From assembly GCA_030608565.1 (NCBI GenBank), contig JAUWDY010000004.1, forward strand, positions 14,103 through 78,102: a stretch of 64,000 nucleotides of DNA, written 5' to 3'. The notes below the pieces were generated by a model. It saw only the letters and a program-made list of their open reading frames with translations, was not told the DNA's origin and searched no databases. The position numbers were made by a program, and so were the translations under genes. The DNA comes from Candidatus Bathyarchaeota archaeon. Lineage in GTDB: Archaea > Thermoproteota > Bathyarchaeia > Bathyarchaeales > Bathyarchaeaceae. How positions within the stretch are numbered: position 1 is the first letter of the stretch; each line of letters begins with the position of its first letter. This document shows positions 1 to 64,000 of the stretch, one piece after another.

Positions 1-506
1 GTTTTCCAGTCATACACCGACCTGACCCAGAAGACTACACAGTTCATACCCAATAATCTGGCGGCATATGACAAAGCGGTTCCCCATTGACCTGCTCCAG
101 TTTCAGTAGCAAGCGTTTCTTTCCCCTCTTTTGCTGCAAAATATGCTTGAACGATGGCAGTATTGGTCTTGTGGGATCCTGTTGGAGACAAGTCTTCTCT
201 CTTGTAGTATAATTTCGTCTTTTTTAATCCAAGATACTTTTCAAGTCTTCTAGCTCGGTGCAGCGGTCTCGGTCTGCCCATTTGAACGTAGAGCTCTCTT
301 ACCTCTTCTGGTATTGGAATCCATCGTTGACTTGAAGACTCTTGTTTCAGGCATTCTTTTATCATGGTTCTTGATAGAAATTCGAGGCGAGACGGGCCTT
401 CTTCCGGTTCCTTTGGAGGCGGAAGAGGTTCGGGCAAGTCCGATATGATGTTGTACCATTTTGTGGGCAACTCATCCACGGGAAGTAAAACCTGATTCTT
501 GTTCAT
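1..506 (-). CDS. trpB2: TrpB2-type tryptophan synthase beta-like PLP enzyme, N-terminal part (gene continues past window start)
   Basis: Own minus-strand translation from ATG at 506: MNKNQVLLPVDELPTKWYNIISDLPEPLPPP...YYKREDLSPTGSHKTNTAIVQAYFAAKEGKETLATETGAGQWGTALS. The SPTGSHKxNTA (PLP lysine) and GAGQWG motifs plus the N-terminal extension are typical of TrpB2. The frame is open to position 1, so it is missing from the ORF track. Confidence 0.8.
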   Translation of the reverse strand, partial: MNKNQVLLPVDELPTKWYNIISDLPEPLPPPKEPEEGPSRLEFLSRTMIKECLKQESSSQRWIPIPEEVRELYVQMGRPRPLHRARRLEKYLGLKKTKLYYKREDLSPTGSHKTNTAIVQAYFAAKEGKETLATETGAGQWGTALSYAARLLGMNCVVFWVRSVYDWK

Positions 507-567
507 GTTTTCACCAAGTATGAAGAGCATATTATAAACAGAGTGTAGAGATAAAGCTTTCACTCTT

Positions 568-1446
568 TTATGTAGACGGTTTTTCTGGTTTAGATAGAAT
601 CTCTATTGAAGTCAACATGCGTGAAGTGAGTTCCACCTGATCGGAAAAGCCCTTTCTTGCATACGCGTTTTTTATTTTGATCCAAGTTCCCGGTGTTAAA
701 TTCTTTACAATATTCACAAGTGTTCTCCACGCGGAAACCCAAATTTTTCCCGTGTCATCTTCCAGCTCAAAAGAGGAAACTGCAACCGTCTCACCTCTGG
801 ATGTGACAACATCCCTTGTTATTGGTGTAGTTGCCACAGTTCCTTCAACAGTGATGGGTCCATTCGCCTTCTTTACCTCAGCAATCTTTTTTGTTTCTTC
901 GTGGAAATCATTGATCGATGCATATTTATTCTCTAAGGCGTCAGAAGGAAGAGTTTGAATACTTCCCCGCAAGCCAACGTGTAACTCAAGCTTTCCACTT
1001 CGCCCCTCTCGCACATACCCATGTGAAACCCTTACTATCTGCTCCTGTTCAAAGCTTCCAGCCTCTACGAGGCTCGTTTTTTCATCCCAAAGAACAACCT
1101 TCAATGTTCCAGTTTTATCCGCGATGAGTAAATGCGCAACTCTGCCTTCTGTCCAATCTGAACGCGTGAAAGTCTTGGGAGGGTAAATAGCCATCACATG
1201 TCCGGTTACTGTTACGTCTCTTAACCCTGATACAAGGTCTCGGACTAAAACTTCGGATTGAAAAGGCTCGTGTCGAATTTCCAACCCCAACTCTGAAGCG
1301 ACGAGTCGCGCTGCAACTTCATTCGTGAAAAATCCCCTTGCTTCCCTTTTTTTCTTTTCGATCATCTTTAAGACTTTTTCGCGCGTAAGGGCTGGTCTGG
1401 ACGATAAAATTTGTACGATGACTTCATTGAAACTCATGTCGCTCAC
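568..1446 (-). CDS. RPA-like single-stranded DNA-binding protein (OB-fold repeats)
   Basis: 292-aa ORF. A helical N-terminus is followed by two OB-fold-like segments (VTVTGHVMAIYPPKTF..GRVAHLLIADKTGTLKVVLWDE and ITVEGTVATTPITRDVVTSRGETVAVSSFELEDDTGKIWVSAWR), as in archaeal RPA/SSB. Confidence 0.6.
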   Translation of the reverse strand: MSDMSFNEVIVQILSSRPALTREKVLKMIEKKKREARGFFTNEVAARLVASELGLEIRHEPFQSEVLVRDLVSGLRDVTVTGHVMAIYPPKTFTRSDWTEGRVAHLLIADKTGTLKVVLWDEKTSLVEAGSFEQEQIVRVSHGYVREGRSGKLELHVGLRGSIQTLPSDALENKYASINDFHEETKKIAEVKKANGPITVEGTVATTPITRDVVTSRGETVAVSSFELEDDTGKIWVSAWRTLVNIVKNLTPGTWIKIKNAYARKGFSDQVELTSRMLTSIEILSKPEKPST

Positions 1447-1527
1447 TAAAAATCGTGGCGTGTCGATTTAAATATATGTTTGTTGAACATCTAGAAATTT
1501 TAGGAAAAGATTTTGATCTAAAAACCT

Positions 1528-1713
1528 ATGGTATGTCAAAAGCACAGCAAGCGTTGCATGCATGCCCAGTGGTTCGGGGGCCTTTATGTGGATACCACCA
1601 CTTCCACGATAGGATTCGGTGTTGGGTCATATGCTTTTTGGATGATAATACTCGGTGTTGCTGTAACAGCTCTGGGCGTTGTTTTATTTGTTGTATTGCG
1701 GAACCGAACGTGA
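1528..1713 (+). CDS. small hypothetical membrane protein (start uncertain, possibly the ATG inside tgcATGcATGc at 1558/1562)
   Basis: ORF-track 61 aa with one clear hydrophobic helix (YAFWMIILGVAVTALGVVLFVVL). No recognisable family. Confidence 0.3.
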   Translation: MVCQKHSKRCMHAQWFGGLYVDTTTSTIGFGVGSYAFWMIILGVAVTALGVVLFVVLRNRT

Positions 1714-1720
1714 AAAAAGG

Positions 1721-1837
1721 CTATGTGGTTTTTTCTTCTCTGCCGTAAACCATGTATAAAAAGGCTAAAAATAACACGAGAAAGGCTACTACCATCATGA
1801 TGTTGATGATAATCGTGAAGTACGCTGCTATGTCCAT
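1721..1837 (-). CDS. very small hypothetical membrane peptide (38 aa)
   Basis: Own translation: MDIAAYFTIIINIMMVVAFLVLFLAFLYMVYGREEKTT, a single TM helix. Below the ORF-track size cutoff. Confidence 0.25.
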   Translation of the reverse strand: MDIAAYFTIIINIMMVVAFLVLFLAFLYMVYGREEKTT

Positions 1838-1875
1838 GACGGGTCCCTATCCCCTTATTTTTACAAGACACCTAT

Positions 1876-2286
1876 TTAAGGTGTAACCTTTTTCCACTCC
1901 TCTATCAAAGAGTCATACAGTTGGTCATTTTCCTCCACCAAATCATAAATTTCTAGGGCTTCCGCCAGCTTTTGTGCAATAAGATGATAACACAAATGAA
2001 TTTTCCTATTCATCGCACGGAAGTAAAAATCGTCGCAGGAACAAAAATCAGCGGCCGGCATGACAAGGTATTCTCGCTCTTTACCGACCACAATCCAAAC
2101 GACCCTACCACTCGGCTCAAAAACGTATTTTTTTATTCTTCTTTCGTTTAAGGCTTCCCAAGCTTTCGTAAATCGCGAGCCAAACACTGTGGAAAGTCGA
2201 CTGAGATGCGCTTTTATCACTCGGTTTTTCATTTTAGCTTCTTTGCAAACGTGTTTGAGCACTTCGGTCTCCGATGCTTTTTTCAT
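1876..2286 (-). CDS. SWIM zinc-finger domain protein
   Basis: CxCxnCxH signature in DFCSCDDFYFRAMNRKIHLCYHLIAQK near the C-terminus of a 136-aa ORF. Confidence 0.6.
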   Translation of the reverse strand: MKKASETEVLKHVCKEAKMKNRVIKAHLSRLSTVFGSRFTKAWEALNERRIKKYVFEPSGRVVWIVVGKEREYLVMPAADFCSCDDFYFRAMNRKIHLCYHLIAQKLAEALEIYDLVEENDQLYDSLIEEWKKVTP

Positions 2287-2496
2287 AGGTCTCTCTGTTA
2301 ACTATAATGTGAAAAATATAATAGCATTTATGCATGTGCTATTGCTCTGTCTCTTTGAAGATAATGGAATGTTATGATTTTCTATCTTTACAACCATTTA
2401 GAAAATAAAGTTCAGTTTAAGGAGTCTGAAGTGCGATCTTGAGGAGGCGTTGTTGTCGTTGTGTCTTCCCTAGTTTCGCTGAGCCTTTCTTTTTTC

Positions 2497-3123
2497 CTAT
2501 TCGATTTTTATCGGTTCTCCTTTTGTCTTCTTTTTCTCTCTAATTTTCGGTAGAGTAACCTCTAAGACTCCATTTTTATAAACCGTCTTAGCCTTGTTAG
2601 GAATGACCGCCACTGGCAACTTGATTTCTTTGAAGTATTTACGTTTAGGCGTGTCAACTGAGACAGTTAACGTGTTTTCTATTCCATGCAGTTTGATATC
2701 TTTCTTTTCAACCCCAGGCAATTCAGCTACAACTTTGACTTCATCGTTGGTGCTTACCACATCTACGAGTGGTTCACGTTCCTCTTTAACGTCAAAAGTA
2801 GGCCTTGTGAGCCCAAAGGCTTCGGGTTTAAGCGAAGGCTTGATGTTGCCAAATTCCCTTATCTTCGGTTTTCCATCTGGACCGACGGTCATACTGTAGC
2901 CGTAGACGAAGGGCCCCCACTCACGGATGGTTGAACCGTCTGGAAGCTTATGTTCACGTACCAAATCCTTTGGGACACGGGTGCGGAATTCCTTAAATTC
3001 TCTCTCCATTATCTCCTCCATGTCTTTGATCATCTCATCGATGTCTCCGAGAAACCAGCTTCCGAAATAGGGAAAGCGACGCATCCTTCTTCTGAACCAT
3101 TCTGGAAAATATTCCCAACTCAT
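2497..3123 (-). CDS. hsp20: Hsp20/alpha-crystallin family small heat-shock protein
   Basis: C-terminal alpha-crystallin domain: PLVDVVSTNDEVKVVAELPGVEKKDIKLHGIENTLTVSVD...AKTVYKNGVLEVTLPK. Confidence 0.85.
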   Translation of the reverse strand: MSWEYFPEWFRRRMRRFPYFGSWFLGDIDEMIKDMEEIMEREFKEFRTRVPKDLVREHKLPDGSTIREWGPFVYGYSMTVGPDGKPKIREFGNIKPSLKPEAFGLTRPTFDVKEEREPLVDVVSTNDEVKVVAELPGVEKKDIKLHGIENTLTVSVDTPKRKYFKEIKLPVAVIPNKAKTVYKNGVLEVTLPKIREKKKTKGEPIKIE

Positions 3124-3193
3124 AATCGTTCACCTTTGCCAAAAAAACACATAATTAGAATTCTATAAAAATCTATCCATTTTTAATACTTGT

Positions 3194-3409
3194 ATGTGGG
3201 CCGCTGAATGTTTGATTCGTGAAAGATGTATGTTAAGAATGATAGAGCAACTGGTAAAGCAGTTGGCTAATCCTAGTGAATTTTTCAATAGCGTGCGAAT
3301 CGAGAATTGGAAACCCGGCTTCGTTTTCTTTCTACATGCATCAAGAGTTATAGCAGAACAGAAAGAGCTAATAAACTTCTGGAAGACACAAAAGAAATAC
3401 TATGACTAG
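3194..3409 (+). pseudogene. possible N-terminal fragment of a Yip1-like membrane protein (speculative)
   Basis: MIEQLVKQLANPSEFFNSVRIENWKPGFVFFL resembles the cytoplasmic N-terminus of Yip1/DUF1282 proteins. The expected TM helices never follow. The sequence diverges at tacatgcat (3333-3341). Confidence 0.2.
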
Positions 3410-3430
3410 CCTTTCTGAACGAGGGTTGTA

Positions 3431-3592
3431 ATGGTGCACATTAGAACAGTCGCAGCCATTCTGATGTTGTTCGTCGTAACATTGCTCATTCTAAACAAAT
3501 TCTTAAGATCAGAATGGATATGGCTCATATCCATTGCTATAATGATAATGGCAGTTCTAATTTATTTCATTCCTCGGCTAAGGAAAATGTAG
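3431..3592 (+). CDS. small hypothetical membrane protein (53 aa)
   Basis: Own translation: MVHIRTVAAILMLFVVTLLILNKFLRSEWIWLISIAIMIMAVLIYFIPRLRKM, two hydrophobic helices. Confidence 0.3.
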   Translation: MVHIRTVAAILMLFVVTLLILNKFLRSEWIWLISIAIMIMAVLIYFIPRLRKM

Positions 3593-3704
3593 AGACCCTG
3601 TCGTCATTGCTGAGAGACTATTCATGAAAGCAAGCTACTGGTAGCCATAGTCTACAGAAGAAAACCTAAATCCAACTGTTGTTGAATCTTTCAGTGGTGA
3701 TTAC

Positions 3705-4031
3705 GTGTCTTTGACTTTACGTGATGCTCAGCATCTCTGTTGGAAAAACTTCAAGAGGATTAATGAGAGGCTTGACCCAAAAAGGAGTAAAGGCTGGACG
3801 CCTTTTGTCATGGTTACGGATTTACTTGAAGAGGCTGGCGAGGTGGCTGCTGCGGTCAAGGGGTTAGAAGGCTTCAAGCCGCCTGACAAGCCTAAAACAA
3901 AAGAGATGTTAGCCACAGAGCTCTCAGACTTGCTTTACATAATCTTCGTTTTGGCTGAGCATTACGGAATAAACCTAGAAGAATCGTTTCTGCAAACAGT
4001 AAACGACTACATACTCAGGTTCATAAGCTAA
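3705..4031 (+). CDS. MazG-like nucleotide pyrophosphohydrolase domain protein
   Basis: 108 aa. The EExxE-type acidic helix pairs (LLEEAGEVAAAVKGLEG ... ELSDLLYIIFVLAEHYGINLEE) are typical of the small all-alpha MazG/NTP-PPase family. Confidence 0.7.
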   Translation: MSLTLRDAQHLCWKNFKRINERLDPKRSKGWTPFVMVTDLLEEAGEVAAAVKGLEGFKPPDKPKTKEMLATELSDLLYIIFVLAEHYGINLEESFLQTVNDYILRFIS

Positions 4032-4283
4032 ACAAATGGGCACTGCTCCAACATCCCTACAAGATACATACGAGGATTTGTATGGAGACACCACACAGCA
4101 TTCCATGCCTACGTAGAGGTAGTCACTTGCTGCTGGGACATAGAAAACAGCTGGATCAGAAGTAACAGGTTTTCTGAAGTAGCACACTTAGCGCGCACAC
4201 TACTTAGTAGTCCTAATTGCGGTTTCATAAGCTTTAACTCCAATTATATTACGAACACTATATGAACAAGTAATAGGTGATTA

Positions 4284-4709
4284 GTGATGAAAATCCATAA
4301 ATTGATGGTTAAAGACGTTATTACTCTGCAAACAGATGCATCAGCTTATGACGCTGTAAAGCTTATGAATAAGAATAGAATAGGTTGCTTAGTGGCTTTA
4401 GATAACGGCAAGATCGTTGGGATTTTAACTGAAAGAGACCTGCTTGAAAGAGTTTTAGAAAAATGCAAGAATCCAAAAGAAACTAGGGTTTCAGAAATAA
4501 TGACAAGACAGGTCATAGTTGGAAAGCCAGACATGCAACTTGTCGAAGCTACAAGACTTATGTTTGAAAACAAAGTGAAGAAACTACCTATAGTAGAGGG
4601 AAACCGATTAGCAGGTCTAGTAACCTTGACCGACATAGCTCGCGCTACAAGTGTTGACAAAAAAACCTTAGAACTAATTGAAGCACTGTCAAACATGCAT
4701 ATGATCTAG
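4284..4709 (+). CDS. CBS domain pair protein
   Basis: Two CBS repeats (MVKDVITLQTDASAYDAVKLMNKNRIGCLVALDNGKIVGILTERDL and IMTRQVIVGKPDMQLVEATRLMFENKVKKLPIVEGNRLAGLVTLTDI). Confidence 0.9.
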   Translation: MMKIHKLMVKDVITLQTDASAYDAVKLMNKNRIGCLVALDNGKIVGILTERDLLERVLEKCKNPKETRVSEIMTRQVIVGKPDMQLVEATRLMFENKVKKLPIVEGNRLAGLVTLTDIARATSVDKKTLELIEALSNMHMI

Positions 4710-4781
4710 TAAGTCTATGCTGTTTGCGCGCGCAATTGTATGAAAGAGAGTTTTCGGTAAATCTTCTTGTTTAGGGCATTG

Positions 4782-6866
4782 TCACAATTTTCTGTGACGT
4801 TTTTCCCAGAAGTTCCTTATTTGTTCAGCGCAGTCGATTGAACCTCTCACGATTTTCATCTCCTTCTGGAAGTAGCTTGGGAGTTGCTGTTTGATGCTTG
4901 GGCGAGTGACACGCTCATCCAAGATGGCTATACATCCTTTATCACTGGATGATCGGTGAACTCGCCCACAAGTCTGAATCAGTCGAAGTATTGCAGGGGT
5001 TAGGTAAGCGTAGGTTCTGCCTTCTCTTGGAAACTGGCGACTGAAGTAACCTATCAAGGCCTTTTGATAAACAGTCCAAGTTGCATAAGGTAGGCCCACA
5101 GCTACTACGCATGTTAAGAGGTTGCCTGGATAATCTATTCCCTCACTGAACTTTCCACCCATAACCCCAAACAATACGTTGTCCGCTGACCTAGTTAACT
5201 GCTCCATCACCTCGCCTCTCTTAGTCCTGCGTTGTTCCACGATTTCTTTCCTGTCAGTTTTGACCAGTGGTAAAATGGTGTGCATCAGTGCGTAACTGGT
5301 GAAGAATACAGCCATATTGCCTCCATTCGCCTTGGATATGGCTTCAATATAGTCTTTCCACTTCTCAAGCATTTTGCTAGTCCTCTTTTCAAACCTTGAT
5401 GACACGTCCTTCGCGGCTAAAATCAGCCTATTCTCAGGCGGGAATGGAGAATCAAACTCTTTGAGATAGACGCCACCGTGGTTATGGAGCATCAAGTCTC
5501 TATAGACTTTTGGAGGAGAAAGAAAACCACTCATTAGGATGCTTCCCCGCGCCTGTTGCAAAACAGGATCTGTTATCTCTCTTCCATCGAAGCTCCTGAC
5601 CTCTAAAACGATTCTGCCCCTCCAATCCCTCCGAATCAAATGAATGTACGCCGATCCAACTTTTTCGAAGAAGTTCTCCATGAACTCGCCCACCCGGTGG
5701 TTGTAGCTGAAAATCCTCTCGTAGCCCTGTTCGCGTCGCGTCTCCCTCACATAATCTCCATATTCATGAAGTGTTTTTGCGGCTTCAGAACCGGATGCTC
5801 CACTTCGGTTAAGAAACACGTCACCAACTTCCTGGGGGTTAAGCCGCCTAAGCTTTTCTTTTATCAAGACCTCTCGGGCGCGTTCAAAAACCCCATCGTT
5901 TAACACGCTTAAATACTCTTGAACTAATGGGACAGCTTCATGCTCGAACGTTTCGGTTTCTCTGAGAGCCCCCTCCAACGTGTTTTGTGTCAAGCGGTCA
6001 GAAAGCAACCCCCTAGAAAACGCTGGAACATTGTGCGCCTCGTCCACAATAAGATAGACGTTAGACAAACTCACTCCGAAACTCTTTAGCAGCGCCTCCC
6101 TAACCGATGGATTAAAGGTGTAGTGGTAAGTTCCAAGGAAGATGTCCACTCGGTTGAGAACACGCTTTAACGCCTCATAAGCGCAGAACCCGTGCCGAGC
6201 CATTCGCCTAACTGCCTCTCTCGGAGCAAGAATTTTCCGGGCACAATCCAAGGCCAGTTCTTCAACTTCCTTCTTTCTTCTGTTTATGTTCCAATAAAAT
6301 TTGCAATAAGGCTTAATAGAGGACTCACAGTTATCCTTCAGCCTCCGACACTCCTCAAGAAAGTCAAAATAGGAGAGTTCGCCTTTTATGCGCAACGGGC
6401 ACATGTCCTGTTTGCTGAAAAAGGATACAGCCGAGGGGTTACTTCCAAGCGCCCTTAACTCTTTGAGATAAATGTGTAATTGGTTTCTGGTTCTGAAACA
6501 GATCAAGAGTTTGTTCTCTCCCAGCTGGGGCAAGACAGCCAGCAGGGAGGCCAGAGACTTTCCTATGCCGCAGGGAGCACTTACGAGAAGGATATCATTA
6601 GTTTTGATGGCTTTGGACGCTGATGAAATAAATTCCATCTGTCCTTTCCGCGGTTCATAGCCTTCAGGAAGCCAGTCCACCTTCGAGACTTTGCCTCGCG
6701 CCTTTTTTTCCAGTGCCTCGCGCATTCCATTAGGAAGCTTAGAAAACTTCCTATTAGACATTAGGTATGTTCCACAACTGCGGCAAAACCGGCTTTGCTC
6801 ATACTCTTGATAGGAATATCTCCTTCCACACTTTCGGCAAATATAGGCTTGAGGCAACTTCCTCAC
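4782..6866 (-). CDS. XPD/Rad3 (DinG-family) SF2 DNA helicase with N-terminal zinc ribbon
   Basis: Walker A VSAPCGIGKS, DEAH box IVDEAHNV, a Cys cluster between them (CPLR..C..C..C) consistent with an Fe-S domain, C-terminal motif QTCGRVHRS, and an N-terminal CRKCG..CRSCG ribbon. Confidence 0.8.
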   Translation of the reverse strand: MRKLPQAYICRKCGRRYSYQEYEQSRFCRSCGTYLMSNRKFSKLPNGMREALEKKARGKVSKVDWLPEGYEPRKGQMEFISSASKAIKTNDILLVSAPCGIGKSLASLLAVLPQLGENKLLICFRTRNQLHIYLKELRALGSNPSAVSFFSKQDMCPLRIKGELSYFDFLEECRRLKDNCESSIKPYCKFYWNINRRKKEVEELALDCARKILAPREAVRRMARHGFCAYEALKRVLNRVDIFLGTYHYTFNPSVREALLKSFGVSLSNVYLIVDEAHNVPAFSRGLLSDRLTQNTLEGALRETETFEHEAVPLVQEYLSVLNDGVFERAREVLIKEKLRRLNPQEVGDVFLNRSGASGSEAAKTLHEYGDYVRETRREQGYERIFSYNHRVGEFMENFFEKVGSAYIHLIRRDWRGRIVLEVRSFDGREITDPVLQQARGSILMSGFLSPPKVYRDLMLHNHGGVYLKEFDSPFPPENRLILAAKDVSSRFEKRTSKMLEKWKDYIEAISKANGGNMAVFFTSYALMHTILPLVKTDRKEIVEQRRTKRGEVMEQLTRSADNVLFGVMGGKFSEGIDYPGNLLTCVVAVGLPYATWTVYQKALIGYFSRQFPREGRTYAYLTPAILRLIQTCGRVHRSSSDKGCIAILDERVTRPSIKQQLPSYFQKEMKIVRGSIDCAEQIRNFWEKRHRKL

Positions 6867-6903
6867 ACATCATCACTCTACTACATGCAACATATGCTCT
6901 GGC

Positions 6904-7182
6904 TTAATGTGTGCGTGCATTCGCTAAATTCGATTTACTATAAATATTAACTAATCGTCGTTTTTTGCTGTGGCTGAGCGTTTTGATCTCTCGTTCTCTC
7001 TTCATAGCCTCGCTACGACTGTCGAACTCCTCCACGTACACTATCTTCTCAAACTGATGTACCCTCGTATACTTGGCGCCTTGACCCTTTCTATGCCGTT
7101 CAACTCGCCGTTCCACGTCCTTGGCGTATCCAGTGTAATAACTGCCATCTTTGCAAAGAAGGATGTAGACATAGTAAGGCAT
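6904..7182 (-). CDS. GIY-YIG nuclease superfamily protein (UPF0213-like)
   Basis: MPYYVYILLCKDGSYYTGYAKDVERRVERH..G.GAKYT is the classic GIY-YIG N-terminus. 92 aa. Confidence 0.85.
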   Translation of the reverse strand: MPYYVYILLCKDGSYYTGYAKDVERRVERHRKGQGAKYTRVHQFEKIVYVEEFDSRSEAMKREREIKTLSHSKKRRLVNIYSKSNLANARTH

Positions 7183-7390
7183 CCATCATCAACTCACAGC
7201 CAATAAACAAACCTAACAGTCTCTTTTAAAGAGAGTCGTATACTGCACAAGATTGGAATGCATGAATGCACTAAGGGAATTTCTACAGCGGAAAATAATA
7301 GACCTTAAATGTTCACATCGGGGGATGTCTTCACACTTATGTCCATAGAACCTCACACCCTGCAAGACAAGTTCGGAATGTTAAATCTAT

Positions 7391-7555
7391 CCCCCTACCC
7401 CCCCTCTATAGGGGGGTCTATAAAAGAGAGAATGAGTGACTGCGAAAAAAATTATAGGGGGGGCTATAGGGGGTCTATAAAAAGAGAGATACACACAAAT
7501 AACGTGACAAAACGGATAACCTCAAAACTCAACACTAACGAAACAGACACACTTT
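7391..7555 (+). repeat. copy A (internally duplicated) of a promoter-like G-tract/TATA core plus C/A-rich leader; no downstream ORF
   Basis: ccccctaccccccctctataggggggtctataaaagagag, then aaaaaaattatagggggggctatagggggtctataaaaagagagatacacacaaataacgtgacaaaacgg... Alignable by eye to 20257-20357 (reverse) and 53275-53441. Confidence 0.7.
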
Positions 7556-7599
7556 CCTTCATCTTTCGCTTCAAAAAATCTTGCCGTAACCTTAACCTA

Positions 7600-9426
7600 T
7601 CACCAAAACTGAGGTCTCTGAGACAAAAATCTAGGAAGCGTTAGAGACCTGAAAGGTTTACCCTCCAATTTCTCCTTCACTTCATCCATCAACTCACGAA
7701 GTGACATCTTTCTAATCTTCCTAGTCTCTCTATCTCTAACTGCAAGCATGCCAGAATCAACTTCCTTTTGGCCAATCACAACTATATAGTTGATCCACGC
7801 CATCTCCGCTTCTCTAACCTTCTTTTGCATAGTAATTGACCTATCATCCACATCAACTCTTATTTGATACCCCTCAATCTCATCTGCTATTTTTTCAGCA
7901 TCTTTGGCAAAACTATCTGAAACAGGTATCACCCTTACTTGAATAGGGGAAAGCCACAAAGGCAGACGAGGGATCTTTTGTTTCAACGCCGTGTCAAAGA
8001 CGGTGAAAATATACCGTTCAATTCCCCCTAAAACAGCAATGTGTAAGATTGGTGGGTAAACCTTCTCCCTGTTTCTGTCCACGAATTTTATACCAAATCT
8101 TCGTGCATTGCCAATGTCAATTTGGAAAGTAGCGATTTCTCGCGGTCTCTTCAACTCATCAATAATGTTATACTCGACGTTTATGACCCAGTAATATTTC
8201 TTTTCAGGAACAAAACGCAGCAGAACCGGTTTCTTCTCAATTTCAACCAACTGTCCTAGAAACTCTCGATTCTTCTCAAAGAAACTCTTCGTTAAGTTAT
8301 ACACCGAAACATAATCGTTTCCAAGTTCCCTTATCTTCTCGTAAATTTTCTTATGGACCCTTATTGAAACCTGCTTCGCATGTTCCAAACCTTTGCAGAA
8401 AATATGATAATCCGGCATGTAAAATCTTCTAAGCCTAAACCCTAGCAAACATTCACCCGACTGCTCCAACCTGTAACTATCAGCAATTTCAAACATTCCA
8501 AGCGGTATTTGCCTATAGCTAATTGTCCAATCTTTTATCATCGAAAATTGCTGAAAGCAAGCTGCATATTTTAGAACATACTCTTCATTGCCAACCCGAA
8601 CAGTATACAGTCTTTCACCAAACAAATCAGCATGTTCCTTAATCGCGGGAATATTCAGATTAAACAAATTCGTCCCTTTAATAGAAAAACTTGGTATTCC
8701 CAATTCAGTCACGCTTTGCCAAGCATAATCTCCAGCCAAATCAACCATCAACGCAGCTTTCGGACCATATCGCATATGACCAGAATCAGAACTCGACTCC
8801 CACTCAAACCCAAACTTCTTCAATACACTGATAAACCTAGGCTCTCCGCCAACAGCCTCTTTCTTAAAAGCCTCCTTTTCTACTAATGCCTTAAAATCTT
8901 CTTCACCCTTTCCGAATTTGTAATCTTCAGCGAGCACAGCTCTGCCATCTAGCGCTAATATTAAATACTCTGGCTTAGGGATTTTCCATTTCTTTTTCTT
9001 CTCTTCTTTTAATTCACCTGGCAGAATTATTTTCGCCTGCTCAGCTAGAGGATGCCCCTTTATTGAAATTGAAAACTGTTTGCACCAACCAAATGGAGCT
9101 CTATAGGTTTTGATGCCTACTTCCTTCGCATGTTTATCCATCGCTTTGACTATTCTTAAGGCAGTGATGGGGTTCGCCAAAGTGTTGCTCAGATGAGCGT
9201 AAGGGTATATCAGAATCCGGTTGACCTTCAATTTCTCAAGAGATGACTTAATTTCTTCTATTGCTTTTTTGGCAACAGTCTCGTCGTCTCCTTGCTCAAC
9301 ACAAGTGAATAAGACAATAAGCTCTTCGAGTCGATGCTTCTTTTTCTCGCATTCTTCAGCGATCGCCGCCTCTTTCTTTACAGGCTTATATTCTATGAAG
9401 TTTGAGTGCAGTTGAAGTATCCTCAA
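7600..9426 (-). CDS. thrS: threonyl-tRNA synthetase, archaeal type with N-terminal editing domain
   Basis: 608 aa. The N-terminus MRILQLHSNFIEYKPVKKE is typical of the archaeal ThrRS editing domain. A class II catalytic core and a C-terminal anticodon-binding domain follow (PIQVRVIPVSD...IRVDVDDR..MQKKVREAEMAWINYIVVIGQKE). Confidence 0.9.
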   Translation of the reverse strand: MRILQLHSNFIEYKPVKKEAAIAEECEKKKHRLEELIVLFTCVEQGDDETVAKKAIEEIKSSLEKLKVNRILIYPYAHLSNTLANPITALRIVKAMDKHAKEVGIKTYRAPFGWCKQFSISIKGHPLAEQAKIILPGELKEEKKKKWKIPKPEYLILALDGRAVLAEDYKFGKGEEDFKALVEKEAFKKEAVGGEPRFISVLKKFGFEWESSSDSGHMRYGPKAALMVDLAGDYAWQSVTELGIPSFSIKGTNLFNLNIPAIKEHADLFGERLYTVRVGNEEYVLKYAACFQQFSMIKDWTISYRQIPLGMFEIADSYRLEQSGECLLGFRLRRFYMPDYHIFCKGLEHAKQVSIRVHKKIYEKIRELGNDYVSVYNLTKSFFEKNREFLGQLVEIEKKPVLLRFVPEKKYYWVINVEYNIIDELKRPREIATFQIDIGNARRFGIKFVDRNREKVYPPILHIAVLGGIERYIFTVFDTALKQKIPRLPLWLSPIQVRVIPVSDSFAKDAEKIADEIEGYQIRVDVDDRSITMQKKVREAEMAWINYIVVIGQKEVDSGMLAVRDRETRKIRKMSLRELMDEVKEKLEGKPFRSLTLPRFLSQRPQFW

Positions 9427-9535
9427 TTATCATCTATCCCCTCGTTGATTCCTCCAGTGAAACTCCTCTTAATAAAGACAGTCATCTTATTGAAAATTTA
9501 TCTATTTGGAATTGATCCAATGTACGTTAAGGACC

Positions 9536-9742
9536 TTACCCCTTGTACCTCCATTTCTCCGCCATTTTTTCTCTCTTGGTTTTCCGTTTATATTCCTTGT
9601 AGTGTACTTTGCACAGATACGCCCGTCTTCCTCTACCAACTTTTAATCCAGCGGCGCTCACCTTCTCAGTCGACAGAGAGCGAATCGCCTGTTTGTCACA
9701 TCCAACTACGCTGCAATTTACCCCTTTAGCAACTCGACCCAA
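9536..9742 (-). CDS. small basic zinc-finger protein (Cx4C...Cx2H), unknown function
   Basis: 68 aa: VNCSVVGCDKQA....YLCKVHYKEYKRKTKREK. Lies immediately downstream of the PfkB kinase gene on the same strand. Confidence 0.5.
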   Translation of the reverse strand: MGRVAKGVNCSVVGCDKQAIRSLSTEKVSAAGLKVGRGRRAYLCKVHYKEYKRKTKREKMAEKWRYKG

Positions 9743-9758
9743 CAGTGGTACCTCAATT

Positions 9759-10673
9759 CTATTCTAAACGCTCAAGTCCCTTTTCATAGATTCCCGCGGC
9801 TCTCTTATAGATTTCTTTCGTTTCCCCAAACACAGCTGGTCCCACGCTTTCAACGACAAAAGATGCGACAGCTGAGCCAACGCATGAGCACCACACAGGG
9901 TCTTTCTCTTGAATAAATTCAGCTAAGAAAGCTCCAATGTATGCGTCACCCGCTCCTGTAAAATCACGGATAACTCTTGGCTTGCATGCTAGAACCTCGT
10001 AGAACGTTCCTTCAAAAAGTAACGTTGAACCCTCCGTACCCTTGGTCACCAAAACTATTCTCGCGCCGTAGTTTTGAATTTTTTTCATAGCCAGCTTCAA
10101 ATCAGCCAATCCTGTCACCATCTTGATCTCGTTTAAGGATGATTTATACACGTCGATTAACTCAAGAACATGTGTATCCGTCCATCTCTTCAAGTGCACG
10201 TTTCCTTTTTGATCAAACTCTCGCACAAATCCCTGTGGATCCAGAGATAATGCGTCCGTCATTGTTCGTAGTTTGTCAATAACGTCATATGATAGTTCGT
10301 TTGTGATTGGTGCTACGTGAATGATTCTGGCTCGTAAAGAATTCGATACGTCCTTCAGAGAAATAGGTGGAGCTTGACTCTGTAACTGGAGCTGGCGCTC
10401 ATCGCCCTTGTATTTCAACATAAACCTTGTCGTGAAAGCGTCCTTAATCAGTGTTAACCCAGACAAATCCACACTGTTAGCGTTCAGCCACGTGAAGTAT
10501 TCTTTAGGAAAATCTTCTCCGACCTTGGATATGACCGAGACTCGTGCACCCAGTTTCTTTGCCGCCAACGAAACATAAGTTGGAGGTCCGCCAAAAGCAT
10601 GTTTAGAAGTAACTAATCTTGGTGAAGATATCAGATCGATTGCGAAGTGACCAACTGTAACCAGATCGAACAT
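9759..10673 (-). CDS. PfkB-family carbohydrate/nucleoside kinase
   Basis: 304 aa. N-terminal GG motif (FGGPPTYVS) and C-terminal DFTGAGDAYIGAFLA ATP-binding signature of ribokinase/PfkB kinases. Confidence 0.85.
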   Translation of the reverse strand: MFDLVTVGHFAIDLISSPRLVTSKHAFGGPPTYVSLAAKKLGARVSVISKVGEDFPKEYFTWLNANSVDLSGLTLIKDAFTTRFMLKYKGDERQLQLQSQAPPISLKDVSNSLRARIIHVAPITNELSYDVIDKLRTMTDALSLDPQGFVREFDQKGNVHLKRWTDTHVLELIDVYKSSLNEIKMVTGLADLKLAMKKIQNYGARIVLVTKGTEGSTLLFEGTFYEVLACKPRVIRDFTGAGDAYIGAFLAEFIQEKDPVWCSCVGSAVASFVVESVGPAVFGETKEIYKRAAGIYEKGLERLE

Positions 10674-10767
10674 GGCTTTTTTCCTTTATTAGTAAGGAAC
10701 TTAGGATATATGAATCGCGTGTAAAACTATAAATCACACAGTCAAAGATAATGGTTGAGGGTACAAT

Positions 10768-11067
10768 ATGCCTGTGAAGCGCAAGAGTAGAGGGCGATCC
10801 AAGGGTAGCAAGGGAAAAAGTGGCTTTGTTCAATGTAGCGGGTGTGGACAACTTGTGCCTCGTGACAAGGCTAAGAAACAGTCTCGCCGAATATCATTGG
10901 TTGACTCCGCACTATTTAGAGAGCTTCGACAGAAAGGCACGTACGTAGCTAGCCGGACCGCGACAAAATTTTACTGCGTTTCATGCGCAGTTCATCGTGG
11001 CGTAGTGAAGGTGCGTGCTCGAGGTGAACGAAAAAAACCTTTTAGAAAAAAACGGTTTAGAAGCTAA
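10768..11067 (+). CDS. rps26e: ribosomal protein eS26
   Basis: MPVKRKSRGRSKGSKGKSGFVQCSGCGQLVPRDKAKK...YCVSCAVHRGVVKVRARGERK matches the eS26 pattern (PKKRRNxGRxK..VxCxNCGRxVPKDKAIK...YCVSCAIH). Confidence 0.85.
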   Translation: MPVKRKSRGRSKGSKGKSGFVQCSGCGQLVPRDKAKKQSRRISLVDSALFRELRQKGTYVASRTATKFYCVSCAVHRGVVKVRARGERKKPFRKKRFRS

Positions 11068-11079
11068 CCCCCATAACAA

Positions 11080-11682
11080 CTATTTCTCTTTCTGTTGAGA
11101 AGCCTTGTAAAAATGAATTACACGCTGAAGTACGGTCAAGTTTGCAAGAACCGCTAGAACAATTACACCCCAACTTAAAGCTTCTAGCCAAACAATGCTG
11201 AGAAAACTCGCTATTACAAGTATGAGTAAGCGTTCTGCACGTTCGGCGACGCCTACAGCTTCCATTTCGACCCCTTTTGCTTCTGCCCTCGCTCGAACGT
11301 AACTCACCAGCAATGAACCCGTTAGCGCAGTAAGCCCCCAAAAAGGATGACACAACCCACCAAGAATAATGCCACATAAAACAAAAGCGTCAGCATATCT
11401 GTCAAGCAGAGAATCAAGGAAGCCGCCGAAGGTCGTGGTTTCTCCATAAATTCTTGCAAGAGCACCATCTAGCGCGTCACAGAAGCCTGAAATCAACAGA
11501 AGAATAGGAGCTACTATCGGAAGGATTTGATGTAACTGCCAGTTCCAGTATGCAAGCGTTGAAGATATTGCGAAGAGTATTCCAACTGCGCTCACATGAT
11601 TTGGGGTTAAGCCTAGGCTGTGAGCAATTTTTGCTTCTGAGGCTATCCAGAACTGAAATCGTTGCTTGAGTTTTGTCAGCAA
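11080..11682 (-). CDS. CDP-alcohol phosphatidyltransferase (archaetidylinositol-phosphate/archaetidylserine synthase-like)
   Basis: DGx2ARx8Gx3Dx3D motif: DALDGALARIYGETTTFGGFLDSLLDRYAD. Multi-TM, 200 aa. Confidence 0.85.
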   Translation of the reverse strand: MLTKLKQRFQFWIASEAKIAHSLGLTPNHVSAVGILFAISSTLAYWNWQLHQILPIVAPILLLISGFCDALDGALARIYGETTTFGGFLDSLLDRYADAFVLCGIILGGLCHPFWGLTALTGSLLVSYVRARAEAKGVEMEAVGVAERAERLLILVIASFLSIVWLEALSWGVIVLAVLANLTVLQRVIHFYKASQQKEK

Positions 11683-11958
11683 TTCATTTCCTCATATCAT
11701 AAGGGTTTATGGTCATAATATTTATTTAAAAGGCTCTAAGCAAGCGTAGACGCTTAAACTGCATGCATGCATGGAAGAAGACTGAAAAATCTCTATAACT
11801 TCCTAGCACTTCAAAGTAAACTTTATATAACTTCTCCACACCATCGTTGAATAAGTGATCATAATGGGTGACTATGTTCCACGAAGCTGATTTCTTTAGC
11901 ACCCATTTTATATTGCTATTTGATTTTTCCAATAACGTGTACTTGAGGAGAAGTTAAG

Positions 11959-13401
11959 ATGTCAGAGTCTGGAATTACCGTTAAAAAATCTGAACGATTT
12001 TCTGAGTGGTATACCCAAGCTGTGCTAAGGTCAGAATTGGCTGATTACGCTCCCATCAAAGGTTGCATCATCTTTAGAGAAGATTCATATGCCATGTGGG
12101 AAAAAATTCAAGATTATTTCAACAAAAAAATAGGAGAAACAGGGCATAGAAACGTGTATTTTCCACTTTTTGTACCTGAAAGTCTGTTGAAAAAGGAAGC
12201 CGAACATTTTGAGGGATTTGTCCCAGAGTGCGCATGGGTCACAGTTGGCGGAGATACTGAATTAGAAGAAAGACTTGCCATAAGACCCACGTCAGAAACA
12301 ATAGTGTACATAATGTATAGGAAATGGATAAAAAGCTGGAGAGATCTCCCCCTCAAATTGAATCAATGGTGCAACATCGTAAGATGGGAAACCAAAGCGA
12401 CAAAGCCATTCTTAAGAACAAGAGAGTTTCTTTGGCAAGAAGGGCACACGGCACACGCGACAAAAGAAGAAGCAGACAAAGAAGTCATGGATATTCTAGA
12501 AATCTATAAGAACTTGGCAGAAAATCAGCTAGCTATTCCAACGTTGATTGGGAAAAAAACCGAGAGTGAAAAGTTCGCAGGGGCTCTTTATACAACAACC
12601 TTTGAGGCTATAATGCCCGATGGAAAAGCCCTCCAAATGGGAACGTCGCACAACCTTGGACAGAACTTCTCTAAAGCATTTGAAATCAAATTCATTGGAG
12701 AGGATGAAAAGAACCATTACGTTTGGCAAACATCTTGGGGTATAACTACGCGTCTGATCGGCGCGTTAGTGATGGTTCATGGCGACGACAGAGGATTGGT
12801 GCTTCCTCCTGAAATAGCTCCATATCAAGTTGTAATCATTCCGATATTTTACAAAGAAATTGAAAGAAATTTGATCTTAAACAAAGCTAAAGAAGTTTTC
12901 AAAAAGTTAAAGGAAAACGGAATATCAACCGTTCTTGATGACAGAGCAGAATACACGCCTGGATGGAAATTTAACCAATGGGAATTAAAAGGCGTGCCGA
13001 TAAGAATCGAAATCGGGCCAAGAGATATAGAGAAGAAACAAGTAGTCGCTGCTAGAAGAGACACTTTTGAAAGAATCGCTGTGAAAGAAGAAGAGTTAAT
13101 CAACACTATGAATGGGGTGCTGAAAGAAATTCAAGACAACCTTTTCAATCGGGCGAAGAAATTCCTTGATGAACACATTACCTCGGTAAAGACTTATGAT
13201 GAATTTAAGAAAGTTCTAAGAAGGAAGGGTGGATTCATCAGAGCTTGCTGGTGTTCAAATCAAACATGCGAAGAAAAGATAAAGGAAGAAACTGGTGCAA
13301 CCATTAGATTGATTCCATTTGAAAAGGAAGAAATATTCTCAACTTGTGTTTACTGTGGCGGTGAAACAAAAGAAGTGGTCTACTTCGCTAGAGCGTATTA
13401 G
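11959..13401 (+). CDS. proS: prolyl-tRNA synthetase (archaeal/eukaryotic type with C-terminal zinc domain)
   Basis: 480 aa. FSEWYTQAVLRSELADY start, class II motifs (RPTSET, FLRTREFLWQEGHT, GTSHNLGQNFSK) and C-terminal CxxC..CxxC. Confidence 0.95.
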   Translation: MSESGITVKKSERFSEWYTQAVLRSELADYAPIKGCIIFREDSYAMWEKIQDYFNKKIGETGHRNVYFPLFVPESLLKKEAEHFEGFVPECAWVTVGGDTELEERLAIRPTSETIVYIMYRKWIKSWRDLPLKLNQWCNIVRWETKATKPFLRTREFLWQEGHTAHATKEEADKEVMDILEIYKNLAENQLAIPTLIGKKTESEKFAGALYTTTFEAIMPDGKALQMGTSHNLGQNFSKAFEIKFIGEDEKNHYVWQTSWGITTRLIGALVMVHGDDRGLVLPPEIAPYQVVIIPIFYKEIERNLILNKAKEVFKKLKENGISTVLDDRAEYTPGWKFNQWELKGVPIRIEIGPRDIEKKQVVAARRDTFERIAVKEEELINTMNGVLKEIQDNLFNRAKKFLDEHITSVKTYDEFKKVLRRKGGFIRACWCSNQTCEEKIKEETGATIRLIPFEKEEIFSTCVYCGGETKEVVYFARAY

Positions 13402-13464
13402 ACTAGAAGCAAATTAAGTCAATATTCGATTTTGAGTAAAGAAAATGTATTAGTTGGGACTAGC

Positions 13465-13649
13465 TTGACTAAAGATACAATTCGAATGAAAGTTTGGCGC
13501 ATTATGGAAGAAAAAGGAATTACTAGCTTCCCTCGACCTGCATGCATGATGTGCAAGTTGTCGAAATTTTTCCTCAAAATGAATGGGATGTCCCAGTGGA
13601 TGTTATAGTCTCTCCAACAAGGGGCATTCGAAAATCTAGAAAAACATAA
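13465..13649 (+). pseudogene. 5-formyltetrahydrofolate cyclo-ligase family gene remnant (internal deletion plus frameshift)
   Basis: Frame 1 from TTG 13465 gives (M)TKDTIRMKVWRIMEEKGITSFPRPA, the family N-terminus with FPRP. A +2 frame from 13542 gives MHDVQVVEIFPQNEWDVPVDVIVSPTRGIRKSRKT, the family C-terminus (HD.Q.V...HDVP.D.IVTP). About 130 central residues are missing. The junction is ctgcatgcatgatg (13538-13551). Confidence 0.65.
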
Positions 13650-13759
13650 ATCACGTGATTCTGGAGGTTGGTCCTGCGCAACTAGTTGTCAGAAAAGAAA
13701 TAAATTCTGTGCATACATACCTTTTTATTCTTTCTCTTAGAAAAACCTCGAATGCCTAG

Positions 13760-14770
13760 ATGGGTGACATAACAATGAAATCAAGTAAACTAATCAGCAA
13801 AACACTTGCAGGCTTCCTGAAATTCAGAGTAGGCAGACCCCGCCCCCTCTTCGCCACCTATGACGTAACTAGCCGATGTAATATGAAATGTGCATATTGT
13901 GGCTGGTGGAAAACGAACACGCCTGAACTGCCGACTAGAGAAGCTTTGATCGTTATAGATGAGGCTTGCCGACTAGGCGTTTCATTCTTTAACTTCTGTG
14001 GAGGGGAACCAATGATGCGCAAAGACTTGGTGACACTTGCTAAAAGAGCCGCGTCCTACGGTTGCATCGTGGGAATGAATACTAACGGCACACTCCTAAG
14101 AAACAACAGGATCTCTGAGATTGCAGACGCCTTTGACATTGTCGTCGTATCGCTGGATGGTCCCAGAGAGGTTCATGATAAAGGTAGAGGAGTGCAGGGA
14201 AGCTTCGACGGCGCTGTGGAGGGTATAAGATTATTGAGGGCTGGCGGAGTGAGAGTTGGAGTGAGCATAGTCATGTCCCCTTGGAACGTCAAAACACTAC
14301 CCGAGTTTGTTGAATGGCTTCGCAACCGAGTCGCCTTCGTCACAATTCAACCTATACACCCCTATCCACCTCCTCCTCAAAACAGACCTTCTCCTAAAGA
14401 AGCCTTGAAAGCCATAGACTTTTTGTTAAGGCTCAAACGAGAAAACCCTAAGTTCTTATCGGTTCCTACCGACTTTGTCAAAGGTTTCAAGCCTTTTTTC
14501 GATGGAAAGGCACCAAAGATATGCCATGCTGGAGAACTCTACATAGCCATCGACCCGATGGGTAGGCTGAAGGCTTGCGCTGCGCGAACAGATGTAGTGC
14601 TTGGTAATATCCTCAAACGTTCAGCTAGTGAGCTGTTAAAGAAAAGAACGGAAAATCCAAATTGGTCTAAAGTTTCTCGCTGTAAAGGATGCTGGCTCGA
14701 TTGCACTGTGGGAGTCTCGATGTCAATGATGAAGCCGCTCAAAGAAGCCATCCATTTAATTGGTCTTTAA
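13760..14770 (+). CDS. radical SAM protein (possibly with SPASM-like C-terminal Cys cluster)
   Basis: CNMKCAYCGWW (Cx3Cx2C) about 40 aa from the start, then GGEPMM. C-terminal cysteines C..C...CKGCWLDC. The start may be M at 13775. Confidence 0.85.
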   Translation: MGDITMKSSKLISKTLAGFLKFRVGRPRPLFATYDVTSRCNMKCAYCGWWKTNTPELPTREALIVIDEACRLGVSFFNFCGGEPMMRKDLVTLAKRAASYGCIVGMNTNGTLLRNNRISEIADAFDIVVVSLDGPREVHDKGRGVQGSFDGAVEGIRLLRAGGVRVGVSIVMSPWNVKTLPEFVEWLRNRVAFVTIQPIHPYPPPPQNRPSPKEALKAIDFLLRLKRENPKFLSVPTDFVKGFKPFFDGKAPKICHAGELYIAIDPMGRLKACAARTDVVLGNILKRSASELLKKRTENPNWSKVSRCKGCWLDCTVGVSMSMMKPLKEAIHLIGL

Positions 14771-14875
14771 AATCTTCCCAGCTACCGATTCGACTTGAAA
14801 AAAGCATGTATGAAAAGCACTTTCTTAATCCAGAACGCAAATGAAAAAAGGATAGACCATATATAATCCGTTTAC

Positions 14876-15499
14876 ATGGCAGGCCAATTTTGGGACTGGA
14901 TGTACTCTTTTGCGCTGCAATACGGCTACTTTGGAGTTTTTCTAATAAGCGCTGTCAGCACAGCGTCTATAGTAGTTCCAATACCCTACACGCTTCTCAT
15001 TTACACGTTAGGCGCGCTCCTAGATCCTTTCCTTCTCGCGGTTGCGGGCGGTTTAGGATCAGCCGTTGGCGAGTTTTCAGGCTATTTGTTTGGATATTAC
15101 GGGCGGAAGGTGATAGGTAAAGAACAACGAAGGAAAATGGAGTTTATGGTGAGGGTTTTTGATCGTTATGGGCCGATTGTGATTTTCCTCTTCGCTTTGA
15201 CCCCACTGCCCGATGACCTTCTCTTCATTCCATTGGGAATGACGCGGTATAGATTTGTAAAAGCCTTCATTCCATGCATCATTGGGAAGACACTTATGTG
15301 TTTCATTTTAGCGTATAGTGGTCGAATGTCCATTGAATTCATTCGTGCCACCTTCGGTGACGGGGGATGGTTGGTAACTGTAGTCACAGCCATATTGTTG
15401 ATAGCCATCATAGTAGCAATGCTCAAGATTGACTGGGAAAAGATTTTCGAAAAATATGTAGACGTAGGAGCGAAAGAAACTGTTGAGGGTAATCGCTGA
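14876..15499 (+). CDS. DedA/VTT (SNARE-associated) family membrane protein
   Basis: 207 aa, multi-TM. The G.F.GY..GYYGRK and PDDLLFIPLGMTRYRF patterns resemble the VTT domain. Confidence 0.7.
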   Translation: MAGQFWDWMYSFALQYGYFGVFLISAVSTASIVVPIPYTLLIYTLGALLDPFLLAVAGGLGSAVGEFSGYLFGYYGRKVIGKEQRRKMEFMVRVFDRYGPIVIFLFALTPLPDDLLFIPLGMTRYRFVKAFIPCIIGKTLMCFILAYSGRMSIEFIRATFGDGGWLVTVVTAILLIAIIVAMLKIDWEKIFEKYVDVGAKETVEGNR

Positions 15500-16766
15500 T
15501 CTCCACATTCACAGCAAGTATAGCCGCGCCACGAGCAAGAGAATGAACATAGATGAGATTGCTCGTTTTGCCCGAATTAAAGGCTTGAATCTCGTGGGCA
15601 CAGGAGACTTTACGCATCCAAAATGGTGCAAAGAACTGAGTGAAGAACTAACCAAAGTTTCGGAGACAAATCTTTACAGATTGGCTAAAGCTCCGGACTC
15701 TCCAGTGCATTTCATGATAACAGTTGAAGTGTCTACGATCTTCACATTCGAGAGTGCGGTAAAAAAGGTTCACCACGTGATCTTAACGCCTAGCTTGGAA
15801 ACAGCGGTTCAGATTAGTGAACGATTGGCACGGTATGGCGACCTCAGCATAGATGGCAGACCCACTTTAGATATGAGTGCACCGCAACTCGTAGAGGAGG
15901 TGATGGAAGTTTCGGATAAGAATGTAGTTATACCAGCTCACGTTTGGACGCCTTGGTTCAGCCTCTTCGGTGCGTTCAGCGGATTCGATCGGATAGAAGA
16001 CTGCTATCAAGATATGACGAAATACATCCCCGCCCTAGAAACGGGGCTTTCCTCAGATCCACCTATGAACTGGCGGCTAAGTGCACTTGACAAGTTCGCT
16101 TTGGTTTCAAACAGCGACTGTCACAGCAGTTGGCCATGGAGAATTGGAAGAGAGGCCAACGTATTCGAGTTTGAACGGTTGACGTATGACGAAGTAATTG
16201 ACTCAATTCGTAAGAAGGATACAAGGCGTTTTAAATTTACCATCGAAACCGACCCGGCGTATGGTAAGTACCATTGGACAGGTCATCGAAACTGCAACGT
16301 TTCTCTCTCTCCTCAGGAGGCTATAAAGTTTGGAAACCGTTGTCCAGTTTGTCGCAGAAAACTTACGAAAGGCGTGGAGCAACGCGTGGAGGAGCTGGCG
16401 GATCGACCTGCAGGCTTTACGTCTAAAGGAACCATAGGATATTTGCATCTATTACCTCTCTCCGAAATTATTTCAACCGTCTTAGGAACCAGTTACCCTG
16501 GAACCCAAAAAGTATGGAGCGTCTACAATGCGCTTATCTCGAGGTTTGACGATGAATACACCGTACTCATAGATGCACCTATGCAAGAAATGTCTAAAAT
16601 CATTGATCCAAGGATTTCGGAAGCCATTGTTCGAGTTAGAGAAGGCAAGGCAAGGGTTATGCCTGGCTATGATGGTGTGTACGGTCGGCTTATTTTATTT
16701 GAAGCGAGCAGAGAAGAAAAGCCGCTGGAAAAGGTTAATCAGCGGAACATAACAGACTTCATGTAA
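15483..16766 (+). CDS. endoQ: endonuclease Q (PHP-domain deaminated-base endonuclease)
   Basis: MRVIADLHIHSKYSRATSK...GLNLVGTGDFTHP...VHHVIL...PAHVWTPW...LSSD...SNSDCHS...GKYHWTGHRNC...CPVCRRKLTKGVEQRVEELAD...PGYDGVYG parallels the Pyrococcus EndoQ sequence as I recall it (DLHIHSHYSKA, GTGD, SNSDAHS, GKYH, zinc finger, GVRDRILELAD). Confidence 0.85.
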   Translation: MRVIADLHIHSKYSRATSKRMNIDEIARFARIKGLNLVGTGDFTHPKWCKELSEELTKVSETNLYRLAKAPDSPVHFMITVEVSTIFTFESAVKKVHHVILTPSLETAVQISERLARYGDLSIDGRPTLDMSAPQLVEEVMEVSDKNVVIPAHVWTPWFSLFGAFSGFDRIEDCYQDMTKYIPALETGLSSDPPMNWRLSALDKFALVSNSDCHSSWPWRIGREANVFEFERLTYDEVIDSIRKKDTRRFKFTIETDPAYGKYHWTGHRNCNVSLSPQEAIKFGNRCPVCRRKLTKGVEQRVEELADRPAGFTSKGTIGYLHLLPLSEIISTVLGTSYPGTQKVWSVYNALISRFDDEYTVLIDAPMQEMSKIIDPRISEAIVRVREGKARVMPGYDGVYGRLILFEASREEKPLEKVNQRNITDFM

Positions 16767-16778
16767 ATGTAGCCCGCA

Positions 16779-17264
16779 CTAGTGTAGATACTTAAGAACA
16801 ATCTCCCAAACGAAATAACAAGCAAGTACCAAAGTAATCACGGCATTCGAGAATACTACTATTTCCTCTCTTTTTCTGACATTTACGCCAGCAAACGCAA
16901 TTAGAAAGATTCCTGTTGCCCAGATTAAGAGCCCTATATAAAACTGTGGTTGAGAAAGAATTAGCCCAGTTGATTCCCATATCATTGCTGAGCCATAAAA
17001 GAAGAATCCCAGTATGGCAGAGAATAACCCTGTGCCTTCAAGCAATAGAAAAAGCCCAGCATTTAGTGAACTAAAATGCCCCGCGATGGCGATAGAAAGT
17101 AGAACAACTCCTAATGCAGACACCATCATCGCAGTGGCGTTGGTTTGAATAGTTTGTTGAATTACCGCTTTTTCTCCTGTTTCTGCTCCATTCATAAAAA
17201 GCAAGGAAATCATGATTACTACTGGACCGAGGAATAAAGCACCATCAGTTACCTTTAATTGCAT
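16779..17264 (-). CDS. hypothetical multi-pass membrane protein
   Basis: Taken from internal Met MQLKVTDGALFLGPVV (161 aa, 5-6 TM helices). The 81-aa upstream extension in the ORF track is non-membrane, low quality and contains a (CATG)n tract. Confidence 0.5.
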   Translation of the reverse strand: MQLKVTDGALFLGPVVIMISLLFMNGAETGEKAVIQQTIQTNATAMMVSALGVVLLSIAIAGHFSSLNAGLFLLLEGTGLFSAILGFFFYGSAMIWESTGLILSQPQFYIGLLIWATGIFLIAFAGVNVRKREEIVVFSNAVITLVLACYFVWEIVLKYLH

Positions 17265-17506
17265 ACTATTCAACCATGTATAGCTCTGTTTTGCTATTGT
17301 GTAATTAAATTTATGAACTAAAAATTCATATAGAAAAATGAATCTCACGCATGCATTCTTGAATTCAAGGCTTATACTTCTTAGGATGCCACAGCGCGTT
17401 TTGTCTCTTTTAGTAAGAGCTTGATGAAAACTTTTTATGGCACTTAGGCTCACGTTCTTAAAGCCGCATACGATGATAGACAGAATCAGAGGAGCAACAA
17501 AAAGCA

Positions 17507-18430
17507 TTGACTGAAATAAAGAAGACGGCGTCTCACGTTAAGACAACTATCTTCAGAATAGACACCGCGAGGAAAATCACCCAAGTTTGTTGCTTTCTGC
17601 TGCTCAACGCGATTGTATTCGGCCTGGGGCCCTGGCCCGTACTCCTTCCGATAGTCCAAAGTCCAGGAGTCCCTCAAAAAACGGTGAGCGACGCCTTTTC
17701 AGCTCTACAAGTAATGCTTTATCAGCGCATTTTTCCTTGGCTCCCCATAGCCTCATTCCTTTTAACTGCCGTCATTTTGGGTAGAGCCCTCTGCGGTTGG
17801 GTGTGCCCTTTTGGGTTCATCCAAGACTTGTTAGGGTATGTTAAGAAGAGACATACACGAGTTTCCTTAAGAACCCATGGAGGGATGCTTAAAGTCAAAT
17901 ATGGGGTTCTAGCGGCTGTCTTGTTTATCAGCGTGACATTATCTATATCTCTGGCTTTGGGTGTGGGCAAAAGTTATGAAAGTGCTATAGGCGTGTTCGC
18001 TCCGGCTCCGTTCAATGCGTTAAGCCCTGCTGACACGCTTTTTGCTATTCTGCCTCGAATGGTTTTAATGGTTGTTTACGTCCCTGAAGTATTGATTGTT
18101 GGGATTCTCTCTGACCCACTTTTCTGGGTTCGACTTACCATAATGATAGCCATAATAGTTTTGGCTGTTTATGTTCCGAGAAGTTGGTGTCGATACTTTT
18201 GTCCCATTGGGGCATTATTGGCGGTGCTAAATAGATTCACCTTTCTCGGCTTGAAGAGAGATCCGTTGAGGTGTACTAGAGCTGGTTGTCGCATGTGTGT
18301 GGATGCATGCCCGATGATGGTTCGCATCCTTGAATTGCCTTGGGAGAAATTCACTGATTCTGAATGTATATATTGCCTGAAATGCGTTGACGCATGTCCA
18401 ACAAGAGCCATAAAGCTGAAATTCCCATAG
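17507..18430 (+). CDS. membrane-bound 4Fe-4S binding protein (NapH/MauN/NosR-like)
   Basis: Two CxxCP membrane-edge motifs (GWVCPFGFIQD, RYFCPIGALL) and two ferredoxin-type clusters (CTRAGCRMCVDACP, CIYCLKCVDACP). Confidence 0.75.
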   Translation: MTEIKKTASHVKTTIFRIDTARKITQVCCFLLLNAIVFGLGPWPVLLPIVQSPGVPQKTVSDAFSALQVMLYQRIFPWLPIASFLLTAVILGRALCGWVCPFGFIQDLLGYVKKRHTRVSLRTHGGMLKVKYGVLAAVLFISVTLSISLALGVGKSYESAIGVFAPAPFNALSPADTLFAILPRMVLMVVYVPEVLIVGILSDPLFWVRLTIMIAIIVLAVYVPRSWCRYFCPIGALLAVLNRFTFLGLKRDPLRCTRAGCRMCVDACPMMVRILELPWEKFTDSECIYCLKCVDACPTRAIKLKFP

Positions 18431-18882
18431 AAGCGTTAGGGATTGCGCGAAGTGAAGGCTACTACTTGCACTCCAATGGTGGTTGTCTGAAACATTATGG
18501 TCATTGGAATGGTGTTCCGGTAGACAGGATTTTATTGAACGGAAAGTGTGTGAATGTGGGGGGATTGTTGGGCGTTTCTCGGGGTCTATCAGATTACTCG
18601 ACCATACTGGCCTTTCATCGAGTAGCCTTCATCGAGCAAGAACAAGGTAATTATCGCCTGCTGATTCGGCACCTCTCCTGAAAGACTTCCTAACGTCCAT
18701 TCTAAGTTCTATAATCTTTCCATAGAAGAATAATGAAAGAATATTCTATGGAGGATTGTTGCATTAGATATTAATAGAGATTTTTTCTAACCTTTCAAGT
18801 GGTGTGGGTATAGCTCAGCATAGATCGCCGTTACTAGGAACTTCCTCTCACTCTATCGTCCACACCCGCACCAAGAAGCTGA

Positions 18883-19224
18883 CTACACTACTCTTCTGCG
18901 GAAAGTTTCTAATACGAGGTGCCACATGTCAAAACTTCTTAGAAAGCTGGCTCCCTTCTGAGTTAGTTTGTATCTAGCTACTTCCTGACTTCTTAGGGGA
19001 TCTGTAGCCTTCACGACATCGCAAAGTAACAAATGATTTAAGTACTGATTTGCTTGGCCAAAATTTAGATTTGCAGCTCGCATTATACCTGTTTTTGTCT
19101 TCCCTTTCGGGTCACGGTGAATCGTGTCCAAAATTTCTGCTACTATGGTTGCTCTATCTCTATACTTGAACTTGGATGGAAAGATTCTTCCAAACCCTAT
19201 ACTAAACAAATTCAGATGCATCAT
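18883..19224 (-). CDS. winged-helix DNA-binding protein (COG3432-like predicted regulator)
   Basis: RDRATIVAEILDTIHRDPKGKTKTGIMRAANLNFGQANQYLNHLL is a typical archaeal wHTH. 113 aa. Confidence 0.6.
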   Translation of the reverse strand: MMHLNLFSIGFGRIFPSKFKYRDRATIVAEILDTIHRDPKGKTKTGIMRAANLNFGQANQYLNHLLLCDVVKATDPLRSQEVARYKLTQKGASFLRSFDMWHLVLETFRRRVV

Positions 19225-19407
19225 CTTTCTCCTCCAATATTATAATATACTGTTCTAGAAAATAAATCTTTTTGGCACAATGATTGTTGTCATTGAGCAA
19301 CTTGGAATTTGGCTAAACATTTCTTTTTGATTTTGAGTGCAATTAGAAGTATGTTTTGAAGTTGCTGAAAGAGAACTAAGATGGACCCTGTTAGGTTTCC
19401 ACGTGTA

Positions 19408-19545
19408 TGGTGCGGGGGGTGGGATTCGAACCCACGGAGGCCTGCGCCAGAGGATGTCTCAGGAGCCCAATGTTGTCCGCTTAAGTCCTCCCCCTTTTCC
19501 TAGGGGTGTCGACCCGCTATTTAGACCTGGCTCGGGTACCCCCGC
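19408..19545 (-). tRNA. tRNA-Leu(UAA) with two introns (D-loop and canonical 37/38) and encoded CCA
   Basis: Reverse complement: GCGGGGG-TA-CCC-GAGCCAGGTC[25-nt intron]AAAA-GGG-G-GAGGA-CTTAAG[24-nt intron]A-TCCTC-TGGCGCAGGCCTCC-GTGGG-TTCGAAT-CCCAC-CCCCCGC-A-CCA. 7-bp acceptor, class II variable arm, T-loop TTCGAAT, anticodon TAA at 19483-19481. Introns at about 19523-19499 and 19479-19456. An A/T-rich TATA-like box (aaatttaagttaaaa) lies about 25-40 nt upstream. Confidence 0.85.
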
Positions 19546-19731
19546 GTCTTTGTATTCAATCTGTGCGTTTTAACTTAAATTTTGCTTGCTATTGTAGTGA
19601 ATTCGGGAGTTTCTTTGCTTCAAAAGATGTGGTAGAACTTGGCGTAAGTCGTTGTTTTTGATCACAACATGTACGTGTTTTTCGACGGTTTTTTCTGTTG
19701 GATTGAAGGCTATTCCGAGGACTACTTTCTC

Positions 19732-20253
19732 TCATAAGAGTATGAGGGTTTCATCGTCGCCAACTGCTGCGCATTCTGTTAGTCTTGTGTTGAATTTTTG
19801 CAGCATGTGGTATAATGCTTTGTCTTTGTTGTGGAATGAGACGTTGACTTTTACATCGCCTGTGAGGAGTCCATTTTGAATGATTAATTCGTTGGCTATG
19901 GAATCGTCGACTTTTGTTTCTCGTTTGATTCTTTCTGTTATCAATGTTAAGCCCGCGCTTAGCAGAATTGTTTTGAGGTTGTTCTGTTTTAGCGTGGTTA
20001 TGACGTCTTGGGTTCCGTCTGTGTAGGGTATGTGATCAATTATTCGTTGAATTCTCTTTATGGGTAGGCCTTTCCAGAGTGAGGCGTCTAGTTTAGCCCA
20101 TTCTTCGTATGTGATGGTTCCTTGGTGAAACTGTTTAGCGTGTTGTTTACCTTTGTGCCATGTGCCTAGTTTTTCGTGTAGGAACTGCCAGCTGCTATTA
20201 ACCTTTATCAAGGTGCCGTCGACATCGAAAACTACTAGTTTGAGAGTTCCCAT
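19732..20253 (-). CDS. HAD-superfamily phosphatase (phosphoserine-phosphatase-like), ends at an in-frame TGA with homologous sequence continuing downstream
   Basis: Motif I VVFDVDGTL, motif II LLSAG, motif IV region AVGDDET. After the TGA at 19734-19732 the same frame reads EKVVLGIAFNPTEKTVEKHVHVVIKNNDLRQVLPHLL, the usual PSP C-terminus, down to TAA at 19572-19570. Confidence 0.8.
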   Translation of the reverse strand: MGTLKLVVFDVDGTLIKVNSSWQFLHEKLGTWHKGKQHAKQFHQGTITYEEWAKLDASLWKGLPIKRIQRIIDHIPYTDGTQDVITTLKQNNLKTILLSAGLTLITERIKRETKVDDSIANELIIQNGLLTGDVKVNVSFHNKDKALYHMLQKFNTRLTECAAVGDDETLILL

Positions 20254-20256
20254 TTG

Positions 20257-20357
20257 TGGTAAACCTCGTTAGAGTTGAGTTGTGTTAGTTTGGGTTGATG
20301 TGTTGTCACGCTATTTGCGTTTGTCTCTCTCTTTAGACCCCCCCTATAATTTTTTTA
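20257..20357 (-). repeat. copy B of the promoter-like G-tract/TATA core plus C/A-rich leader, directly upstream of the HAD gene
   Basis: Minus strand: aaaaaaattataggggggggtctaaagagagagacaaacgcaaatagcgtgacaacacatcaacccaaactaacacaactcaactctaacgaggtttaccacaaATG. Shares aaaaaaattatagggggg, gtcta.aagagaga and caaata.cgtgacaa.ac with copy A. Confidence 0.7.
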
Positions 20358-20481
20358 ATGAATTTATAGAGCGGTGTAGTTTGATGTGAGATTTTTGTGT
20401 TTGTTATGTTGTGATCTGTATTTTCAGTATTGATTTTCAGATCGTAAAGCATATTGTTTAGTCTTTTTTAACTAGGGCACG

Positions 20482-20709
20482 GTGGAAAACTTGAACAGGA
20501 TTCTTTTTACTACATGTAAAGAGTTGATTGACGATGCTAAGCTGGGGTGTATTGACATGGTTTTCAAGGATTTATGTATTGAAATTCTGGCGAAGGCGAA
20601 GTTGGTCTTGTCAGACGAACAGTTTGAGGAGCTGTCTTTATACGTGGCGGAGCGATTGAAGGAGAAGTTAATGAGGAATCCGAGGCATCGTGAAAGGATT
20701 CATGTGTAA
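20482..20709 (+). CDS. hypothetical small helical protein (GTG start)
   Basis: A 75-codon ORF in a C-poor stretch, where stop codons should be frequent, so it is unlikely to be open by chance. No family recognised. Confidence 0.4.
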   Translation: MENLNRILFTTCKELIDDAKLGCIDMVFKDLCIEILAKAKLVLSDEQFEELSLYVAERLKEKLMRNPRHRERIHV

Positions 20710-21495
20710 CTAGTTTTTCATTTTGTCTGCTGTTCTCAATCATCAGTTTTTTGCATCACTGTGCTATAACAGTTCGAAGAGTTGCAGTTTGTGCGTTAAA
20801 GCAGTTCTGACGGAAAGTCGATCGGTTACAACAGAGATTCCTTTTTCTGTGCATGGAAAAGTCCAGAGAGCGTACTTGTCTTACGCTGTAAGAAAAAACA
20901 GAAAGAAATCTTTTATTGGCACTTTTAGTTGTTGCTTGTTATTTGTCCTATGAGGTGGACGTACTCTCTGATCGCCTTTTTCCGCTCTTCGCCATCGTCG
21001 CTGGAATCAATGAACCTTCGCAACCGAAACGCACGACGTTTCAAACTTTGAATGTTCAAAAACATCTCCCTCGTTGAAAGACTCTTCTTACCCGCTCTAC
21101 AAACCTCACTTATAAGCGTTATGCTGTTCGAATCCGATTCACTAATCAGTTTTGTTTTGCAACCTCAAGGGTCAGCAAAATTGTATTGTTTCTCGAATGT
21201 TAATTTGAAACCGCGATTCAAGATTTCTATGCTGAATTGGAGATGAAAAAGAAGTCAAAAAGGTTGCACGAGTTCTTCGGAATCACGAAGGTAGCTAAGA
21301 AGTTCGATCGTTGTTCGGGAAGGTTTCGCATCAACATAAGCTGCAAGACAGTCACAGACCTGACGCCGCGAGCACTGGCGGTGATAAAAGCCTTTGAAAT
21401 AGGCATACCAGGAACGCGAACGCACACTCTACGACAACGTCGAACTGCGCTTACGGCCACAAGACACCGTGTACATCACAAAAGTTTGAATCGGC

Positions 21496-21837
21496 TTAGC
21501 AAGTTAGATGTAGTGCGGCTATTACTTTTTTCCCCGATTCTACGAGGCGATTGTACGTCGTACAGGCGTCTCGTGTTTTCTGGGCTATCAACTCAACTCC
21601 CTTAGATTTGAGGAATTCAACGGTTTCAGCTGGGATTTTGACAAACCCGTAGTAGCCTGTGCCTACGACCAGCACTTCTGGTTTCTCTTTAACCACAGCC
21701 TCTATGTCTTCTATTTGCAATTGATGTCCTTCTTTTCTCCACCAGTTGTCTTTAACTCGGTCGGAAAATATGATCACGTCGTTGGTGTAACGTTTTCCGT
21801 TTATGGTGATGCGGCCGAAACCGTAGGAATCAATCAT
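21496..21837 (-). CDS. MTH938/NDUFAF3-like (DUF498) domain protein
   Basis: From internal Met: MIDSYGFGRITINGKRYTNDVIIFSDRVKDNWWRKEGHQLQIEDIEAVVKEKPEVLVVGTGYYG.. matches the MTH938-family pattern (F.G.I.I.G..Y..DVII......W.....H.L...D........PEVLVIGTG..G). Confidence 0.75.
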   Translation of the reverse strand: MIDSYGFGRITINGKRYTNDVIIFSDRVKDNWWRKEGHQLQIEDIEAVVKEKPEVLVVGTGYYGFVKIPAETVEFLKSKGVELIAQKTRDACTTYNRLVESGKKVIAALHLTC

Positions 21838-22217
21838 GTTGCAGCTTCTCACTAAAATTATTTGGTTGTTTTTCGTCCTTCCCCAATATGAATTTATTGT
21901 TCCATAACGTTTCTTTATGTGGGCGTGTGGAAAGGGTTGGCTAGGAGGGTTAGGCGGCCTAGAGTCTTTAACCGTGCGGAGTGTAAGGGCTGTATAATGA
22001 AGGGGAGCGCCTACTGTTGGAGGCAGTGTCCGTACAACGTCTGGCGTCGAAGACAAATCGAATGATCAACTCATTTTCCAATTAGAATAAGGAATAGAAG
22101 TTGTTGAACGCACCTAATTGATAATTGAAGGGGAAAGAAGCTTCAGGATCCGTATGAGAAACGTTTTTAACCGTAAGCCAAACTGATTTGGTTTCGGTGG
22201 AAAGAGGATACTGACCC

Positions 22218-23195
22218 ATGAATTTGAATGACATTGAAGTGAAATCAGTCACTAGACGTTTCGAAGACACCGTAGCTGTGGACAACGTATCGATGAACGT
22301 TGCCAGAGGAGAACTCTTCGGCTTGTTAGGACCGAATGGCGCTGGAAAGTCCACGCTTACAAAGATGCTCTGTGGAATGATAAACCCTACTTCAGGCACA
22401 ATCAAAGTTGGAGGATACAACATTCAAGATCACCCCATGAAAGTGAAAGAACTACTCGGCGTTGTTCCCCAAGACATTGTTCTATACGATTACATGAATG
22501 CTCGCGAAAACCTTGCCTTTTTCGGAAAACTTTACGGATTGTCAGGAGGCAAACTTAGGAATAGAATTGAGGAACTTTTGATTTTCACTCAGCTGGACGA
22601 AAAAGCTGTGAAACGCCGCATTTCCACTTACTCGGGCGGCATGAAACGTCGCATCAATATAGCTGCTGCCCTTCTACATGAGCCCCAAGTTATCCTGTTG
22701 GACGAACCAACCGCCGGGCTCGACCCCAAAAACAAGCTAGCTCTCTGGGAAATAATTCGGACTTTAAACAAGGAAGGAAAAACCATAATGTTAACAACCC
22801 ACATGATGGATGAAGCAGAAGAACTGTGCAATCAAGTGGCGATTATGGACAAGGGCAAAATCATCGCGCTAGGCAGCCCTCGTCAACTCACTAAAAAAGT
22901 CAAAATGGAAAATACCATAACAATACTTCCAGACAAAATAACCTCGAAGCTAATGGAAGCGACACAGAAGATTTCTGGAGTGAAAAGCTCATATAGAGCC
23001 TATGATGAAAGTGAAAAAATCGAAACACTAAAAATAATCACAGAAAGAGCGGAGGACATCCTTCCAGACTTGGTATCAGCCATCTCCTCTGTGGGAACAA
23101 AAATTTTATCCGTTGAACTTTCACGCGTCACCCTTGAAGACGTGTTCATTTCACTCACAGGACGAAGCTTGAGAGAAGAAGAGGAACAAGTATGA
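22218..23195 (+). CDS. ABC transporter ATP-binding protein (ABC-2/DrrA-like)
   Basis: Walker A GPNGAGKST, signature YSGGMKRR, Walker B ILLDEPTAGLD, H-loop TTHMMDEA. Confidence 0.9.
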   Translation: MNLNDIEVKSVTRRFEDTVAVDNVSMNVARGELFGLLGPNGAGKSTLTKMLCGMINPTSGTIKVGGYNIQDHPMKVKELLGVVPQDIVLYDYMNARENLAFFGKLYGLSGGKLRNRIEELLIFTQLDEKAVKRRISTYSGGMKRRINIAAALLHEPQVILLDEPTAGLDPKNKLALWEIIRTLNKEGKTIMLTTHMMDEAEELCNQVAIMDKGKIIALGSPRQLTKKVKMENTITILPDKITSKLMEATQKISGVKSSYRAYDESEKIETLKIITERAEDILPDLVSAISSVGTKILSVELSRVTLEDVFISLTGRSLREEEEQV

Positions 23196-24454
23196 AGCTC
23201 AAGAGAACGATACATCAAGTATTCGCAATTGCAAAAACAGACTTTCTTGGAATTACACGAAACAAAACCGCCATCTTCTTCACATTACTCTTCCCTCTGT
23301 TTTTCCTGATCATAATTGGCTTCACGTTCGGCACTCAAGGCACAGGAGAAACAAGCCGCATCCACGTCGGAACAGTCAACTTCGACGGAGAAATGATCGT
23401 TGTAAATAACACTGATTCTCAAAACAGTACAATTGGAGACGACTTTGTTCAAGCGCTGAAAGACGCCAACTTCACGGTTTACGAATACAGTACGTACGGC
23501 GATAAAGACACCAATGGCACTGCTGCATATGACATTAGTCGCGGGCAGATCAAAATTGCCATAGTTATACCAGCCAACTTTACAGAAGCGCTCTCTTACC
23601 AATATACAGACAGCCTGGGAACGCCAATTCCAACAAAGGCCAGCCTTGATCTCTACACAGACCCAAGCGACCCTACAGGCTCTCTAATTGCACAGCAAAG
23701 CGTATTCGGCTTCATCTTTGGATTCATAGACCATTATCAAAGCATTGTGATTGGTCAACTTCCAGAAAGTTTTCGGGATTATGCTAAGGTTCTCGCCGAC
23801 CCGGTTACAGTTTCAACCAGTGAAGCAGATGTTTCTGGACGCCAGCTAAGGTGGATTGACTACATGGTTCCAGGCACACTAGGCCTTGTCCTCCTTTGGA
23901 GCGGGTTAAATCATGCTTCTGTGGCCATTGCAGATGAGCGTGCAAAAGGAACTTTTCAGCGAATGATTATCGCGCCGGTTTCTTCCATAACTGTTCTAGC
24001 GGGGAAGTTCGTCTCATGCCTAGCAATCGTCTATTTATCTGCAGTCATCATGCTTGCTACTGGAGTACTTCTTTTCCAGGTTAATCTCTATTGGAATATT
24101 CCGGCAATTGTTTTGACAGTCTTTTTAGGTGCACTTTCTGCAATTGGCCTCGGACTAGTAATTTCGTCTCTTGCAAAAAACGTCCAAGCTGCCGATGCTA
24201 TCACACATTTAATCACAGTTCCACTCCAATTTTTCATCGGGGCTTTCTTCCCACTTTCTATAATGCCAGAACCAGCTCAAATCTTCGGCGAGGCTCTTCC
24301 GTTCACAAAACTAGTCTATGCGATGCAGGGTATTATGACCAAAAATCTTCCATTTGAAGCGGTAATACCAGAAATCCTCTACATGACGATCTCCGGTCTG
24401 ATTCTATTTACCTTAGGAATAATAGCATATCGGCTATCTCTTAAGAGGCTCTAA
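23192..24454 (+). CDS. ABC-2 type transporter permease with large extracytoplasmic loop
   Basis: 4-nt overlap with the ATPase gene. N-terminal TM helix, about 180-aa loop, then 5 C-terminal TM helices. Paralog of 43479-44675. Confidence 0.85.
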   Translation: MKLKRTIHQVFAIAKTDFLGITRNKTAIFFTLLFPLFFLIIIGFTFGTQGTGETSRIHVGTVNFDGEMIVVNNTDSQNSTIGDDFVQALKDANFTVYEYSTYGDKDTNGTAAYDISRGQIKIAIVIPANFTEALSYQYTDSLGTPIPTKASLDLYTDPSDPTGSLIAQQSVFGFIFGFIDHYQSIVIGQLPESFRDYAKVLADPVTVSTSEADVSGRQLRWIDYMVPGTLGLVLLWSGLNHASVAIADERAKGTFQRMIIAPVSSITVLAGKFVSCLAIVYLSAVIMLATGVLLFQVNLYWNIPAIVLTVFLGALSAIGLGLVISSLAKNVQAADAITHLITVPLQFFIGAFFPLSIMPEPAQIFGEALPFTKLVYAMQGIMTKNLPFEAVIPEILYMTISGLILFTLGIIAYRLSLKRL

Positions 24455-24573
24455 GTTCACACGGCAAAAAATATTCTTTGTGCGGGTGAACCGTGCACGA
24501 TTTCAACAAAGCATGGGTGCCTTTTATAGAAACTTTATAGTTGGCAGCACAATTACCCTGTTCGGTGACGGTT

Positions 24574-25266
24574 ATGAAACGACTCGACCTGAAATTGATT
24601 CCCGTGTTAGAGGAGAAATATGGCCCGTTCTGGTGGCCAGCCGACATGTATCCTGAAGACTTGTCAACCAATCCTTTCAAACACGTAATAATTACCGTTC
24701 TTTCTCAGAACACAAGCGAAGTCAACTGCATCAGAGCGTACAAAGGGCTGGCCGCCAAATTCGAGATTACACCAGAAGTTCTGGCACGCGCAGATCAGGA
24801 AGAGTTGAAAGAGGCTATCAGAAGCGGCGGTCTCTACAATGTGAAATCAAAACGAATCAAACAGCTTTCAAAGGTGATCTTAGAAAAATTTGGAGGCGAC
24901 CTCAAATCTGTTCTTTCCCTTCCAAAAGAGGAAGCAAAAAAGAAACTCATGGAGTTGCCTGGAATCGGAAACAAAACTGCAGATGTGCTGTTGACAGTCA
25001 CCTACTCTTACCGAGAGGTTATTCCTGTTGATACTCATTATGACAGATTAGCCAAGCGACTGGGTCTAGTAAAACAAAATGCAAAATACGACGAAATCCA
25101 AAAAGCATTGATTGATTTCATACCTAAACAAAAACGGGATAGAGTAGCTGGTTTGCTTTGGCTCCTCGCCAAACACACTTGTAGAGCTCAAAACCCGAAA
25201 TGTTACGAGTGCCCCATTAGCCCTTTGTGTGCCTATGAAAAGAAGACTGTGCTTATGAGCAAATAG
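24574..25266 (+). CDS. nth: endonuclease III-like HhH-GPD DNA glycosylase with Fe-S cluster loop
   Basis: FKHVIITVLSQNTSE, HhH LPGIGNKTADVLL, VDTH, and C-terminal CxxxxxxCxxCxxxxxC (CRAQNPKCYECPISPLC). Start taken at MKRLDL (24574). Confidence 0.85.
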   Translation: MKRLDLKLIPVLEEKYGPFWWPADMYPEDLSTNPFKHVIITVLSQNTSEVNCIRAYKGLAAKFEITPEVLARADQEELKEAIRSGGLYNVKSKRIKQLSKVILEKFGGDLKSVLSLPKEEAKKKLMELPGIGNKTADVLLTVTYSYREVIPVDTHYDRLAKRLGLVKQNAKYDEIQKALIDFIPKQKRDRVAGLLWLLAKHTCRAQNPKCYECPISPLCAYEKKTVLMSK

Positions 25267-25351
25267 AACAGTAAATTCTTATCGATACGTACTGTATTGC
25301 ATCGACGTCGGTCTCATCGAAATTGACCACATCGAACAAACAAAGTCCTTC

Positions 25352-25501
25352 TCACCACTCGAAGTTTTCGTCTGCGATGTGACGCCAGCAGCGTCGACAG
25401 ATGGGTAACTGTCTGTCCTTATAGTGAATGTAGACTTCGATACCCGTGTTTTTGCACAGGCCGTTCCAAGGGTTTCCACAGTGTTCAGTTGAGGTTTTCA
25501 T
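25352..25501 (-). CDS. small cysteine-rich (zinc-binding?) protein, 49 aa
   Basis: Own translation: MKTSTEHCGNPWNGLCKNTGIEVYIHYKDRQLPICRRCWRHIADENFEW. A different frame from the 25279-25479 ORF in the track. Confidence 0.4.
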   Translation of the reverse strand: MKTSTEHCGNPWNGLCKNTGIEVYIHYKDRQLPICRRCWRHIADENFEW

Positions 25502-25761
25502 CAAGTGTCCCCTACGATGATTGTTTCAGCCTAGTGTGCATTTAAAACACTCGATTTGACAACAACTCGTAAAGCGGAGAGAGCAGGATGGAAGTAAAAG
25601 CGTCTTTTTTCAGCAATATTGTCTTTCAACTCCATTTGCTACTGAATTACAGTTGGAAGAAATGTGGAAGCATTCTTCAGCCCCCTAGCAACTTGAGGTT
25701 GGTTGGAGGATTAATTTTTTCTCATCGGATTCTATTGGCTCATTGTCAGCTAACCTTTCGC

Positions 25762-26955
25762 CTAAGGTTGTTTATGCATGTTTAGCCAAATGAGCAGTAA
25801 TGCCGCGGCTACGGATATTGCTGCTGATACTATGAAGCTGTATTCTAGTCCGTATTGAACAGCCACGCCTGCTGTGATCAACGGTGCTATTCCTTGTCCA
25901 ACGTCTATTCCCATCATGTAAAGCGAGTTTGCAAGTATGTTTCTAGAAGGTTGAATGTGTTCTGCGATAAGCATGGAGCCTACGGGGAAGAGTACTCCTT
26001 GAATTGCGCCGATTGAAGCGAAAATTCCTGCAAAAACGAAATTATTTGTGAAAATCGCTAAGGCGAAAGAAAATAACGCTGCAAATACTGTGCTGAGAAT
26101 CATAAGCGTTGACTTGCTCACTCTTCCGATAATTCTCCCTATGGCAAGACGCGTAACAGTGGTTGCAGTGTAGTATAGGAGGAAGAGCACGGAAATATAT
26201 TCATTGCTAAAATGAAGGGTTTCTTTCGCGTAAAGTGGGGCATAGGCTAATATCACTCCGAAAATAACGAAGAAAGCAAAAATTCCAATAAAAGCAGTGC
26301 CAAACCCTTTGTTACGCATAATTCCTGAAACCTTACTTTTGAGGGGTTCTCTGTCTGCAGCCACGTCGATAATTTGCCAGTTCTTTTCAATTGAGGAAAA
26401 CTTCTTGTTGAGAAAGAGGGCAGCAGAAATTCCAATGAAGCCCATCAAGCTGGCAAAGTAAAACGTGTTTGAAACGCCAAACAATGGAATGGAAAACGTT
26501 GTGATTGCTGGTCCAGCTAGTAAGCCGAGGCTTAAAGATGCAGTGTAAGTGCCCACGCCTCTATCTCTCTCAACACTTGAGATTGTTAAAGCAGCCAAAA
26601 TTAGGGATGCGGTTCCGATAAAAGCGTAAGCGAAACCTTGCAAGGCACGCAAAACGATTAGCATGAGGATGCTGTCTGTTAGAGGGTAAAGCGCTGGGCA
26701 GATGGAAAAAATTACAAAGGCAAACAGCAAAAAAGTTATTGTTTTTTTCCCACCCGCAAAAACGCCTAAAGGAATTTTGACTAGAGCAGAAGTGATAAAA
26801 AACACAGCTGTTACTAAACCAATCATTTCAACAGGTGCGTTTGTTATGTCTTTCACGTAAATCGATAGTATGGGTGCAATAACTGAGGAAGAGGCTATAT
26901 AGCTGAAACCAATCATGCAAATTATTAAATGTGGGGTTAAATGCAACTTTTTCAA
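25762..26955 (-). CDS. MFS transporter
   Basis: 397 aa, about 12 TM helices, with a G....GR..D-like loop after TM2. General MFS architecture. Confidence 0.8.
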   Translation of the reverse strand: MKKLHLTPHLIICMIGFSYIASSSVIAPILSIYVKDITNAPVEMIGLVTAVFFITSALVKIPLGVFAGGKKTITFLLFAFVIFSICPALYPLTDSILMLIVLRALQGFAYAFIGTASLILAALTISSVERDRGVGTYTASLSLGLLAGPAITTFSIPLFGVSNTFYFASLMGFIGISAALFLNKKFSSIEKNWQIIDVAADREPLKSKVSGIMRNKGFGTAFIGIFAFFVIFGVILAYAPLYAKETLHFSNEYISVLFLLYYTATTVTRLAIGRIIGRVSKSTLMILSTVFAALFSFALAIFTNNFVFAGIFASIGAIQGVLFPVGSMLIAEHIQPSRNILANSLYMMGIDVGQGIAPLITAGVAVQYGLEYSFIVSAAISVAAALLLIWLNMHKQP

Positions 26956-26980
26956 TAGGCATACGCCGCTGTCTTAAGTT

Positions 26981-27451
26981 TTATCCAGTTAGACGGGAAT
27001 ATCTAAACAGGAAATCCCACCATTTCTCGTCTTTAACTTTCTCGCCTTCGCAAACAAGTTCATACATACGCTTTATTATTGCATGATGCTTCTTTTCATC
27101 GCTAATTATTTCTTGAAGAATAAACCTTATACGTTTATCCTCTGTCTTATCAACAATTTTCTCGAAACCCTCAAGCATTTCTCGCTCAACTTCAGCATGC
27201 TTTTCAATAGTTTTGCGGAATTCTTCGCCTTCGCATTTAAACCATTCTTTTGAAGGAGGTTCTAGCAATGTTAAAACGGCTTTTAACATTTTTTCATGTT
27301 TCATTGAGCCCAAGGCAAGTTGACAAAGCAGAAGCTGGATAACCGTGTTGCTTGTTTTTTCCATCGAATCTTGTAGAAGTTCCACGGCCTTTTTCTCATT
27401 TTCAATCCGTTTCTCAATAATCCTCTTAAACTCTTGCTTGTCCATTGACAA
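26981..27451 (-). CDS. ferritin-like (rubrerythrin/DUF2202-like) four-helix protein
   Basis: Metal-site-like motifs LGSMKHEKM, EKHAEVEREM, SDEKKHHAII. Clear paralog of 47553-48032, including the C-terminal WW. Confidence 0.55.
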   Translation of the reverse strand: MSMDKQEFKRIIEKRIENEKKAVELLQDSMEKTSNTVIQLLLCQLALGSMKHEKMLKAVLTLLEPPSKEWFKCEGEEFRKTIEKHAEVEREMLEGFEKIVDKTEDKRIRFILQEIISDEKKHHAIIKRMYELVCEGEKVKDEKWWDFLFRYSRLTG

Positions 27452-27560
27452 AATGATCCCTTGAACCCATTTTGAACAGCAATTCTATTTAAACATTTCA
27501 AAGACTCATGCTCAATTGCAGTAGCATCAATGCAACGTATGAAAATTAGACATATTTTTG

Positions 27561-28700
27561 CTAGACGTTAGACTGAACCAAGATTTGCAGTGGCTTCTCT
27601 CTTCTCTTTTTGGGGACATTTGGCACAGGGATTTGCTGAATCACTTCCAAGGGTTCTGCTGTGATTTCTGCCGAGGCTTGTGCAAACTCTATGAGTAGTA
27701 CGCGGATTTTTTCAAGAAGTCTGGCGATCTGTGTTCCTTCTTCTGTTAGGGCATATGTTTTTGGACGCTTCCGTTTAAATGTAAGTTTCTTGCCTCTGAG
27801 TTTTCTTAGATACTTGTAGGTTCTCCGTAAGGAAATGTTTGTTTTATTAGCAAGTTTTTTGGCTGTTATGCCTTCTTCTGGGATGCCTTGGTAAACGCGT
27901 TTTTCCGTTGATGAAAGCTTCTCTTGTTGAGGATCTCTTCTTGTTTTGAAGTAGAAGATGTAATTGTTTTCATCATCTTTTGTTATGAGGTTTGCCGCGT
28001 GAAGACGTTTAAGAACTCTTGATAGGCTTTCAGTCGGGATTAGGAATTCTAGTTTTTCATAGGTTTTTGAGCCGTTAAACAATGCTTTAACCGTTTTTTC
28101 TTCATAACATTCGGAGTGAGGCGGCAGAAGTTGCCCAATGCCACTGAAATCTCCTATTAATTCGTTAAGCTTGTAGCCGAACACTGTCGTGTGGTACTTG
28201 TTGTGGTTTTCTTCAACTAATCCAACCTCTATCAAGGGGGCAACGTATTCTTCAGCTATTGTTCGTTGGCTATGATAAAAGCCTAGTTTTTTCAGTTTTT
28301 GTTGAAGTCTAACTATGGAATATCGTCCTTTCGAGAGTGTTTCCAAAAGTTGTAGGCGTCTCCTGTTCTTTAACGTGTTTAGTAAGTTTGTCACGAAGTT
28401 GGGGTTTTTCATCTTTCGGCCTAGTTTTCTGAGTTCATTCTTCAGTTTCCAAATGTTGCATCGGGTTACACATATCATTGGAGTTAATGGATGGCAGTCT
28501 TTGCAGGTTTCTTTCGCCTCTTCCAGCACTTCTGTTATGCTTGTTTTTCTTTGTGTCGCTTGTAGTGGTCTTGAACGAATTTTGGTTATCGTGGCGCCAG
28601 ACTTCCGCTGACGTGTGTCATAAGAATCGTTGAAAACTTTTTCAGAAGCAAGTTGAGGAAAAAAGAGAGGGGTTTTTTCTGTGGGTTTCACGTCTCTCAC
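27561..28700 (-). CDS. multi-wHTH (ArsR-like) transcriptional regulator with N-terminal Cys cluster (GTG start)
   Basis: CKDCHPLTPMICVTRC, then NLLNTLKNRRRLQLLETLSKGRYSIVRLQQKL (ArsR-type HTH) and further wHTH-like repeats (SRVLKRLHAANLI; ISLRRTYKYLRKL). Confidence 0.6.
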   Translation of the reverse strand: MRDVKPTEKTPLFFPQLASEKVFNDSYDTRQRKSGATITKIRSRPLQATQRKTSITEVLEEAKETCKDCHPLTPMICVTRCNIWKLKNELRKLGRKMKNPNFVTNLLNTLKNRRRLQLLETLSKGRYSIVRLQQKLKKLGFYHSQRTIAEEYVAPLIEVGLVEENHNKYHTTVFGYKLNELIGDFSGIGQLLPPHSECYEEKTVKALFNGSKTYEKLEFLIPTESLSRVLKRLHAANLITKDDENNYIFYFKTRRDPQQEKLSSTEKRVYQGIPEEGITAKKLANKTNISLRRTYKYLRKLRGKKLTFKRKRPKTYALTEEGTQIARLLEKIRVLLIEFAQASAEITAEPLEVIQQIPVPNVPKKRREKPLQILVQSNV

Positions 28701-28707
28701 GTCCTCT

Positions 28708-28743
28708 TATGACATACGTCATAGTTAATATGACATACGTCAT
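28708..28743. promoter_or_regulatory. two identical 15-mers tatgacatacgtcat spaced 21 bp apart (TGAC-N4-GTCA inverted-repeat operators)
   Basis: 28708-28722 and 28729-28743 are identical. Each contains the inverted repeat atgac/gtcat. They lie in the divergent gap between two regulator genes, 8 nt from the GTG of 27561-28700. Confidence 0.6.
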
Positions 28744-28787
28744 TCTTATATACTTTCCCCGTACAGCTAAATAGCGGTGAAAACCGC

Positions 28788-29183
28788 TTGATACTGCCCT
28801 GCGAAATCGCCGTAAAGTCAGTTATACCAGCAATAAAAGCAACAATGGCCAAAGAACTCGTGGAAACACACGGCCTAAAACAGGACCAAGTAGCTGAGAT
28901 CCTAGGAGTGTCTCAATCTGCAGTAAGTAAATACACTCGGCATGTTAGGGGTCACGTGATAAAAATTGACAACGTAGAAGGAATACAACCTCTGATAAAT
29001 AGTATGATAAACCTGCTCGTAGATGGAAGCTCAAAAAGAACCGAATTTCTAGGACTATTCTGCCAAATATGCATAATAATACGCAAAAATGGTCTGATGT
29101 GCCCGTTTTGTCAGAAAACAGACCCAAAAATCAAAATGGAAGAATGTAGCTTCTGCCTAACCTACGAACCAACTTCAAAATGA
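28788..29183 (+). CDS. HTH (XRE/COG2522-like) transcriptional regulator with C-terminal Cys-rich domain
   Basis: GLKQDQVAEILGVSQSAVSKY HTH. C-terminal CQIC...CPFC...CSFC. Confidence 0.65.
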   Translation: MILPCEIAVKSVIPAIKATMAKELVETHGLKQDQVAEILGVSQSAVSKYTRHVRGHVIKIDNVEGIQPLINSMINLLVDGSSKRTEFLGLFCQICIIIRKNGLMCPFCQKTDPKIKMEECSFCLTYEPTSK

Positions 29184-29246
29184 AGAGATAAGAGGAAAAT
29201 TTAAGGCATCAAATTTGCCCTTCACGATTCTTCATGCATGCATAGC

Positions 29247-30299
29247 TCAAATTTCCAGTCTGTAACCCCATAACATGTAGAGAGCCACGGCTATAGCAAT
29301 TAAGACAAGAGTAGGTATCGCTTTGTACAGGACCTGTTTTCCCATTTCTTGCAATAGAACCTTTGTTCTTTCCTTTTTGGAAGTAACTACGAGCTCGAGT
29401 ATCTTCTGTTTGTCCTCTTCAACTTTTTCCAGCAATTGTATCAGTTCGCCAAAGTGCCGATCGACTGTTGATTTGTCTTTCTTTTGGATTGATACAGAGA
29501 TATTCTCTAGATATCCCTGCAACTCTTTGACTTCATCTTTGGTGCCTCTGTTTAAGATCAGGCCTGTTTGTAGTACTCTTTTTTTGTAATCTTTTAGCAC
29601 AAAAAAAGCAGGTAAAGCCTTCTGATAAGATTTCAAAGCTTCTTTAAAATCTCCTAGATTTGGCTTCACCGTATCACTTGACAAGTTACTGCCAATATCT
29701 TCAGAAAATTTCTTGAAAAAGTAAGCTGCTTTTTCCCTTTCTCTGTAGATCGATTTGTATGCTCCCCAAGAAAAACCCATACCGAAGTACGACGCAAGCC
29801 CAATCAGGAACTCTTCTGAGTCAAATAGAGTTGGTGGCTCGCTTCGCTTGCTATACGCAATGGAAAAAAAGGTGAAAAACAGTGAAGCTGCAGCAACTGT
29901 TAGCCAGAGCAAATAGGGCTTCAACAATATTTTGGTTCTTATTGATATCCTGATTTTCGGCAGTCTTTTCTCAAAGGATTGAAGTTTTCTATTTGTCCAA
30001 AGAAATTCGAACAATCTCTCCGTAGTCTTGATGCCAAAGATTGCCATTGAAACTATGATTGAGAAAAGTAGACTGAAGCTAAAGGCAAAGTTTGTGTCTA
30101 CGGTTTGGAATGATGACATGATAAAGTTGACTCCGAGGCCGATGAGAAATAGAACGCTACCCGCAACAAGCAGTGGAAACGCAAAGTATCTAATTAAATG
30201 AAAGACGGCTAATGCTATAAACCGAAGGATAAGGCGTGCGTAACGTCTTATATTGTGGTCTCTCTTGATACGCTCTTTGTAAGTGCTCTTCTTGCCCAA
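29247..30299 (-). CDS. hypothetical membrane protein with cytoplasmic coiled-coil region
   Basis: 350 aa. About 5 TM helices in the N-terminal half, a long charged helical region and a C-terminal TM anchor. No family recognised. Confidence 0.55.
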   Translation of the reverse strand: MGKKSTYKERIKRDHNIRRYARLILRFIALAVFHLIRYFAFPLLVAGSVLFLIGLGVNFIMSSFQTVDTNFAFSFSLLFSIIVSMAIFGIKTTERLFEFLWTNRKLQSFEKRLPKIRISIRTKILLKPYLLWLTVAAASLFFTFFSIAYSKRSEPPTLFDSEEFLIGLASYFGMGFSWGAYKSIYREREKAAYFFKKFSEDIGSNLSSDTVKPNLGDFKEALKSYQKALPAFFVLKDYKKRVLQTGLILNRGTKDEVKELQGYLENISVSIQKKDKSTVDRHFGELIQLLEKVEEDKQKILELVVTSKKERTKVLLQEMGKQVLYKAIPTLVLIAIAVALYMLWGYRLEI

Positions 30300-30410
30300 C
30301 TCTGAAAGCCCAGATAACAGAATAGAACATTCTTCTATATTTTTGTTCCGAGTACATGCATCACTCTACCCCTGATTATCATAAATCTATCAAAACGAAT
30401 GGTGTACGGG

Positions 30411-30617
30411 CTAAACTGTAATGAACTTCGCGTCATAACATTCTTCGCACAAATGCTCTTTCTTATGTTCAATTCTTTGCCTAATCCCATACCTTCGCCA
30501 ACGCTTAAACACTGGGTCATTGTCTTTAAACGGATAACCACATTCAGAACACTGTAAACCTTCTAATTTCATTCTTTCCCTAGTGTGTTTGGTTAGGACA
30601 AATCGGGAGAATGGCAT
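30411..30617 (-). CDS. small zinc-ribbon protein (68 aa)
   Basis: CSECG...CEEC pairs: LQCSECGYPFKDNDPVFKRWRRYGIRQRIEHKKEHLCEECYD. Confidence 0.5.
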   Translation of the reverse strand: MPFSRFVLTKHTRERMKLEGLQCSECGYPFKDNDPVFKRWRRYGIRQRIEHKKEHLCEECYDAKFITV

Positions 30618-30817
30618 ACATACACACCTTGTTCTCGTGTTTATCTATTAAAAAATCATGATGTACGCAACTTAACTTTTGAGATGTGACAAATTCACAT
30701 GTTGCATGCATGGGTGCGAGCATATTGAAAGCTTAGGGCCCTACGTCAAAACTCAATGGAGAGATTACCAGGACAAACTGCTTGGAGAGAACGATTGGAG
30801 CCAATGAGGACTGTTCG

Positions 30818-31906
30818 CTATTTTGATCTTAAATCGCTTTTGCCAAATTTGATAATCCCTGCAAGAAAGCTTGGTTCCCAGCCGCCTTTCTCCCACTTGA
30901 GTTTTTTTGACGAGAGAATCTTCGGATTTTTGCCGATAAGAACATAGGTTATCAGAAAGGGGATAGTAAGCTCCCAATACACATTTACAGAGAGGATATG
31001 GTTGTAGAAATCTGGAATCTTGTTAATGATGGACGAAAGAAGATCATCAAGCTCTTTTACTTTTGACAATCCCGATGCATAGCAGTAAGCCACCAAATAG
31101 GACAAATCTGTCTTTCCCCAATGGATTACTTTCACGCGTGAAGATTTGACACTCTTGGCAAACTTGGCTAGGCGTAGGGCACTGTCAGATTTGATGTATT
31201 CTGCCAGCGTATCGGCGTTTATCTCTAGATCGATATCTTTCCTCTTGATTTTCTCCTGAATTTGACCCCTTAGAGAAGTTAATCCTGTCTTCAGAGAGGA
31301 GAATTCTTCATCCGCCAACTCCAAAATGCCGGAAAGGCGAAATAGCTTTCGCCTGAATTGATAAGGGACGTCAGCTTCCTTTTTGTATCTTAGTGTTTGA
31401 TCTATAGCAGCCCATGCGTGTTGAAGAACTGTGCGAAGCTGTATTTCAGTTTTAAGTCCTTTATAATCCTTCCACTCAGGTAAATCTGTCCGATTTTTAG
31501 ACAAGGCAACAACATAGTGGATTGCGCGATACCCAAATTCGTGGGGCTTCAAGGCCTGAGTTTTGTCTACTGAGTCGGTTGAGCTAACTGAAAACTCGTC
31601 TTTGATTATCTGGATAATCCTATCAACATCTTCTAGATAGTATGCTACAATCCTTATGCCAGATAAATCAGTTATTTCATTCAAGGGATCGGCATAATGC
31701 TTGTCTTGTCTGTTTATTTTTTCACCAAAGCTTTTCACGCTCTTTGTTCGGGGTTCTATCAAATGATATTCAATTTTGTTTCTTTCAATGAGATCTCTAA
31801 TGAGAATCTTCAGTTTCTCAGTAAACTGGACATATACAGGCCTAATCTTTCTGTATTCCTGAATCCATTTGTCTGTTTGCACACGCAAGGTTTCTCTTTG
31901 CCTCAA
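30818..31906 (-). CDS. RelA/SpoT-domain (small alarmone synthetase / toxSAS-like) nucleotide pyrophosphokinase with about 170-aa C-terminal domain of unknown function
   Basis: EPRTKSVKSFGEKI, ITDLSGIRIV, HEFGYRAIHYVV, EIQLRTVLQHAWAAIDQTLRYK: the conserved blocks of the RelA_SpoT synthetase fold. No HD hydrolase domain. Confidence 0.8.
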   Translation of the reverse strand: MRQRETLRVQTDKWIQEYRKIRPVYVQFTEKLKILIRDLIERNKIEYHLIEPRTKSVKSFGEKINRQDKHYADPLNEITDLSGIRIVAYYLEDVDRIIQIIKDEFSVSSTDSVDKTQALKPHEFGYRAIHYVVALSKNRTDLPEWKDYKGLKTEIQLRTVLQHAWAAIDQTLRYKKEADVPYQFRRKLFRLSGILELADEEFSSLKTGLTSLRGQIQEKIKRKDIDLEINADTLAEYIKSDSALRLAKFAKSVKSSRVKVIHWGKTDLSYLVAYCYASGLSKVKELDDLLSSIINKIPDFYNHILSVNVYWELTIPFLITYVLIGKNPKILSSKKLKWEKGGWEPSFLAGIIKFGKSDLRSK

Positions 31907-32072
31907 GACTCGTAATGTAATCGTATCAAATGACTATGTTACATTATTCCACTAGTGTAAAATAAATATAACTCATTCGAATTTTGCCACCATACTTTCA
32001 CAAAAATGTCTAGGTGTTTTTTCTTTGGTGCATGCATACTTTGAAAATTTGGTGATCCACAGAAGAGAGAAA

Positions 32073-32198
32073 CTAACCGAACTTCATCTGCTTAAGCTCT
32101 TTCTCTTCATAACCACACACTGTACATTTCCACGTTTTCCCGTCAGAAACAAAAGCGTTTGTTGAACCGCATTTCGGACACGTACGGCATCGAGTCAT
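32073..32198 (-). CDS. tiny zinc-ribbon protein (41 aa)
   Basis: Own translation: MTRCRTCPKCGSTNAFVSDGKTWKCTVCGYEEKELKQMKFG (CPKCG...CTVCG). Below the ORF-track cutoff. Confidence 0.45.
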   Translation of the reverse strand: MTRCRTCPKCGSTNAFVSDGKTWKCTVCGYEEKELKQMKFG

Positions 32199-32380
32199 GT
32201 TATAATTAGATCAATTCAGCATAAAGCAACATCGCACATAACGTACTCCTCCTTTTTCCCCCCTTAGTCTATATCTTTTCTCGTTGTTTTCCACCATACC
32301 ATACGCTGTATGATGAAGGAAGTGTAAAATGCCGTTCCTTTGTGGGGACTGAGGGAATATGTCGGGTGTGATAATAATAA

Positions 32381-33220
32381 TTATGCATTTTCTGAAAGTA
32401 TTGCTCCAGCTTTCTCAATCATTAACTTAAGAGTTTCTTTACGAATTCCTGTTTCTCTCCTAAGTTCTTCTGGATTTTTTGCGGTTAGCTGTTTTAGCAG
32501 AACTATTCCGGCAGATGCTAATTTTTCTCTTGTTGCGGTGTTTAACCCTTTAAGATAAGTTAAAGGATGCAGCTTCTTCTCTTCAATCATAGTTTGTAAG
32601 TTACGGTTTGGAGGTGAACCCCATCCTATATGATGAATCCCTCTACATTTCGCATAACGTTTAGCATGTTCTGAAAGCTTCGTGTTACAAACTATCATTG
32701 CTTTATCAATTTTCAAGTTGTTCAATCCAAGTTTGAATCCTTCCGTTACATCTTCGAAAACTGCTCTTGTAATGCGGCTTACATCTAGACCTGTTGGAGT
32801 GTGATAGCTGAAATGGTGTTTCACTTCTACAATGTATGTTTCGCCGTTTTTTCTTGCGACAGCGTCGACTTCATGTTCTACACATTTGCCCCTTATAATC
32901 TGATTCGGAGTAACTTTATAGCCGTGCTCGCTCAGCAATATTTGGATAAAACGTTCAAAGTCAGGTTTCGGCTTCATCAAACTCAAAGCTTTACGTAGGT
33001 CAATCTGATGCTTGACAGCTGGCTTATACTTACCTAACTGCCCAAAAATCATCTTGAGAATTTTCTTTGTTTCTATGCCATCATAAACCGTCATTTCAAT
33101 GTTTTCAGCAATCTTCTCAGCGATTTCTCGAGTAGCACCCATTCTCAGACATGTCCTAACAACTTTTTCTCTGTCAAACACCTGTTTCGTTCCGTCAACT
33201 TTTGTAACAAAGACAGCCAA
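32381..33220 (-). CDS. ATP-cone domain fused to a restriction-endonuclease-fold (Mrr-like) domain and C-terminal HhH
   Basis: N-terminal VTKVDGTKQVFDREKVVRTCLRMG (ATP-cone). Core FERFIQILLSEHGYKV...HEVDAVARKNGETYIVEVKHH (D..E.K nuclease motif). C-terminal helix-hairpin-helix-like LTAKNPEEL..ETGI. Confidence 0.65.
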   Translation of the reverse strand: MAVFVTKVDGTKQVFDREKVVRTCLRMGATREIAEKIAENIEMTVYDGIETKKILKMIFGQLGKYKPAVKHQIDLRKALSLMKPKPDFERFIQILLSEHGYKVTPNQIIRGKCVEHEVDAVARKNGETYIVEVKHHFSYHTPTGLDVSRITRAVFEDVTEGFKLGLNNLKIDKAMIVCNTKLSEHAKRYAKCRGIHHIGWGSPPNRNLQTMIEEKKLHPLTYLKGLNTATREKLASAGIVLLKQLTAKNPEELRRETGIRKETLKLMIEKAGAILSENA

Positions 33221-33289
33221 AATTATCCTACCAAAAGTTTTAGTGCCTTCGCTTACTAAAAAGATAACTGTCCTTATAGGTGAAAACTA

Positions 33290-34210
33290 TTGTTGAAACC
33301 AATTCAAGCAACCGCTATGAGAATAAAACAGCTTGAAGTTCAAGGTGCCAGAAACGTTGCTGTAGCCGCCATAAAAGCGATAGAAACTCTAGCGAAAGAA
33401 ACAAAAGCGAAGAACAAAAAGGAATTTTTAAAGGAACTCTCAGAGGCAAAGGAAATCCTTTTTTCTTCCAGAGAAACTGAGCCGTTGATGAGAAACGCTG
33501 TTCGATTGATAATAAGTCAAGTAGAAAAAAATATCCATGAAAAAGTTGAGGAACTAACCGAGATAGTCACCTCGGCTTCTGAACAGTTTCTCAAAAATCT
33601 TGAAAATTCAAAGAGAAAAATTGCTGAAATAGGAGCTAGAAGAATTAGGAACAATTCAGTAGTCTTAACTCACTGCCACTCATCAACAGTCACTTATTTG
33701 TTGAGAAGAGCTAAACTAGAAGGAAGATCCTTTGAAGTTATCTGTACTGAAAGTAGACCTGTCTTTCAAGGCAGAATAACCGCGAAAGAAATGTTAGAGT
33801 TAGGTGTGAAGACTACTTTGATTGTGGATTCGGCTACACGCTTTTTCATGAATCAAGTTGACCTTGTATTAGTGGGAGCAGATGCCATAACCTCAGAGGG
33901 AAATGTGGTGAACAAGATTGGAACAAGCATGATCGCCCTCATTGCTCAGGAAGCCAGAACACCCTTCTACGTGGTTTCTGAACTTTTGAAGTTCGACCCT
34001 GTAACTAGGTACGGGGACTATGAAAAAATAGAGGAAAGAAGACAAAACGAAATTTGGAAAAATCCTCCAAAAAACTTAATCATAAGGAATCCTGCCTTTG
34101 ATATTACAAGGAGAGACTTTGTTCACGGCATAATATGTGAAGAGGGGATAATCTCTCCTCACTCAATAACCCAAGTGATGCATAGAAAATATCCATGGAT
34201 TCTTGAGTAA
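33290..34210 (+). CDS. e2b2: ribose-1,5-bisphosphate isomerase (eIF-2B alpha/beta/delta-like, e2b2 family)
   Basis: 306 aa with VLTHCHSSTV, ESRP..QG, VLVGADAITSEGNVVNKIGT motifs. Adjacent to type III RuBisCO and AMP phosphorylase. Confidence 0.8.
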   Translation: MLKPIQATAMRIKQLEVQGARNVAVAAIKAIETLAKETKAKNKKEFLKELSEAKEILFSSRETEPLMRNAVRLIISQVEKNIHEKVEELTEIVTSASEQFLKNLENSKRKIAEIGARRIRNNSVVLTHCHSSTVTYLLRRAKLEGRSFEVICTESRPVFQGRITAKEMLELGVKTTLIVDSATRFFMNQVDLVLVGADAITSEGNVVNKIGTSMIALIAQEARTPFYVVSELLKFDPVTRYGDYEKIEERRQNEIWKNPPKNLIIRNPAFDITRRDFVHGIICEEGIISPHSITQVMHRKYPWILE

Positions 34211-34218
34211 CCAAACTG

Positions 34219-35448
34219 CTAGGCGTGTTGTTCCCATATTTGCAGTGCTGTTTTAAGTTCTCTGTGTTCTTTAGCATATTCTCTCAGAGATATGGCTCCT
34301 AAAGTCGCATCTACTGCTTGCCGCATAGCTTTTGCTCCTGCAACTGTTCCATCTCTGTGACCATGAATTCCTCCTCCAGCTTGGATTACGAAGTCTTTTC
34401 CGAAAAACTCGATTAGTGCTGGAACTAATCTTGGATGCAAACCGCCTGAAGCAACGGGAAAAACTCGTTTTAATCCGCTCATTTCCTCCTTTAATGCTTC
34501 ACAGTTCTCCGCAACTTCCTCTCTTGTTTCAAACATTTTTCCAACAACTGTGCCTACGTGAAGTTGATCTACACCTATTATCCTAGCTATTTTGGCTATT
34601 ACTCGCATCGAAATTCCATGCTTAGGATTCCTAGTAAACGCCGCATGTCCAGCCCTATGTGCATGAATTATAAGGTTAAAGTCTTGTTCAAGTAGCGTCT
34701 GTAAAGCGGAAAAACCACAAGTTAGAATGTCAACCATGACATATTCTCCACTACGGCTAAGCACAAATTCAGCTCTTTTTATCATCTCCCTCGTTTCCGC
34801 TGTGATATTAACCATGTAAACTTTTCTTTCACCAGTCTCTTCTTCAGCTCGGTCTCTACTCTCTAATGTTTTAATGACACGGTCTTCAAATGGATTAAAC
34901 CTTTGATTGCTTAGGTTCTCATCGTCCTTTACTATGTCACATCCTCCGACCCAAGCTTCATGAGCAACTTTTGCGTGATCCAAAGTTTTCAACCCAAGTT
35001 TGGGCTTGATTATCGTTCCCACCAATGGCCGATCAGAAACTTTCAAAAGCTTTCGAACTCCTCCAATACCATATTTTGGACCCTTGAAGCTTTTGATAAG
35101 CTCCGAGGAAAAGTGGATGTCGTTAAGCCGTAAGTTCTTAAGAGTTTTCAATCCGAAAACATTTCCTGAAACACTACTCAATATGTTGGGCATGTTTCTC
35201 GGCTCGAAAAGTTCAATCGGATAAGCTATTTTCACATTGTTTCTTTCTATGCTAAATACGCGAGCGGCAAGTTTCTGAACATAGGACTTTGTGGTTGTGA
35301 GTTCTGTCCACGTTCCTATCGAACTTTCAGCAGCTACTCCGCCTGCAGCTTCCTCTATGCTGACGCCTTCTGGTTGAACGTAGAACGTGCAAACAACATC
35401 TGTTTCTTCAGGTTCGTATTTGAAATCTATAAAATCTATGTATCTCAA
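34219..35448 (-). CDS. rbcL: type III ribulose-1,5-bisphosphate carboxylase/oxygenase large subunit
   Basis: AAESSIGTWT, GPKYGIGGVR, PLVGTIIKPKLGL, GGCDIVKDDENL, HAHRAGHAA, GGGIHGH: canonical RbcL active-site blocks. 409 aa, form III size. Confidence 0.9.
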   Translation of the reverse strand: MRYIDFIDFKYEPEETDVVCTFYVQPEGVSIEEAAGGVAAESSIGTWTELTTTKSYVQKLAARVFSIERNNVKIAYPIELFEPRNMPNILSSVSGNVFGLKTLKNLRLNDIHFSSELIKSFKGPKYGIGGVRKLLKVSDRPLVGTIIKPKLGLKTLDHAKVAHEAWVGGCDIVKDDENLSNQRFNPFEDRVIKTLESRDRAEEETGERKVYMVNITAETREMIKRAEFVLSRSGEYVMVDILTCGFSALQTLLEQDFNLIIHAHRAGHAAFTRNPKHGISMRVIAKIARIIGVDQLHVGTVVGKMFETREEVAENCEALKEEMSGLKRVFPVASGGLHPRLVPALIEFFGKDFVIQAGGGIHGHRDGTVAGAKAMRQAVDATLGAISLREYAKEHRELKTALQIWEQHA

Positions 35449-35486
35449 ACTGACTCCAGCCTCTCAATTTTGTTTATTGGATTGAG

Positions 35487-35507
35487 TTGCTTAAAGGCTT
35501 TAAGCAA
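35487..35507. promoter_or_regulatory. perfect 21-bp palindrome TTGCTTAAAG-G-CTTTAAGCAA in the rbcL / AMP phosphorylase divergent promoter region
   Basis: Read directly: ttgcttaaaggctttaagcaa. 10-bp arms, 1-nt centre. 39 nt from the rbcL start and 37 nt from the deoA start. Confidence 0.65.
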
Positions 35508-35543
35508 TGATTCGCCTTACTTTTTGATTAAGAGTGAGTCGGA

Positions 35544-37088
35544 ATGAAGCTGCAAGCCAGACTTCTAGATATCCAAGCTGGAGGAAGAAGAATCGCCATA
35601 TTGGACGATGAAACCGCGAGTCTTATCGGTGTACATTCATCTGACAGAGTGAAAATAACCCATAAAGATGAACATTTAATTGCTATCGTCAACATTGCTG
35701 ACAACTTTCCACGTAACTATGTGGGAGTCTATCAAGAGATTTCAACAAAGCTCGGAATAGAGAACGGAGAAATCGTTGAAGTACAACCTGCAGAAAGACC
35801 TGAGGCACTTAACTATGTTCAAGCAAAAATACGTGGTGAAAGATTACGAGAAAACGAAGTAAAAGTGATAGTTGAGGAAGTTGTGGAACGTCACCTAAGC
35901 GACGTTGAAATCGCGTCTTTTGTAACTGCGCTTTATATTCATGGGTTAAGCATAGATGAAATTGAAGCTTTATCGAAAGCCATGGTGGAGACTGGTGGCA
36001 CCCTGACCCTTGATAAAACTCCGATTCTAGACAAGCACAGTATAGGTGGAGTACCCGGTGACAAGACATCACTTTTAGTAGTGCCAATTATCGCCGCTGC
36101 TGGTTTTATTATACCTAAAACTTCCTCTAGAGCAGTGACTTCTCCGGCAGGAACCGCTGACCGCGTTGAAACATTTTGTCCAGTAAACCTAACCCTTGAA
36201 GAAATAAGAGATGTAGTGAAGAAAACAAATGGTTGTATGGTTTGGGGTGGCGCCTTAGAGTTAGCTCCTGCCGATGACATTTTCATTCAAGTTGAGTATC
36301 CACTGGCGATAGATCCATTGCTTCTTCCATCAATTATGAGCAAGAAGAAAGCCATAGGCGCCACACACGTAGTCATAGACATCCCAACTGGAAGCGGTGC
36401 AAAAGTAAAAACAGTCGGCAGCGCAAATGCACTTGCATACGATTTCATAGATTTAGGGAAGCGATTGGGAATGAATGTTCAATGTGCAGTAACCTTTGGA
36501 GAGCAACCTATCGGATACGCTATAGGCCCAGCGTTAGAAGCACAAGAAGCATTATCTACAATCATGGGAAAGGGTCCAGTTGACCTTCAAGAAAAAGCAA
36601 CAAGCATTGCAGGCATCCTCTTCGAAATGGTTGGGGTCGAAAATGGAAAACAAAAGGCAGAGAGCCTCCTAAAATCAGGAAAAGCGGAAAGAAAGTTCAG
36701 ACAAATAATAGAGGCACAGGGCGGAAACCCGAGAATAAAGCCTGAGGACATAAAACTTGGATACAAAAAAGCGGAAATAACAACGGACAAAGACGGCAGA
36801 GTCTTATGGGTCAACAACAGAAGCATCGCTCAAGTTGCCAGAGAGGCAGGCGCTCCCAAGGAAAAGGCAGCTGGAGTCGTACTGAAAATAAAACTTGGAG
36901 AGCACATTGAAAAGGGTGATGTTCTCTTTGAGATTTACGCCGAAAGAAACACAAAATTGAACACAGCCTTAGAATTGGCAAAAAAACTTCAACCAATAGG
37001 GTTAAGCAAAAAACCAGAAGAAAGAATGTTAATTGGTCGCGTCCCAACACGAGTCATACAAAGAAAAGTCTTCACGCTAGAAAGATAG
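35544..37088 (+). CDS. deoA: AMP phosphorylase (thymidine-phosphorylase family with N-terminal extension)
   Basis: MKLQARLLDIQAGGRRIAILDDETA... N-terminal domain typical of archaeal AMPpase, then DKHSIGGVPGDKTS and the glycosyltransferase core. 514 aa. Confidence 0.85.
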   Translation: MKLQARLLDIQAGGRRIAILDDETASLIGVHSSDRVKITHKDEHLIAIVNIADNFPRNYVGVYQEISTKLGIENGEIVEVQPAERPEALNYVQAKIRGERLRENEVKVIVEEVVERHLSDVEIASFVTALYIHGLSIDEIEALSKAMVETGGTLTLDKTPILDKHSIGGVPGDKTSLLVVPIIAAAGFIIPKTSSRAVTSPAGTADRVETFCPVNLTLEEIRDVVKKTNGCMVWGGALELAPADDIFIQVEYPLAIDPLLLPSIMSKKKAIGATHVVIDIPTGSGAKVKTVGSANALAYDFIDLGKRLGMNVQCAVTFGEQPIGYAIGPALEAQEALSTIMGKGPVDLQEKATSIAGILFEMVGVENGKQKAESLLKSGKAERKFRQIIEAQGGNPRIKPEDIKLGYKKAEITTDKDGRVLWVNNRSIAQVAREAGAPKEKAAGVVLKIKLGEHIEKGDVLFEIYAERNTKLNTALELAKKLQPIGLSKKPEERMLIGRVPTRVIQRKVFTLER

Positions 37089-37231
37089 TCTAGAAGAACC
37101 TGAAAGCTTCCATCTATCATTTTCCTTTCCTATGTTTCGCTGAACATAAAATAACAGAATTGGTCGCTGAACGTCCGCATGCTAACCAATAATCCAACGC
37201 GCCCATAAGGCGCCAGCATGCATGCTTTAGG

Positions 37232-37420
37232 TCATTCTCTAGAAACCTGCCTCGTCTTCGCGTGTTGTCCTTTTCTCTTTTCCCGATAGCTCGTGGCACA
37301 CGCTTCACAGCAGAAAACATATTCTTCACCGTTAATAACAGTACAATAGGCTGCAAGTTCACATGATTCTAATGGCATTTCTTTCTTACACAGCTCACAT
37401 TGGATAAATCTGGATTTCAT
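37232..37420 (-). CDS. small TRASH/YHS-like metal-binding domain protein
   Basis: From MKSRFIQCELCKKEM...AAYCTVINGEEYVFCCEACATSY (Cx2C...CCx2C). Last gene of the iscS-iscU operon. Confidence 0.5.
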   Translation of the reverse strand: MKSRFIQCELCKKEMPLESCELAAYCTVINGEEYVFCCEACATSYREKRKGQHAKTRQVSRE

Positions 37421-37424
37421 CTCC

Positions 37425-37802
37425 TCACCTCTTAGTCCCTTTATGTTTCTCATAATCTTCTATTGCTGCATGCAACGCATCCGCAGCAAGGTTAGAGCAG
37501 TGCATTTTAACTTTAGGAAGCCCTCCCAACGAGTCTGCTACATCTGAACGACCGATTTTCTCAGCTTCTTCCAATGTTTTTCCCTTGGCTAGTTCCGTTA
37601 CCATACTGCTGGTAGCTATTGCTGCACCACAACCAAAGGTTTTGAATTTGATATCATCTATGCGGTTATCTTTGACTTTAATGTAAACTGTCATCATGTC
37701 CCCACAAACGGGATTTCCAACAGTTCCTATGCCATCGGCCTCTGGAATTTCGCCCATATTGCGTGGGTTTCTAAAGTGGTCCATCACTTTCTCGCTGTAC
37801 AT
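37425..37802 (-). CDS. iscU: IscU/NifU-like Fe-S cluster scaffold
   Basis: NPRNMGE..GTVGNPVCGDMM...FKTFGCGAAIATSS...HCSNLAADAL: the three conserved Cys contexts of IscU. Confidence 0.9.
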   Translation of the reverse strand: MYSEKVMDHFRNPRNMGEIPEADGIGTVGNPVCGDMMTVYIKVKDNRIDDIKFKTFGCGAAIATSSMVTELAKGKTLEEAEKIGRSDVADSLGGLPKVKMHCSNLAADALHAAIEDYEKHKGTKR

Positions 37803-38986
37803 TATTCTTTCAACTCCTTTGGAGTCAAAGGTGACATTTCTCTTAGTCTTTTGACTATGTCGGGCATTATCCTTATCGCATAGTCCACTTCCCCTTCAGT
37901 GTTTTGCTTGCCTAGTGTAAACAATAATGAACCATGAGCCTCTTCATGTTTCAACCCGATAGCTCTTAGCGCATGAGAAGGTTCTAGAGTTTTTGCAGTG
38001 CAAGCCGAACCTGAAGATGCCGCGACTCCTTTCAAGTCCAAGTCCAACAGTATTGATTCGCCTTCAATGAAACTATATCTTACTGCAGCGTTGTTTGGTA
38101 ACCGTTTGGTTGGGTGGCCGTTCAAAAATGAACGCGGGATATTGTCAAGTAAGCCTTTGATGAGTTTGTCTCTCAACGTCTTTAACCGTCCACTTTCGGT
38201 GGGCATTTCTTTTTTTGCTATCTCTGCGGCTTTTCCGAATCCTACTATGCCAGGAAGATTTTCTGTTCCTGACCTTAGGCCTCGTTCTTGTCCTCCCCCA
38301 TGAATTGACGGTTTTAATCGTGTACCCTTTCTTATGTAAAGAGCGCCCACGCCTTTGGGTCCGTACATGTCGTTGGAAGAAATGGTAAGCAAGTCTATGC
38401 CCTCATTGTCCACATCTATTGGAACCTGACCATTTGCGGTTGCAGCATCAACGTGCAAGTAGGCATTTTTCCCATGTACTATTTGACTGATCTTTTTTAC
38501 AGGTTGAATTGTGCCAATTTCGCCATTTGCATACATAATAGAAACCAAGATTGTTTCACTGGTCAATTCCTTTTCTAGACTTCTAAGGTTCACAAAACCG
38601 TATTGATCAACTGGAAGAAAAGTAACCTTGAATCCCTTTGTCATTAAGAATTTGCACGGATTAAGAACTGACATGTGTTCTATGCTCGACGTTATTATAT
38701 GTGTCCCTCGGTCTTTGTTGCGGTAAGTGACTCCTTTAATTGCCATGTTGTTGCTTTCGGTTGCGCCTGACGTGAAGATTATTGATTCTTTTCTTTCGGC
38801 GTTGATTAATTCCGCAATTTTTGTTCTCGCCTCTTCTATAGCTTGCCTTGCCTCTTGACCAAAAGAGTGAACGGAAGAAGGATTACCATAGAGTGACTTC
38901 ATGTAAAGCATCATAGCCTCCATTACATGAGGATCGACAGGTTTCCCGGCTGTATGATCCATGTAGATACGTTTCGTCTTTGACAT
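37802..38986 (-). CDS. iscS: IscS/NifS-like class V aminotransferase-fold protein, apparently lacking the PLP lysine
   Basis: Start taken at MSKTKRIYMDH. Cys loop SSGSACTA is present. Where IscS has SGHKIYGPKG this protein has SSNDMYGPKG (Lys replaced by Asp). TAATG overlap with iscU. Confidence 0.8.
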   Translation of the reverse strand: MSKTKRIYMDHTAGKPVDPHVMEAMMLYMKSLYGNPSSVHSFGQEARQAIEEARTKIAELINAERKESIIFTSGATESNNMAIKGVTYRNKDRGTHIITSSIEHMSVLNPCKFLMTKGFKVTFLPVDQYGFVNLRSLEKELTSETILVSIMYANGEIGTIQPVKKISQIVHGKNAYLHVDAATANGQVPIDVDNEGIDLLTISSNDMYGPKGVGALYIRKGTRLKPSIHGGGQERGLRSGTENLPGIVGFGKAAEIAKKEMPTESGRLKTLRDKLIKGLLDNIPRSFLNGHPTKRLPNNAAVRYSFIEGESILLDLDLKGVAASSGSACTAKTLEPSHALRAIGLKHEEAHGSLLFTLGKQNTEGEVDYAIRIMPDIVKRLREMSPLTPKELKE

Positions 38987-38997
38987 TACTAACTCAC

Positions 38998-39366
38998 TCA
39001 AAAACATAGAATTGCGTCAGCGTCTAGCGTCAACTCATTTAACGTTGCAGCACCGACAACTTTAGCTTCAGGTATGAAGTCTCCGCGGGAAAGCCCTAAT
39101 AGTTGCGTGCTTTGTTCACAAACGAGCAGTCTAGCCCCTGCTTTTGTCGCTTGATCCATTACCTCTTTAAGAGATGGGAAGCTGCCTAGTTTGATCTTTT
39201 CCGCTTCTCCTTTTTTGACTACAGTCACGCCCTTTATGAGGAAGTAGATGGTTGCTTCTATGTTCATCATTGCTGCTGTAGTAGCCAAAATAAATGGCGC
39301 ATAAGTGCGTTCTGGCGTGTCAACTCCGCTTGTTTGAACGTACAGTATCCTTTTTTTCTGTGACAT
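38998..39366 (-). CDS. DsrE/DsrF-like sulfur-relay family protein
   Basis: About 120 aa. ILYVQTSG..TPERTYAPFILATTAAMM...LLVCEQS pattern of the DsrE/TusD fold. Confidence 0.6.
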   Translation of the reverse strand: MSQKKRILYVQTSGVDTPERTYAPFILATTAAMMNIEATIYFLIKGVTVVKKGEAEKIKLGSFPSLKEVMDQATKAGARLLVCEQSTQLLGLSRGDFIPEAKVVGAATLNELTLDADAILCF

Positions 39367-39387
39367 ACTATACCTCACTTCTATTGG

Positions 39388-39624
39388 TCATTTCACCTTT
39401 TTTATTAATATTCTAACAGTGTTTCCATCCTTACTTACGTCTACTATCTCTTGTTCTAAATGCTTTACGAGACTTCGTATGTCCGCCTCTGCCGCTGGAT
39501 CATCAGCCAGAACTTCTAGAAATTCTCCAATTCCAATGTCATCCAATTCCATTCTTGTTCTATAAACAGGTTCAGGACAGTATAAACCCAGACAATCTAA
39601 AGTCCTGTCAGGTTTAACCTTCAT
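39388..39624 (-). CDS. tusA: TusA/SirA-like sulfurtransferase
   Basis: LDCLGLYCPEPV (CPxP active-site motif). About 78 aa from MKVKPDRT. Confidence 0.8.
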   Translation of the reverse strand: MKVKPDRTLDCLGLYCPEPVYRTRMELDDIGIGEFLEVLADDPAAEADIRSLVKHLEQEIVDVSKDGNTVRILIKKVK

Positions 39625-39825
39625 AATATTTCCCCAAAAAAATGAGTGCACGTCGAAGGGAGATAAGTTTTCCCCCTGAACTACTTAAGAGACATGGCAA
39701 TTGCGCGCGCACAAGTACAACTAGAAATTGGAATACTGCATGTATGCTAACACTGGAAAAAGCTATATATGCATGCGTGCATGCATGGCGCATGTCATAA
39801 TGATTACGCAAAATAAGGAGGAAAA

Positions 39826-41064
39826 GTGATGAGTGAAACAGCCGAGAGTAAAAAGAAAATAATGAAGAAAATAATTGCGCAGCTACATTCTGGAACTCCA
39901 GTAAGTGAGGTTAAAGAAACATTCAAGAGAGTCTTAGGCGGCATAGGCCCTTTAGAAATCGCTAAAATTGAACAAGAGCTCATAAAGGAAGGGATGCCCA
40001 GAAAAGAAATTCAAAGGCTATGCGACGTTCATCTGGCTGTTTTCAGAGAACAACTAGAAAAACAAAAACTGGAGGTTCCCCTTGGGCATCCAATTAGCAT
40101 ACTCGCAGAAGAACATAAAATTCTCCTTCAACTTTCGGAAAAACTCAACACGATTGTAAACAGGATTCAGGAGGCAAGCAATGTAGGTGATGTAGCCGAC
40201 GAGGCAAAGCAACTGAAGCACATTGCGGAAGAACTCTTGGATGCGGAAAAACACTATTTAAGAGAAGAAAACGTACTTTTCCCATTCCTAGAAAAACATG
40301 GAATCACGGAACCTCCCGCAGTAATGTGGATAGAACACAATCAAATAAGAGACACAAAGAAACAACTTTACAGCATAGTCAAAAATTACAGTGCCATAAA
40401 CTTTCAAGATTTTAGAAAGCAACTTGGTGAAACCGCCAAGTCTTTAGGCAACATTCTTTCAAGCCATTTTTTCAAGGAAAACAACATACTCTTCCCTACA
40501 GCATTACGAGTGATTACAGATGAAGAATGGAAAGATATTCGAAAAGAATTCGATGAAATAGGATATTGTTGCTTCACTCCACAACACCTGACAAAAATGC
40601 CGCCAACCGAAGAAATCGAAAAGCGAAAAACTGAAACAATAATTGCTCCTAAAGGAATGCTGCAGTTTGAAACAGGTGTTCTTTCAAAAGAGGAAGTTGA
40701 GGCCATCTTGGATTCGCTTCCTGTTGACATATCATTTGTTGATAGAGAGGACCGTGTAAAATATTTCAACAAGGCTGAGGAAAGAATTTTTGTACGGACA
40801 AAGGCTGTCCTCGGAAGAAAAGTGCAGTTATGTCATCCGCAGAAAAGCGTTCACATTGTAGATAAGATTTTGGAATCTTTCAAGACGGGCAAGAAGGATG
40901 TAGCTGGGTTCTGGATTCAGAAAGACAAGAGCCTAATTCACATCAGATATTTTGCAGTTAGAGATAGGAACGGAAAATATTTGGGAACGATGGAAGTGAC
41001 ACAAGACATAACTGACATCAAGAAAATCAAGGGACAGAAAAGACTTCTGGATTGGAAAGGCTAG
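39826..41064 (+). CDS. DUF438 / hemerythrin-HHE / PAS-domain sensor-like protein
   Basis: N-terminal LHSGTPVSEVKETFKRVLGGIGPLEIAKIEQELIKEGM (DUF438). Central HP...EEH....E..H HHE cation-binding helices. C-terminal PAS-like VDISFVDREDRVKYFN. Confidence 0.7.
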   Translation: MMSETAESKKKIMKKIIAQLHSGTPVSEVKETFKRVLGGIGPLEIAKIEQELIKEGMPRKEIQRLCDVHLAVFREQLEKQKLEVPLGHPISILAEEHKILLQLSEKLNTIVNRIQEASNVGDVADEAKQLKHIAEELLDAEKHYLREENVLFPFLEKHGITEPPAVMWIEHNQIRDTKKQLYSIVKNYSAINFQDFRKQLGETAKSLGNILSSHFFKENNILFPTALRVITDEEWKDIRKEFDEIGYCCFTPQHLTKMPPTEEIEKRKTETIIAPKGMLQFETGVLSKEEVEAILDSLPVDISFVDREDRVKYFNKAEERIFVRTKAVLGRKVQLCHPQKSVHIVDKILESFKTGKKDVAGFWIQKDKSLIHIRYFAVRDRNGKYLGTMEVTQDITDIKKIKGQKRLLDWKG

Positions 41065-41077
41065 TCAAGTCTCAAGT

Positions 41078-42253
41078 TTATGTATTTTCAACTTTCGCTC
41101 TCTTTTCCATTGCTTCCTTAACCCTTTTCTGCGCAATTTTCAATGCTGCATCCCGAGGAGCAATCTTTTCTTCCTCAGCCTTTTCAATAACCAATCTCAC
41201 ATTTTTGACGATTTTTTCTTCAACCATCTGCAGCATTCTTTGTGGGTTTTCGCCAATGTATTCAGCGTAGGAGGATATTACGCCTCCAGCATTTGCGATA
41301 AAGTCAGGGATCACTAACACTCCTTTTTTGTTGAGCCGCTTTTCACTTTCATAAGTAACTGGAATGTTGGCTGCTTCTACAACCACCTTGGCCTTAATCT
41401 CATCTACATTTTTCTCATTAATTACGTCTGGAATGGACGCTGGAACAAGTATGTCGACTGGCAACTCGAAGATCTCTTCATACCTTAGAACTTCGCCCGG
41501 TTCATAGTTAATTACCGACCTCGTTTCTTTCTTCACTTTCTTCAGTTTTTCATAATCTAATCCATCTGGATTGTATATGCATCCCTTACTGTCGCTTATC
41601 GCCACTATTTTAGCTCCGAACTCGCTGAGATATTTTGCCAAGAAGGAACCAACGTTACCGAAGCCGTCAATAGCTGTTGTTCCTTCCTTTAGTTTAATGC
41701 CAATGTGTTCGGCCGCAAGTTTGGTTGCTTGAAACACGCCGTAGCCAGTTGAACCGTACTCGTGAGGAATGCCGCATTCCTCGCCGGGCCTAACACACAT
41801 GTCTGCAGGCTTTCCAGTACAAGACTTTAAAGAGCCATTTGCGAGGGCATAAGCCGCCATTTCTTCCTCTCCTGTGTTGATGTCTGGAGCTGCGATGTAT
41901 TGGCTTGGAGAAAAAGGTTTCAACGCCACGGCGAAGGCTTTGATCAGGTTCATCTTTTCCTCTTTCGAGATTTTCTTGGGATTCGCTATTATGCCAGATT
42001 TTGCTCCTCCAAATGGAAGTTCTGCTAAGGTACATTTCCAAGTCATAGTCCTCGCAAGCCTGAAAACCTCTTCGACGTTCACCGTAGGCGTCATTCTTAT
42101 TCCGCCCTTGCCAGGACCCAACGCAGTATTGTCAATTATCAGAATTCCCTTCATTCCAGTGTTAGAATCATAAACTTGCAAAACTTTCTCGGGGCCCCAT
42201 TCGTCAGCAAACTTTTCTATATCAACCATCCCTACAGCCACCAAAGGTTCCAA
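41078..42253 (-). CDS. Glu/Leu/Phe/Val dehydrogenase family (glutamate dehydrogenase-like)
   Basis: GPGKGGIRM and PFGGAKSG active-site blocks. Rossmann GFGNVGS. Confidence 0.85.
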   Translation of the reverse strand: MEPLVAVGMVDIEKFADEWGPEKVLQVYDSNTGMKGILIIDNTALGPGKGGIRMTPTVNVEEVFRLARTMTWKCTLAELPFGGAKSGIIANPKKISKEEKMNLIKAFAVALKPFSPSQYIAAPDINTGEEEMAAYALANGSLKSCTGKPADMCVRPGEECGIPHEYGSTGYGVFQATKLAAEHIGIKLKEGTTAIDGFGNVGSFLAKYLSEFGAKIVAISDSKGCIYNPDGLDYEKLKKVKKETRSVINYEPGEVLRYEEIFELPVDILVPASIPDVINEKNVDEIKAKVVVEAANIPVTYESEKRLNKKGVLVIPDFIANAGGVISSYAEYIGENPQRMLQMVEEKIVKNVRLVIEKAEEEKIAPRDAALKIAQKRVKEAMEKRAKVENT

Positions 42254-42405
42254 TGAATGAACATTTTCAGAGTATACATGTTAATATTTTTTCTTACTAT
42301 TTATCAAGGTTTCAAAAGTATTTCAAGTCCGAAGAAGCAGACGAAAACTTCGAATATAGATCTAAGCGTATTTGTTAGTTTCCGCTGACTTTCATTGCAT
42401 GCATC

Positions 42406-42669
42406 TCATGGTTTAGATGGTATATCAGACATGCCAACACCATGTAGGACCCCAACCACGGGAAACTTTTCGAGGACATCTCCGCCGTGTGGAGCTTGCT
42501 CCAAGGCTTCCGTCAAATCCACGCCAGCGCGGTGAAGAACTTGGTGGGTTCCGTCTTTCCAAAGAAAACTAGCTGATAGGTCGTATACCTTTCCCTTGTA
42601 CACTACGTACACTGGATTTCCGTTTTTCCCATTGTATTGGGCAAGCTCTTCTTCAGTGAACTCCTTCAT
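42406..42669 (-). CDS. cytochrome b5-like heme/steroid-binding domain protein
   Basis: FTEEELAQYNGKNGNPVYVVYKGKVYDLSASFLWKDGTH is the typical cyt-b5-like/PGRMC fold start. 87 aa. Confidence 0.7.
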   Translation of the reverse strand: MKEFTEEELAQYNGKNGNPVYVVYKGKVYDLSASFLWKDGTHQVLHRAGVDLTEALEQAPHGGDVLEKFPVVGVLHGVGMSDIPSKP

Positions 42670-42720
42670 TCATCTGATCCTTCCAAGTTTGGCAAAAAAG
42701 AGGGAAAAGGGAGAAAAGGC

Positions 42721-43272
42721 CTACTTGAGGAATTTGGAGACGAAGGGTGAAGTCTCACCTCTACGCATGAAGTGGCCAGACGGGCCCTCACCTAGGAATT
42801 CGGAGAACCAAGACTCATGCTCAATTTCCTCGTTAAGGATTGCCTGAGATAAATCGTAGGTTCGATGGTCTTTGCCAGCGGTCAGGTTACAGATGTAGGT
42901 ATATCCGCGCACTGCACACCTCTCCGCCTCCACCAACACCTTCAACATTGCCAAAGTGTCAGTCGGGTCTTTTGGCAGTCTGGCGGGCGGACAGGCCGAG
43001 ACGTCATGAAAAGCCTTCATGTCATCTGGGAGTTTGCCGCCTAACTCGTATATGCGGGGAACAAGAGCCTCAAAGTGGTTACGATCTTCAATGCGAGCGG
43101 TCTCTGCGATCTCCTTGATTCCTTCGCCTTCTAGCCCTATTAGGTTACATCGAAGAATAGTATAGTAGTAGTAAGTTGTAAGCTCGGCTGCAGCATTCTT
43201 GACCAACAACTCCACGAGCTGATCAACATCAATACCAGCTTTCTCCACCATTTCTCGTGCTACTCTAGCCAT
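42721..43272 (-). CDS. Dps-like (DPSL) ferritin-superfamily antioxidant protein
   Basis: Very close in pattern to Sulfolobus DPSL as I recall it: AAELTTYYYYTILR..L.G.EGEG.KEIAE.ARIEDR.HFE....RIYELGG.LP....DISAC......P.D......L.EAE.CA.R.......T.GKD.RTYDL...IL.EEIEHE.WF.E.L...PSGHF.R. Confidence 0.8.
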   Translation of the reverse strand: MARVAREMVEKAGIDVDQLVELLVKNAAAELTTYYYYTILRCNLIGLEGEGIKEIAETARIEDRNHFEALVPRIYELGGKLPDDMKAFHDVSACPPARLPKDPTDTLAMLKVLVEAERCAVRGYTYICNLTAGKDHRTYDLSQAILNEEIEHESWFSEFLGEGPSGHFMRRGETSPFVSKFLK

Positions 43273-43371
43273 ATTATTACCTCACTAACTGTTGGTCCGA
43301 GAGATTTATTTAAAGGTACTAGTACTCTGCACTTTCGATTCGTTGAACTATCTACAAACCCAGTGTCCATT

Positions 43372-43476
43372 TTTCATTGCATGCATGGATTTACAACTAT
43401 GTTGTTTTTAGAGGTTATGAGAGAAATCAGTATGTTATCACAACATCAGAACCTCTAAAATAGATTCATGCATGCC
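43372..43476. repeat. about 100-bp MITE-like unit: (CATG)n-containing imperfect terminal inverted repeats enclosing an 11-bp stem hairpin
   Basis: Left end gcatgcatggattt (43379-43392) matches the reverse complement of the right end, gcatgcatgaatct (43462-43475), at 12 of 14 positions. Internal ttttagaggtt (43406-43416) pairs perfectly with aacctctaaaa (43450-43460). Confidence 0.5.
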
Positions 43477-43478
43477 AT

Positions 43479-44675
43479 CTACCGGGTCATGGCTCTCTTG
43501 AACACCGGTACCGCGATTGTGGTCATGACTACTCCAAAGCCTATCAGCACGGCTAGCTCAGTGGTTATCATGGAGACGTTTGCTCCAAGCACCATAACCT
43601 TCCTCAGGGCTGTGGTTGCATATGTAAGTGGGAGAGCTTTTGAGATGCTCTGCATATACCAAGGCATCTGCTGTATCGGGAAGAACACGCCACTGAGGAG
43701 CATCATAGGGAACATCAAGGCCATCATCACCATCATAGCTGTCTCTTGATCCTTTGCAAAGGAGGTTATCACAACACCAAGGCCGACGAAGCTGAACACC
43801 CCTAGTAAGAGCAATGCAAAGATTAATAGAATGTTGCCGCGGATGGTCACGCCGAACAAAAACACAGCTAACACGAGTATAAGGGTGCCTTGAAGCATCC
43901 CCCTAGCCGTCTGGGCAAGCGTTTTTCCTAATATTACTGAAAGTCTGTTGATGGGCGCGACCATCATTCCGTCCAGCGTGCCCACCTCCCTCTCATGGGA
44001 GATAGCTGCAGGAAGCCCCGTCATGACGCTCATCATCACCGTCATAGCCATCAACCCGGGAGCTATGAAGTCAAAATAACTAAAATCTCCCAAAACGGCT
44101 CCCTCTGTCTGAACAATGTAGGGTTTCACGATCGCAAGAGAGTTGTTGGAGTTAACCGCTGGGTTTAGCCCCTGAACGTTCTGCTGTGCCAGCCACGTGC
44201 CCATCTGTTCAAGCACCTCCTTCAAAGCGATCTGCAGGAGCATGGACATCTGAGGGTTGGTTTGGTCGGTTACGATTGTGATGGCTCCCTGCTTTCCCGT
44301 CACGAGGCTTAAAGTGAAGTTGCTGGCGATTATTATTCCTCCTTCAACCTCTCCCGCCTGGATCATACTTCTTACTTCATCAAGGCTTGAAGCACTAGTG
44401 GTTGTCATCATATCCGTGCTGCTATTCATCGTCTCCAGGGCTGCGATGAGCGTTGCGCTCGCGCTGGGGTAGTTAGCATATCCCTCGTCCTGGTTCACTA
44501 GGGCGACGGATACGTGGCTTGTGGATGTGTTTGAGGGAAACATGAAGCCGGCCATGGTCATCATGAGTAACGGCATTAACACGAGCATAAGCAGCATCAT
44601 TCTGTTCCTAAACAACTCCATTAGGTCCTTCCAAGCAATCATAAGGCTGTGGGAGACCAAACTCTTAATGCCCAT
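43479..44675 (-). CDS. ABC-2 type transporter permease with large extracytoplasmic loop
   Basis: 398 aa with the same architecture as 23192-24454 (N-terminal TM, about 170-aa loop, 5 TM). Sits 5 nt downstream of its ATPase gene. Confidence 0.85.
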   Translation of the reverse strand: MGIKSLVSHSLMIAWKDLMELFRNRMMLLMLVLMPLLMMTMAGFMFPSNTSTSHVSVALVNQDEGYANYPSASATLIAALETMNSSTDMMTTTSASSLDEVRSMIQAGEVEGGIIIASNFTLSLVTGKQGAITIVTDQTNPQMSMLLQIALKEVLEQMGTWLAQQNVQGLNPAVNSNNSLAIVKPYIVQTEGAVLGDFSYFDFIAPGLMAMTVMMSVMTGLPAAISHEREVGTLDGMMVAPINRLSVILGKTLAQTARGMLQGTLILVLAVFLFGVTIRGNILLIFALLLLGVFSFVGLGVVITSFAKDQETAMMVMMALMFPMMLLSGVFFPIQQMPWYMQSISKALPLTYATTALRKVMVLGANVSMITTELAVLIGFGVVMTTIAVPVFKRAMTR

Positions 44676-44680
44676 TCAAC

Positions 44681-45682
44681 TCACCTCACCCTCGACCGCG
44701 GCATAGAATGCTTGTGCCTTCTCACTGGAATCTTCCGATCTGCTTTGTCTCTTACCTCGTGACCAGTGATGTATAAGAAGACGTCTTCAAGCGTGGGGTC
44801 AAGATTTTTTACCGAGTTTATTTTGCCCTTCTCAGCTCTTACGGAGTCTATAATGGTATCGAACGACTCGTCACCATTAGCGTGAACCTTGATATGGGTA
44901 GAGTTATCCTGAGAGACGGAATTGACGCATTTTAGGGACTGTATCAATGAAACCATGTTTGTGGTGAGATTCGCAATTTCCAGCTCCAAAACAGTTGTGT
45001 TGGCTCCCGAAACAAGCTTCTTCAAATTTGCTGATGTATCAAGTGCAATGATCTTCCCGTGGTCTATGATGCCTATGCGATCGCAGAGCATGTCAGCTTC
45101 AACCATCATGTGTGTTGTCAAAATGATTGTTGTCTTGTTCTCTCTATTGATCTTCTTTACAAATTCCCTGACTTCGACAGAGGACTGAGGATCTAGACCC
45201 AGTGTTGGTTCATCCAGTAGCAGCATCTCCGGCATGTTAAGCAGTGCCCTTATCACATTCATCCTCTGTCTCATACCCGATGAGAACGTGCCCACCTGAG
45301 AATTTTTCCAATTACTTAGCTGAACCAGTCTTAGCAGTTCGTCTATCCTCTCGTTGAGAACCTCCTTTGGGACGTCGTAGAGTCTTCCGAAAAACCACAG
45401 GTTCTCCTTAGCCGTTAACCGGTCGTACATTATTATCTTTTCAGAAACCAGACCGATGAGTTTCCTCACCTCGTTGTCATCCTTTACAATGTCGTAGCCA
45501 CCGATTGTAGCCGTGCCCTCTGTGGGTCTCGTTAATGTGGCGAGCATCCTTATGGTAGTAGTTTTTCCAGCTCCATTGGGGCCAAGCAAACCGAATATCT
45601 CGCCCTTCTTCACGTTGAAGGACACATGATCCACAGCAGTTAATCCATTAAATTTCTTCGTGAGGTTTCTGGTTTCGATCAT
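44681..45682 (-). CDS. ABC transporter ATP-binding protein (ABC-2/DrrA-like)
   Basis: Start taken at MIETRNLTKKF. Walker A GPNGAGKTT, signature FSSGMRQR, Walker B LLLDEPTLGLD, H-loop TTHMMVEA. Confidence 0.9.
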   Translation of the reverse strand: MIETRNLTKKFNGLTAVDHVSFNVKKGEIFGLLGPNGAGKTTTIRMLATLTRPTEGTATIGGYDIVKDDNEVRKLIGLVSEKIIMYDRLTAKENLWFFGRLYDVPKEVLNERIDELLRLVQLSNWKNSQVGTFSSGMRQRMNVIRALLNMPEMLLLDEPTLGLDPQSSVEVREFVKKINRENKTTIILTTHMMVEADMLCDRIGIIDHGKIIALDTSANLKKLVSGANTTVLELEIANLTTNMVSLIQSLKCVNSVSQDNSTHIKVHANGDESFDTIIDSVRAEKGKINSVKNLDPTLEDVFLYITGHEVRDKADRKIPVRRHKHSMPRSRVR

Positions 45683-45794
45683 CACGCCGCTTACCAAGAT
45701 AGACACCAACTGGTTATATGTAGTGGGAAACATCCAAGAGTCAGATATAATCTTTTCTTGCTCTGCATGCATGAACGTTAATCGATATTTTCAG

Positions 45795-45996
45795 TGAACA
45801 TTCATTTTTGAACTGTTCAGTTCTTGTGAATGGTTAAATTCACTCGGAGGAACAAAATTTAATGTTCAGAATAGGTGAAACGTGCAAAAAGGAACATTCA
45901 AAAACTGAGAGACAAAAGGATGGAACCGTATTCACTCTTTATTCGCGATTTAAACGTTTATTCTCTGTTTTCCGTTCTTTCCATTTTGAACATTCG
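45795..45996. promoter_or_regulatory. array of TGAACATTCA-like boxes and related palindromes upstream of the ABC-2 operon
   Basis: tgaacattca 45795-45804; tgaactgttca 45809-45819; gtgaatggttaaattcac 45826-45843; ttaatgttca 45859-45868 (reverse orientation); ggaacattca 45891-45900; tgaacattcg 45987-45996. Confidence 0.5.
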
Positions 45997-46146
45997 CAAA
46001 ATGATTCCTAACTACAAAGAAGGAATGATCATTCTCTGAAAATGAGCATCCTCTAAAACTAATGCATGCATGCAAAATGGTTGGTATGCTCAAATTTTTC
46101 CAATACAAGGATTCTAAGTGCACGCCAAAAAAGAAAAAGTGAACGG

Positions 46147-46569
46147 TTATTTTGGTTCTAACTCTTTGTGTTCTTTCAGCCATTTTGAAACTGCTTTGTA
46201 TATTGGATGTGCGCTGACATTAATTATCGGGACTTTTACATTTGTCTCTTTTATAATAATCACTTCTTTAAACTCAGGCATTAGTGCCCATTCTACTGAT
46301 GACCAATGAACCGAGCCTTCTAATTTTTCTTTGATGACATCCTTTGTTTCAAGCATCGTCGAACTAGAAAATACAAGCCCTCCCACCCAAAGTAAGGGGT
46401 CACCCAATCCACCCGGTTCCACACCTAAACTCTGAAGTTTCACCAAATCGTCTAAAGCATACTTGACTATTTCATGTATGACGATTTTTTTCCAAGGCTG
46501 GTAAACAACTTCCACCATTTTCAATCCCATTAATGACAGTTGAGAATCCTTTTTATGGTTTACTAGCAC
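46147..46569 (-). CDS. hypothetical protein
   Basis: 140-aa ORF with a plausible globular sequence. No motif recognised and the start is uncertain. Confidence 0.4.
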   Translation of the reverse strand: MLVNHKKDSQLSLMGLKMVEVVYQPWKKIVIHEIVKYALDDLVKLQSLGVEPGGLGDPLLWVGGLVFSSSTMLETKDVIKEKLEGSVHWSSVEWALMPEFKEVIIIKETNVKVPIINVSAHPIYKAVSKWLKEHKELEPK

Positions 46570-46715
46570 GTGCTAACTGTCTTGACCAAACGTTTCTTGG
46601 CTTTCACTAGATCACGCAAAATAATTCTAAGGGGATATCTTGCTTTAGCAACCATGCCTTAAGTGGACAAAAAGAGAGGATGATGTTGAAAATGTTTTCA
46701 CTGGTCCGTCAGATT

Positions 46716-47093
46716 CTATTTCGATTTCCAAAGCCCGTGGATGCTGCAGTATTCTCTTGCCTCTATGTTCTCCGCTGTGGTTTCGAACTCTGCTTCGGGC
46801 TTGTCTTCTGGTTCTAAGAATTTTCTGCAGGTTTTGCCGTCGGCGACTATTTCTATCCACTCAATGTAATGCTTTTGCTCCATGGGATGCGGAACACTGC
46901 CAACCTTAACCTTCACTTTGTTCCCGATCTTTTCTATTACTGGAACATGTTTTTCCAAGCCAACGTCTTCGATTTTTTCTGTAAGTAGTTCCATTGGTTG
47001 CCCGCAGCAGACGAGTTGTCCTACTCCGGTGTGTATGACTTCGACGATGTTGCCGCAGATGTTGCATTTGTAAATTTGCTTTAGTTCGGTCAT
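46716..47093 (-). CDS. dfx: desulfoferrodoxin (2Fe superoxide reductase)
   Basis: N-terminal desulforedoxin site [12 protein letters not shown]...LVCCGQPM. Centre II ligands HVPVIE...[13 protein letters not shown]...CSIHGLW. Confidence 0.9.
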
Positions 47094-47371
47094 TCGATTA
47101 TCTCCTCAACTTCTTCTTTACCTTTTTCCAACTCTTCAACTTGTTCCTTATCTTCTTTTAGCAGTAAGGTTTGAAACTCTCCTACATGCGTTTTCTCTTC
47201 TTTAGCCACATCAAGCAGAATCTTTTTGATGCCTTCGTTATCCGTCGCTGCTGCCAGTTGTTCATATAGGCTTATTGCGTCCAGTTCAGCTATCACTGCA
47301 ACTCTTAGTATTTCACGGTCCAGATACTTCTTCGAAACTTTCTCTAACTGTATAGGTATTTGGGATAACAT
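47090..47371 (-). CDS. small ferritin-like (EncFtn/rubrerythrin-diiron-like) protein
   Basis: 93 aa. [12 protein letters not shown] and [11 protein letters not shown] (ExxH) helices. Its stop overlaps the dfx ATG (translational coupling). Confidence 0.6.
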
Positions 47372-47552
47372 CTTCTCAAACCACCTTCTTGACTTTTACG
47401 TTCGCAACTATCTATTATTTTTTCTGTCAAGCATAAGAGTAAGCCTCAAACATGGCAGGACGTACGTCAACACATACTCCGTCGCCATTACATTCGTCAA
47501 GCCAACCTTAACATCTAACAGCTTCATCTTGCCTCCATCAATCCTGAATGTA

Positions 47553-48032
47553 TTATCCTCCGGGAGCCCCGTGAAATGGAACGTTCTTCCAGAGAACTTC
47601 CCACCAGTCTTCCTCGGTTATAGTTTCTCCTCGAACAAGAATTTCCAGAACTTCCTTCAAGAGTTGATGATGTCTTTTTTCATCCAGCGATATTGCGTTT
47701 AAGAGAAGTTTGACATTCTTGTTTTCAATGTTAGGCAGTACCTTGCTGATTTTTTTAATGAGCTCTGCTTCCATGTGCATATGCTTTTCCACAAGTTCTC
47801 TTTGCTTGTCTAGATTCTCTTGTGTGAGCGCAGGGAGAACGCTCGTTAGCAAACTAATGGCTGCACCGTACATTTCTGCATGTTTCAGGGAATCTAGGGA
47901 TATTCCTTTCAGAACTCCTTTCACAGCTGGATTTTCTATTTCACCTAAGGCTCCATTTACCGAATTTACAATCTCATTTTCAATGTTAACCTGCTTCTTC
48001 AGAAAGCCTACTAATTCATCCTTTGAAATCAA
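47553..48032 (-). CDS. ferritin-like (rubrerythrin/DUF2202-like) four-helix protein
   Basis: LDSLKHAEM, EKHMHMEAEL, LDEKRHHQLL motifs. Paralog of 26981-27451. Confidence 0.55.
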   Translation of the reverse strand: MISKDELVGFLKKQVNIENEIVNSVNGALGEIENPAVKGVLKGISLDSLKHAEMYGAAISLLTSVLPALTQENLDKQRELVEKHMHMEAELIKKISKVLPNIENKNVKLLLNAISLDEKRHHQLLKEVLEILVRGETITEEDWWEVLWKNVPFHGAPGG

Positions 48033-48067
48033 ACACTCACCTCCTTTTCTCTAATTGTTTCACGATT

Positions 48068-48592
48068 TTACGCTTGACTCTCCTTAGACGGCGCTGGGGG
48101 CGTAAACACACGTGCTGCAAGTTCTTTGTCGATCATAAACAGTCCATTACCTTCTTTTCCAACAAGTTTCAACTTAGAGATAATATCATTGTCGTTAGCT
48201 TCCTCTTCGATCTGTTCGGTAACAAACCATTGGAGAAAGATGTTCGTGGCATGATCCTTTTCCTTAACAGCAAGGTCAACGAGATCATTAATGCACTTTG
48301 TAATGAACCTCTCATGTTTCAGAGTTTTTTCAAACATATCTAAAGGCGATCCGAATTCTGCAGGTGGCTCTGCAACAGCCATGAGCTTTACCTGTCCGCC
48401 TTGGTCATTGATGTAGTCGTAGATTTTCATGGCATGTGTCATCTCTTCCTGATATTGAACCATAAACCAATTGGCAAATCCCTTCATTCCAATGAAGGTG
48501 CTGTGGGCAGACATGGACAGGTACAGATATGCTGAATAAAGCTCGTTGTTGATCTGCATATTCAGCGCCTTTACCATTCTCTTATTTAGCAT
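48068..48592 (-). CDS. ftn: ferritin (non-heme, FtnA-like)
   Basis: LNMQINNELYSAYLYLSMSA...FMVQYQEEMTHAMKIYDYI...FLQWFVTEQIEEE: ferroxidase-centre residues in the canonical spacing. Confidence 0.9.
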   Translation of the reverse strand: MLNKRMVKALNMQINNELYSAYLYLSMSAHSTFIGMKGFANWFMVQYQEEMTHAMKIYDYINDQGGQVKLMAVAEPPAEFGSPLDMFEKTLKHERFITKCINDLVDLAVKEKDHATNIFLQWFVTEQIEEEANDNDIISKLKLVGKEGNGLFMIDKELAARVFTPPAPSKESQA

Positions 48593-48607
48593 ATTGTCAC
48601 CTCCTTT

Positions 48608-49795
48608 TCAGTTTGTTAAGTTATGTTCTTTATGTTTGTTTAAGATTTCATCAGCTAATCTGTCTAACGCCCCAAAATCTTGTTCTTTTGGAAACCCTTT
48701 TATGACAACGGGCTCAAGCAACTCAACCTTTAGGTTAGGCAGCATCCGTGTTATTTGTTCCACCATCTTGCCACCCCAGCCATAAGACCCGATTATTGAT
48801 GCAAACTTCAGTTTCGGCCTCAGAGCATTTGCAAGGTAAACCGCATAAACAACATTTGGATGTGGTCCAACTAAGACTGTGGGTGATCCTATCACAATTG
48901 TAGCGGCGTCCACTAATGCCATTGCTAATTTTCCAATATCTGTTTTGGCCAGATTGAATTGTTTCACGGTTATGCCTCTTTCAACCAAAGCAGCAACGAA
49001 GTATTCCACCATCTTCTTGGTGCTACCGTGCATTGAAATGTATGGCAATACAACGATGTTTTTAGGCGGGGCATAAACCCAATCTTTGTACGCTTCAAGT
49101 ATGAACTCTGGCTTATCATATAGCGGACCGTGACTTGGCGCTATCACATCTATTTGTATATCTCTTATTTTCTCTAGATTCTTCTGAATTACCGTTTTAA
49201 ACGGCATCATAATCTCCGCATAATACCTCTTAGCCGCCTCGTAAACTGTTGCTTCATCGGTTACATACAAATCAGATGTTGCAAGATGAGAACCTAAGAA
49301 ATCGCAGGTGAAGAGTATCTTGTCTTCCCTTAAGTATGTGAGCATTGTTTCTGGCCAATGAACCCAAGGAGCATGGATAAACTCTAAGGTTTTATCCCCC
49401 AACGAGAGGGTTCCCCCGTCTTCTACAGTCACAATTTTGCTTTCAGGAATCAGGAGCAGGTCCATGAGCAGCCTTTTACATTTAGGAGTTGCAACAACCA
49501 GGGCATTTGGATACATCTTTAATATTTGAGGCAGTGCCCCTGAATGATCTTGTTCCGCATGATTTGCAACAACATAATCTATGTTTTTAACATCTAGCTG
49601 ATTTAGGTTATCTATCAGCACACTTGCCATAGTTGGGTCAACAGTGTCTATCAGAGCCGTTTTTTCGCTGCCCTTGACTAGATAAGCGTTATAACTTGTT
49701 CCATCAGGAAGCGGAATAAGCTCGTCAAAAAGTCGCCTATCCCAATCTACCGCTCCAACCCAGTGAATGTTTGCCTTTAGTTCCCTCGGCTTCAT
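48608..49795 (-). CDS. fprA: flavodiiron protein (FprA, A-type flavoprotein: metallo-beta-lactamase-like plus flavodoxin domains)
   Basis: NSYLV-type start (YNAYLVKG), HAEQDHSGALP (HxExDH), then C-terminal flavodoxin-like VVLPYISMHGSTKKM. Confidence 0.9.
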   Translation of the reverse strand: MKPRELKANIHWVGAVDWDRRLFDELIPLPDGTSYNAYLVKGSEKTALIDTVDPTMASVLIDNLNQLDVKNIDYVVANHAEQDHSGALPQILKMYPNALVVATPKCKRLLMDLLLIPESKIVTVEDGGTLSLGDKTLEFIHAPWVHWPETMLTYLREDKILFTCDFLGSHLATSDLYVTDEATVYEAAKRYYAEIMMPFKTVIQKNLEKIRDIQIDVIAPSHGPLYDKPEFILEAYKDWVYAPPKNIVVLPYISMHGSTKKMVEYFVAALVERGITVKQFNLAKTDIGKLAMALVDAATIVIGSPTVLVGPHPNVVYAVYLANALRPKLKFASIIGSYGWGGKMVEQITRMLPNLKVELLEPVVIKGFPKEQDFGALDRLADEILNKHKEHNLTN

Positions 49796-49802
49796 TTCCT
49801 AT

Positions 49803-49964
49803 TTATTCCACCTTTTCAAACTGATCTTTCGTTACTCCGCAAACTGGGCAGACCCAGTCATCCGGCAGTTCTTCAAACGGAGTTCCAGATGGTATTCCAG
49901 AGTCAGGATCACCCTTCTCTGGGTCGTATATATACCCGCAAACAGTGCATCTGTATTTGATCAT
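49803..49964 (-). CDS. rub: rubredoxin (53 aa)
   Basis: Own translation: [53 protein letters not shown] (CxxCG...CPxCG). GGAGG lies 8 nt upstream of the ATG. Below the ORF-track cutoff. Confidence 0.9.
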
Positions 49965-49965
49965 T

Positions 49966-50484
49966 TTATCGCCTCCTTTCTTCTTTTATGTAAGTTGGAG
50001 CCGCCTTAGGAGTCACACCCCTCTTCATATCATGGTAATAAGCATAAGTCATAGGTTCATCATTAGCTAAAATTTCGGCATCAACCAGTTTACCAATAAA
50101 AATGATGTGTGTATTTGCATCAACTTCTCTAATCACTTCAGCCTCTACGTATGCAACTGCATGATCCAAAACTATTGGTGCACCAGTTCTGCCAACTTTA
50201 TAATTTATTCCTTTGAATTTGTCTATGTCCCTTCCAGATCTGAATCCGAAATGACCTATAAACTTCAATGGCGTATTCTTTGAAAGAACCGAAACGGCAA
50301 AGGCGTTGCTTTCTCGGATAAACTCGTTCGTGAAGTTCTGCTTATTAATACTCACCGCTATTGTTGCAGGTTCAGATGTTACTTGAAATACCGTATTGGC
50401 AATCTGACCGTTAAAACTATCACTTTTTCTAGAAGTTACGACATACAAGCCGTAACTTATTTTATGCAAAGCTTCAAGATTCAT
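49966..50484 (-). CDS. flavin reductase-like FMN-binding domain protein (flavoredoxin/Hrb N-domain-like)
   Basis: [11 protein letters not shown]....[24 protein letters not shown] is typical of the flavin reductase (Flavin_Reduct) fold. 172 aa. Its stop lies 1 nt before the rubredoxin ATG. Confidence 0.8.
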
Positions 50485-50531
50485 GTTTCAACCTCAAATT
50501 AATTTGAGATATCCTACGTCATTCATCTTTG

Positions 50532-50957
50532 TCATCCTTTTACATGCTTTAGATTATAACTTATTTTCACACCAGCCTGCTCGAAAAGTTTCCCAACAGG
50601 ACAGTTTTCGCGAGTTAGTTCAAAAATTCTTTGAATTCTGTCTTTTCTAGCATCACTTTTCACGGTTATGTTAAATTTAGCTGAGGCTACTGTGCCAGTT
50701 GCTTCAGATTTTAGGGCGCGAAGCTCAACTTCCAAATCTTTCAGCTGAATCCTCATCTTTTTTGCAGTTAATGAAAAAATAGTGGCAAAGCATCCAGCGA
50801 AGCTCATAACTCCAAGCTCTAGAGCAGTGGGCCCCATATCTGTGCCGAGTTCAGGTGGTAGATCCAAACAAACGCTGTGAGCTCTTCCGTTATCAACTGC
50901 CACTCTTAAATCCCGTATGAGTTTAGCTTTTGAAACTATAGAATTCAAACACTTCAC
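50532..50957 (-). CDS. OsmC/Ohr-family peroxiredoxin-like protein
   Basis: GPTALELGVMSFAGCFATIF and RENCPVGKLF: the two conserved Cys contexts of OsmC. Confidence 0.75.
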   Translation of the reverse strand: MKCLNSIVSKAKLIRDLRVAVDNGRAHSVCLDLPPELGTDMGPTALELGVMSFAGCFATIFSLTAKKMRIQLKDLEVELRALKSEATGTVASAKFNITVKSDARKDRIQRIFELTRENCPVGKLFEQAGVKISYNLKHVKG

Positions 50958-51045
50958 CTCCTTCTTTACTTACCGTTTTTTCCTCACATGTTTCATTTTC
51001 ATTGTTCTTTGTTCTAATTTAAACACCATTCTACAACTTAAAAAC

Positions 51046-51258
51046 CTAGAGGACTAGTACGAAGCTCTTTCTGCATAGGAACCAGTCTACGCATTCACAG
51101 CCTTCTTGAAGACGTTTTTCCGCTACTTCCTGCGTCGCCGTTGGAGGAAATATAACGTCATCACATGGTTTCCAGTTTGCTGGAGTAGCAACTTTATATT
51201 TATCCGCAGTCTGCAACGCATCCACCCATCTTAAAATCTCCTGCATGTTTCGCCCAGC
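51046..51258 (-). pseudogene. C-terminal remnant of an archaeal-type 2-Cys peroxiredoxin
   Basis: AGRNMQEILRWVDALQTADKYKVATPANWKPCDDVIFPPTATQEVAEKRLQEGCECVDWFLC matches the Prx C-terminus (GRN.DEILR.V.ALQ......VA.PANW.PGD.VI.PP....E.A..R.....C.DWWFC). A TAG stop lies immediately upstream (51261-51259). Only about 50 nt remain before the next gene, so the first roughly 150 residues with the peroxidatic Cys are absent. Confidence 0.7.
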
Positions 51259-51311
51259 CTACTCCAGACAAGTCCCTTTCCAAGAAAAGGTGTTAGCGCA
51301 CGATTGCATCC

Positions 51312-51710
51312 TTAGTTTTTGTCCTTTCTATACTGTTCAATCGCCTTTCTAAAGGTCCTTTTAGCCAAACAAGCACAATGGATTTTCTGTTTTGGAATAC
51401 GCCCGAGATGCTTCATTATATCTCCTTCATCAATTTTTTCCGCTTGTTCCAAAGTCTTTCCTTTTACCAGTTCCATCAGCGCAGAACCAGATGCAAAAGC
51501 CCCAGCACACCCTATTGCCTGAAACTTCGCATCCTTTATCACGTTAGACTCTATTTTCAGAAAAATCTCCATAGTGTCACCACACGGACCAGTATACGCA
51601 CAACGAACACTCGGATCTTTTATCTCCCCAACATTTACCTTTCCTATGTAATATTCTATTGCTCTGCTCGAATATCCTGATTTCTTCAATAATTCTCTAA
51701 CTTCACTCAT
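51312..51710 (-). CDS. second IscU/NifU-N-like Fe-S scaffold protein
   Basis: YTGPCGDTMEIFL, FQAIGCAGAFASGS, IHCACLAKRTF: the three-Cys IscU pattern. Confidence 0.8.
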   Translation of the reverse strand: MSEVRELLKKSGYSSRAIEYYIGKVNVGEIKDPSVRCAYTGPCGDTMEIFLKIESNVIKDAKFQAIGCAGAFASGSALMELVKGKTLEQAEKIDEGDIMKHLGRIPKQKIHCACLAKRTFRKAIEQYRKDKN

Positions 51711-51969
51711 TTATTACGCCTCAACTTTCTTTCCGTTTAATTTCCTCTTGCAGTAGACGCAACAACTGATTACTTTGGAAGGTTACATAAAAGTTTGGTG
51801 CGTGCGCGATACTGTCAAGTCTTCTCATCAAAACGAATCAGATTCCAACGTCAATTGAGATTCATTTGCTTCAAACAAACTAGCGCGCGCAGAGGAGTAA
51901 CCGATAAAAACTGAGAACTTGAATACTTCTCCTCTAATTTAAGTTACTTCAGAAGATGGTGGCTACCGT

Positions 51970-53148
51970 ATGTCGAGGATAGACTACAAGAGCATTTTAA
52001 CCCTTCGATTTGTCTTTGAAAACTTGAACAGAGACCTCAAACTACTCTTCTTCTCCAACCTAATAGGCGCCTTCGGAGACGGCCTTTACTTCTACATATT
52101 GCCACTTCACATGGAAGAGCTTGGTGCAGGCTCAGTTGAAATAGGAATACTGTTCTCTGCATTGGGTTTAGCAGCAGCATTCACACCTCTCCTCGGAGGT
52201 TTCTTAGCCGACAAGTACGACCGGAAAAAAGTTATGATCCTAGGCTGGCTCATATGGTTGCCCACTCCAATCATTCTTTCGTTAGCGCAAAATTGGAGTC
52301 AACTGTTACCTGGCATGATCCTATACGGGTGTTGGATAGGTCAACCAGCCTCCAGCGCTTACATTGCAACTGCAACAGAAAAAGACAAGATGACACTGGC
52401 TTTTACTACGATCTCAGCTTCATGGTCGCTTGGATACATTTTCTCTCCAGCCTTAGGAGGCTATCTTTCAACACTCGTCGGCATGAAACATGTCTTCGGG
52501 CTATCCTTCGTTTTCTATGCTCTCTGCACACTCGGGCTCTTCTTTATCAGCGGTCAACACGCAACAAAAAAGCCTTCCCAGCCTCATGCACCTACTCCAT
52601 TCCGCAAAAAGAAAATTATCATCTGGGCAGTCTTCTTCGCAGCGATAATGTTTGTCATAACCTTAGCTAGACCATTCGTTACTCTTTTTCTCAAAGATGA
52701 ACTTCACTTCGATAGATTTCACATCGGCGTTTTGGGATCAGTTACTTTTCTGGGATCAGCAATACTAGCAGTGACTCTGGGCAGACTAGGTGATAAATGG
52801 AGGAAAGCAGGCGCCGTTTCCGTTTCAATCATGCTGGTTTGTGCATCATTCATCGGGCTTCTCTTCTTCAGGAATTTCTTTGCATTAGTTTTCCCCTTTT
52901 TCCTAATGGGTGCCACATACATGTTTTGGTCATTAATGGGGGCAGTGGTGGGTTCCATGGCTCCAGAAGCCTCAAGGGGACGATGGATGTCTGTATCACA
53001 AACAACGTGCATGCTGGCAGCGATTCTTGCCCCATACCTCGGAGGCATACTATACGACGCTTCACCGCACACCCCTTTCATAGTCGCAGTTGCAGCAACT
53101 CCGCTGCTGTCCATTCTAGCCTTGTCGAAACTACTAAAGGAAGACTAA
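51970..53148 (+). CDS. MFS transporter
   Basis: 392 aa, 12 predicted TM helices, GGFLADKYDRKKVM loop (MFS motif A, G..ADr.GRkk). Confidence 0.85.
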   Translation: MSRIDYKSILTLRFVFENLNRDLKLLFFSNLIGAFGDGLYFYILPLHMEELGAGSVEIGILFSALGLAAAFTPLLGGFLADKYDRKKVMILGWLIWLPTPIILSLAQNWSQLLPGMILYGCWIGQPASSAYIATATEKDKMTLAFTTISASWSLGYIFSPALGGYLSTLVGMKHVFGLSFVFYALCTLGLFFISGQHATKKPSQPHAPTPFRKKKIIIWAVFFAAIMFVITLARPFVTLFLKDELHFDRFHIGVLGSVTFLGSAILAVTLGRLGDKWRKAGAVSVSIMLVCASFIGLLFFRNFFALVFPFFLMGATYMFWSLMGAVVGSMAPEASRGRWMSVSQTTCMLAAILAPYLGGILYDASPHTPFIVAVAATPLLSILALSKLLKED

Positions 53149-53274
53149 GGAAACGTCCGCAAACTGTTTATTTATTTTCTGAGGCCTTCATGATTCATAG
53201 GCTCATATCATAGGATACAGAATATTGGTTATCTATTTGACGACATTGTATACATGCTTATTCAGTACGGACTA

Positions 53275-53441
53275 CCCCCTCAGGTATAGGGGGGCTATAG
53301 GGGGGTCTAATAAGAGAGAGACACGCCCAAACAACACAACAAACACAAAACCATACAGAAAACACAGCACATATAAACAACCACGCATTATATCGAACAT
53401 TCCACGAGGAACCAACCGTGACAGAACAAACAACAACCACC
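53275..53441 (+). repeat. copy C of the promoter-like G-tract/TATA core plus about 120-nt C/A-rich leader, directly upstream of the zinc-ribbon gene
   Basis: ccccctcaggtataggggggctataggggggtctaataagagagagacacgcccaaacaacacaacaaacacaaaacc... Core aligns with copy A (tataggggggGctataggggGtctaTaaAaagagaga). Confidence 0.7.
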
Positions 53442-53603
53442 ATGCCCACATGCACATCATGCCACAGAATCATAGCCCCAACAACAGAAGCAACAAAATT
53501 CCCATGCCCAAACTGCGGAGAAATAATCATATGGCGCTGCTCAAAATGCCGAAAATTCGGAAGACCATACCGCTGCCCAAAATGCGGATTCACGGGACCT
53601 TAG
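53442..53603 (+). CDS. small four-CxxC zinc-ribbon protein (COG2888 / HVO_2753-like)
   Basis: [53 protein letters not shown]: four C(P)xCG knuckles as in the conserved archaeal family. An upstream GTG at 53418 is an alternative start. Confidence 0.8.
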
Positions 53604-53728
53604 GAGAATTTTTCTTCATACACTTGTTGCAGGCACCCCTGTGCATACATTAGATAAACTGCACTTTGACTAGTGAGATAATTTTAAATGGTCTCTATCC
53701 TCTGTTTTCATTAGAGGCTTTATAATAG

Positions 53729-54253
53729 ATGAATTTGCTAAATGCAAAGAACTGGATTTCAGTTTACAGCATGCAGCTCCGTAAAGCCGTTGAAAACAAG
53801 ATGTTTCCACACTTTCTAGCTACATGTCAATGGGCATCACTGGTCATAACCCTAGCTTTCAACCTGAATACGTCGGTTGCCGTGACTGGAGCAATAGCAA
53901 ACGGTGGACTCAAAGTAATCATGCTTTTCCATGTTTGGATGCTTTTGTTTGCAGCTGTTTTGTGCCTGATATTTTATAGAATAAGAAAAGAAGGAATTGC
54001 AGAGAGAAGCATTATCGGCATATCAATGATAACAATCTTGTTTTCAATTGTAAATATTTCTCTCCATTTCGTTAACGATTTCGTTTTGTTAATGAAAGCC
54101 ACAGAAGTGGTTACATGGTGTTTGTACAATACTATGTTTTCCGTGAGTATTTACAAAATCTCAACTGTGTTTCTCTTGCCAGTTCTAATGAGACCTAAGA
54201 AAATTGAGAAGGAAACACTTCGCACCAACAAGAAATCATGGGCACAGGGTTAA
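53729..54253 (+). CDS. hypothetical multi-pass membrane protein
   Basis: 174 aa, 4-5 TM helices. First gene of the Bat-like cluster. Confidence 0.5.
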   Translation: MNLLNAKNWISVYSMQLRKAVENKMFPHFLATCQWASLVITLAFNLNTSVAVTGAIANGGLKVIMLFHVWMLLFAAVLCLIFYRIRKEGIAERSIIGISMITILFSIVNISLHFVNDFVLLMKATEVVTWCLYNTMFSVSIYKISTVFLLPVLMRPKKIEKETLRTNKKSWAQG

Positions 54254-55623
54254 AAATGCGAAGAGCATCATCAGTACTGATTCTACTGATTCTACTTGTT
54301 TCCCTATTCCTTCTTTCCGTACTTTCTAACGTCCTAACGGGATACCCTGAATCTGCACGTCTACCAGAGACTGAGAAGGAACGGACAGGAAGAGAGACCG
54401 AAAAAGAACCATCCGTCCTCTTGTTTAAGGTTTCACCAGCTACCCCCCAACTATATTGGAGGGTTTGGAGCGCCGACTATTACACAGGGCGAAATTGGCT
54501 TAGAACAACGGATGAGAAAGTTCTAGAAGAGCTTCCTCAGATTCAAGACACCAATGCAACCAGAGTCTTCACCGTAGAAATCAACAGTAGTCAACGAGAA
54601 ATTTTTCTTCCATTAGCTTCAGCTAATTCGACCTCAGCAAACATATCTTTGGAGCAAACTGAGAATTTGGAGTTCTTCACGGATACTATTGGGAACGTCT
54701 ATAAGGTTATAGAACATGGGGAAGCGGCAGAAGAACCGTTGGTTTATGAGGTTTCATGGCGTGACACTGAAGTAGACGACAGATTTATTTCGCTCAATAA
54801 CATTCCAGAAGAGATCATAGACAAATATCTGCAATTGCCAAACATACCCCTTGAAATTCGGAAATTAGCTAGAGACCTGGAAGACTCATCCTATAGTGTC
54901 CTTGATCAAATTCTTGCTGACGTTCAATTTTTACGAATCAATTTTGTATATGACGACCAACGTTCGAAGTATCTGTACGAACGCATCACACAAGGTTCCG
55001 ATATTTCTTCTTACATAGAAAAGAGAAGAGGCGTTTGCATAGACGCGGCAACTGCGCTTGCTATCATCTTAAGAATACAAAGAATACCCGCAAGGATAAG
55101 TATTGGATATAAGCCGAAAGGAATGGAAGACGGCAAACTATTATACTATACAACTGGAGCACATTCCGTAACAGAAGCCTATCTCCCCCCTTATGGTTGG
55201 ATTCAATTTGATGCGACACCACCACTCGAAGAAAATCCCCTTGTAAAAGTGTCGCCCTTCAAAAAAGAATCCTCCCCTGGAAGCAAACTCTTCTATCAAT
55301 TCGCAATCACAAATAGGCGCAACTTAACGGACAACTTCAAGATATTCGTGGACAGTAAGCAAAAATGGAACATTGAAGCTGCCCCCGAAAAACTAAGGGT
55401 CAAACCTATTCAAACCGTCGATGCCTTGCTTGAAGTTACCATACCGGATGATGCAAAATTTGGCGAAAAAGACGTGGTAACCGTAACTGTAGCTTCCCTG
55501 AAGAGCCCACAGGTTGCATTTTCCATCTTGGTCATCACGCAAGTCGAGAACGTTCTTCATACCTCCACAACAACAACGCTTAGAAATACAGATGAGGTTG
55601 CCACTCGAGGAGACACTTTCTAG
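54238..55623 (+). CDS. secreted/membrane-anchored transglutaminase-like protein (upstream part of a reading frame interrupted by one TAG)
   Basis: Signal/anchor RRASSVLILLILLVSLFLL. Transglutaminase core RRGVCIDAATALAIILR...HSVTEAYLPPYGWIQFDAT (Cys-His-Asp). Confidence 0.8.
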   Translation: MGTGLKMRRASSVLILLILLVSLFLLSVLSNVLTGYPESARLPETEKERTGRETEKEPSVLLFKVSPATPQLYWRVWSADYYTGRNWLRTTDEKVLEELPQIQDTNATRVFTVEINSSQREIFLPLASANSTSANISLEQTENLEFFTDTIGNVYKVIEHGEAAEEPLVYEVSWRDTEVDDRFISLNNIPEEIIDKYLQLPNIPLEIRKLARDLEDSSYSVLDQILADVQFLRINFVYDDQRSKYLYERITQGSDISSYIEKRRGVCIDAATALAIILRIQRIPARISIGYKPKGMEDGKLLYYTTGAHSVTEAYLPPYGWIQFDATPPLEENPLVKVSPFKKESSPGSKLFYQFAITNRRNLTDNFKIFVDSKQKWNIEAAPEKLRVKPIQTVDALLEVTIPDDAKFGEKDVVTVTVASLKSPQVAFSILVITQVENVLHTSTTTTLRNTDEVATRGDTF

Positions 55624-55668
55624 ATAAACGGAACAGTTCTTACAGCCAGCGAAGAACAAGTCGATAAC

Positions 55669-57465
55669 ATGACCATTTTTGTTTTCCTGACAAAAACCAG
55701 AAAAGCTGAAGGTATAATCATTGGAAAAGGATATTCCAAACAAGGGGATTTTCACATTGAAAGTGCGGTACCGTATTTTGTGGAAATCGGAGACTATAAA
55801 GTGATTTGCATTTCTTTGGGAACAGCAGAATGTGCTCCATCCAACAGTGATTTTGTCATAAGAGCGCGTGCAACAACAAGAATAGAACTTGGCCCTGAAG
55901 AAGAATTCCTGTTAGGGTATGGAGCAATTCATGGCCAACTATTATGGGATAATGGAACCGGCTTTGCAGAAGCGTCCATTTCGCTTAGGACGACTTTTTT
56001 GACTACGTCATCAGAGGTTTGGGAATCGCAGAACCTAACATTCAGCGACGGTTCCTTTAGAATAGAGACCACGTTTGAGAACCCAGGGGTATATGAAGTG
56101 GAAGCGGTGTTTCTTGGAAATGAATATTTTTTGGGGAGTAATGCAACATGTGTCGTAGAATTGAAACGTGGGCTACCTACAATCCAGATTTTCGGTGAAG
56201 ACGTTGCTGTAAGGGGTGAAGTTTTTAACATCACCGGAACGATTCAATATGAAGACATAAGAGTATGGGGAGAACCTGTAACCATAGTTTATGGTAATCA
56301 ATTGCTGGCGACTGTTGAAACCAGAGACAACGGCTCCTATACATGGTCTTTCCCTGTGGACTCCGAAGAAACACTTGGACCACACTACTTCACAGTAGCC
56401 CTTAAGAAAGGCGATATATCCGCAGTTCACAAAGTTGTAGTAAAATCAAGAGCCACATTAAATACAAAGGTTTCCGATGTAGCCGGAGGAATGTTTGTCT
56501 TATTCTCAGCATCCCTTTCTGATGACCATGATCAACCTATCCAAGGAGCAAAAGTTGTCATCGATGATTACGGCTTATCATGGAAAACCGATAATAACGG
56601 AAACTTAACATTCCTTCTGGATAACGTCAAGCTTTGGCCAGAAAACCCGGTGCTAACTGCAAGGTTTGAAGGCTCAGAGAAATACTTACCTGTCACGACT
56701 AAGAAACAAGTTCTTCTTCAACCAGAGATTAGCCTACCTTTCCTCATACCTTTAATTTCCCAAACTTTAGTCATCCTGACTTTCATGTACGCCAAGCATC
56801 ATATAAGAAAGCGTCAAACGTCTCGACAAATCAGTGACATGAAAGTTGTGAAAGAGAGAGCAATTGTAGAGGAAGAACATATAATTGGGCCACAAAAAAT
56901 GCAACCGCTTACGATTGCTCTCCCTGACATAAAAGCCCAGTTTCCCAATGTCTGGGGCGTCGGGGACAAGTTACGTATAGAAGTTGCCCTCGATAGGAGT
57001 CTTCTAGAGGAAATAGAGAAGAAGAAGGTTGAGGTTTCGATTGACGAAAAGAACGTTGCTTTTGTCAGACTTTCTCAACAAGGACGCACTGAACTTTCTC
57101 ATGTATTCGTTAAGAAGGGTGAACACAAGATACGAGCGATCCTACGGAGAACATCTGGGCGTCGACCATGGAAAGCAGAGATAGAACTTCGCGTTGTTGA
57201 CTATGGAGAGGAAATCATCAGGCTTTATAATGAATTCTTAGGAAAGCTGGGCAATTATGGTATCTATGCACGAAACGAAATGACAGCACGGGAAATACAG
57301 AGTCTCATTTTGAGGACAGACGACTTTGACCCAGAAGCTCTTCACAAAGTGACGACCTGCTTCGAAAAAGCTGAGTATAGCAACCATTTGACAACCAGAA
57401 AAGACTATGAAATCATGTATCTATCCTTAAAGGAGCTGGACATCAATGTTGAGCAAACAGAGTAA
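55669..57465 (+). CDS. Ig-like repeat / TM / DUF4129-like protein (downstream part of the same frame as 54238-55623)
   Basis: Repeated beta-rich modules (RGEVFNITGTIQYED..), a TM helix (LPFLIPLISQTLVILTFMY), and a C-terminal region with the DUF4129-like tail (MTAREIQSLIL....FEKAEYS). In frame with the upstream ORF. Confidence 0.7.
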   Translation: MTIFVFLTKTRKAEGIIIGKGYSKQGDFHIESAVPYFVEIGDYKVICISLGTAECAPSNSDFVIRARATTRIELGPEEEFLLGYGAIHGQLLWDNGTGFAEASISLRTTFLTTSSEVWESQNLTFSDGSFRIETTFENPGVYEVEAVFLGNEYFLGSNATCVVELKRGLPTIQIFGEDVAVRGEVFNITGTIQYEDIRVWGEPVTIVYGNQLLATVETRDNGSYTWSFPVDSEETLGPHYFTVALKKGDISAVHKVVVKSRATLNTKVSDVAGGMFVLFSASLSDDHDQPIQGAKVVIDDYGLSWKTDNNGNLTFLLDNVKLWPENPVLTARFEGSEKYLPVTTKKQVLLQPEISLPFLIPLISQTLVILTFMYAKHHIRKRQTSRQISDMKVVKERAIVEEEHIIGPQKMQPLTIALPDIKAQFPNVWGVGDKLRIEVALDRSLLEEIEKKKVEVSIDEKNVAFVRLSQQGRTELSHVFVKKGEHKIRAILRRTSGRRPWKAEIELRVVDYGEEIIRLYNEFLGKLGNYGIYARNEMTAREIQSLILRTDDFDPEALHKVTTCFEKAEYSNHLTTRKDYEIMYLSLKELDINVEQTE

Positions 57466-58195
57466 ACTTTTGGTTTTGGCATTCTCAGTTCTTTTCCTCA
57501 TTATTCTTAAACATGTAATCGACCACAGCGTGGAAGCTCTCCATCAAGTTCTCCAACTAATCGCCTACGCGTCTCTACCTATTGCAGGCGGGTTGATTGC
57601 ACTTAGCTCATGTTCCCTCCTTGGAACCTTCACGGAAGTGGAAAACTCGGCAACATGGCATGTACTAAGATGGGTTTCAGAAGACCCAGCAAGAAATTTC
57701 TTCATAGGGTTTTTCATAACAGCCTACTTGAATCTTATTAGGCCGCCTTTAACTGCCAATCTGCCTTTTCTTCCATACATAGAATGGGTTATGATAGCAT
57801 TAGCAGTTTATGTAGTGTACGACATGACGAGACTCCCTACAAAAGAATTCTATGTCGGCTCTGAAAGCCTAGATTGGAAAAGGCATGTGCAAGAGGTGAG
57901 GCGTGAGACTGGACGTGACTTAGTACGCTTGACGTCCGTTATGGAACGGTTCGTTGACCATGGAGTGAAAGAGCCATTGCTGGTTTACTTGGCGTTACAC
58001 CTGCAAAGGTTAGGAGCAACTGAAGAAAGAATCCTCAAGACATTAAGCTCACTAACAGATTATCAGAAAAATGCAGGAAGATACAAATTGTTTTTCTTGG
58101 TTTTTCCTTGGACAAAAAGGAAATTCGCCATGAGGAACAAGGAAACTAGAGAGGTCCTATTGAACAATCTCCTTGAGAAAATTGATAGGGTGTGA
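57446..58195 (+). CDS. hypothetical membrane protein of the MoxR/DUF58 cluster
   Basis: 249 aa with 4 TM helices then a soluble helical tail. Overlaps both neighbours (operon). Confidence 0.5.
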   Translation: MLSKQSKLLVLAFSVLFLIILKHVIDHSVEALHQVLQLIAYASLPIAGGLIALSSCSLLGTFTEVENSATWHVLRWVSEDPARNFFIGFFITAYLNLIRPPLTANLPFLPYIEWVMIALAVYVVYDMTRLPTKEFYVGSESLDWKRHVQEVRRETGRDLVRLTSVMERFVDHGVKEPLLVYLALHLQRLGATEERILKTLSSLTDYQKNAGRYKLFFLVFPWTKRKFAMRNKETREVLLNNLLEKIDRV

Positions 58196-59172
58196 TCAGA
58201 ATGAATTTGGAAAAAGCAAGAGCTGCCTGTGATACCATAGTGGGACAGATACGTAGCCTGTACGTTGGAGATGAGCTACTAATCAAAAAGCTACTCGCGG
58301 CAACACTGGCCAATGGACACGTTCTATTTGAAGACAATCCCGGACTCGGTAAGACATTGTTAGCAAAAACGCTGGCTTTTTCAATTGACTGCAACTTTTC
58401 TCGAGTTCAATGCACTCCGGATCTCTTGCCAGCAGATATCCTTGGAACCAAAGTCTGGAGACCAAAAGACGGATCTTTCGAGTTGTTCAAAGGTCCAGTT
58501 TTCACCAACGTGTTGCTAATAGACGAGATAAATAGGTCGCCGCCCAAGACACAATCTGCTGTTTTGGAGGTTATGGAAGAGAGACAAGTAACCATTGAAG
58601 GGGAAACCTACAGGTGCGAAGAACCGTTCTTTGTATTGGCAACGCAGAATCCGATAGAGTATGAGGGCACATACCCTCTACCTGAAGCCCAAATAGATCG
58701 CTTTATGATGAAACTTTCCACTGGATACCCAAGAACTCTAGACGAAGAGAAGCTCATTGTCAAAAGACGCATAAAATGGAAGAAAGACGACCCAACAAGG
58801 GATTTGAAGCCAGTTATATCCGCAGAAGATTTCAGTTCTTTGCAAAGAGCAGTGGAAAATGACGTTTACATAGATGAAGTTATTATCAAATACATAGCAG
58901 AAATTGTCAGAAAGACAAGAGAACATCCACAAGTAGAAGTAGGATCAAGCCCGAGGGGAAGCCTTGCGCTACTTAAGGCTTCTAGAGCCATAGCACTTGT
59001 AGGAGGAAGAGACTTCGTCACGCCTGATGACATCAAGACTCTCGCCGTTGATGCCCTTGCCCACAGACTGATACTAAAAGTAGAGGACGTAATGAAACGA
59101 GTAGACGAACGGAAAATAGTCAAAGAAGCCCTCGACACAGTAAGCGTGCCAAAGGATTACCACCCAAGGTGA
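58192..59172 (+). CDS. moxR: MoxR-family AAA+ ATPase
   Basis: GHVLFEDNPGLGKTLLAKTLA (Walker A), VLLIDEINRSPPKTQSALLE (Walker B and sensor), ATQNPIEYEGTYPLPEAQIDRF. Confidence 0.9.
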   Translation: MIRMNLEKARAACDTIVGQIRSLYVGDELLIKKLLAATLANGHVLFEDNPGLGKTLLAKTLAFSIDCNFSRVQCTPDLLPADILGTKVWRPKDGSFELFKGPVFTNVLLIDEINRSPPKTQSAVLEVMEERQVTIEGETYRCEEPFFVLATQNPIEYEGTYPLPEAQIDRFMMKLSTGYPRTLDEEKLIVKRRIKWKKDDPTRDLKPVISAEDFSSLQRAVENDVYIDEVIIKYIAEIVRKTREHPQVEVGSSPRGSLALLKASRAIALVGGRDFVTPDDIKTLAVDALAHRLILKVEDVMKRVDERKIVKEALDTVSVPKDYHPR

Positions 59173-59178
59173 GCCTTC

Positions 59179-60498
59179 TTGACCTTGATCGCAAAGGAAA
59201 CCAATCTGCTCCTGACAGGATTCACCATAATCTTCTTCTTGGGTTTCCTTCTTGCCAACCCCATATTAATCTGCGCTTCATTCATTCCACTTTTCATATA
59301 TTTCATGAGAGCTTTCATTGCTCCTCCGGAAGTGAAAATCAAAAAAACTGGTCTGCCGAGTTCTGCAAGGCTCGACGAAACAATAGAGGTGAAAATAGCC
59401 GGCGAGATAACCGGCGGTCCTGGTGCAGTTGTCATCTGTGATGAGGTCCCAGAGCCTTTTCAACTCGTTGAAGGCAACAACTTCAAAATAGTCTCTAAGG
59501 GATTCAAGGATAAAGCATTCAGTTTTTCCTATAAGATTCAATGCACCAAATGTGGCACCTACAGGCTTGGGGTAGGTTGGGAAACGAGACATATTGTTGG
59601 ATTAACTCGAACTCATGTCTCAATTGGGGAGACTGAACAGTTGAGAGTGTTCCCCATATCGCCCAAAATAAGAAAAATGAAGCTACCTCTGCGTACGACC
59701 CAGAGGATACATCCTAGTGAAGGTATCGCCAAGATCGGTCCGTTGAGCACCGACTTTAAGGAGATTCGCAACTATTCCTATGGTGACCCATTCAAGATTA
59801 TCAACTGGAAAGCCTCAGCTAGGGCTGCAGGCCGTGGAAAGCTGTATCCAATGGTTAATGAATATGAACGAGAAGGAAAGCTGTCGATCTGGCTATTTTT
59901 GGACGCCAGTCCCGACCTTAGAGTTGGAACTTCATTTGAAAACGCCTTAGAATATGGTATACGCGCAGCATACAGCGTCTCTTACTATTTTCTGAGTAAA
60001 GGCTACAGCTTAGGCATGTACATCTATAATCATCAAGGAGAGACACTTCATTTTGATACGGGAAAAAAACAGTTCATCAGAATTGCCGACAACCTTCTCA
60101 AACTAACCCCTCCAGAAGTTGGATTACAGGTTTTCTGGGACGAGGGCTTTTCAAAAGCCGTAGAACGGAATCAGAAGTATTTGATCCCCCAATCTCCAGG
60201 GATAGCAATTATTACTCATGTGACCCCGAGCAATTGGGGTGATCTCCTAAATGGACTGAGGAAAATCTTGGTCTACAAAAGAAGAAAAAGGCAGCCTAAT
60301 ATCTTGCTAATCAACACTCTGCCTTACGATATTGTCCCAAAGGTTAATGATTGGGAGATATTTGCTGCTAAGATGCTTGATGCAGCCAGTAGAAGTTTTT
60401 CCAACAGGCTGCGAAATCTAGGAGCGACCGTGCTAGACTGGAACCCAAAAACGGAGAGTATGGAAATCACGCTGTTAAATACTATATGGTTGAGGTGA
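59179..60498 (+). CDS. DUF58 (vWA-like) protein, usual MoxR partner
   Basis: Two N-terminal TM helices, FKEIRNYSYGDPFKIINWKASAR (the DUF58 hallmark R.Y..GD....I.WK..AR), then a vWA-like LFLDAS segment. Confidence 0.8.
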   Translation: MTLIAKETNLLLTGFTIIFFLGFLLANPILICASFIPLFIYFMRAFIAPPEVKIKKTGLPSSARLDETIEVKIAGEITGGPGAVVICDEVPEPFQLVEGNNFKIVSKGFKDKAFSFSYKIQCTKCGTYRLGVGWETRHIVGLTRTHVSIGETEQLRVFPISPKIRKMKLPLRTTQRIHPSEGIAKIGPLSTDFKEIRNYSYGDPFKIINWKASARAAGRGKLYPMVNEYEREGKLSIWLFLDASPDLRVGTSFENALEYGIRAAYSVSYYFLSKGYSLGMYIYNHQGETLHFDTGKKQFIRIADNLLKLTPPEVGLQVFWDEGFSKAVERNQKYLIPQSPGIAIITHVTPSNWGDLLNGLRKILVYKRRKRQPNILLINTLPYDIVPKVNDWEIFAAKMLDAASRSFSNRLRNLGATVLDWNPKTESMEITLLNTIWLR

Positions 60499-60505
60499 AA
60501 TATCC

Positions 60506-61312
60506 TTGAAATTGACAAAAATAACGCCAGTGATGCTACAATTCACTGTTATCGTATTAATGAGTGTGGCTGCCTCTTACACCTTTCAGCATACCGAGAC
60601 CACATATCAAATAAATGGGCTATGCTTCTACCGCTACTTGGCATACATCATTACCGTTTTTCTTGGCTACATATGCTTCTCTAAATACAAGAAATATATT
60701 GCTCTAGCCTTCTCTATTGGGCTTTCTGCAGTGGCACTCTCTCCCATCGGTCATGAAGCCATAGAGTTGTTCCCATTGATAGTTCCTTTTTTAGCTGTGC
60801 TGATGGGAGTCACCACGATCTTGATTGTCCCAAGCTCTAGGGGTAGAGGATTCTTTGAGTTTCTTGTAGTACTAATTCTGCCTGCTATTTTGGCGGAGTC
60901 ACGGATAGGAGGGTCATTTCGACTACTTGCGACCATAGAATCCATCAGCTATTATGAACTTTCAGCCGTAACCGTTAGCATTGTGGGAGGATGCTTCTTT
61001 CTTAGATATGCGACCTTGGCAAGATTAAGTAGCCTTGAACTTTTGTCTAATGGAGGCAACAAAAAAGATGTGGCCGAGGTTAGCAGGCGGTGCAACATCC
61101 TAATCAGTCTCATTGTCATTAGCGCTTCTGGAATAGCCGCGTTTTTAATGGTCGCAGCACCCATCGTTGCGGATGTTCTTCGCGCTGCAGCTGTTACGCT
61201 ACCACTTTACGTCCTCGGCTTAGCATTGGGTGCTGGAATTGCTGTAACAACGATTTTCTACATTTTCCAGCTTTCTCAAGAGCAAACCACGTACACGCTT
61301 CACACAAAGTAG
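60506..61312 (+). CDS. hypothetical multi-pass membrane protein (TTG start)
   Basis: 268 aa, about 8 TM helices. Last gene of the cluster. Confidence 0.5.
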   Translation: MKLTKITPVMLQFTVIVLMSVAASYTFQHTETTYQINGLCFYRYLAYIITVFLGYICFSKYKKYIALAFSIGLSAVALSPIGHEAIELFPLIVPFLAVLMGVTTILIVPSSRGRGFFEFLVVLILPAILAESRIGGSFRLLATIESISYYELSAVTVSIVGGCFFLRYATLARLSSLELLSNGGNKKDVAEVSRRCNILISLIVISASGIAAFLMVAAPIVADVLRAAAVTLPLYVLGLALGAGIAVTTIFYIFQLSQEQTTYTLHTK

Positions 61313-61782
61313 ACGCTGCTGTACATACGATAATAACAGAAGGACTTGACGTAACACTAGATTCATAAACCGTGTACTCCTAGCTACCAAGTATACCACA
61401 AAAACAGAGTGAAACCGCCACCATGCGCTATATGCTAAATTAGGCTCACTCGATTTCTCATATGAAATGCGAGGGGATATCAACACTCTAGGGGTTAGAG
61501 AACCTGATATCAACTAAAAAAGGAGAAACAAGAGGTAAAAATTCAAGCATGCATGAAAATTTCTTCCATAGGTATTAAGATTTGATGCAGCAAACATAAT
61601 GAATGATGTAATGTGCGTGCGAAACTTGTCTTGTTCAAATGGTTCACTAATAGAAAGGACTAGCCCAATTTTGGAGGAAACGTCAGAGAGTTGATATAAT
61701 GATTCATTTCTTCACTTTAGTTCCTAGGATCATCGGCTCTTTGTCAATTCGTTGCTAATTTAGGACGAACAAGAAAATGGAG

Positions 61783-63960
61783 TTAAGGATCTGTTTCTCC
61801 TAGGTGCATGGCAACTACTACGAGATCTCGCATGTCCACGACTCCATCTTCATTCAAATCTGCCGCTGGGTTATAGTCAGGTTCACCTTCGAAATTCCCA
61901 TAGGCCAGAGAAACGATGGTTAAGTCTAGAACGTTCACTGTGCCGTCACCGTTAACATCACCTATATGCACGCGCGCGAATACATTCTGATTCGTGATGT
62001 TTAATGGCGTATCATAGGACATCGCTTTGGAGTTTAAGGATCCGGAACTGTAATTGTGATAATGTTCAATTGAGAATGAAAGGAGTGTTCCATTGATGGA
62101 TGACGGCGGGGTGGTTATGTACCATCCGTTATAAGTCCAGTTGTTTGGACCACTTTCGACATCGTCAAAGAAGCCAATTTCTGGAATTTCTATGTCATCA
62201 ATATACCACCCGAGTTCAAGAACATACGGATCAGTCCAGTAAGTGAAGTACAATTCTATGGTGTGATTTGCAAATGGTGCCAGATCCATCTCTTCTTTAT
62301 ACAAATCACCACTAAAGCCTGTAAACGCATTCCATCTTCCCGCATCGTAATAGGCTGTCGGTTCAAATCCAGCAGGGCAGTTAGGATTGTTTTGACGTTC
62401 TGGAAGTGTTGAAATAGTCATAAGTCCAGGTAAAGTGAACCACTCATCAGTATCCAAGTCGTGTACTTCTACATACCCATAATCCCAGTCTTCTTCAATC
62501 TCGTAGTAGCTCCAGAACTTGCACGTTGCTCCTGTTTCAGGTATATCAAAGGTCTGATTAAGCCTGAACCATGAGTATGATTTTCCATCTGAATACCATT
62601 CATACATGCCGCTGTGTGCAGGTGGCACGCCCGCACGGGCTCGTATGAAGAACGTTTCACTGATAACTGAGGGTGTAGCGCCTTCGAACTCGGTTATGTC
62701 AAAAACTATGTTATTGGAACAGAACGGCTGGTCCCCACCGTCTATCAAATCGCTGAACGATTTTGCTGCAAGAGGGTTACTATGGTTGCCCACACCTATT
62801 AAAATGTCACATTCTCCACGCTTGGGATGCTCCGCTTTGAATGATGCCACCAATTTTGGATCGTAACCGATTCTGTCCCGATAAAACATGCAGTATTCGA
62901 CACGTTGTTTCATAGCTTCGTAAGATATCCAGTAACACCCATCAGCGATATTCTCCCATGTTCCCCCTTCTCCCCACGAATTCGCTATTTTAAAAGCTCC
63001 CTGACGTGACTCTCCTTCCTCAGTATATGTGACGTTGTCATCGTATCCAACTATAGTATTCGCGTGGTTTACTGCCGGATTCGCATAATTATCTAAAGTC
63101 CAGAAATCTTTGCTTGTTAAGCTAGAATATTGGTTCGCATCTACCGCTATTACCGCAAGATGATCAGAGGATATCCAATTCTTAAGACTTGTTATGTCAT
63201 CATTTGTGCCAAGCTCCAAATATTCATACCCGCTGCTGTTGCCACGATACAACGGCGCCTCTCTCCAAGCATCTTCAGAAGGCCAGCTCGCTGAATCACC
63301 GGGGTCATAAGGCATTTTCTCCCAAGAACTGACTCCAAGGTCACATACCAAGGTTATTGCGTCGTAGAAGGATGAGCCTCCATCTACTCCACCATTGATT
63401 AAGTGGTAAATAAAATCTGGGCTGAATATTCTGTCTTGGTAGGCTGGAGTGGGGTACCCAAAGTATCCGCCTTCCCATTTTGCCTCAGATAAATCCCATC
63501 CGTGCTCCTTGGCCTCTTGAAAAGTCTTCATGTAATATCCTACTGCCCATGTCGTGCATGAGCCTTCTCCATCTTGATTCCCTATTGGTGGAAACCATGG
63601 TTTGGTAGTATGATCTACACTGGGTGGCGATTGAATTGTTTGGTTAAGCAAAATTCTTTCAACCATGTACATATTTATCATAATTTTGCCCCACTCCTCT
63701 TCTGTTGGTGGACGCAACCCTGTTCCGTATCCATTGATTCTCTTATTGTAGTCTACATGTTGTTCGCAAACCCCAACTTCTTGTTTCAATTTCTCTAACT
63801 CAACAACGGTGATTTCATGTTCAATCACTCTCACAATTCCGCTCTCTTTTTCTGGTGGGTTAGAAGAGCTAGCTGCTTTAACCCGTAAATCACTGAACGT
63901 CGCCCCAAACATGATGATAAAAAGGAGCATAAACACAATCAAAGAAACACGCTTTCGCAA
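61783..63960 (-). CDS. secreted papain-like (C1 family) cysteine peptidase with C-terminal dockerin module
   Basis: Signal peptide. NQDGEGSCTTWAVGYY (catalytic Cys context), NHANTIVGYDD (His), IANSWGE (Asn-Ser-Trp). The C-terminus GDVNGDGTVNVLDLTIV....ADLNEDGVVDMRDLVVV is a duplicated Ca-binding dockerin repeat. Confidence 0.8.
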   Translation of the reverse strand: MRKRVSLIVFMLLFIIMFGATFSDLRVKAASSSNPPEKESGIVRVIEHEITVVELEKLKQEVGVCEQHVDYNKRINGYGTGLRPPTEEEWGKIMINMYMVERILLNQTIQSPPSVDHTTKPWFPPIGNQDGEGSCTTWAVGYYMKTFQEAKEHGWDLSEAKWEGGYFGYPTPAYQDRIFSPDFIYHLINGGVDGGSSFYDAITLVCDLGVSSWEKMPYDPGDSASWPSEDAWREAPLYRGNSSGYEYLELGTNDDITSLKNWISSDHLAVIAVDANQYSSLTSKDFWTLDNYANPAVNHANTIVGYDDNVTYTEEGESRQGAFKIANSWGEGGTWENIADGCYWISYEAMKQRVEYCMFYRDRIGYDPKLVASFKAEHPKRGECDILIGVGNHSNPLAAKSFSDLIDGGDQPFCSNNIVFDITEFEGATPSVISETFFIRARAGVPPAHSGMYEWYSDGKSYSWFRLNQTFDIPETGATCKFWSYYEIEEDWDYGYVEVHDLDTDEWFTLPGLMTISTLPERQNNPNCPAGFEPTAYYDAGRWNAFTGFSGDLYKEEMDLAPFANHTIELYFTYWTDPYVLELGWYIDDIEIPEIGFFDDVESGPNNWTYNGWYITTPPSSINGTLLSFSIEHYHNYSSGSLNSKAMSYDTPLNITNQNVFARVHIGDVNGDGTVNVLDLTIVSLAYGNFEGEPDYNPAADLNEDGVVDMRDLVVVAMHLGETDP

Positions 63961-64000
63961 TTCCTTGTCTCCCCGAAAACTACATCAAATAGACCTTTCC

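Follow-up and report, generated by a model that had tools for sequence, protein, structure and literature searches.

The window, the whole 64-kb stretch of DNA that was analysed, carries short, perfect, self-complementary repeats in which pyrimidines and purines alternate. Most are of the form (CATG)2-3.5, and a minor kind consists of (GC)4 and variants with one transition. Using a maximal-run scan, we found 18 (CATG)n-register tracts of at least 8 nt, where the original prediction had at least 15 loci. Its coordinates were correct to 1–6 nt, except that the locus placed at 32039–32050 lies at 32029–32037; a single locus at 39764–39787 proved to be two tracts, 39769–76 and 39778–87, within a 24-nt alternating purine-pyrimidine run. 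Also overlooked were the (GC)n tracts, whose behaviour parallels that of the CATG tracts. The tracts and the segments associated with them are listed below, with L numbers for the comparison loci.

1555–1565: (CATG)n tract TGCATGCATGC, 11 nt, between the ORFs 568–1446 and 1876–2286.
4725–4734: (GC)n tract TGCGCGCGCA, convergent gap between the CBS and XPD genes; empty site of the 3.7-kb insert of L141.
6907–6920: alternating tract ATGTGTGCGTGCAT, 2 nt downstream of the GIY-YIG stop codon; compared with L141 and L138, it forms the right junction of the GIY-YIG insert.
11760–11773: (CATG)n tract, 14 nt, between the divergent promoters of CDP-alcohol phosphatidyltransferase and ProRS.
13539–13548: (CATG)n tract, 10 nt, within a window-specific segment of ~300 nt downstream of ProRS.
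13708–13720: degenerate tract TGTGCATACATAC, edge of the ~300-nt extra segment; its L141 orthologue is GCATGCAT.
17349–17356, 18303–18310 and 37467–37474: 8-nt matches within called genes, judged to be chance.
27641–32372: 4.7-kb variable segment with HTH regulators, a membrane protein, a RelA/SpoT-like gene and zinc-ribbon ORFs; absent from L002.
29233–29243: (CATG)n tract, 11 nt, convergent gap, 3 nt past the stop of the minus-strand gene 29247–30299.
30703–30712: (CATG)n tract, 10 nt, between the end of the RelA/SpoT-like gene and a small zinc-ribbon ORF.
32029–32037: 9-nt (CATG)n tract, flanked by a small zinc-ribbon ORF and by the promoter of the RelA/SpoT-like gene.
37216–37225: 10-nt (CATG)n tract in the gap where AMP phosphorylase and a 62-aa Cys-rich ORF (37232–37420, minus strand) converge, 6 nt beyond the stop of that ORF.
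37226–39701, minus strand: variable segment with the 62-aa Cys-rich ORF, IscU, IscS, DsrE and TusA, with a CATG tract at one end and a (GC)n tract at the other.
39702–39713: (GC)n tract TGCGCGCGCACA, a three-way breakpoint.
39769–39787: two CATG tracts one G apart, between a TATA-like box and the hemerythrin/DUF438 gene.
42396–42404: 9-nt (CATG)n tract (13 nt in L001–L008), 1 nt beyond the stop of cytochrome b5.
42405–43377, minus strand: ferritin (Dps-like) and cytochrome b5 cassette, which includes 105 non-coding nt upstream.
43378–43387: (CATG)n tract, right junction of the ABC cassette, with three alternative neighbours among strains.
43388–46061, minus strand: 2.7-kb ABC-transporter cassette, found in the window and L004 but not in L001, L003, L005, L007 and L008.
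43467–43475 and 45764–45773: inner tracts of the ABC cassette, a tight bracket around its two genes.
46062–46074: (CATG)n tract, 13 nt, left junction of the ABC cassette.
51798–51890: 76-nt insert flanked by GCGCACGC (51798–51808) and GCGCGCGC (51883–51890).
61547–61555: (CATG)n tract, 9 nt, convergent gap 61312–61783.

The cluster of tracts coincides with a region of oxidative-stress and iron-sulfur genes.

About 4–5 tracts would be expected by chance in the window. The four 8-mer words of the register occur there 51 times, against 3.5–5.3 expected from Markov models of orders 0–3, and CATGCATG has 13 copies where dinucleotide shuffles of the window gave 1.02 (shuffle maximum 3). When all 8-mers of the window were ranked by over-representation, the four (CATG)n words took the top four places, followed by GCGCGCGC/TGCGCGCG. 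The exact 11-mer TTCATGCATGC has the four copies first reported, at the same positions and on the same strands (0.11 expected in the window), but most of this excess is inherited from the tract enrichment itself. Other repeats are not enriched in the window, and alternating runs overall are only 1.2-fold enriched after CATG and GC words are removed.

All tracts of at least 9 nt are intergenic. Fourteen tracts lie wholly in intergenic DNA, which makes up a fraction of 0.19 when only ORFs of at least 100 aa are taken as genes (binomial P = 1e-7). A single further copy inside a coding sequence, at 18303–18310, had been acknowledged; there are two more, at 37467–74 in IscU and at 17349–56 in a called ORF of 242 aa. 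All three are minimal 8-mers, and the copies at 17349 and 18303 differ from non-tract sequence in L141 by point changes only. We judge them to be chance, matching the 4–5 tracts expected. Such in-gene copies at chance level, together with polymorphism in unit number between strains, are what one would see if the tracts were a coincidence of composition, or simple microsatellite slippage, and played no part in rearrangement. That reading is disfavoured, and we hold it to be highly improbable, given a ten-fold excess over Markov and shuffle nulls, an enrichment limited to CATG and GC repeats, and strain breakpoints that fall on the tracts to the nucleotide.

The predicted proximity to stop codons was borne out, with gaps of 3, 6, 1 and 3 nt to the gene ends at 29247, 37232, 42406 and 43479; the gene ending at 37232 is the 62-aa Cys-rich ORF, which was read by eye from the sequence and is in none of the ORF lists. 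Between 37.2 and 46.1 kb nearly all inter-operon gaps carry a tract, though not every one as first claimed, since the 13-nt convergent gap 41064–41078 has none. One alternative holds that tracts are cis-acting sites at transcription-unit boundaries, whether for dimeric binding of an abundant protein, as topological or transcriptional insulators or as 3'-end signals, and become recombination junctions secondarily, the identical 10–14-nt sequences in many intergenic regions acting as microhomology. It would explain the almost exclusively intergenic placement, the five tracts that lie 0–6 nt past a stop codon and others upstream of TATA-like boxes between transcription units, the hemerythrin-proximal tract between a TATA-like box and a start codon, and the clustering near oxidative-stress and iron-sulfur genes. 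It is harder to reconcile with tracts whose length (8–14 nt) and phase vary and whose palindrome centre is not fixed. The window tracts had no fixed distance to TATA boxes or promoters, start codons or stop codons, and convergent, divergent and tandem gaps carry them alike. No stable hairpins were found at tracts (-2 to -3 kcal/mol, no better than shuffled sequence), nor conserved flanks around them, and about one tract per 3.5 kb would imply several hundred such sites per genome.

The tracts are specific to one Bathyarchaeia lineage. Their density in the window is 2.8 per 10 kb, compared with ~0.25–0.4 per 10 kb in ~2 Mb of DNA from relatives, other phyla and related viruses, a set that included 80 loci of other genomes (1.2 Mb). 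Values were 0.26 per 10 kb for 46 metagenome loci of relatives (0.43 Mb) and 0.41 for 32 related viral contigs, and the sister genome CP070709.1 had no tracts in 21.8 kb. At orthologous genes of relatives, including a sister genome with 92% ThrRS identity, the tracts are absent, which again counts against conserved cis-acting sites.

Sister-strain contigs of the same lineage (~10 contigs, ~100 kb, 87–99% identity) differ from the window in structure, and the differences start and stop exactly on tracts; at syntenic loci, segments bounded by tracts are present in some strains and absent from others. All comparison sequences are metagenome assemblies. Assembly chimeras are an unlikely source of the junctions: repeats of 12 nt are too short to produce them, and the key junctions were seen again in samples independent of one another. 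For the ABC operon, the 76-nt filler and the 3.7-kb segment, there is one tract at the empty site and one per insert end when the site is filled. Five independently sampled contigs have the empty ABC site, ccattt-TGCATGCATGCA-atgaaaaatgg; the window and L004 have the filled one, ccattt-TGCATGCATGCAT-tagtttt ... taaatc-CATGCATGCA-atgaaaaatgg. A HAD gene is the third neighbour at this tract (L002 and L006), one of two tracts that have three alternative neighbours each among strains. The 76-nt insert corresponds to an empty site with a single tract in L001, L003 and L140, and all three copies of GCGCGCGC in the window are breakpoints. The L141 insert, phage-derived and terminase-bearing, splits the window's TTGCGCGCGCAAAC and ends in GCGCGCG and GCGCACG; in L005 an insert of ~290 nt, with a CATG tract inside it, lies between CGTGCGC and GCGCACG. 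At the three-way breakpoint, on GTACTTGTGCGCGCGCAAT, the window with L001 and L136, L002, and L004 each continue differently, and L002 and L004 have other DNA in place of segment 37226–39701.

Further junctions follow the same pattern. A deletion in L002 fuses the tract TGCATGCATGCAT to the 3' remnant of gene 27561–28700, inside former coding sequence. Breaks in L141 adjoin the tracts flanking ProRS, and the GIY-YIG insert has one end on an alternating tract. Of 33 breakpoint clusters overall, 9 are no more than 6 nt from a perfect tract, which is true of 0.7% of all and 3.2% of intergenic positions (P = 6e-7); alternating runs of 10 nt or longer coincide with 11 of the 33 (P = 8e-8). Tract length differs between strains by 4-nt steps where the flanks are 96–99% identical, and the tract pair at 39769–39787 differs in sequence and length in each strain. 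The tracts at 39778 and 42396 show no structural difference among the sampled strains, and four intra-operon gene gains or losses have junctions at the RBS-like GGAGGTGA or other short microhomology, not at tracts. Microhomology-based rearrangement may therefore be general here, with the tracts as its best microhomology. On the cis-site alternative, these four junctions would make recombination at any shared motif plausible, and at 11760 an 11-nt tract is kept in L141 at ~89% identity, where homology ends exactly. But among strains the tracts change faster than their flanks, and the L002 tract sits at a junction within former coding sequence; we consider that alternative rather unlikely.

What lies between the tracts is varied: ordinary operons, a phage fragment and unique non-coding DNA. 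The inserts have no terminal inverted repeats, shared termini or internal similarity, none recurs in the window or any locus, and no transposase or integrase was found in the window. These results, and the like behaviour of two different tract sequences, speak against the mobile-element role among the original suggestions, in which a family of transposable elements or a MITE with a 4-bp palindromic target would have left the tracts as target-site duplications or as footprints of excision. Such elements would account for tracts doubled on both sides of inserts and for short non-coding fillers of 76–290 nt between tracts; even so, we regard them as a decidedly improbable source.

The ferritin and cytochrome b5 unit has 83% nucleotide identity to DNA of another Bathyarchaeia species (L015/L017) exactly from tract to tract, including the 105 non-coding nt, and in that species the cassette has no tracts. 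A cassette that has tracts at both ends only here fits a further proposal, that the tracts are scars of restriction cleavage (^CATG, G^CGC; 5' overhangs) and repair. Each cycle of fill-in and blunt religation would lengthen the site by a second copy of the overhang (4 or 2 nt), and foreign or rearranged fragments ligated concurrently would leave tandem recognition sites at junctions. Both tract families are indeed stacked 4-bp palindromes whose periods of 4 and 2 suit duplication of a full-site or an inner 2-nt overhang. The two-unit minimal junction tract is the expected product of joining two filled-in ends, the L002 junction has a tract where the other strain has none, and the (GC)n variants GCGCACG and GCGTGCGC are CpG transitions, which would fit 5mC at GCGC. 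Yet CATG, TGCA, GCGC and CGCG are not avoided in the window (observed/expected 0.85, 1.01, 0.88 and 0.98), in contrast to GGCC and CCGG (0.57), and no tract-specific nuclease, recombinase or restriction-modification gene was found there. Fill-in of whole units would not leave the partial units (TG...CA) in which tracts often end, and with ~240 single CATG sites per 64 kb, scars alone do not account for the reuse of the same tract by several junctions. We therefore think this proposal improbable.

Since the tracts are the exact points of strain insertions, deletions and swaps, they look like simple recombination hot spots and not like ordinary regulatory sites. We favour, at somewhat better than even, the reading that they are hot spots at which DNA is broken and rejoined, and that they mark the borders of exchangeable gene cassettes and short fillers in this one Bathyarchaeia lineage. 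The original prediction had offered four roles and chosen none; it is supported in part, and directly so for its recombination site, as strain insertions, deletions and neighbour swaps end on tracts and inserted DNA has a tract on both sides. DNA would break within one tract and then join another. The repeat is self-complementary, so that one tract could pair with any other, in either orientation and any register, and such pairing would yield cassette integration, excision or replacement, tract-adjacent deletion and 4-nt length changes. One tract would be gained per integration, so tracts would accumulate at operon boundaries in variable islands such as 27–46 kb. As the agent of breakage we would place first fragility or cleavage at alternating purine-pyrimidine DNA, followed by microhomology annealing and ligation, then a hypothetical dedicated site-specific nuclease or recombinase, then a type II topoisomerase that cuts such DNA, with subunit exchange, and last a restriction enzyme with fill-in. 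Counting against break-and-rejoin hot spots, the origin of the first tracts and the gain of tracts at both ends of the ferritin cassette are unaccounted for, the window yielded no nuclease or recombinase gene specific to the tracts, and the five tracts 0–6 nt past stop codons could mean a role at transcript 3' ends.

The literature searched held no description of such tracts, in agreement with the original statement that no archaeal element of this kind had been described. Integrons have reportedly been found in Archaea (Ghaly et al. 2022). Like integron cassettes, the segments here have a recombination site at each boundary, with one copy when empty and two when occupied, and a single site, close past a stop codon, takes different cassettes in different strains. 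However, attC sites are imperfect inverted repeats of 55–140 nt in which R and L boxes are conserved; a neighbouring IntI integrase recombines them in the form of folded single strands, and the cassettes make up one oriented array. The tracts, by contrast, are 8–14-nt simple repeats without conserved flanks or an integrase in the window, and their cassettes lie in both orientations, scattered along the chromosome. In pdif (Xer) modules and dif-integrating elements, too, many short dyad-symmetric sites flank discrete modules in varied contexts. The pdif modules are recombined by host machinery and not by a module-borne gene, a further likeness to the tracts. The pdif sites of Acinetobacter plasmids are 28-bp XerC/XerD binding sites with a 6-bp spacer, an architecture the tracts lack, and here two unrelated sequences act alike.

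The dRS3 repeats, NIMEs and minimal mobile elements of Neisseria also combine a short lineage-specific repeat with filler (50–150 nt there) and strain-variable genes set between conserved ones, and dRS3/NIME repeats are insertion and recombination hot spots. The 20-bp dRS3 repeat serves a phage-encoded recombinase, and minimal mobile elements are transferred when, after transformation, the conserved genes on either side recombine homologously; neither route was in evidence at the tracts. REP and BIME sequences, which are gyrase cleavage sites and hot spots for rearrangement and IS insertion, are likewise extragenic, palindromic, lineage-specific, abundant and often at gene 3' ends, but REPs are 20–40-nt imperfect palindromes with stable hairpins, spread by RAYT transposases, unlike simple repeats of 8–14 nt with weak hairpins. 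Alternating pyrimidine-purine sequences are reported to suffer frequent breaks and deletions and to be cut preferentially by topoisomerase II; Z-DNA-prone DNA is reportedly unstable and favoured by type II topoisomerases (Spitzner et al. 1990; Wang et al. 2006). Both (CATG)n and (GC)n are strictly alternating. Those reports, in contrast, are eukaryotic or from E. coli, concern much longer repeats and mostly deletions, and include no genome-wide cassette punctuation in a single archaeal lineage; alternating runs as a class, with CATG and GC words set aside, are enriched only 1.2-fold here. The CATG and GC tracts look like a simple and undescribed kind of recombination hot spot.

Scanning the window directly for maximal (CATG)n-register runs of 8 nt or more gave 18 such tracts, a frequency of ~1 per 3.5 kb, with 12 of the 18 lying within 29–46 kb. 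The four 8-mers of this register occur 51 times against 3.5–5.3 expected under Markov models of orders 0–3, confirming the original prediction that the tracts are far above chance. In an unbiased ranking of all 8-mers in the window under the order-3 model, these words hold ranks 1–4, followed by GCGCGCGC (3 observed vs. 0.16 expected) and TGCGCGCG. CATGCATG occurs 13 times, compared with 1.0 in dinucleotide shuffles, and the 11-mer TTCATGCATGC was indeed found four times, an excess owed mostly to the tract enrichment itself. A general explanation by Z-DNA or alternating purine-pyrimidine sequence is weakened, since alternating 8-mers are only 1.2-fold enriched once CATG and GC words are removed. 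The (CRYG)2 variants are then ~2-fold enriched, consistent with mutated derivatives.

The proposed intergenic bias was upheld. No tract longer than 8 nt falls within a gene, and 14 tracts are fully intergenic (P = 1e-7 for an intergenic fraction of 0.19, counting only ORFs of at least 100 aa as genes). Inside genes there are three copies, none longer than the minimum of 8 nt, a number that fits chance; the one at 18303 had been reported, while those at 37467 and 17349 had been missed. At 17349 and 18303, a second sister genome (L141) aligns with non-tract sequence, with point differences only. The tract coordinates reported earlier also needed one correction, 32039–50 becoming 32029–37.

The host is a Bathyarchaeia (Bathyarchaeota) archaeon, as judged by ThrRS homologues, and the window is ordinary chromosome encoding ThrRS, ProRS, XPD helicase, an RPA-like protein and glutamate dehydrogenase, together with form III RuBisCO and AMP phosphorylase, IscS/IscU and a long oxidative-stress cluster. 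Scans of the window found no tRNA genes or Rfam families. Related contigs with an identical ferritin in different neighbourhoods (L001–L008) were aligned to it along with L140 and L141; comparative coverage is limited to 1.6–19.6 kb, 25.8–27.6 kb and 32.4–53.3 kb. Segments that differ between strains are as follows.

Window 43388–46061 (−): ABC-transporter operon, 2.7 kb; present in the window and L004, missing from five contigs from independent samples.
Window 51807–51882: 76-nt unique insert between GCGCGCGC and GCGCACGC.
L141 14239–17913: 3.7-kb insert with a phage terminase, splitting the window's TTGCGCGCGCAAAC; ends GCGCGCG and GCGCACG.
L005: insert of roughly 290 nt flanked by CGTGCGC and GCGCACG, with a CATG tract within.
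Window 6904–7182 (−): GIY-YIG gene, an insert relative to L141 and the closed sister genome L138; right junction on the alternating tract ATGTGTGCGTGCAT.

End points of insertions, deletions and replacements fall on tracts to the nucleotide, which supports the recombination site that the original prediction had listed among its options. The empty site of the ABC cassette reads ccattt-TGCATGCATGCA-atgaaaaatgg, and the filled site has TGCATGCATGCAT at its left junction and CATGCATGCA at its right. A HAD hydrolase gene is the third neighbour at this tract (L002, L006), so that tract 43378 has three alternative neighbours between strains. The same is true of tract 39702, GTACTTGTGCGCGCGCAAT, where three groups of contigs diverge: beyond it lie a TusA-DsrE-IscS-IscU operon (window, L001, L136), a rubredoxin-like gene (L002) or other DNA (L004). 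In L001, L003 and L140, the site of the 76-nt insert has a single tract. L002 lacks a 4.7-kb segment and carries, at the junction, a CATG tract fused to what is left of a gene's 3' part; in the window, that gene has no tract there. Homology to L141 stops exactly at a tract or its degenerate orthologue on either side of ProRS. The unit of ferritin and cytochrome b5 genes at 42405–43376 shares 83% nucleotide identity with another Bathyarchaeia species precisely from tract to tract; the conserved span takes in 105 nt of non-coding DNA upstream, and in the other species the unit has no tracts at its ends.

An automated tally gave 33 breakpoint clusters, nine of which are no more than 6 nt from a perfect tract (P = 6e-7); the share expected to be so close is 0.7% over all positions and 3.2% over intergenic ones. 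Of the 33, 11 coincide with purine-pyrimidine alternation extending over 10 nt or more (P = 8e-8), and all three copies of GCGCGCGC are breakpoints. Orthologous tracts vary between strains by 4-nt steps and transitions within flanks that are 96–99% identical. The number of units is polymorphic (9 vs. 13 nt; 12, 13 or 15 nt), but tracts have only 2–3.5 of them, and many are found in convergent gaps.

Tract density falls steeply outside this lineage:

Window: 2.8 per 10 kb.
Sister-strain contigs: 2–6 per 10 kb.
80 ferritin-sharing loci from many phyla (1.2 Mb): 29 tracts in all, roughly 0.25 per 10 kb.
46 metagenome loci with hemerythrin/DUF438 homologues of at most 77% identity (0.43 Mb): 0.26 per 10 kb.
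32 related viral contigs (0.37 Mb): 0.41 per 10 kb.

L138 (CP070709.1), with a ThrRS 92% identical, has no tracts in 21.8 kb, and L141, at 87–92% nucleotide identity, has two in 21.8 kb, one of them orthologous to window tract 11760. Because the ferritin is near-identical across phyla, its scan of the genome collection returned 80 mostly unrelated genomes, which we used as a negative control. The metagenome scan with the hemerythrin/DUF438 protein gave one close relative only. Exact-protein look-ups with five window proteins gave no match; one look-up matched the window's own strain only. Tracts are not in excess in viruses related through the L141 terminase, and (CATG)5 has six matches in the viral collection, all unrelated. 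The tracts are a lineage-specific recombination-junction repeat of unusual simplicity.

Could the tracts instead mark boundaries, as a bound site, an insulator or a 3'-end element, with microhomology use only secondary? Five lie 0–6 nt past stop codons and others 38–185 nt ahead of start codons, and where a TATA-like box is visible the tract is usually upstream of it, between transcription units. The distance to that box ranges from 0 to about 100 nt, site size is not fixed, and convergent gaps are occupied as well as divergent and tandem ones, which does not fit a transcription-factor operator. Cruciform or terminator hairpins were rejected, as the tracts fold at only −2 to −3.2 kcal/mol, with z-scores close to 0 and no gain over shuffled sequence. 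No tract stands beside the hemerythrin or ferritin orthologues in 126 loci. With such variable offsets, weak hairpins and no conservation at orthologues, the 3'-end, insulator and abundant DNA-binding-protein roles first suggested are not supported, and we consider this explanation, the main rival, unlikely.

The footprint of a mobile element, also suggested at first, found no better support. Inter-tract segments and inserts are unique sequences without common termini, and Pfam scans of 40 window proteins revealed no transposase, integrase or recombinase, so a MITE or other repeat family was rejected. No integrase or recombinase is among the gene calls of the related loci (L001–L008 and L136–L141), and no RAYT (Y1 HUH transposase) gene was seen in the small amount of sequence from this lineage, 64 kb in the window plus sister contigs totalling about 100 kb, all metagenome-assembled. 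A longer conserved element was likewise rejected, as the tracts have no flank motif in common; the sole recurring flank is CCTCTAAAA, three times, always around the ABC cassette. Avoidance of CATG, TGCA, GCGC or CGCG was not seen, and the window has no genes for a cognate type II endonuclease or methyltransferase. Its sole endonuclease-fold match is the Mrr_cat/ATP-cone protein at 32381–33220, with no specificity assigned. A methylation cluster, another option of the original prediction, is not supported either.

On balance, we think that the tracts probably are break-and-rejoin sites, at which DNA is broken in one tract and joined to another. A break would occur inside a tract, and the end would be rejoined to another tract; the repeat being self-complementary, any two tracts could anneal in either orientation and any register, which would account for how cassettes integrate, are excised and replace one another, for deletions on one side only and for length changes in 4-nt steps. 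Tracts would then pile up where cassettes pile up, as they do in 29–46 kb. Candidate agents are intrinsic fragility with microhomology annealing, a dedicated nuclease or recombinase, restriction followed by fill-in, or a type II topoisomerase; enzymes of this last class prefer alternating purine-pyrimidine DNA. Two findings count against a dedicated system: in the same strains, four intra-operon gene gains or losses lie at RBS-like microhomology rather than at tracts, and the window has no candidate enzyme gene. A more far-reaching version, which we offer only tentatively, is a previously undescribed archaeal cassette-exchange system with self-complementary (CRYG)n microsatellites as minimal recombination sites, free of orientation and register. 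Such repeats, (CATG)n and (CG)n, would do the work of attC or pdif sites with only 8–14 nt, and a nuclease, recombinase or topoisomerase activity particular to the lineage would cut and rejoin them. In this way strains would shuffle operons, single genes and fillers among themselves and capture them from foreign organisms, with one tract added at each event.

Several further features of the region were recorded.

Window 7380–7500 (−), 20317–20412 (+) and 53260–53350 (−): three copies of a second repeat family.
L138 about 11900–12030 and L141 about 11880–12010: the same family, conserved downstream of ThrRS.
Window 51801–51807, L141 about 17900 and L005 about 925: GCGCACG as a right-hand junction.
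Window 30335–30541, about 32070–32200 and 37232–37420 (all −): small Cys-rich ORFs in the tract-rich variable region, by eye.

The second family spans about 60–100 nt, with a G/T-rich stretch followed by TCTCTCTCTT and then TAGACCCCCCTATA(G)CCCCCC. In L001 and L140 the ThrRS side (7587) and the MFS side (53321) are connected through it, implying that recombination of one copy with another caused a large rearrangement. At (GC)n-type tracts, three independent inserts have GCGCACG at their right-hand junction; the L005 left junction, CGTGCGC, is its reverse complement. The (GC)n variants GCGTGCGC and GCGCGTGCGC are likewise CpG transitions, a pattern that may hint at 5mC methylation of GCGC. The 3.7-kb L141 fragment is virus-like, sits in the convergent CBS/XPD gap and encodes PBECR2, DUF2283 and a large terminase but no integrase; 32 IMG/VR contigs carry terminases related to it, with 53–78% identity. 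The GIY-YIG nuclease-domain gene is stand-alone (92 aa), between ThrRS and XPD.

The Dps-like ferritin (183 aa, 42721–43272, −) shows 86–94% protein identity in more than 80 genomes of Bathyarchaeia, Hadarchaeota, Methanocellales, Chloroflexota, Spirochaetota, Planctomycetota, Nitrospirota, Verrucomicrobiota and others, reflecting either exceptionally wide, recent transfer or extreme constraint. The oxidative-stress operon (46564–51258) has gained or lost single genes relative to L001, L003, L005 and L140 (LMW phosphatase, SDR, ferritin, flavin reductase, and peroxiredoxin with AsnC) at junctions of RBS-like GGAGGTGA or other short microhomology, not tracts; in the window only a remnant of the peroxiredoxin gene is left (51046–51246). 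Two of the Cys-rich ORFs look zinc-ribbon-like by eye and one is of 62 aa; they adjoin a RelA/SpoT-domain gene (30818–31906) and HTH regulators in a region missing in L002. Kept in L002 is the protein at 32381–33220 (−), which combines an ATP-cone, an Mrr-type restriction-endonuclease fold and a C-terminal helix-hairpin-helix (AF1548-like). Downstream of the ABC permease gene, the 80-nt spacer separating two tracts (43388–43466) forms a strong hairpin of TTTTAGAGGTT and AACCTCTAAAA (−13.6 kcal/mol, z = −4.5), and the motif TTTTAGAGG is also found after tract 46062. (CATG)3 offers ATG in all frames of both strands with no stop codon, and candidate ATG starts lie within tracts at the ABC ATPase ORF (45764–45773) and the rubredoxin-like gene (L002 3994–4005).

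To our knowledge, Bathyarchaeia are abundant and uncultured, and their gene exchange is largely unknown. If a self-complementary repeat of 8–14 nt suffices for cut-and-paste, no simpler cassette-junction signal would be known. The assembly of variable islands, here one of oxidative-stress and iron-sulfur genes, would have an explanation, as would the installation of a gene such as the ferritin, with its 86–94% identity across many phyla. The tracts would also serve as a sequence-only marker of recent gene gain and loss in metagenome-assembled genomes, and comparing tract-bearing with tract-free sister genomes would give a handle on the responsible enzyme.

Literature searches on archaea returned no such element, in line with the original prediction, and those on Bathyarchaeota palindromes and mechanistic precedents returned nothing relevant. 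Among known systems, integrons come close: like theirs, the tracts form one site if empty and one per end if filled, with alternative cassettes, as seen for the ABC cassette, the 76-nt insert and the 3.7-kb insert. However, attC sites are imperfect inverted repeats of 55–140 nt with R''/L''/L'/R' boxes, whereas the tracts measure 8–14 nt and have no flank motif, and no IntI-type tyrosine integrase adjoins them as it does an integron array. REP/BIME elements with RAYT are alike in genomic habit, but are 20–40-nt imperfect palindromes with stable hairpins, unlike the short tracts with their weak ones. MITE and IS copies share terminal inverted repeats or internal sequence, which tract-flanked inserts lack. 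Contingency-locus microsatellites vary in unit number, as tracts do between strains, but usually have at least 5–6 units in an ORF or promoter spacer, compared with 2–3.5 units here; DUS/USS are asymmetric 9–12-mers at about one per kb, also within genes, whereas the tracts are palindromic and sparser; and the 28-bp Xer/dif site, with two 11-bp arms and a 6–8-bp spacer, has no counterpart in tracts and flanks. Every structural comparison (length and architecture, recombinase, hairpins) with integrons, pdif/Xer modules, dRS3/NIME and REP/BIME failed, so the tracts belong to none of these four and yet act like them: as with attC, pdif/Xer and Neisseria dRS3/NIME, they flank exchangeable modules, and one copy becomes two on insertion.

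Follow-up and report, generated by a model that had tools for sequence, protein, structure and literature searches.

A promoter-like unit dispersed in Bathyarchaeia and associated with a polar A+C strand skew

Three loci in a 64-kb stretch of Bathyarchaeota DNA (the whole of which is called the window here) carry copies of an oriented, promoter-like unit that forms a family of common anatomy in related genomes. The unit is associated with a polar strand skew. DNA beyond it is A+C-rich on the motif strand, also where the genes run the other way, and substitutions polarised at one of the loci have the corresponding direction. The data point to a strong direction-specific mutational process, of which we found no description in the literature.

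Cores of the form GGGGGTCTA-N1-6-AGAGAGA number four in the window, spread over three loci (copy A at 7412+ and 7469+, copy B at 20342- and copy C at 53301+), against none in 100 shuffles (chance expectation 0), and TATAGGGGG is found six times where 0.15 are expected. The first-pass annotation had described a repeat at these three loci, and core counts far above chance bear it out. Orientations of the three copies differ within 46 kb. When 60-nt segments are ranked by A+C content, the tracts that follow the cores (7475-7557 for copy A, 20246-20446 on the minus strand for copy B and 53301-53523 for copy C) are among the richest of the window (0.69-0.75).

Copy A lies on the plus strand and has two units. 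The first (7398-7431), recognised by motif matches and folding, is a C7-TCTATA-G6 hairpin (7398-7416, predicted -14 kcal/mol) overlapping core 1, TATAGGGGGGTCTATAAAAGAGAGA (7407-7431). The second (7445-7489) reads A7-TTATA-G7-CTATA-G5-TCTATAAAAAGAGAGA, in which the A-run or the G-run is a candidate BRE, and TTATA and/or TCTATAAAA a candidate TATA box; this unit and copy B are the arms of one 19-nt exact inverted repeat. The conserved proximal element CACAAATAACGTGACAAAA follows (7490-7512), a predicted initiator by its spacing and by consensus across units, so that the start site would fall near 7504-7506. Between copy A and the stop codon of thrS, which is encoded on the minus strand, is an A+C-rich tract with no ORF (7490-7599), conserved beside thrS at the related loci L133, L145 and L236.

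Copy B, on the minus strand, has the core A7-TTATA-G7-TCTAAAGAGAGAGA (20324-20356), then the proximal element CAAATAGCGTGAC (20317-20305) within an A+C-rich tract (20254-20323) that reaches the start codon of a HAD-family hydrolase gene and holds GAGG 11 nt ahead of the ATG. Its upstream flank and core (20299-20654) are 92.5% identical to the unit preceding a 16S rRNA gene at L191. The HAD ORF (19732-20253, minus strand; Pfam PF12710 and PF00702) lies inside the skew domain of copy B. It stops at an in-frame TGA, a point on which the earlier description needs correction, and the reading frame goes on beyond, so that the ORF looks like a decaying gene.

Copy C, on the plus strand, consists of a C5 run and TATA-G6-CTATA-G6-TCTAATAAGAGAGAGA with tandem G-runs (53275-53321, by motif matches), followed by an A+C-rich tract that includes GAGG and runs up to a start codon (53322-53441). 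It is fully conserved in a strain (L062) that is 98.5% identical across the 6.7 kb aligned. The gene inside its skew domain encodes a small zinc-ribbon protein (53442-53603, plus strand; Pfam PF07754, E=2e-21) named Ribosomal_aS21 in the precomputed annotation; these boundaries, the length of 53 aa and the Pfam assignment correct those given before.

Across copies the unit can be read as (A-run)-TATA-G6-7-TCTAWAAAG-AGAGAGA-CAYACG-CAAAYAACGTRAC. The last element is conserved 26-30 nt downstream of TCTAWAAAG; measured from the G of AAYGT to the T of TCTA, the distance is 26-30 nt in 101 of the 120 units having the motif. Archaeal core promoters have an A/T-rich TATA box centred about 26 nt before the start site and a purine-rich BRE immediately upstream of it. 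In the unit, G6-7 and then TCTAWAAAG stand 26-30 nt ahead of AAYGTRAC, with a rival, A7-TTATA, 12 nt further upstream. As candidates we take the G-run (or the A-run) for the BRE and TCTAWAAAG (and/or TTATA) for the TATA box. This promoter reading is probably right; the start site and the promoter activity of each copy are predicted from sequence.

The units are strictly intergenic. Pfam-confirmed co-directional genes 73-305 nt downstream of units encode POR alpha, methylmalonyl-CoA mutase (MCM), a proteasome subunit, malic enzyme and S28e. One unit is 322 nt upstream of a 16S rRNA gene (L191) and another 61 nt upstream of a tRNA, and none of the other six tRNAs in the loci directly follows a unit. 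The genes just named as lying downstream of units, as well as HAD and aS21, are co-directional with their unit and have no other promoter, and neither HAD nor aS21 has a further TATA-like sequence in the stretch from unit to start codon. About 40% of units face convergent genes, a near-random orientation, and these have no such co-directional gene.

The RNA runs were all unstranded assembler contigs (Logan) and give depth only. At L095 this unstranded depth is 0-35 upstream of the unit and 300-8700 downstream, a jump of more than 20-fold. At copy C, unstranded contigs cover 53285-53608 and leave 53064-53268 uncovered, with depth 0 upstream and 20-108 downstream. Some contigs cross a core from upstream sequence, so we infer initiation inside the unit rather than read it from the contigs. 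At copy A the depth of the A+C-rich tract equals that of thrS and there is no step across the thrS skew boundary described below, so these unstranded contigs give no direct sign of antisense RNA there.

Beyond the window, the unit was found at 187 or more distinct sites in related MAGs and metagenome contigs (including at least 120 metagenome loci). Its core motif was enriched in Bathyarchaeia MAGs in a genome scan, and we take the family to be restricted to a sub-clade of Bathyarchaeia. Among the matches listed, 46 of 187 have a C-run hairpin ahead of the core, and 50 of 187 a tandem G-run. Often the unit closes, on the 3′ side, a 290-nt cassette in which a hairpin, a T-rich spacer and two CAAGCTT boxes come ahead of the core; of this cassette there are at least 42 near-full copies. 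Similarity among copies stops about 25 nt past the core. The number of sites, the BRE/TATA/initiator-like spacing, the copy before a 16S rRNA gene and the depth jump together uphold the earlier proposal of a dispersed, conserved promoter-like module. A recent local duplication, the caveat that had been attached to it, does not account for the similarity; copies are widespread in relatives. Matches on viral contigs (16) all lacked the flanking anatomy of the unit and resemble chance or unrelated repeats, so a viral origin is unsupported; genome-scan matches outside Bathyarchaeia likewise lacked this anatomy.

Orthologous loci differ in their upstream modules, and one homology breakpoint coincides with the end of the unit. 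Three different upstream forms precede HAD orthologues among relatives (L110 and L142 are without the stretch matching 19685-20158 of the window), and the spacer between thrS and the GIY-YIG gene has the unit in the window and L236 and is missing it in L237 and L238. Exchanged modules and such a breakpoint fit a promoter-bearing repeat that spreads or recombines, as had been suggested at first. Presence/absence polymorphism at orthologous sites, as at the thrS-GIY-YIG spacer and upstream of HAD, is also a property of MITEs; the two ends of the 290-nt consensus (TCTGACACAAGCC... and ...CGTAACAAAA) do not form an inverted repeat, and by eye no target-site duplications flank the cassette in the alignments.

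It is very improbable that the copies encode small non-coding RNAs of one family or serve as a conserved 5′ leader with a regulatory role (a riboregulator). Copy A does have no ORF, its 110-nt tract is conserved beside thrS in several genomes, and the RNA-run contigs include that tract. However, neither the window at the Rfam gathering threshold nor the full cassette at E<=1 matches any Rfam family (a tRNA scan of the window likewise had no match), the similarity of copies ends so soon after the core, the tracts are essentially unstructured and unable to form a stable structure, and the compositional feature runs for kilobases through genes on either strand. The small-RNA proposal of the first-pass annotation is thereby disfavoured, as is its emphasis on a conserved long leader. 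The C/A-rich tract taken for that leader is the first part of a 1-2 kb domain that spans convergent genes, and A+C richness extends beyond the leaders.

A+C on the motif strand, over 150 sites, is 0.71 at 0-100 nt from the unit, 0.64 at 100-200, 0.58 at 900 and 0.50 from 2.1 kb, so the skew is strongest in the non-coding proximal tract and fades over about 2 kb. Little or no skew (A+C <0.55) was seen at 17 of 122 sites. Downstream genes have an AC3 (A+C at codon position 3) of 0.78 as compared with 0.50 for others (p=1.4e-6). In the window, AC3 is 0.79 for HAD and 0.91 for the zinc-ribbon gene against about 0.50 for other ORFs, in agreement with the A/C-ending codons remarked on earlier, and aS21 orthologues without the full core (one retains a remnant) have only 0.57-0.70. 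Conversely, six Pfam-confirmed convergent genes have a sense-strand A+C of 0.27-0.35; essential convergent genes under the skew include uS12, thrS, Elp3 and PhoU. Read on the motif strand, the four-fold sites of co-directional genes have A.54, C.29, G.07 and T.11, and those of convergent genes have A.58, C.30, G.04 and T.09. Both are about 85% A+C, where the background is A.30, C.21, G.20 and T.29. A phase-based scan without Pfam gave 50 co-directional and 33 convergent cases, with mean synonymous-phase A+C of 0.78 and 0.75.

Because the domain extends over convergent genes on the other strand, the skew is not a property of mRNA leaders or of codon usage. Translational selection on codon usage was rejected, since opposite-strand genes, non-coding tracts and the decaying HAD gene share the motif-strand composition; that a decaying gene keeps the skew in itself argues against such selection. 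Replication direction was ruled out as the cause by the window copies, which lie in both orientations within 46 kb.

Where the cassette is complete, the A+C-rich domain on its upstream side reaches as far as the hairpin and T-rich spacer and ends there, and skew resumes past the core. Domains were also examined for an end at the first oligo-T of the motif strand. The step there is 0.057-0.081 as compared with 0.026 at matched random positions, but it is uninformative because T-runs are by construction rare in A+C-rich DNA and because the domain in thrS continues past a T6 run of the motif strand at 7890. A three-state HMM of all positions found only the strongest domains and missed thrS, so third positions had to be analysed.

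In thrS the skew is limited to the 3′ 1.26 kb (7600-8860, minus strand), where synonymous sites are G+T-rich on the coding strand; GT3 (G+T at codon position 3) is 0.63-0.90 there and about 0.5 in 8874-9426. A G+T-rich coding strand of thrS is an A+C-rich strand for copy A. The skew is seen in the window and L236, both with a convergent unit, and not in L237-L239, which are without it. On the stem of the unit-bearing lineage, polarised substitutions towards G/T and in reverse number 47:14 in the skewed part, against 13:23 in the unskewed part as control (Fisher p=9e-5), and the tips of the tree have the same trend (41:21 and 4:11). Parsimony on the L237 branch gave an apparent reverse bias that we ascribed to homoplasy and left out. 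The thrS skew arose via C>T and A>G on the strand opposite to the motif strand, and these changes are located on the strand complementary to the presumed RNA of the unit.

As the mechanism of the skew we infer, with slightly better than even confidence, that strong-promoter units are shuffled between loci and that transcription, or a coupled process, skews strand mutation over 1-2 kb. The window copies would be members of a stereotyped strong-promoter family with a start site in the conserved AAYGTRAC about 28 nt downstream, and the unit would be the 3′ end of a 290-nt terminator-promoter cassette in related genomes, one copy heading a 16S rRNA gene. Recombination or some form of mobility would have moved units among loci, in either orientation relative to the neighbours. 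Mutation would differ between the two DNA strands as a result of rightward transcription from the unit or of a process coupled to it, which might be transcription-coupled repair or replication-transcription conflicts in which the template is left single-stranded. C>T and A>G would enrich the RNA-complementary strand in T and G, and unconstrained sites of the RNA-like strand would thereby reach about 85% A+C across 1-2 kb. HAD and the zinc-ribbon gene, with their A/C-ending codons, and the C/A-rich leader would show the proximal part of this footprint, and the G/T-rich 3′ part of thrS would show it from the other strand. Several points go against the explanation, among them the contigs that cross cores, the absence of an antisense sign at copy A, the T6 run inside thrS that leaves the domain unbroken and the 17 sites with little or no skew. 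Near-random orientation would imply strong antisense transcription of uS12, thrS and others, and the sign of the skew, with A+C on the RNA-like strand, is opposite to that of classical non-transcribed-strand deamination and departs from the general prokaryotic trend described below.

The orientation data also bear on a process at the DNA level, independent of transcription, in which the oriented unit (its G-run or hairpin) exposes the complementary strand for up to 1-2 kb and deamination of C and A there makes the skew. We consider this unlikely. The repeated exposure would come from strand-specific nicking with 5′-3′ resection, from a D-loop-like third strand or from polar replisome pausing. 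It would agree with a skew that is blind to gene orientation and with units oriented almost at random to genes. The make-up of four-fold sites (A.54-.58, C.29, T.09-.11, G.04-.07) and the occurrence of C>T and A>G on the complementary strand match mitochondrial single-strand deamination, and the strand laid bare would be the template of transcription, which in ordinary transcription stays covered. But the units are strictly intergenic with promoter anatomy, one of them heads an rRNA gene, and the domains end at the hairpin and T-rich, terminator-like spacer and restart past the core, as expected of a transcription unit. We saw no association of the units with nuclease or replication genes, and the differing orientations within 46 kb defeat simple replication direction.

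Selection on the RNA of very strong promoters, favouring G/U-poor transcripts and shaping synonymous sites under the transcript, seems to us quite improbable. Such transcripts might gain by being unstructured, by avoiding spurious start codons and U-tract termination and by forming fewer R-loops. The first 100 nt past the core do have little tendency to fold (mean MFE -7.1 kcal/mol, as compared with -13.5 in upstream controls), the genes downstream belong to central metabolism or the ribosome and have high RNA depth, and skew peaks in the non-coding proximal tract. However, convergent uS12, thrS, Elp3 and PhoU share the composition, where the RNA would be a by-product antisense, and the decaying HAD gene retains it. 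Avoidance of R-loops would favour pyrimidine-rich, not A-rich, RNA. The inferred changes are nearly all transitions, which is weak evidence since those of the control region mostly are too. Selection on nucleotide cost in prokaryotes favours U and C, not A (PMC4844684).

We give hardly any credence to the unit being mainly a reverse-acting terminator of converging genes, with skew from classical non-template deamination under their own transcription. On the complementary strand the unit is CCCCCCC-TATAATTTTTTT with more T-runs, and the unit and the CAAGCTT-box region alike are rich in T5-T7 runs there. The copy A tract has the depth of thrS, and for convergent genes the sign fits classical asymmetry. 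On the other side, co-directional POR, MCM, proteasome, aS21 and the 16S leader are skewed opposite to their own transcription, thrS orthologues without the unit are unskewed though presumably equally expressed, and in thrS only the 3′ 1.26 kb is skewed. The four-fold data contradict the terminator as sole explanation; they leave room for an additional terminator role beside the promoter role.

A stronger form of the promoter-linked explanation, which we hold tentatively and at somewhat less than even confidence, makes the unit the anchor of a promoter-polar hypermutation previously undescribed in a cellular genome, with neutral sites driven to about 85% A+C on one strand over 1-2 kb irrespective of the transcription of local genes. 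One candidate cause is a template strand that stays single-stranded for long periods in archaea that divide very slowly; another is a dedicated mechanism of the nick/repair or reverse-flow type. If so, the cassette would reshape the sequence, and partly the amino-acid composition, of whatever adjoins its landing site.

Classical deamination asymmetry gives a G+T excess on the coding (non-transcribed) strand, by C>T and A>G there. Here the coding strand of co-directional genes is A+C-rich, so the sign is opposite to the textbook one. The general transcription-associated skew of prokaryotes is towards U and C at four-fold sites (PMC4844684). Our skew has in common with it a strand asymmetry that keeps to transcribed regions and peaks at four-fold sites. 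It differs in giving an A+C-rich RNA-like strand (about 85% of four-fold sites) and in its attachment to a single promoter family, and it prevails over the transcription direction of neighbours and fades with distance.

In mitochondria, asymmetry is caused by strand-displacement replication of a whole small genome, during which the displaced strand is deaminated. Our skew resembles that of vertebrate mitochondrial DNA (reviewed in PMC3269012) in its near-identical four-fold composition on the A+C-rich strand, with G about 5%, in C>T and A>G on the complementary strand and in a gradient with distance. It differs in forming many 1-2 kb domains in a cellular chromosome, each from an oriented promoter-like unit, in both orientations within 46 kb.

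Putative mobile promoters are promoters propagated and re-used in prokaryotes (PMC3575422). They share with our units highly similar promoter-bearing intergenic sequences before unrelated genes, within and between related genomes, and exchanged modules. Unlike them, our unit belongs to a terminator-promoter cassette of 290 nt, and about 40% of its copies point towards convergent genes; we did not find a kb-scale strand-compositional footprint per copy reported for mobile promoters. Intergenic repeats of the halovirus HF2 (29-58 bp, AT-rich) carry promoters whose activity was shown by reporters (PMC8707807). These too are archaeal, short, conserved, repeated intergenic sequences with promoter motifs, whereas our units are chromosomal, absent from viral contigs, have G-runs and are promoters by prediction.

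Bathyarchaeia are an abundant, largely uncultured sediment lineage without genetic tools, and a literature search on their promoters and start sites, their codon bias and archaeal transcription-linked skew found nothing specific. For practical work on this lineage, the cassette would offer a strong promoter together with its terminator. A footprint that follows an oriented element whichever strand is coding gives a natural record of strand-specific mutation in very slow-growing cells. It would make such mutation during archaeal transcription testable, be it by transcription-coupled repair, replication-transcription conflict or persistent single-stranded DNA. In skewed regions, inference of expression or horizontal transfer from codon usage is misled, and both strands of these regions hold long open frames, which matters for annotation.

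Re-inspection of the window agrees with the three repeat loci described in the first-pass annotation: copy A (7391-7555, +), copy B (20257-20357, −) and copy C (53275-53441, +). The motif TATAGGGGG occurs six times against 0.15 expected, and the long core, GGGGGTCTA-N1-6-AGAGAGA, found at 7412+, 7469+, 20342− and 53301+, appeared in 0 of 100 dinucleotide-preserving shuffles; the repeat is real. Copy A does prove internally duplicated, with two cores, the first within a C7-TCTATA-G6 hairpin (−14 kcal/mol), and it has no gene of its own, being directed into the 3′ end of thrS as had been noted. Few 60-nt stretches of the window are as rich in A+C as the post-core tracts. The A+C fraction at codon position 3 (AC3) is 0.79 in the HAD gene after copy B and 0.91 in the zinc-ribbon gene after copy C (53442-53603, PF07754), against ~0.50 on average for other window ORFs, which bears out the A- or C-ending codons reported for both genes.

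The HAD hydrolase ORF stops at an in-frame TGA (19732-19734, −; …AVGDDETLILL*EKVVLGIAFNPTEK…), past which at least 40 further codons (19613-19731) remain open, resembling a normal C-terminus. Among loci from related MAGs and metagenome contigs, L099 carries the identical TGA, and L110 and L142 have no counterpart of 19685-20158, most of the gene. On this sequence the gene seems to be decaying, or its TGA to be read through.

A search for further copies, which the annotation had suggested, gave at least 187 distinct cores when genome-scan and metagenome matches were pooled; a narrower pattern matched at least 120 metagenome loci. In a scan of one genome per species the core was enriched in Bathyarchaeia, several MAGs being positive and a single one contributing at least 15 core loci. 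Scattered matches outside Bathyarchaeia were rejected, the flanking anatomy being missing, and viral contigs scanned for the core gave chance-like matches only. Window segment 52915-59635 shares 98.5% identity with a contig from a cold-seep Candidatus Bathyarchaeota MAG, and the public runs containing the window organism are cold-seep and marine-sediment metagenomes.

Sorted by immediate upstream sequence, the cores among the matches listed are of four kinds: an A-run plus TTATA (63, of which 39 have two CAAGCTT boxes farther upstream), a C-run pairing with the G-run (46), a further G-run, GGGGGGGCTATA (50), and other (19). At 42 or more places the core forms the 3′ terminus of a 290-nt repeat (the cassette), with 77-89% identity to the consensus. 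Its parts, from the 5′ end, are a hairpin ACCCCCCTAGGTAGGGG, a T-rich spacer with five ATCTTTT repeats, two CAAGCTT boxes, A7-TTATA-G6-7-TCTAAAGAGAGAGA, and CAAATAACGTRAC. Likeness among copies ends ~25 nt past the core, and the window holds short forms of the repeat only. Cassette alignments inspected by eye revealed no terminal inverted repeats or target duplications, and the unit is therefore not classed as a MITE. Orthologous loci show unit presence or absence and module exchange. Parallels to the unit as a repeated promoter are found in propagated promoters (PMC3575422) and in halovirus HF2, whose intergenic repeats carry promoters (PMC8707807).

Directly 3′ of the hairpin, the cassette consensus (e.g. 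L135 5921-6208) carries a 16-mer, GTAGGGGAACCTGCGG, that recurs unchanged in the 3′-terminal helix-45 region of the same lineage's 16S rRNA (near 10981 of L191, an 828-kb metagenome contig). It has seven exact occurrences in the fetched loci, one being the real 16S, which hints that the cassette may be derived from rRNA-operon sequence. A 379-aa window gene (27561-28700, −) has an A+C content of 0.62 (0.66 at third positions) with no recognisable unit upstream; its divergent spacer (28700-28790) contains two copies of the palindrome ATGACATACGTCAT.

The anatomy of the unit fits an archaeal promoter with a predicted start site. In 101 of the 120 listed units with a conserved AAYGT motif, 26-30 nt separate the T of TCTA from the G of that motif downstream; this is the usual archaeal TATA-to-start distance. 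A purine run directly upstream of TCTA occupies the BRE position. A7-TTATA is a second TATA candidate, 12 nt farther upstream; in the stretches leading from the units to the start codons of the HAD and zinc-ribbon genes, no further TATA-like sequence was found. Units are dispersed, conserved and oriented, and stand before rRNA and housekeeping genes. Pfam-confirmed co-directional genes after units encode pyruvate:ferredoxin oxidoreductase alpha, methylmalonyl-CoA mutase, a proteasome subunit, malic enzyme, S28e, an amidohydrolase and a metallo-beta-lactamase. One unit is followed after 61 nt by a tRNA, and another, in L191, lies 322 nt upstream of a co-directional 16S rRNA gene.

This pre-16S unit with its upstream flank (L191 12959-13316) is 92.5% identical to window 20299-20654 at copy B, and the homology ends just past AAYGT, to be followed by the HAD gene in the window and the rRNA leader in L191. 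An end of this kind implies that a rearrangement broke the sequence at the repeat; copy B is thus the counterpart of a predicted rRNA promoter, and units behave as recombination breakpoints.

RNA data came from small metatranscriptomes in which relatives of the window organism abound. Contig depth rises from 0-35 upstream of one unit to 300-8700 downstream, and from 0 over the 200 nt upstream of copy C to 20-108 downstream; for unstranded assembler contigs, some spanning the core, these depths are compatible with a strong promoter. Given the TCTA-AAYGT spacing, the units before 16S and housekeeping genes and these depth jumps, the promoter reading of the first-pass annotation is probably right.

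Upstream of copy B, in window 20367-21000, no ORF reaches 80 aa (a 75-aa ORF lies at 20482-20709, +), and RNA-run contig depth is 60-330, above that of the HAD gene; the stretch may encode a small protein or a non-coding RNA. In L019 (4519-4917, 5242-5379), another related locus, a 132-aa gene, PadR-like by eye and with AC3 0.83, reaches a contig depth of 800-8000 in metatranscriptomes of just 24-49 Mb, and the sequence immediately following the unit there has a 45-aa ORF on the opposite strand.

More remarkable than the repeat itself is the strand-polar composition beyond it. Over 150 listed sites, A+C on the motif strand (the strand on which the unit reads) is 0.71 at 0-100 nt downstream, 0.64 at 100-300 nt, 0.58 at 900 nt, 0.54 at 1.3 kb and 0.50 beyond 2.1 kb; upstream it goes from 0.57 to 0.52. 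The effect is common, not universal: A+C at +100 to +450 is at least 0.60 at 82 of 122 listed sites and below 0.55 at 17. Nearest co-directional genes have AC3 of 0.63-0.89, against 0.50 in 179 other ORFs (p=1.4e-6), and convergent genes are their mirror image, with sense-strand A+C of 0.27-0.35 in six Pfam-confirmed cases (a PhoU-domain protein, a SPOUT RNA methyltransferase, DUF4152 and DUF1616 proteins, archaemetzincin and ribosomal protein uS12). Four-fold sites on the motif strand read A.54, C.29, G.07, T.11 in co-directional genes and A.58, C.30, G.04, T.09 in convergent genes, against a background of A.30, C.21, G.20, T.29. A Pfam-independent, phase-based classifier, correct in 13 of 14 known cases, assigned 50 genes as co-directional and 33 as convergent, their mean synonymous-phase A+C being 0.78 and 0.75.

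Because convergent genes mirror co-directional ones, composition tracks unit orientation and not coding strand. This excludes selection on codon usage and any explanation based on an mRNA leader. The long C/A-rich tract seen in the annotation stands as an observation; it is part of a larger polar domain that is independent of coding strand, and the leader and small-RNA readings were wrong or incomplete. A small-RNA or riboregulator family we now consider very improbable. The same four-fold values contradict the unit as a reverse-orientation terminator being the sole cause, and that account, which would pair the terminator with a classical skew, has hardly any claim on us. Selection for transcripts poor in G and U we judge improbable.

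Two gene comparisons bear on the origin of the skew. G+T at codon position 3 (GT3) in thrS is 0.63-0.90 over the 1.26 kb nearest copy A, with a dip at 8004-8154, and drops abruptly to ~0.5 beyond 8874. L236 (CP070709; thrS protein 92% identical) has a somewhat diverged convergent unit and the same skew profile; L237 (86%) and L238 (81%), where a GIY-YIG gene directly follows thrS, and L239 (73%) have neither unit nor skew. Substitutions were polarised with outgroups and counted on the thrS coding strand as towards G/T : towards A/C. On the stem of the unit-bearing lineage they were 47:14 in the skewed part and 13:23 in the unskewed 5′ part (Fisher p 9e-5), and on the two tips 41:21 and 4:11 (Fisher p 0.008). 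The 47 stem changes included 29 C>T and 15 A>G. The zinc-ribbon gene has an AC3 of 0.91 where the unit is present; four orthologues lacking the full core have 0.70, 0.68, 0.59 and 0.57, and the first of them retains a core remnant. It follows that the skew originated, and continues to build up, in the presence of the unit, by C>T and A>G changes on the complement of the unit's strand.

The thrS skew is greatest (GT3 0.9) just before its abrupt end at about 8860, roughly at the junction of the N-terminal editing domain and the catalytic core. L236 breaks at the same place at 60-codon resolution (seven skewed windows, then about 0.5).

At full cassettes the hairpin plus T-rich spacer (A+C 0.54) closes the upstream A+C-rich domain and skew resumes past the core (0.70), borders such as a transcription unit between a terminator and a promoter would show. 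An A+C step at the first oligo-T was observed and is confounded by composition; in thrS the domain continues past a T6 run. We lean towards the unit being a strong promoter whose transcription, directly or indirectly, makes the two strands mutate differently. We consider rather unlikely a process that is anchored at the unit and independent of transcription, such as nicking, resection or a D-loop.

We regard the polar skew as a form of transcription-linked strand asymmetry that departs from the known one in sign, magnitude and its tie to a single element family; the literature we searched described neither such a skew nor Bathyarchaeia promoters. In the classical picture the exposed non-template strand is deaminated, which is opposite in sign to the skew here. 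Nor does the skew match the trend towards U and C that prokaryotes generally show at four-fold sites (PMC4844684). Established knowledge offers several candidate routes to the observed sign under promoter-driven transcription. Replication-transcription conflicts could leave the template strand single-stranded in either orientation, as the lagging-strand template at stalled forks when head-on, and through leading-strand gaps persisting after restart when co-directional. At R-loops the displaced strand might be excised and the gap then filled. Transcription-coupled repair could clear the template strand while O6-alkylG and O4-alkylT stay on the other, or the template strand may be repeatedly resynthesised in an error-prone way. 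In vertebrate mitochondrial DNA the strand opposite the A+C-rich one spends time single-stranded (PMC3269012). The four-fold composition of that A+C-rich strand is strikingly like that of our skewed domains.

Depletion of stop codons gives skewed domains (e.g. at the related loci L071 and L184) long open frames in either strand. Naive ORF calling in such DNA consequently yields spurious antisense genes, and homology or phase analysis is required to choose the frame.
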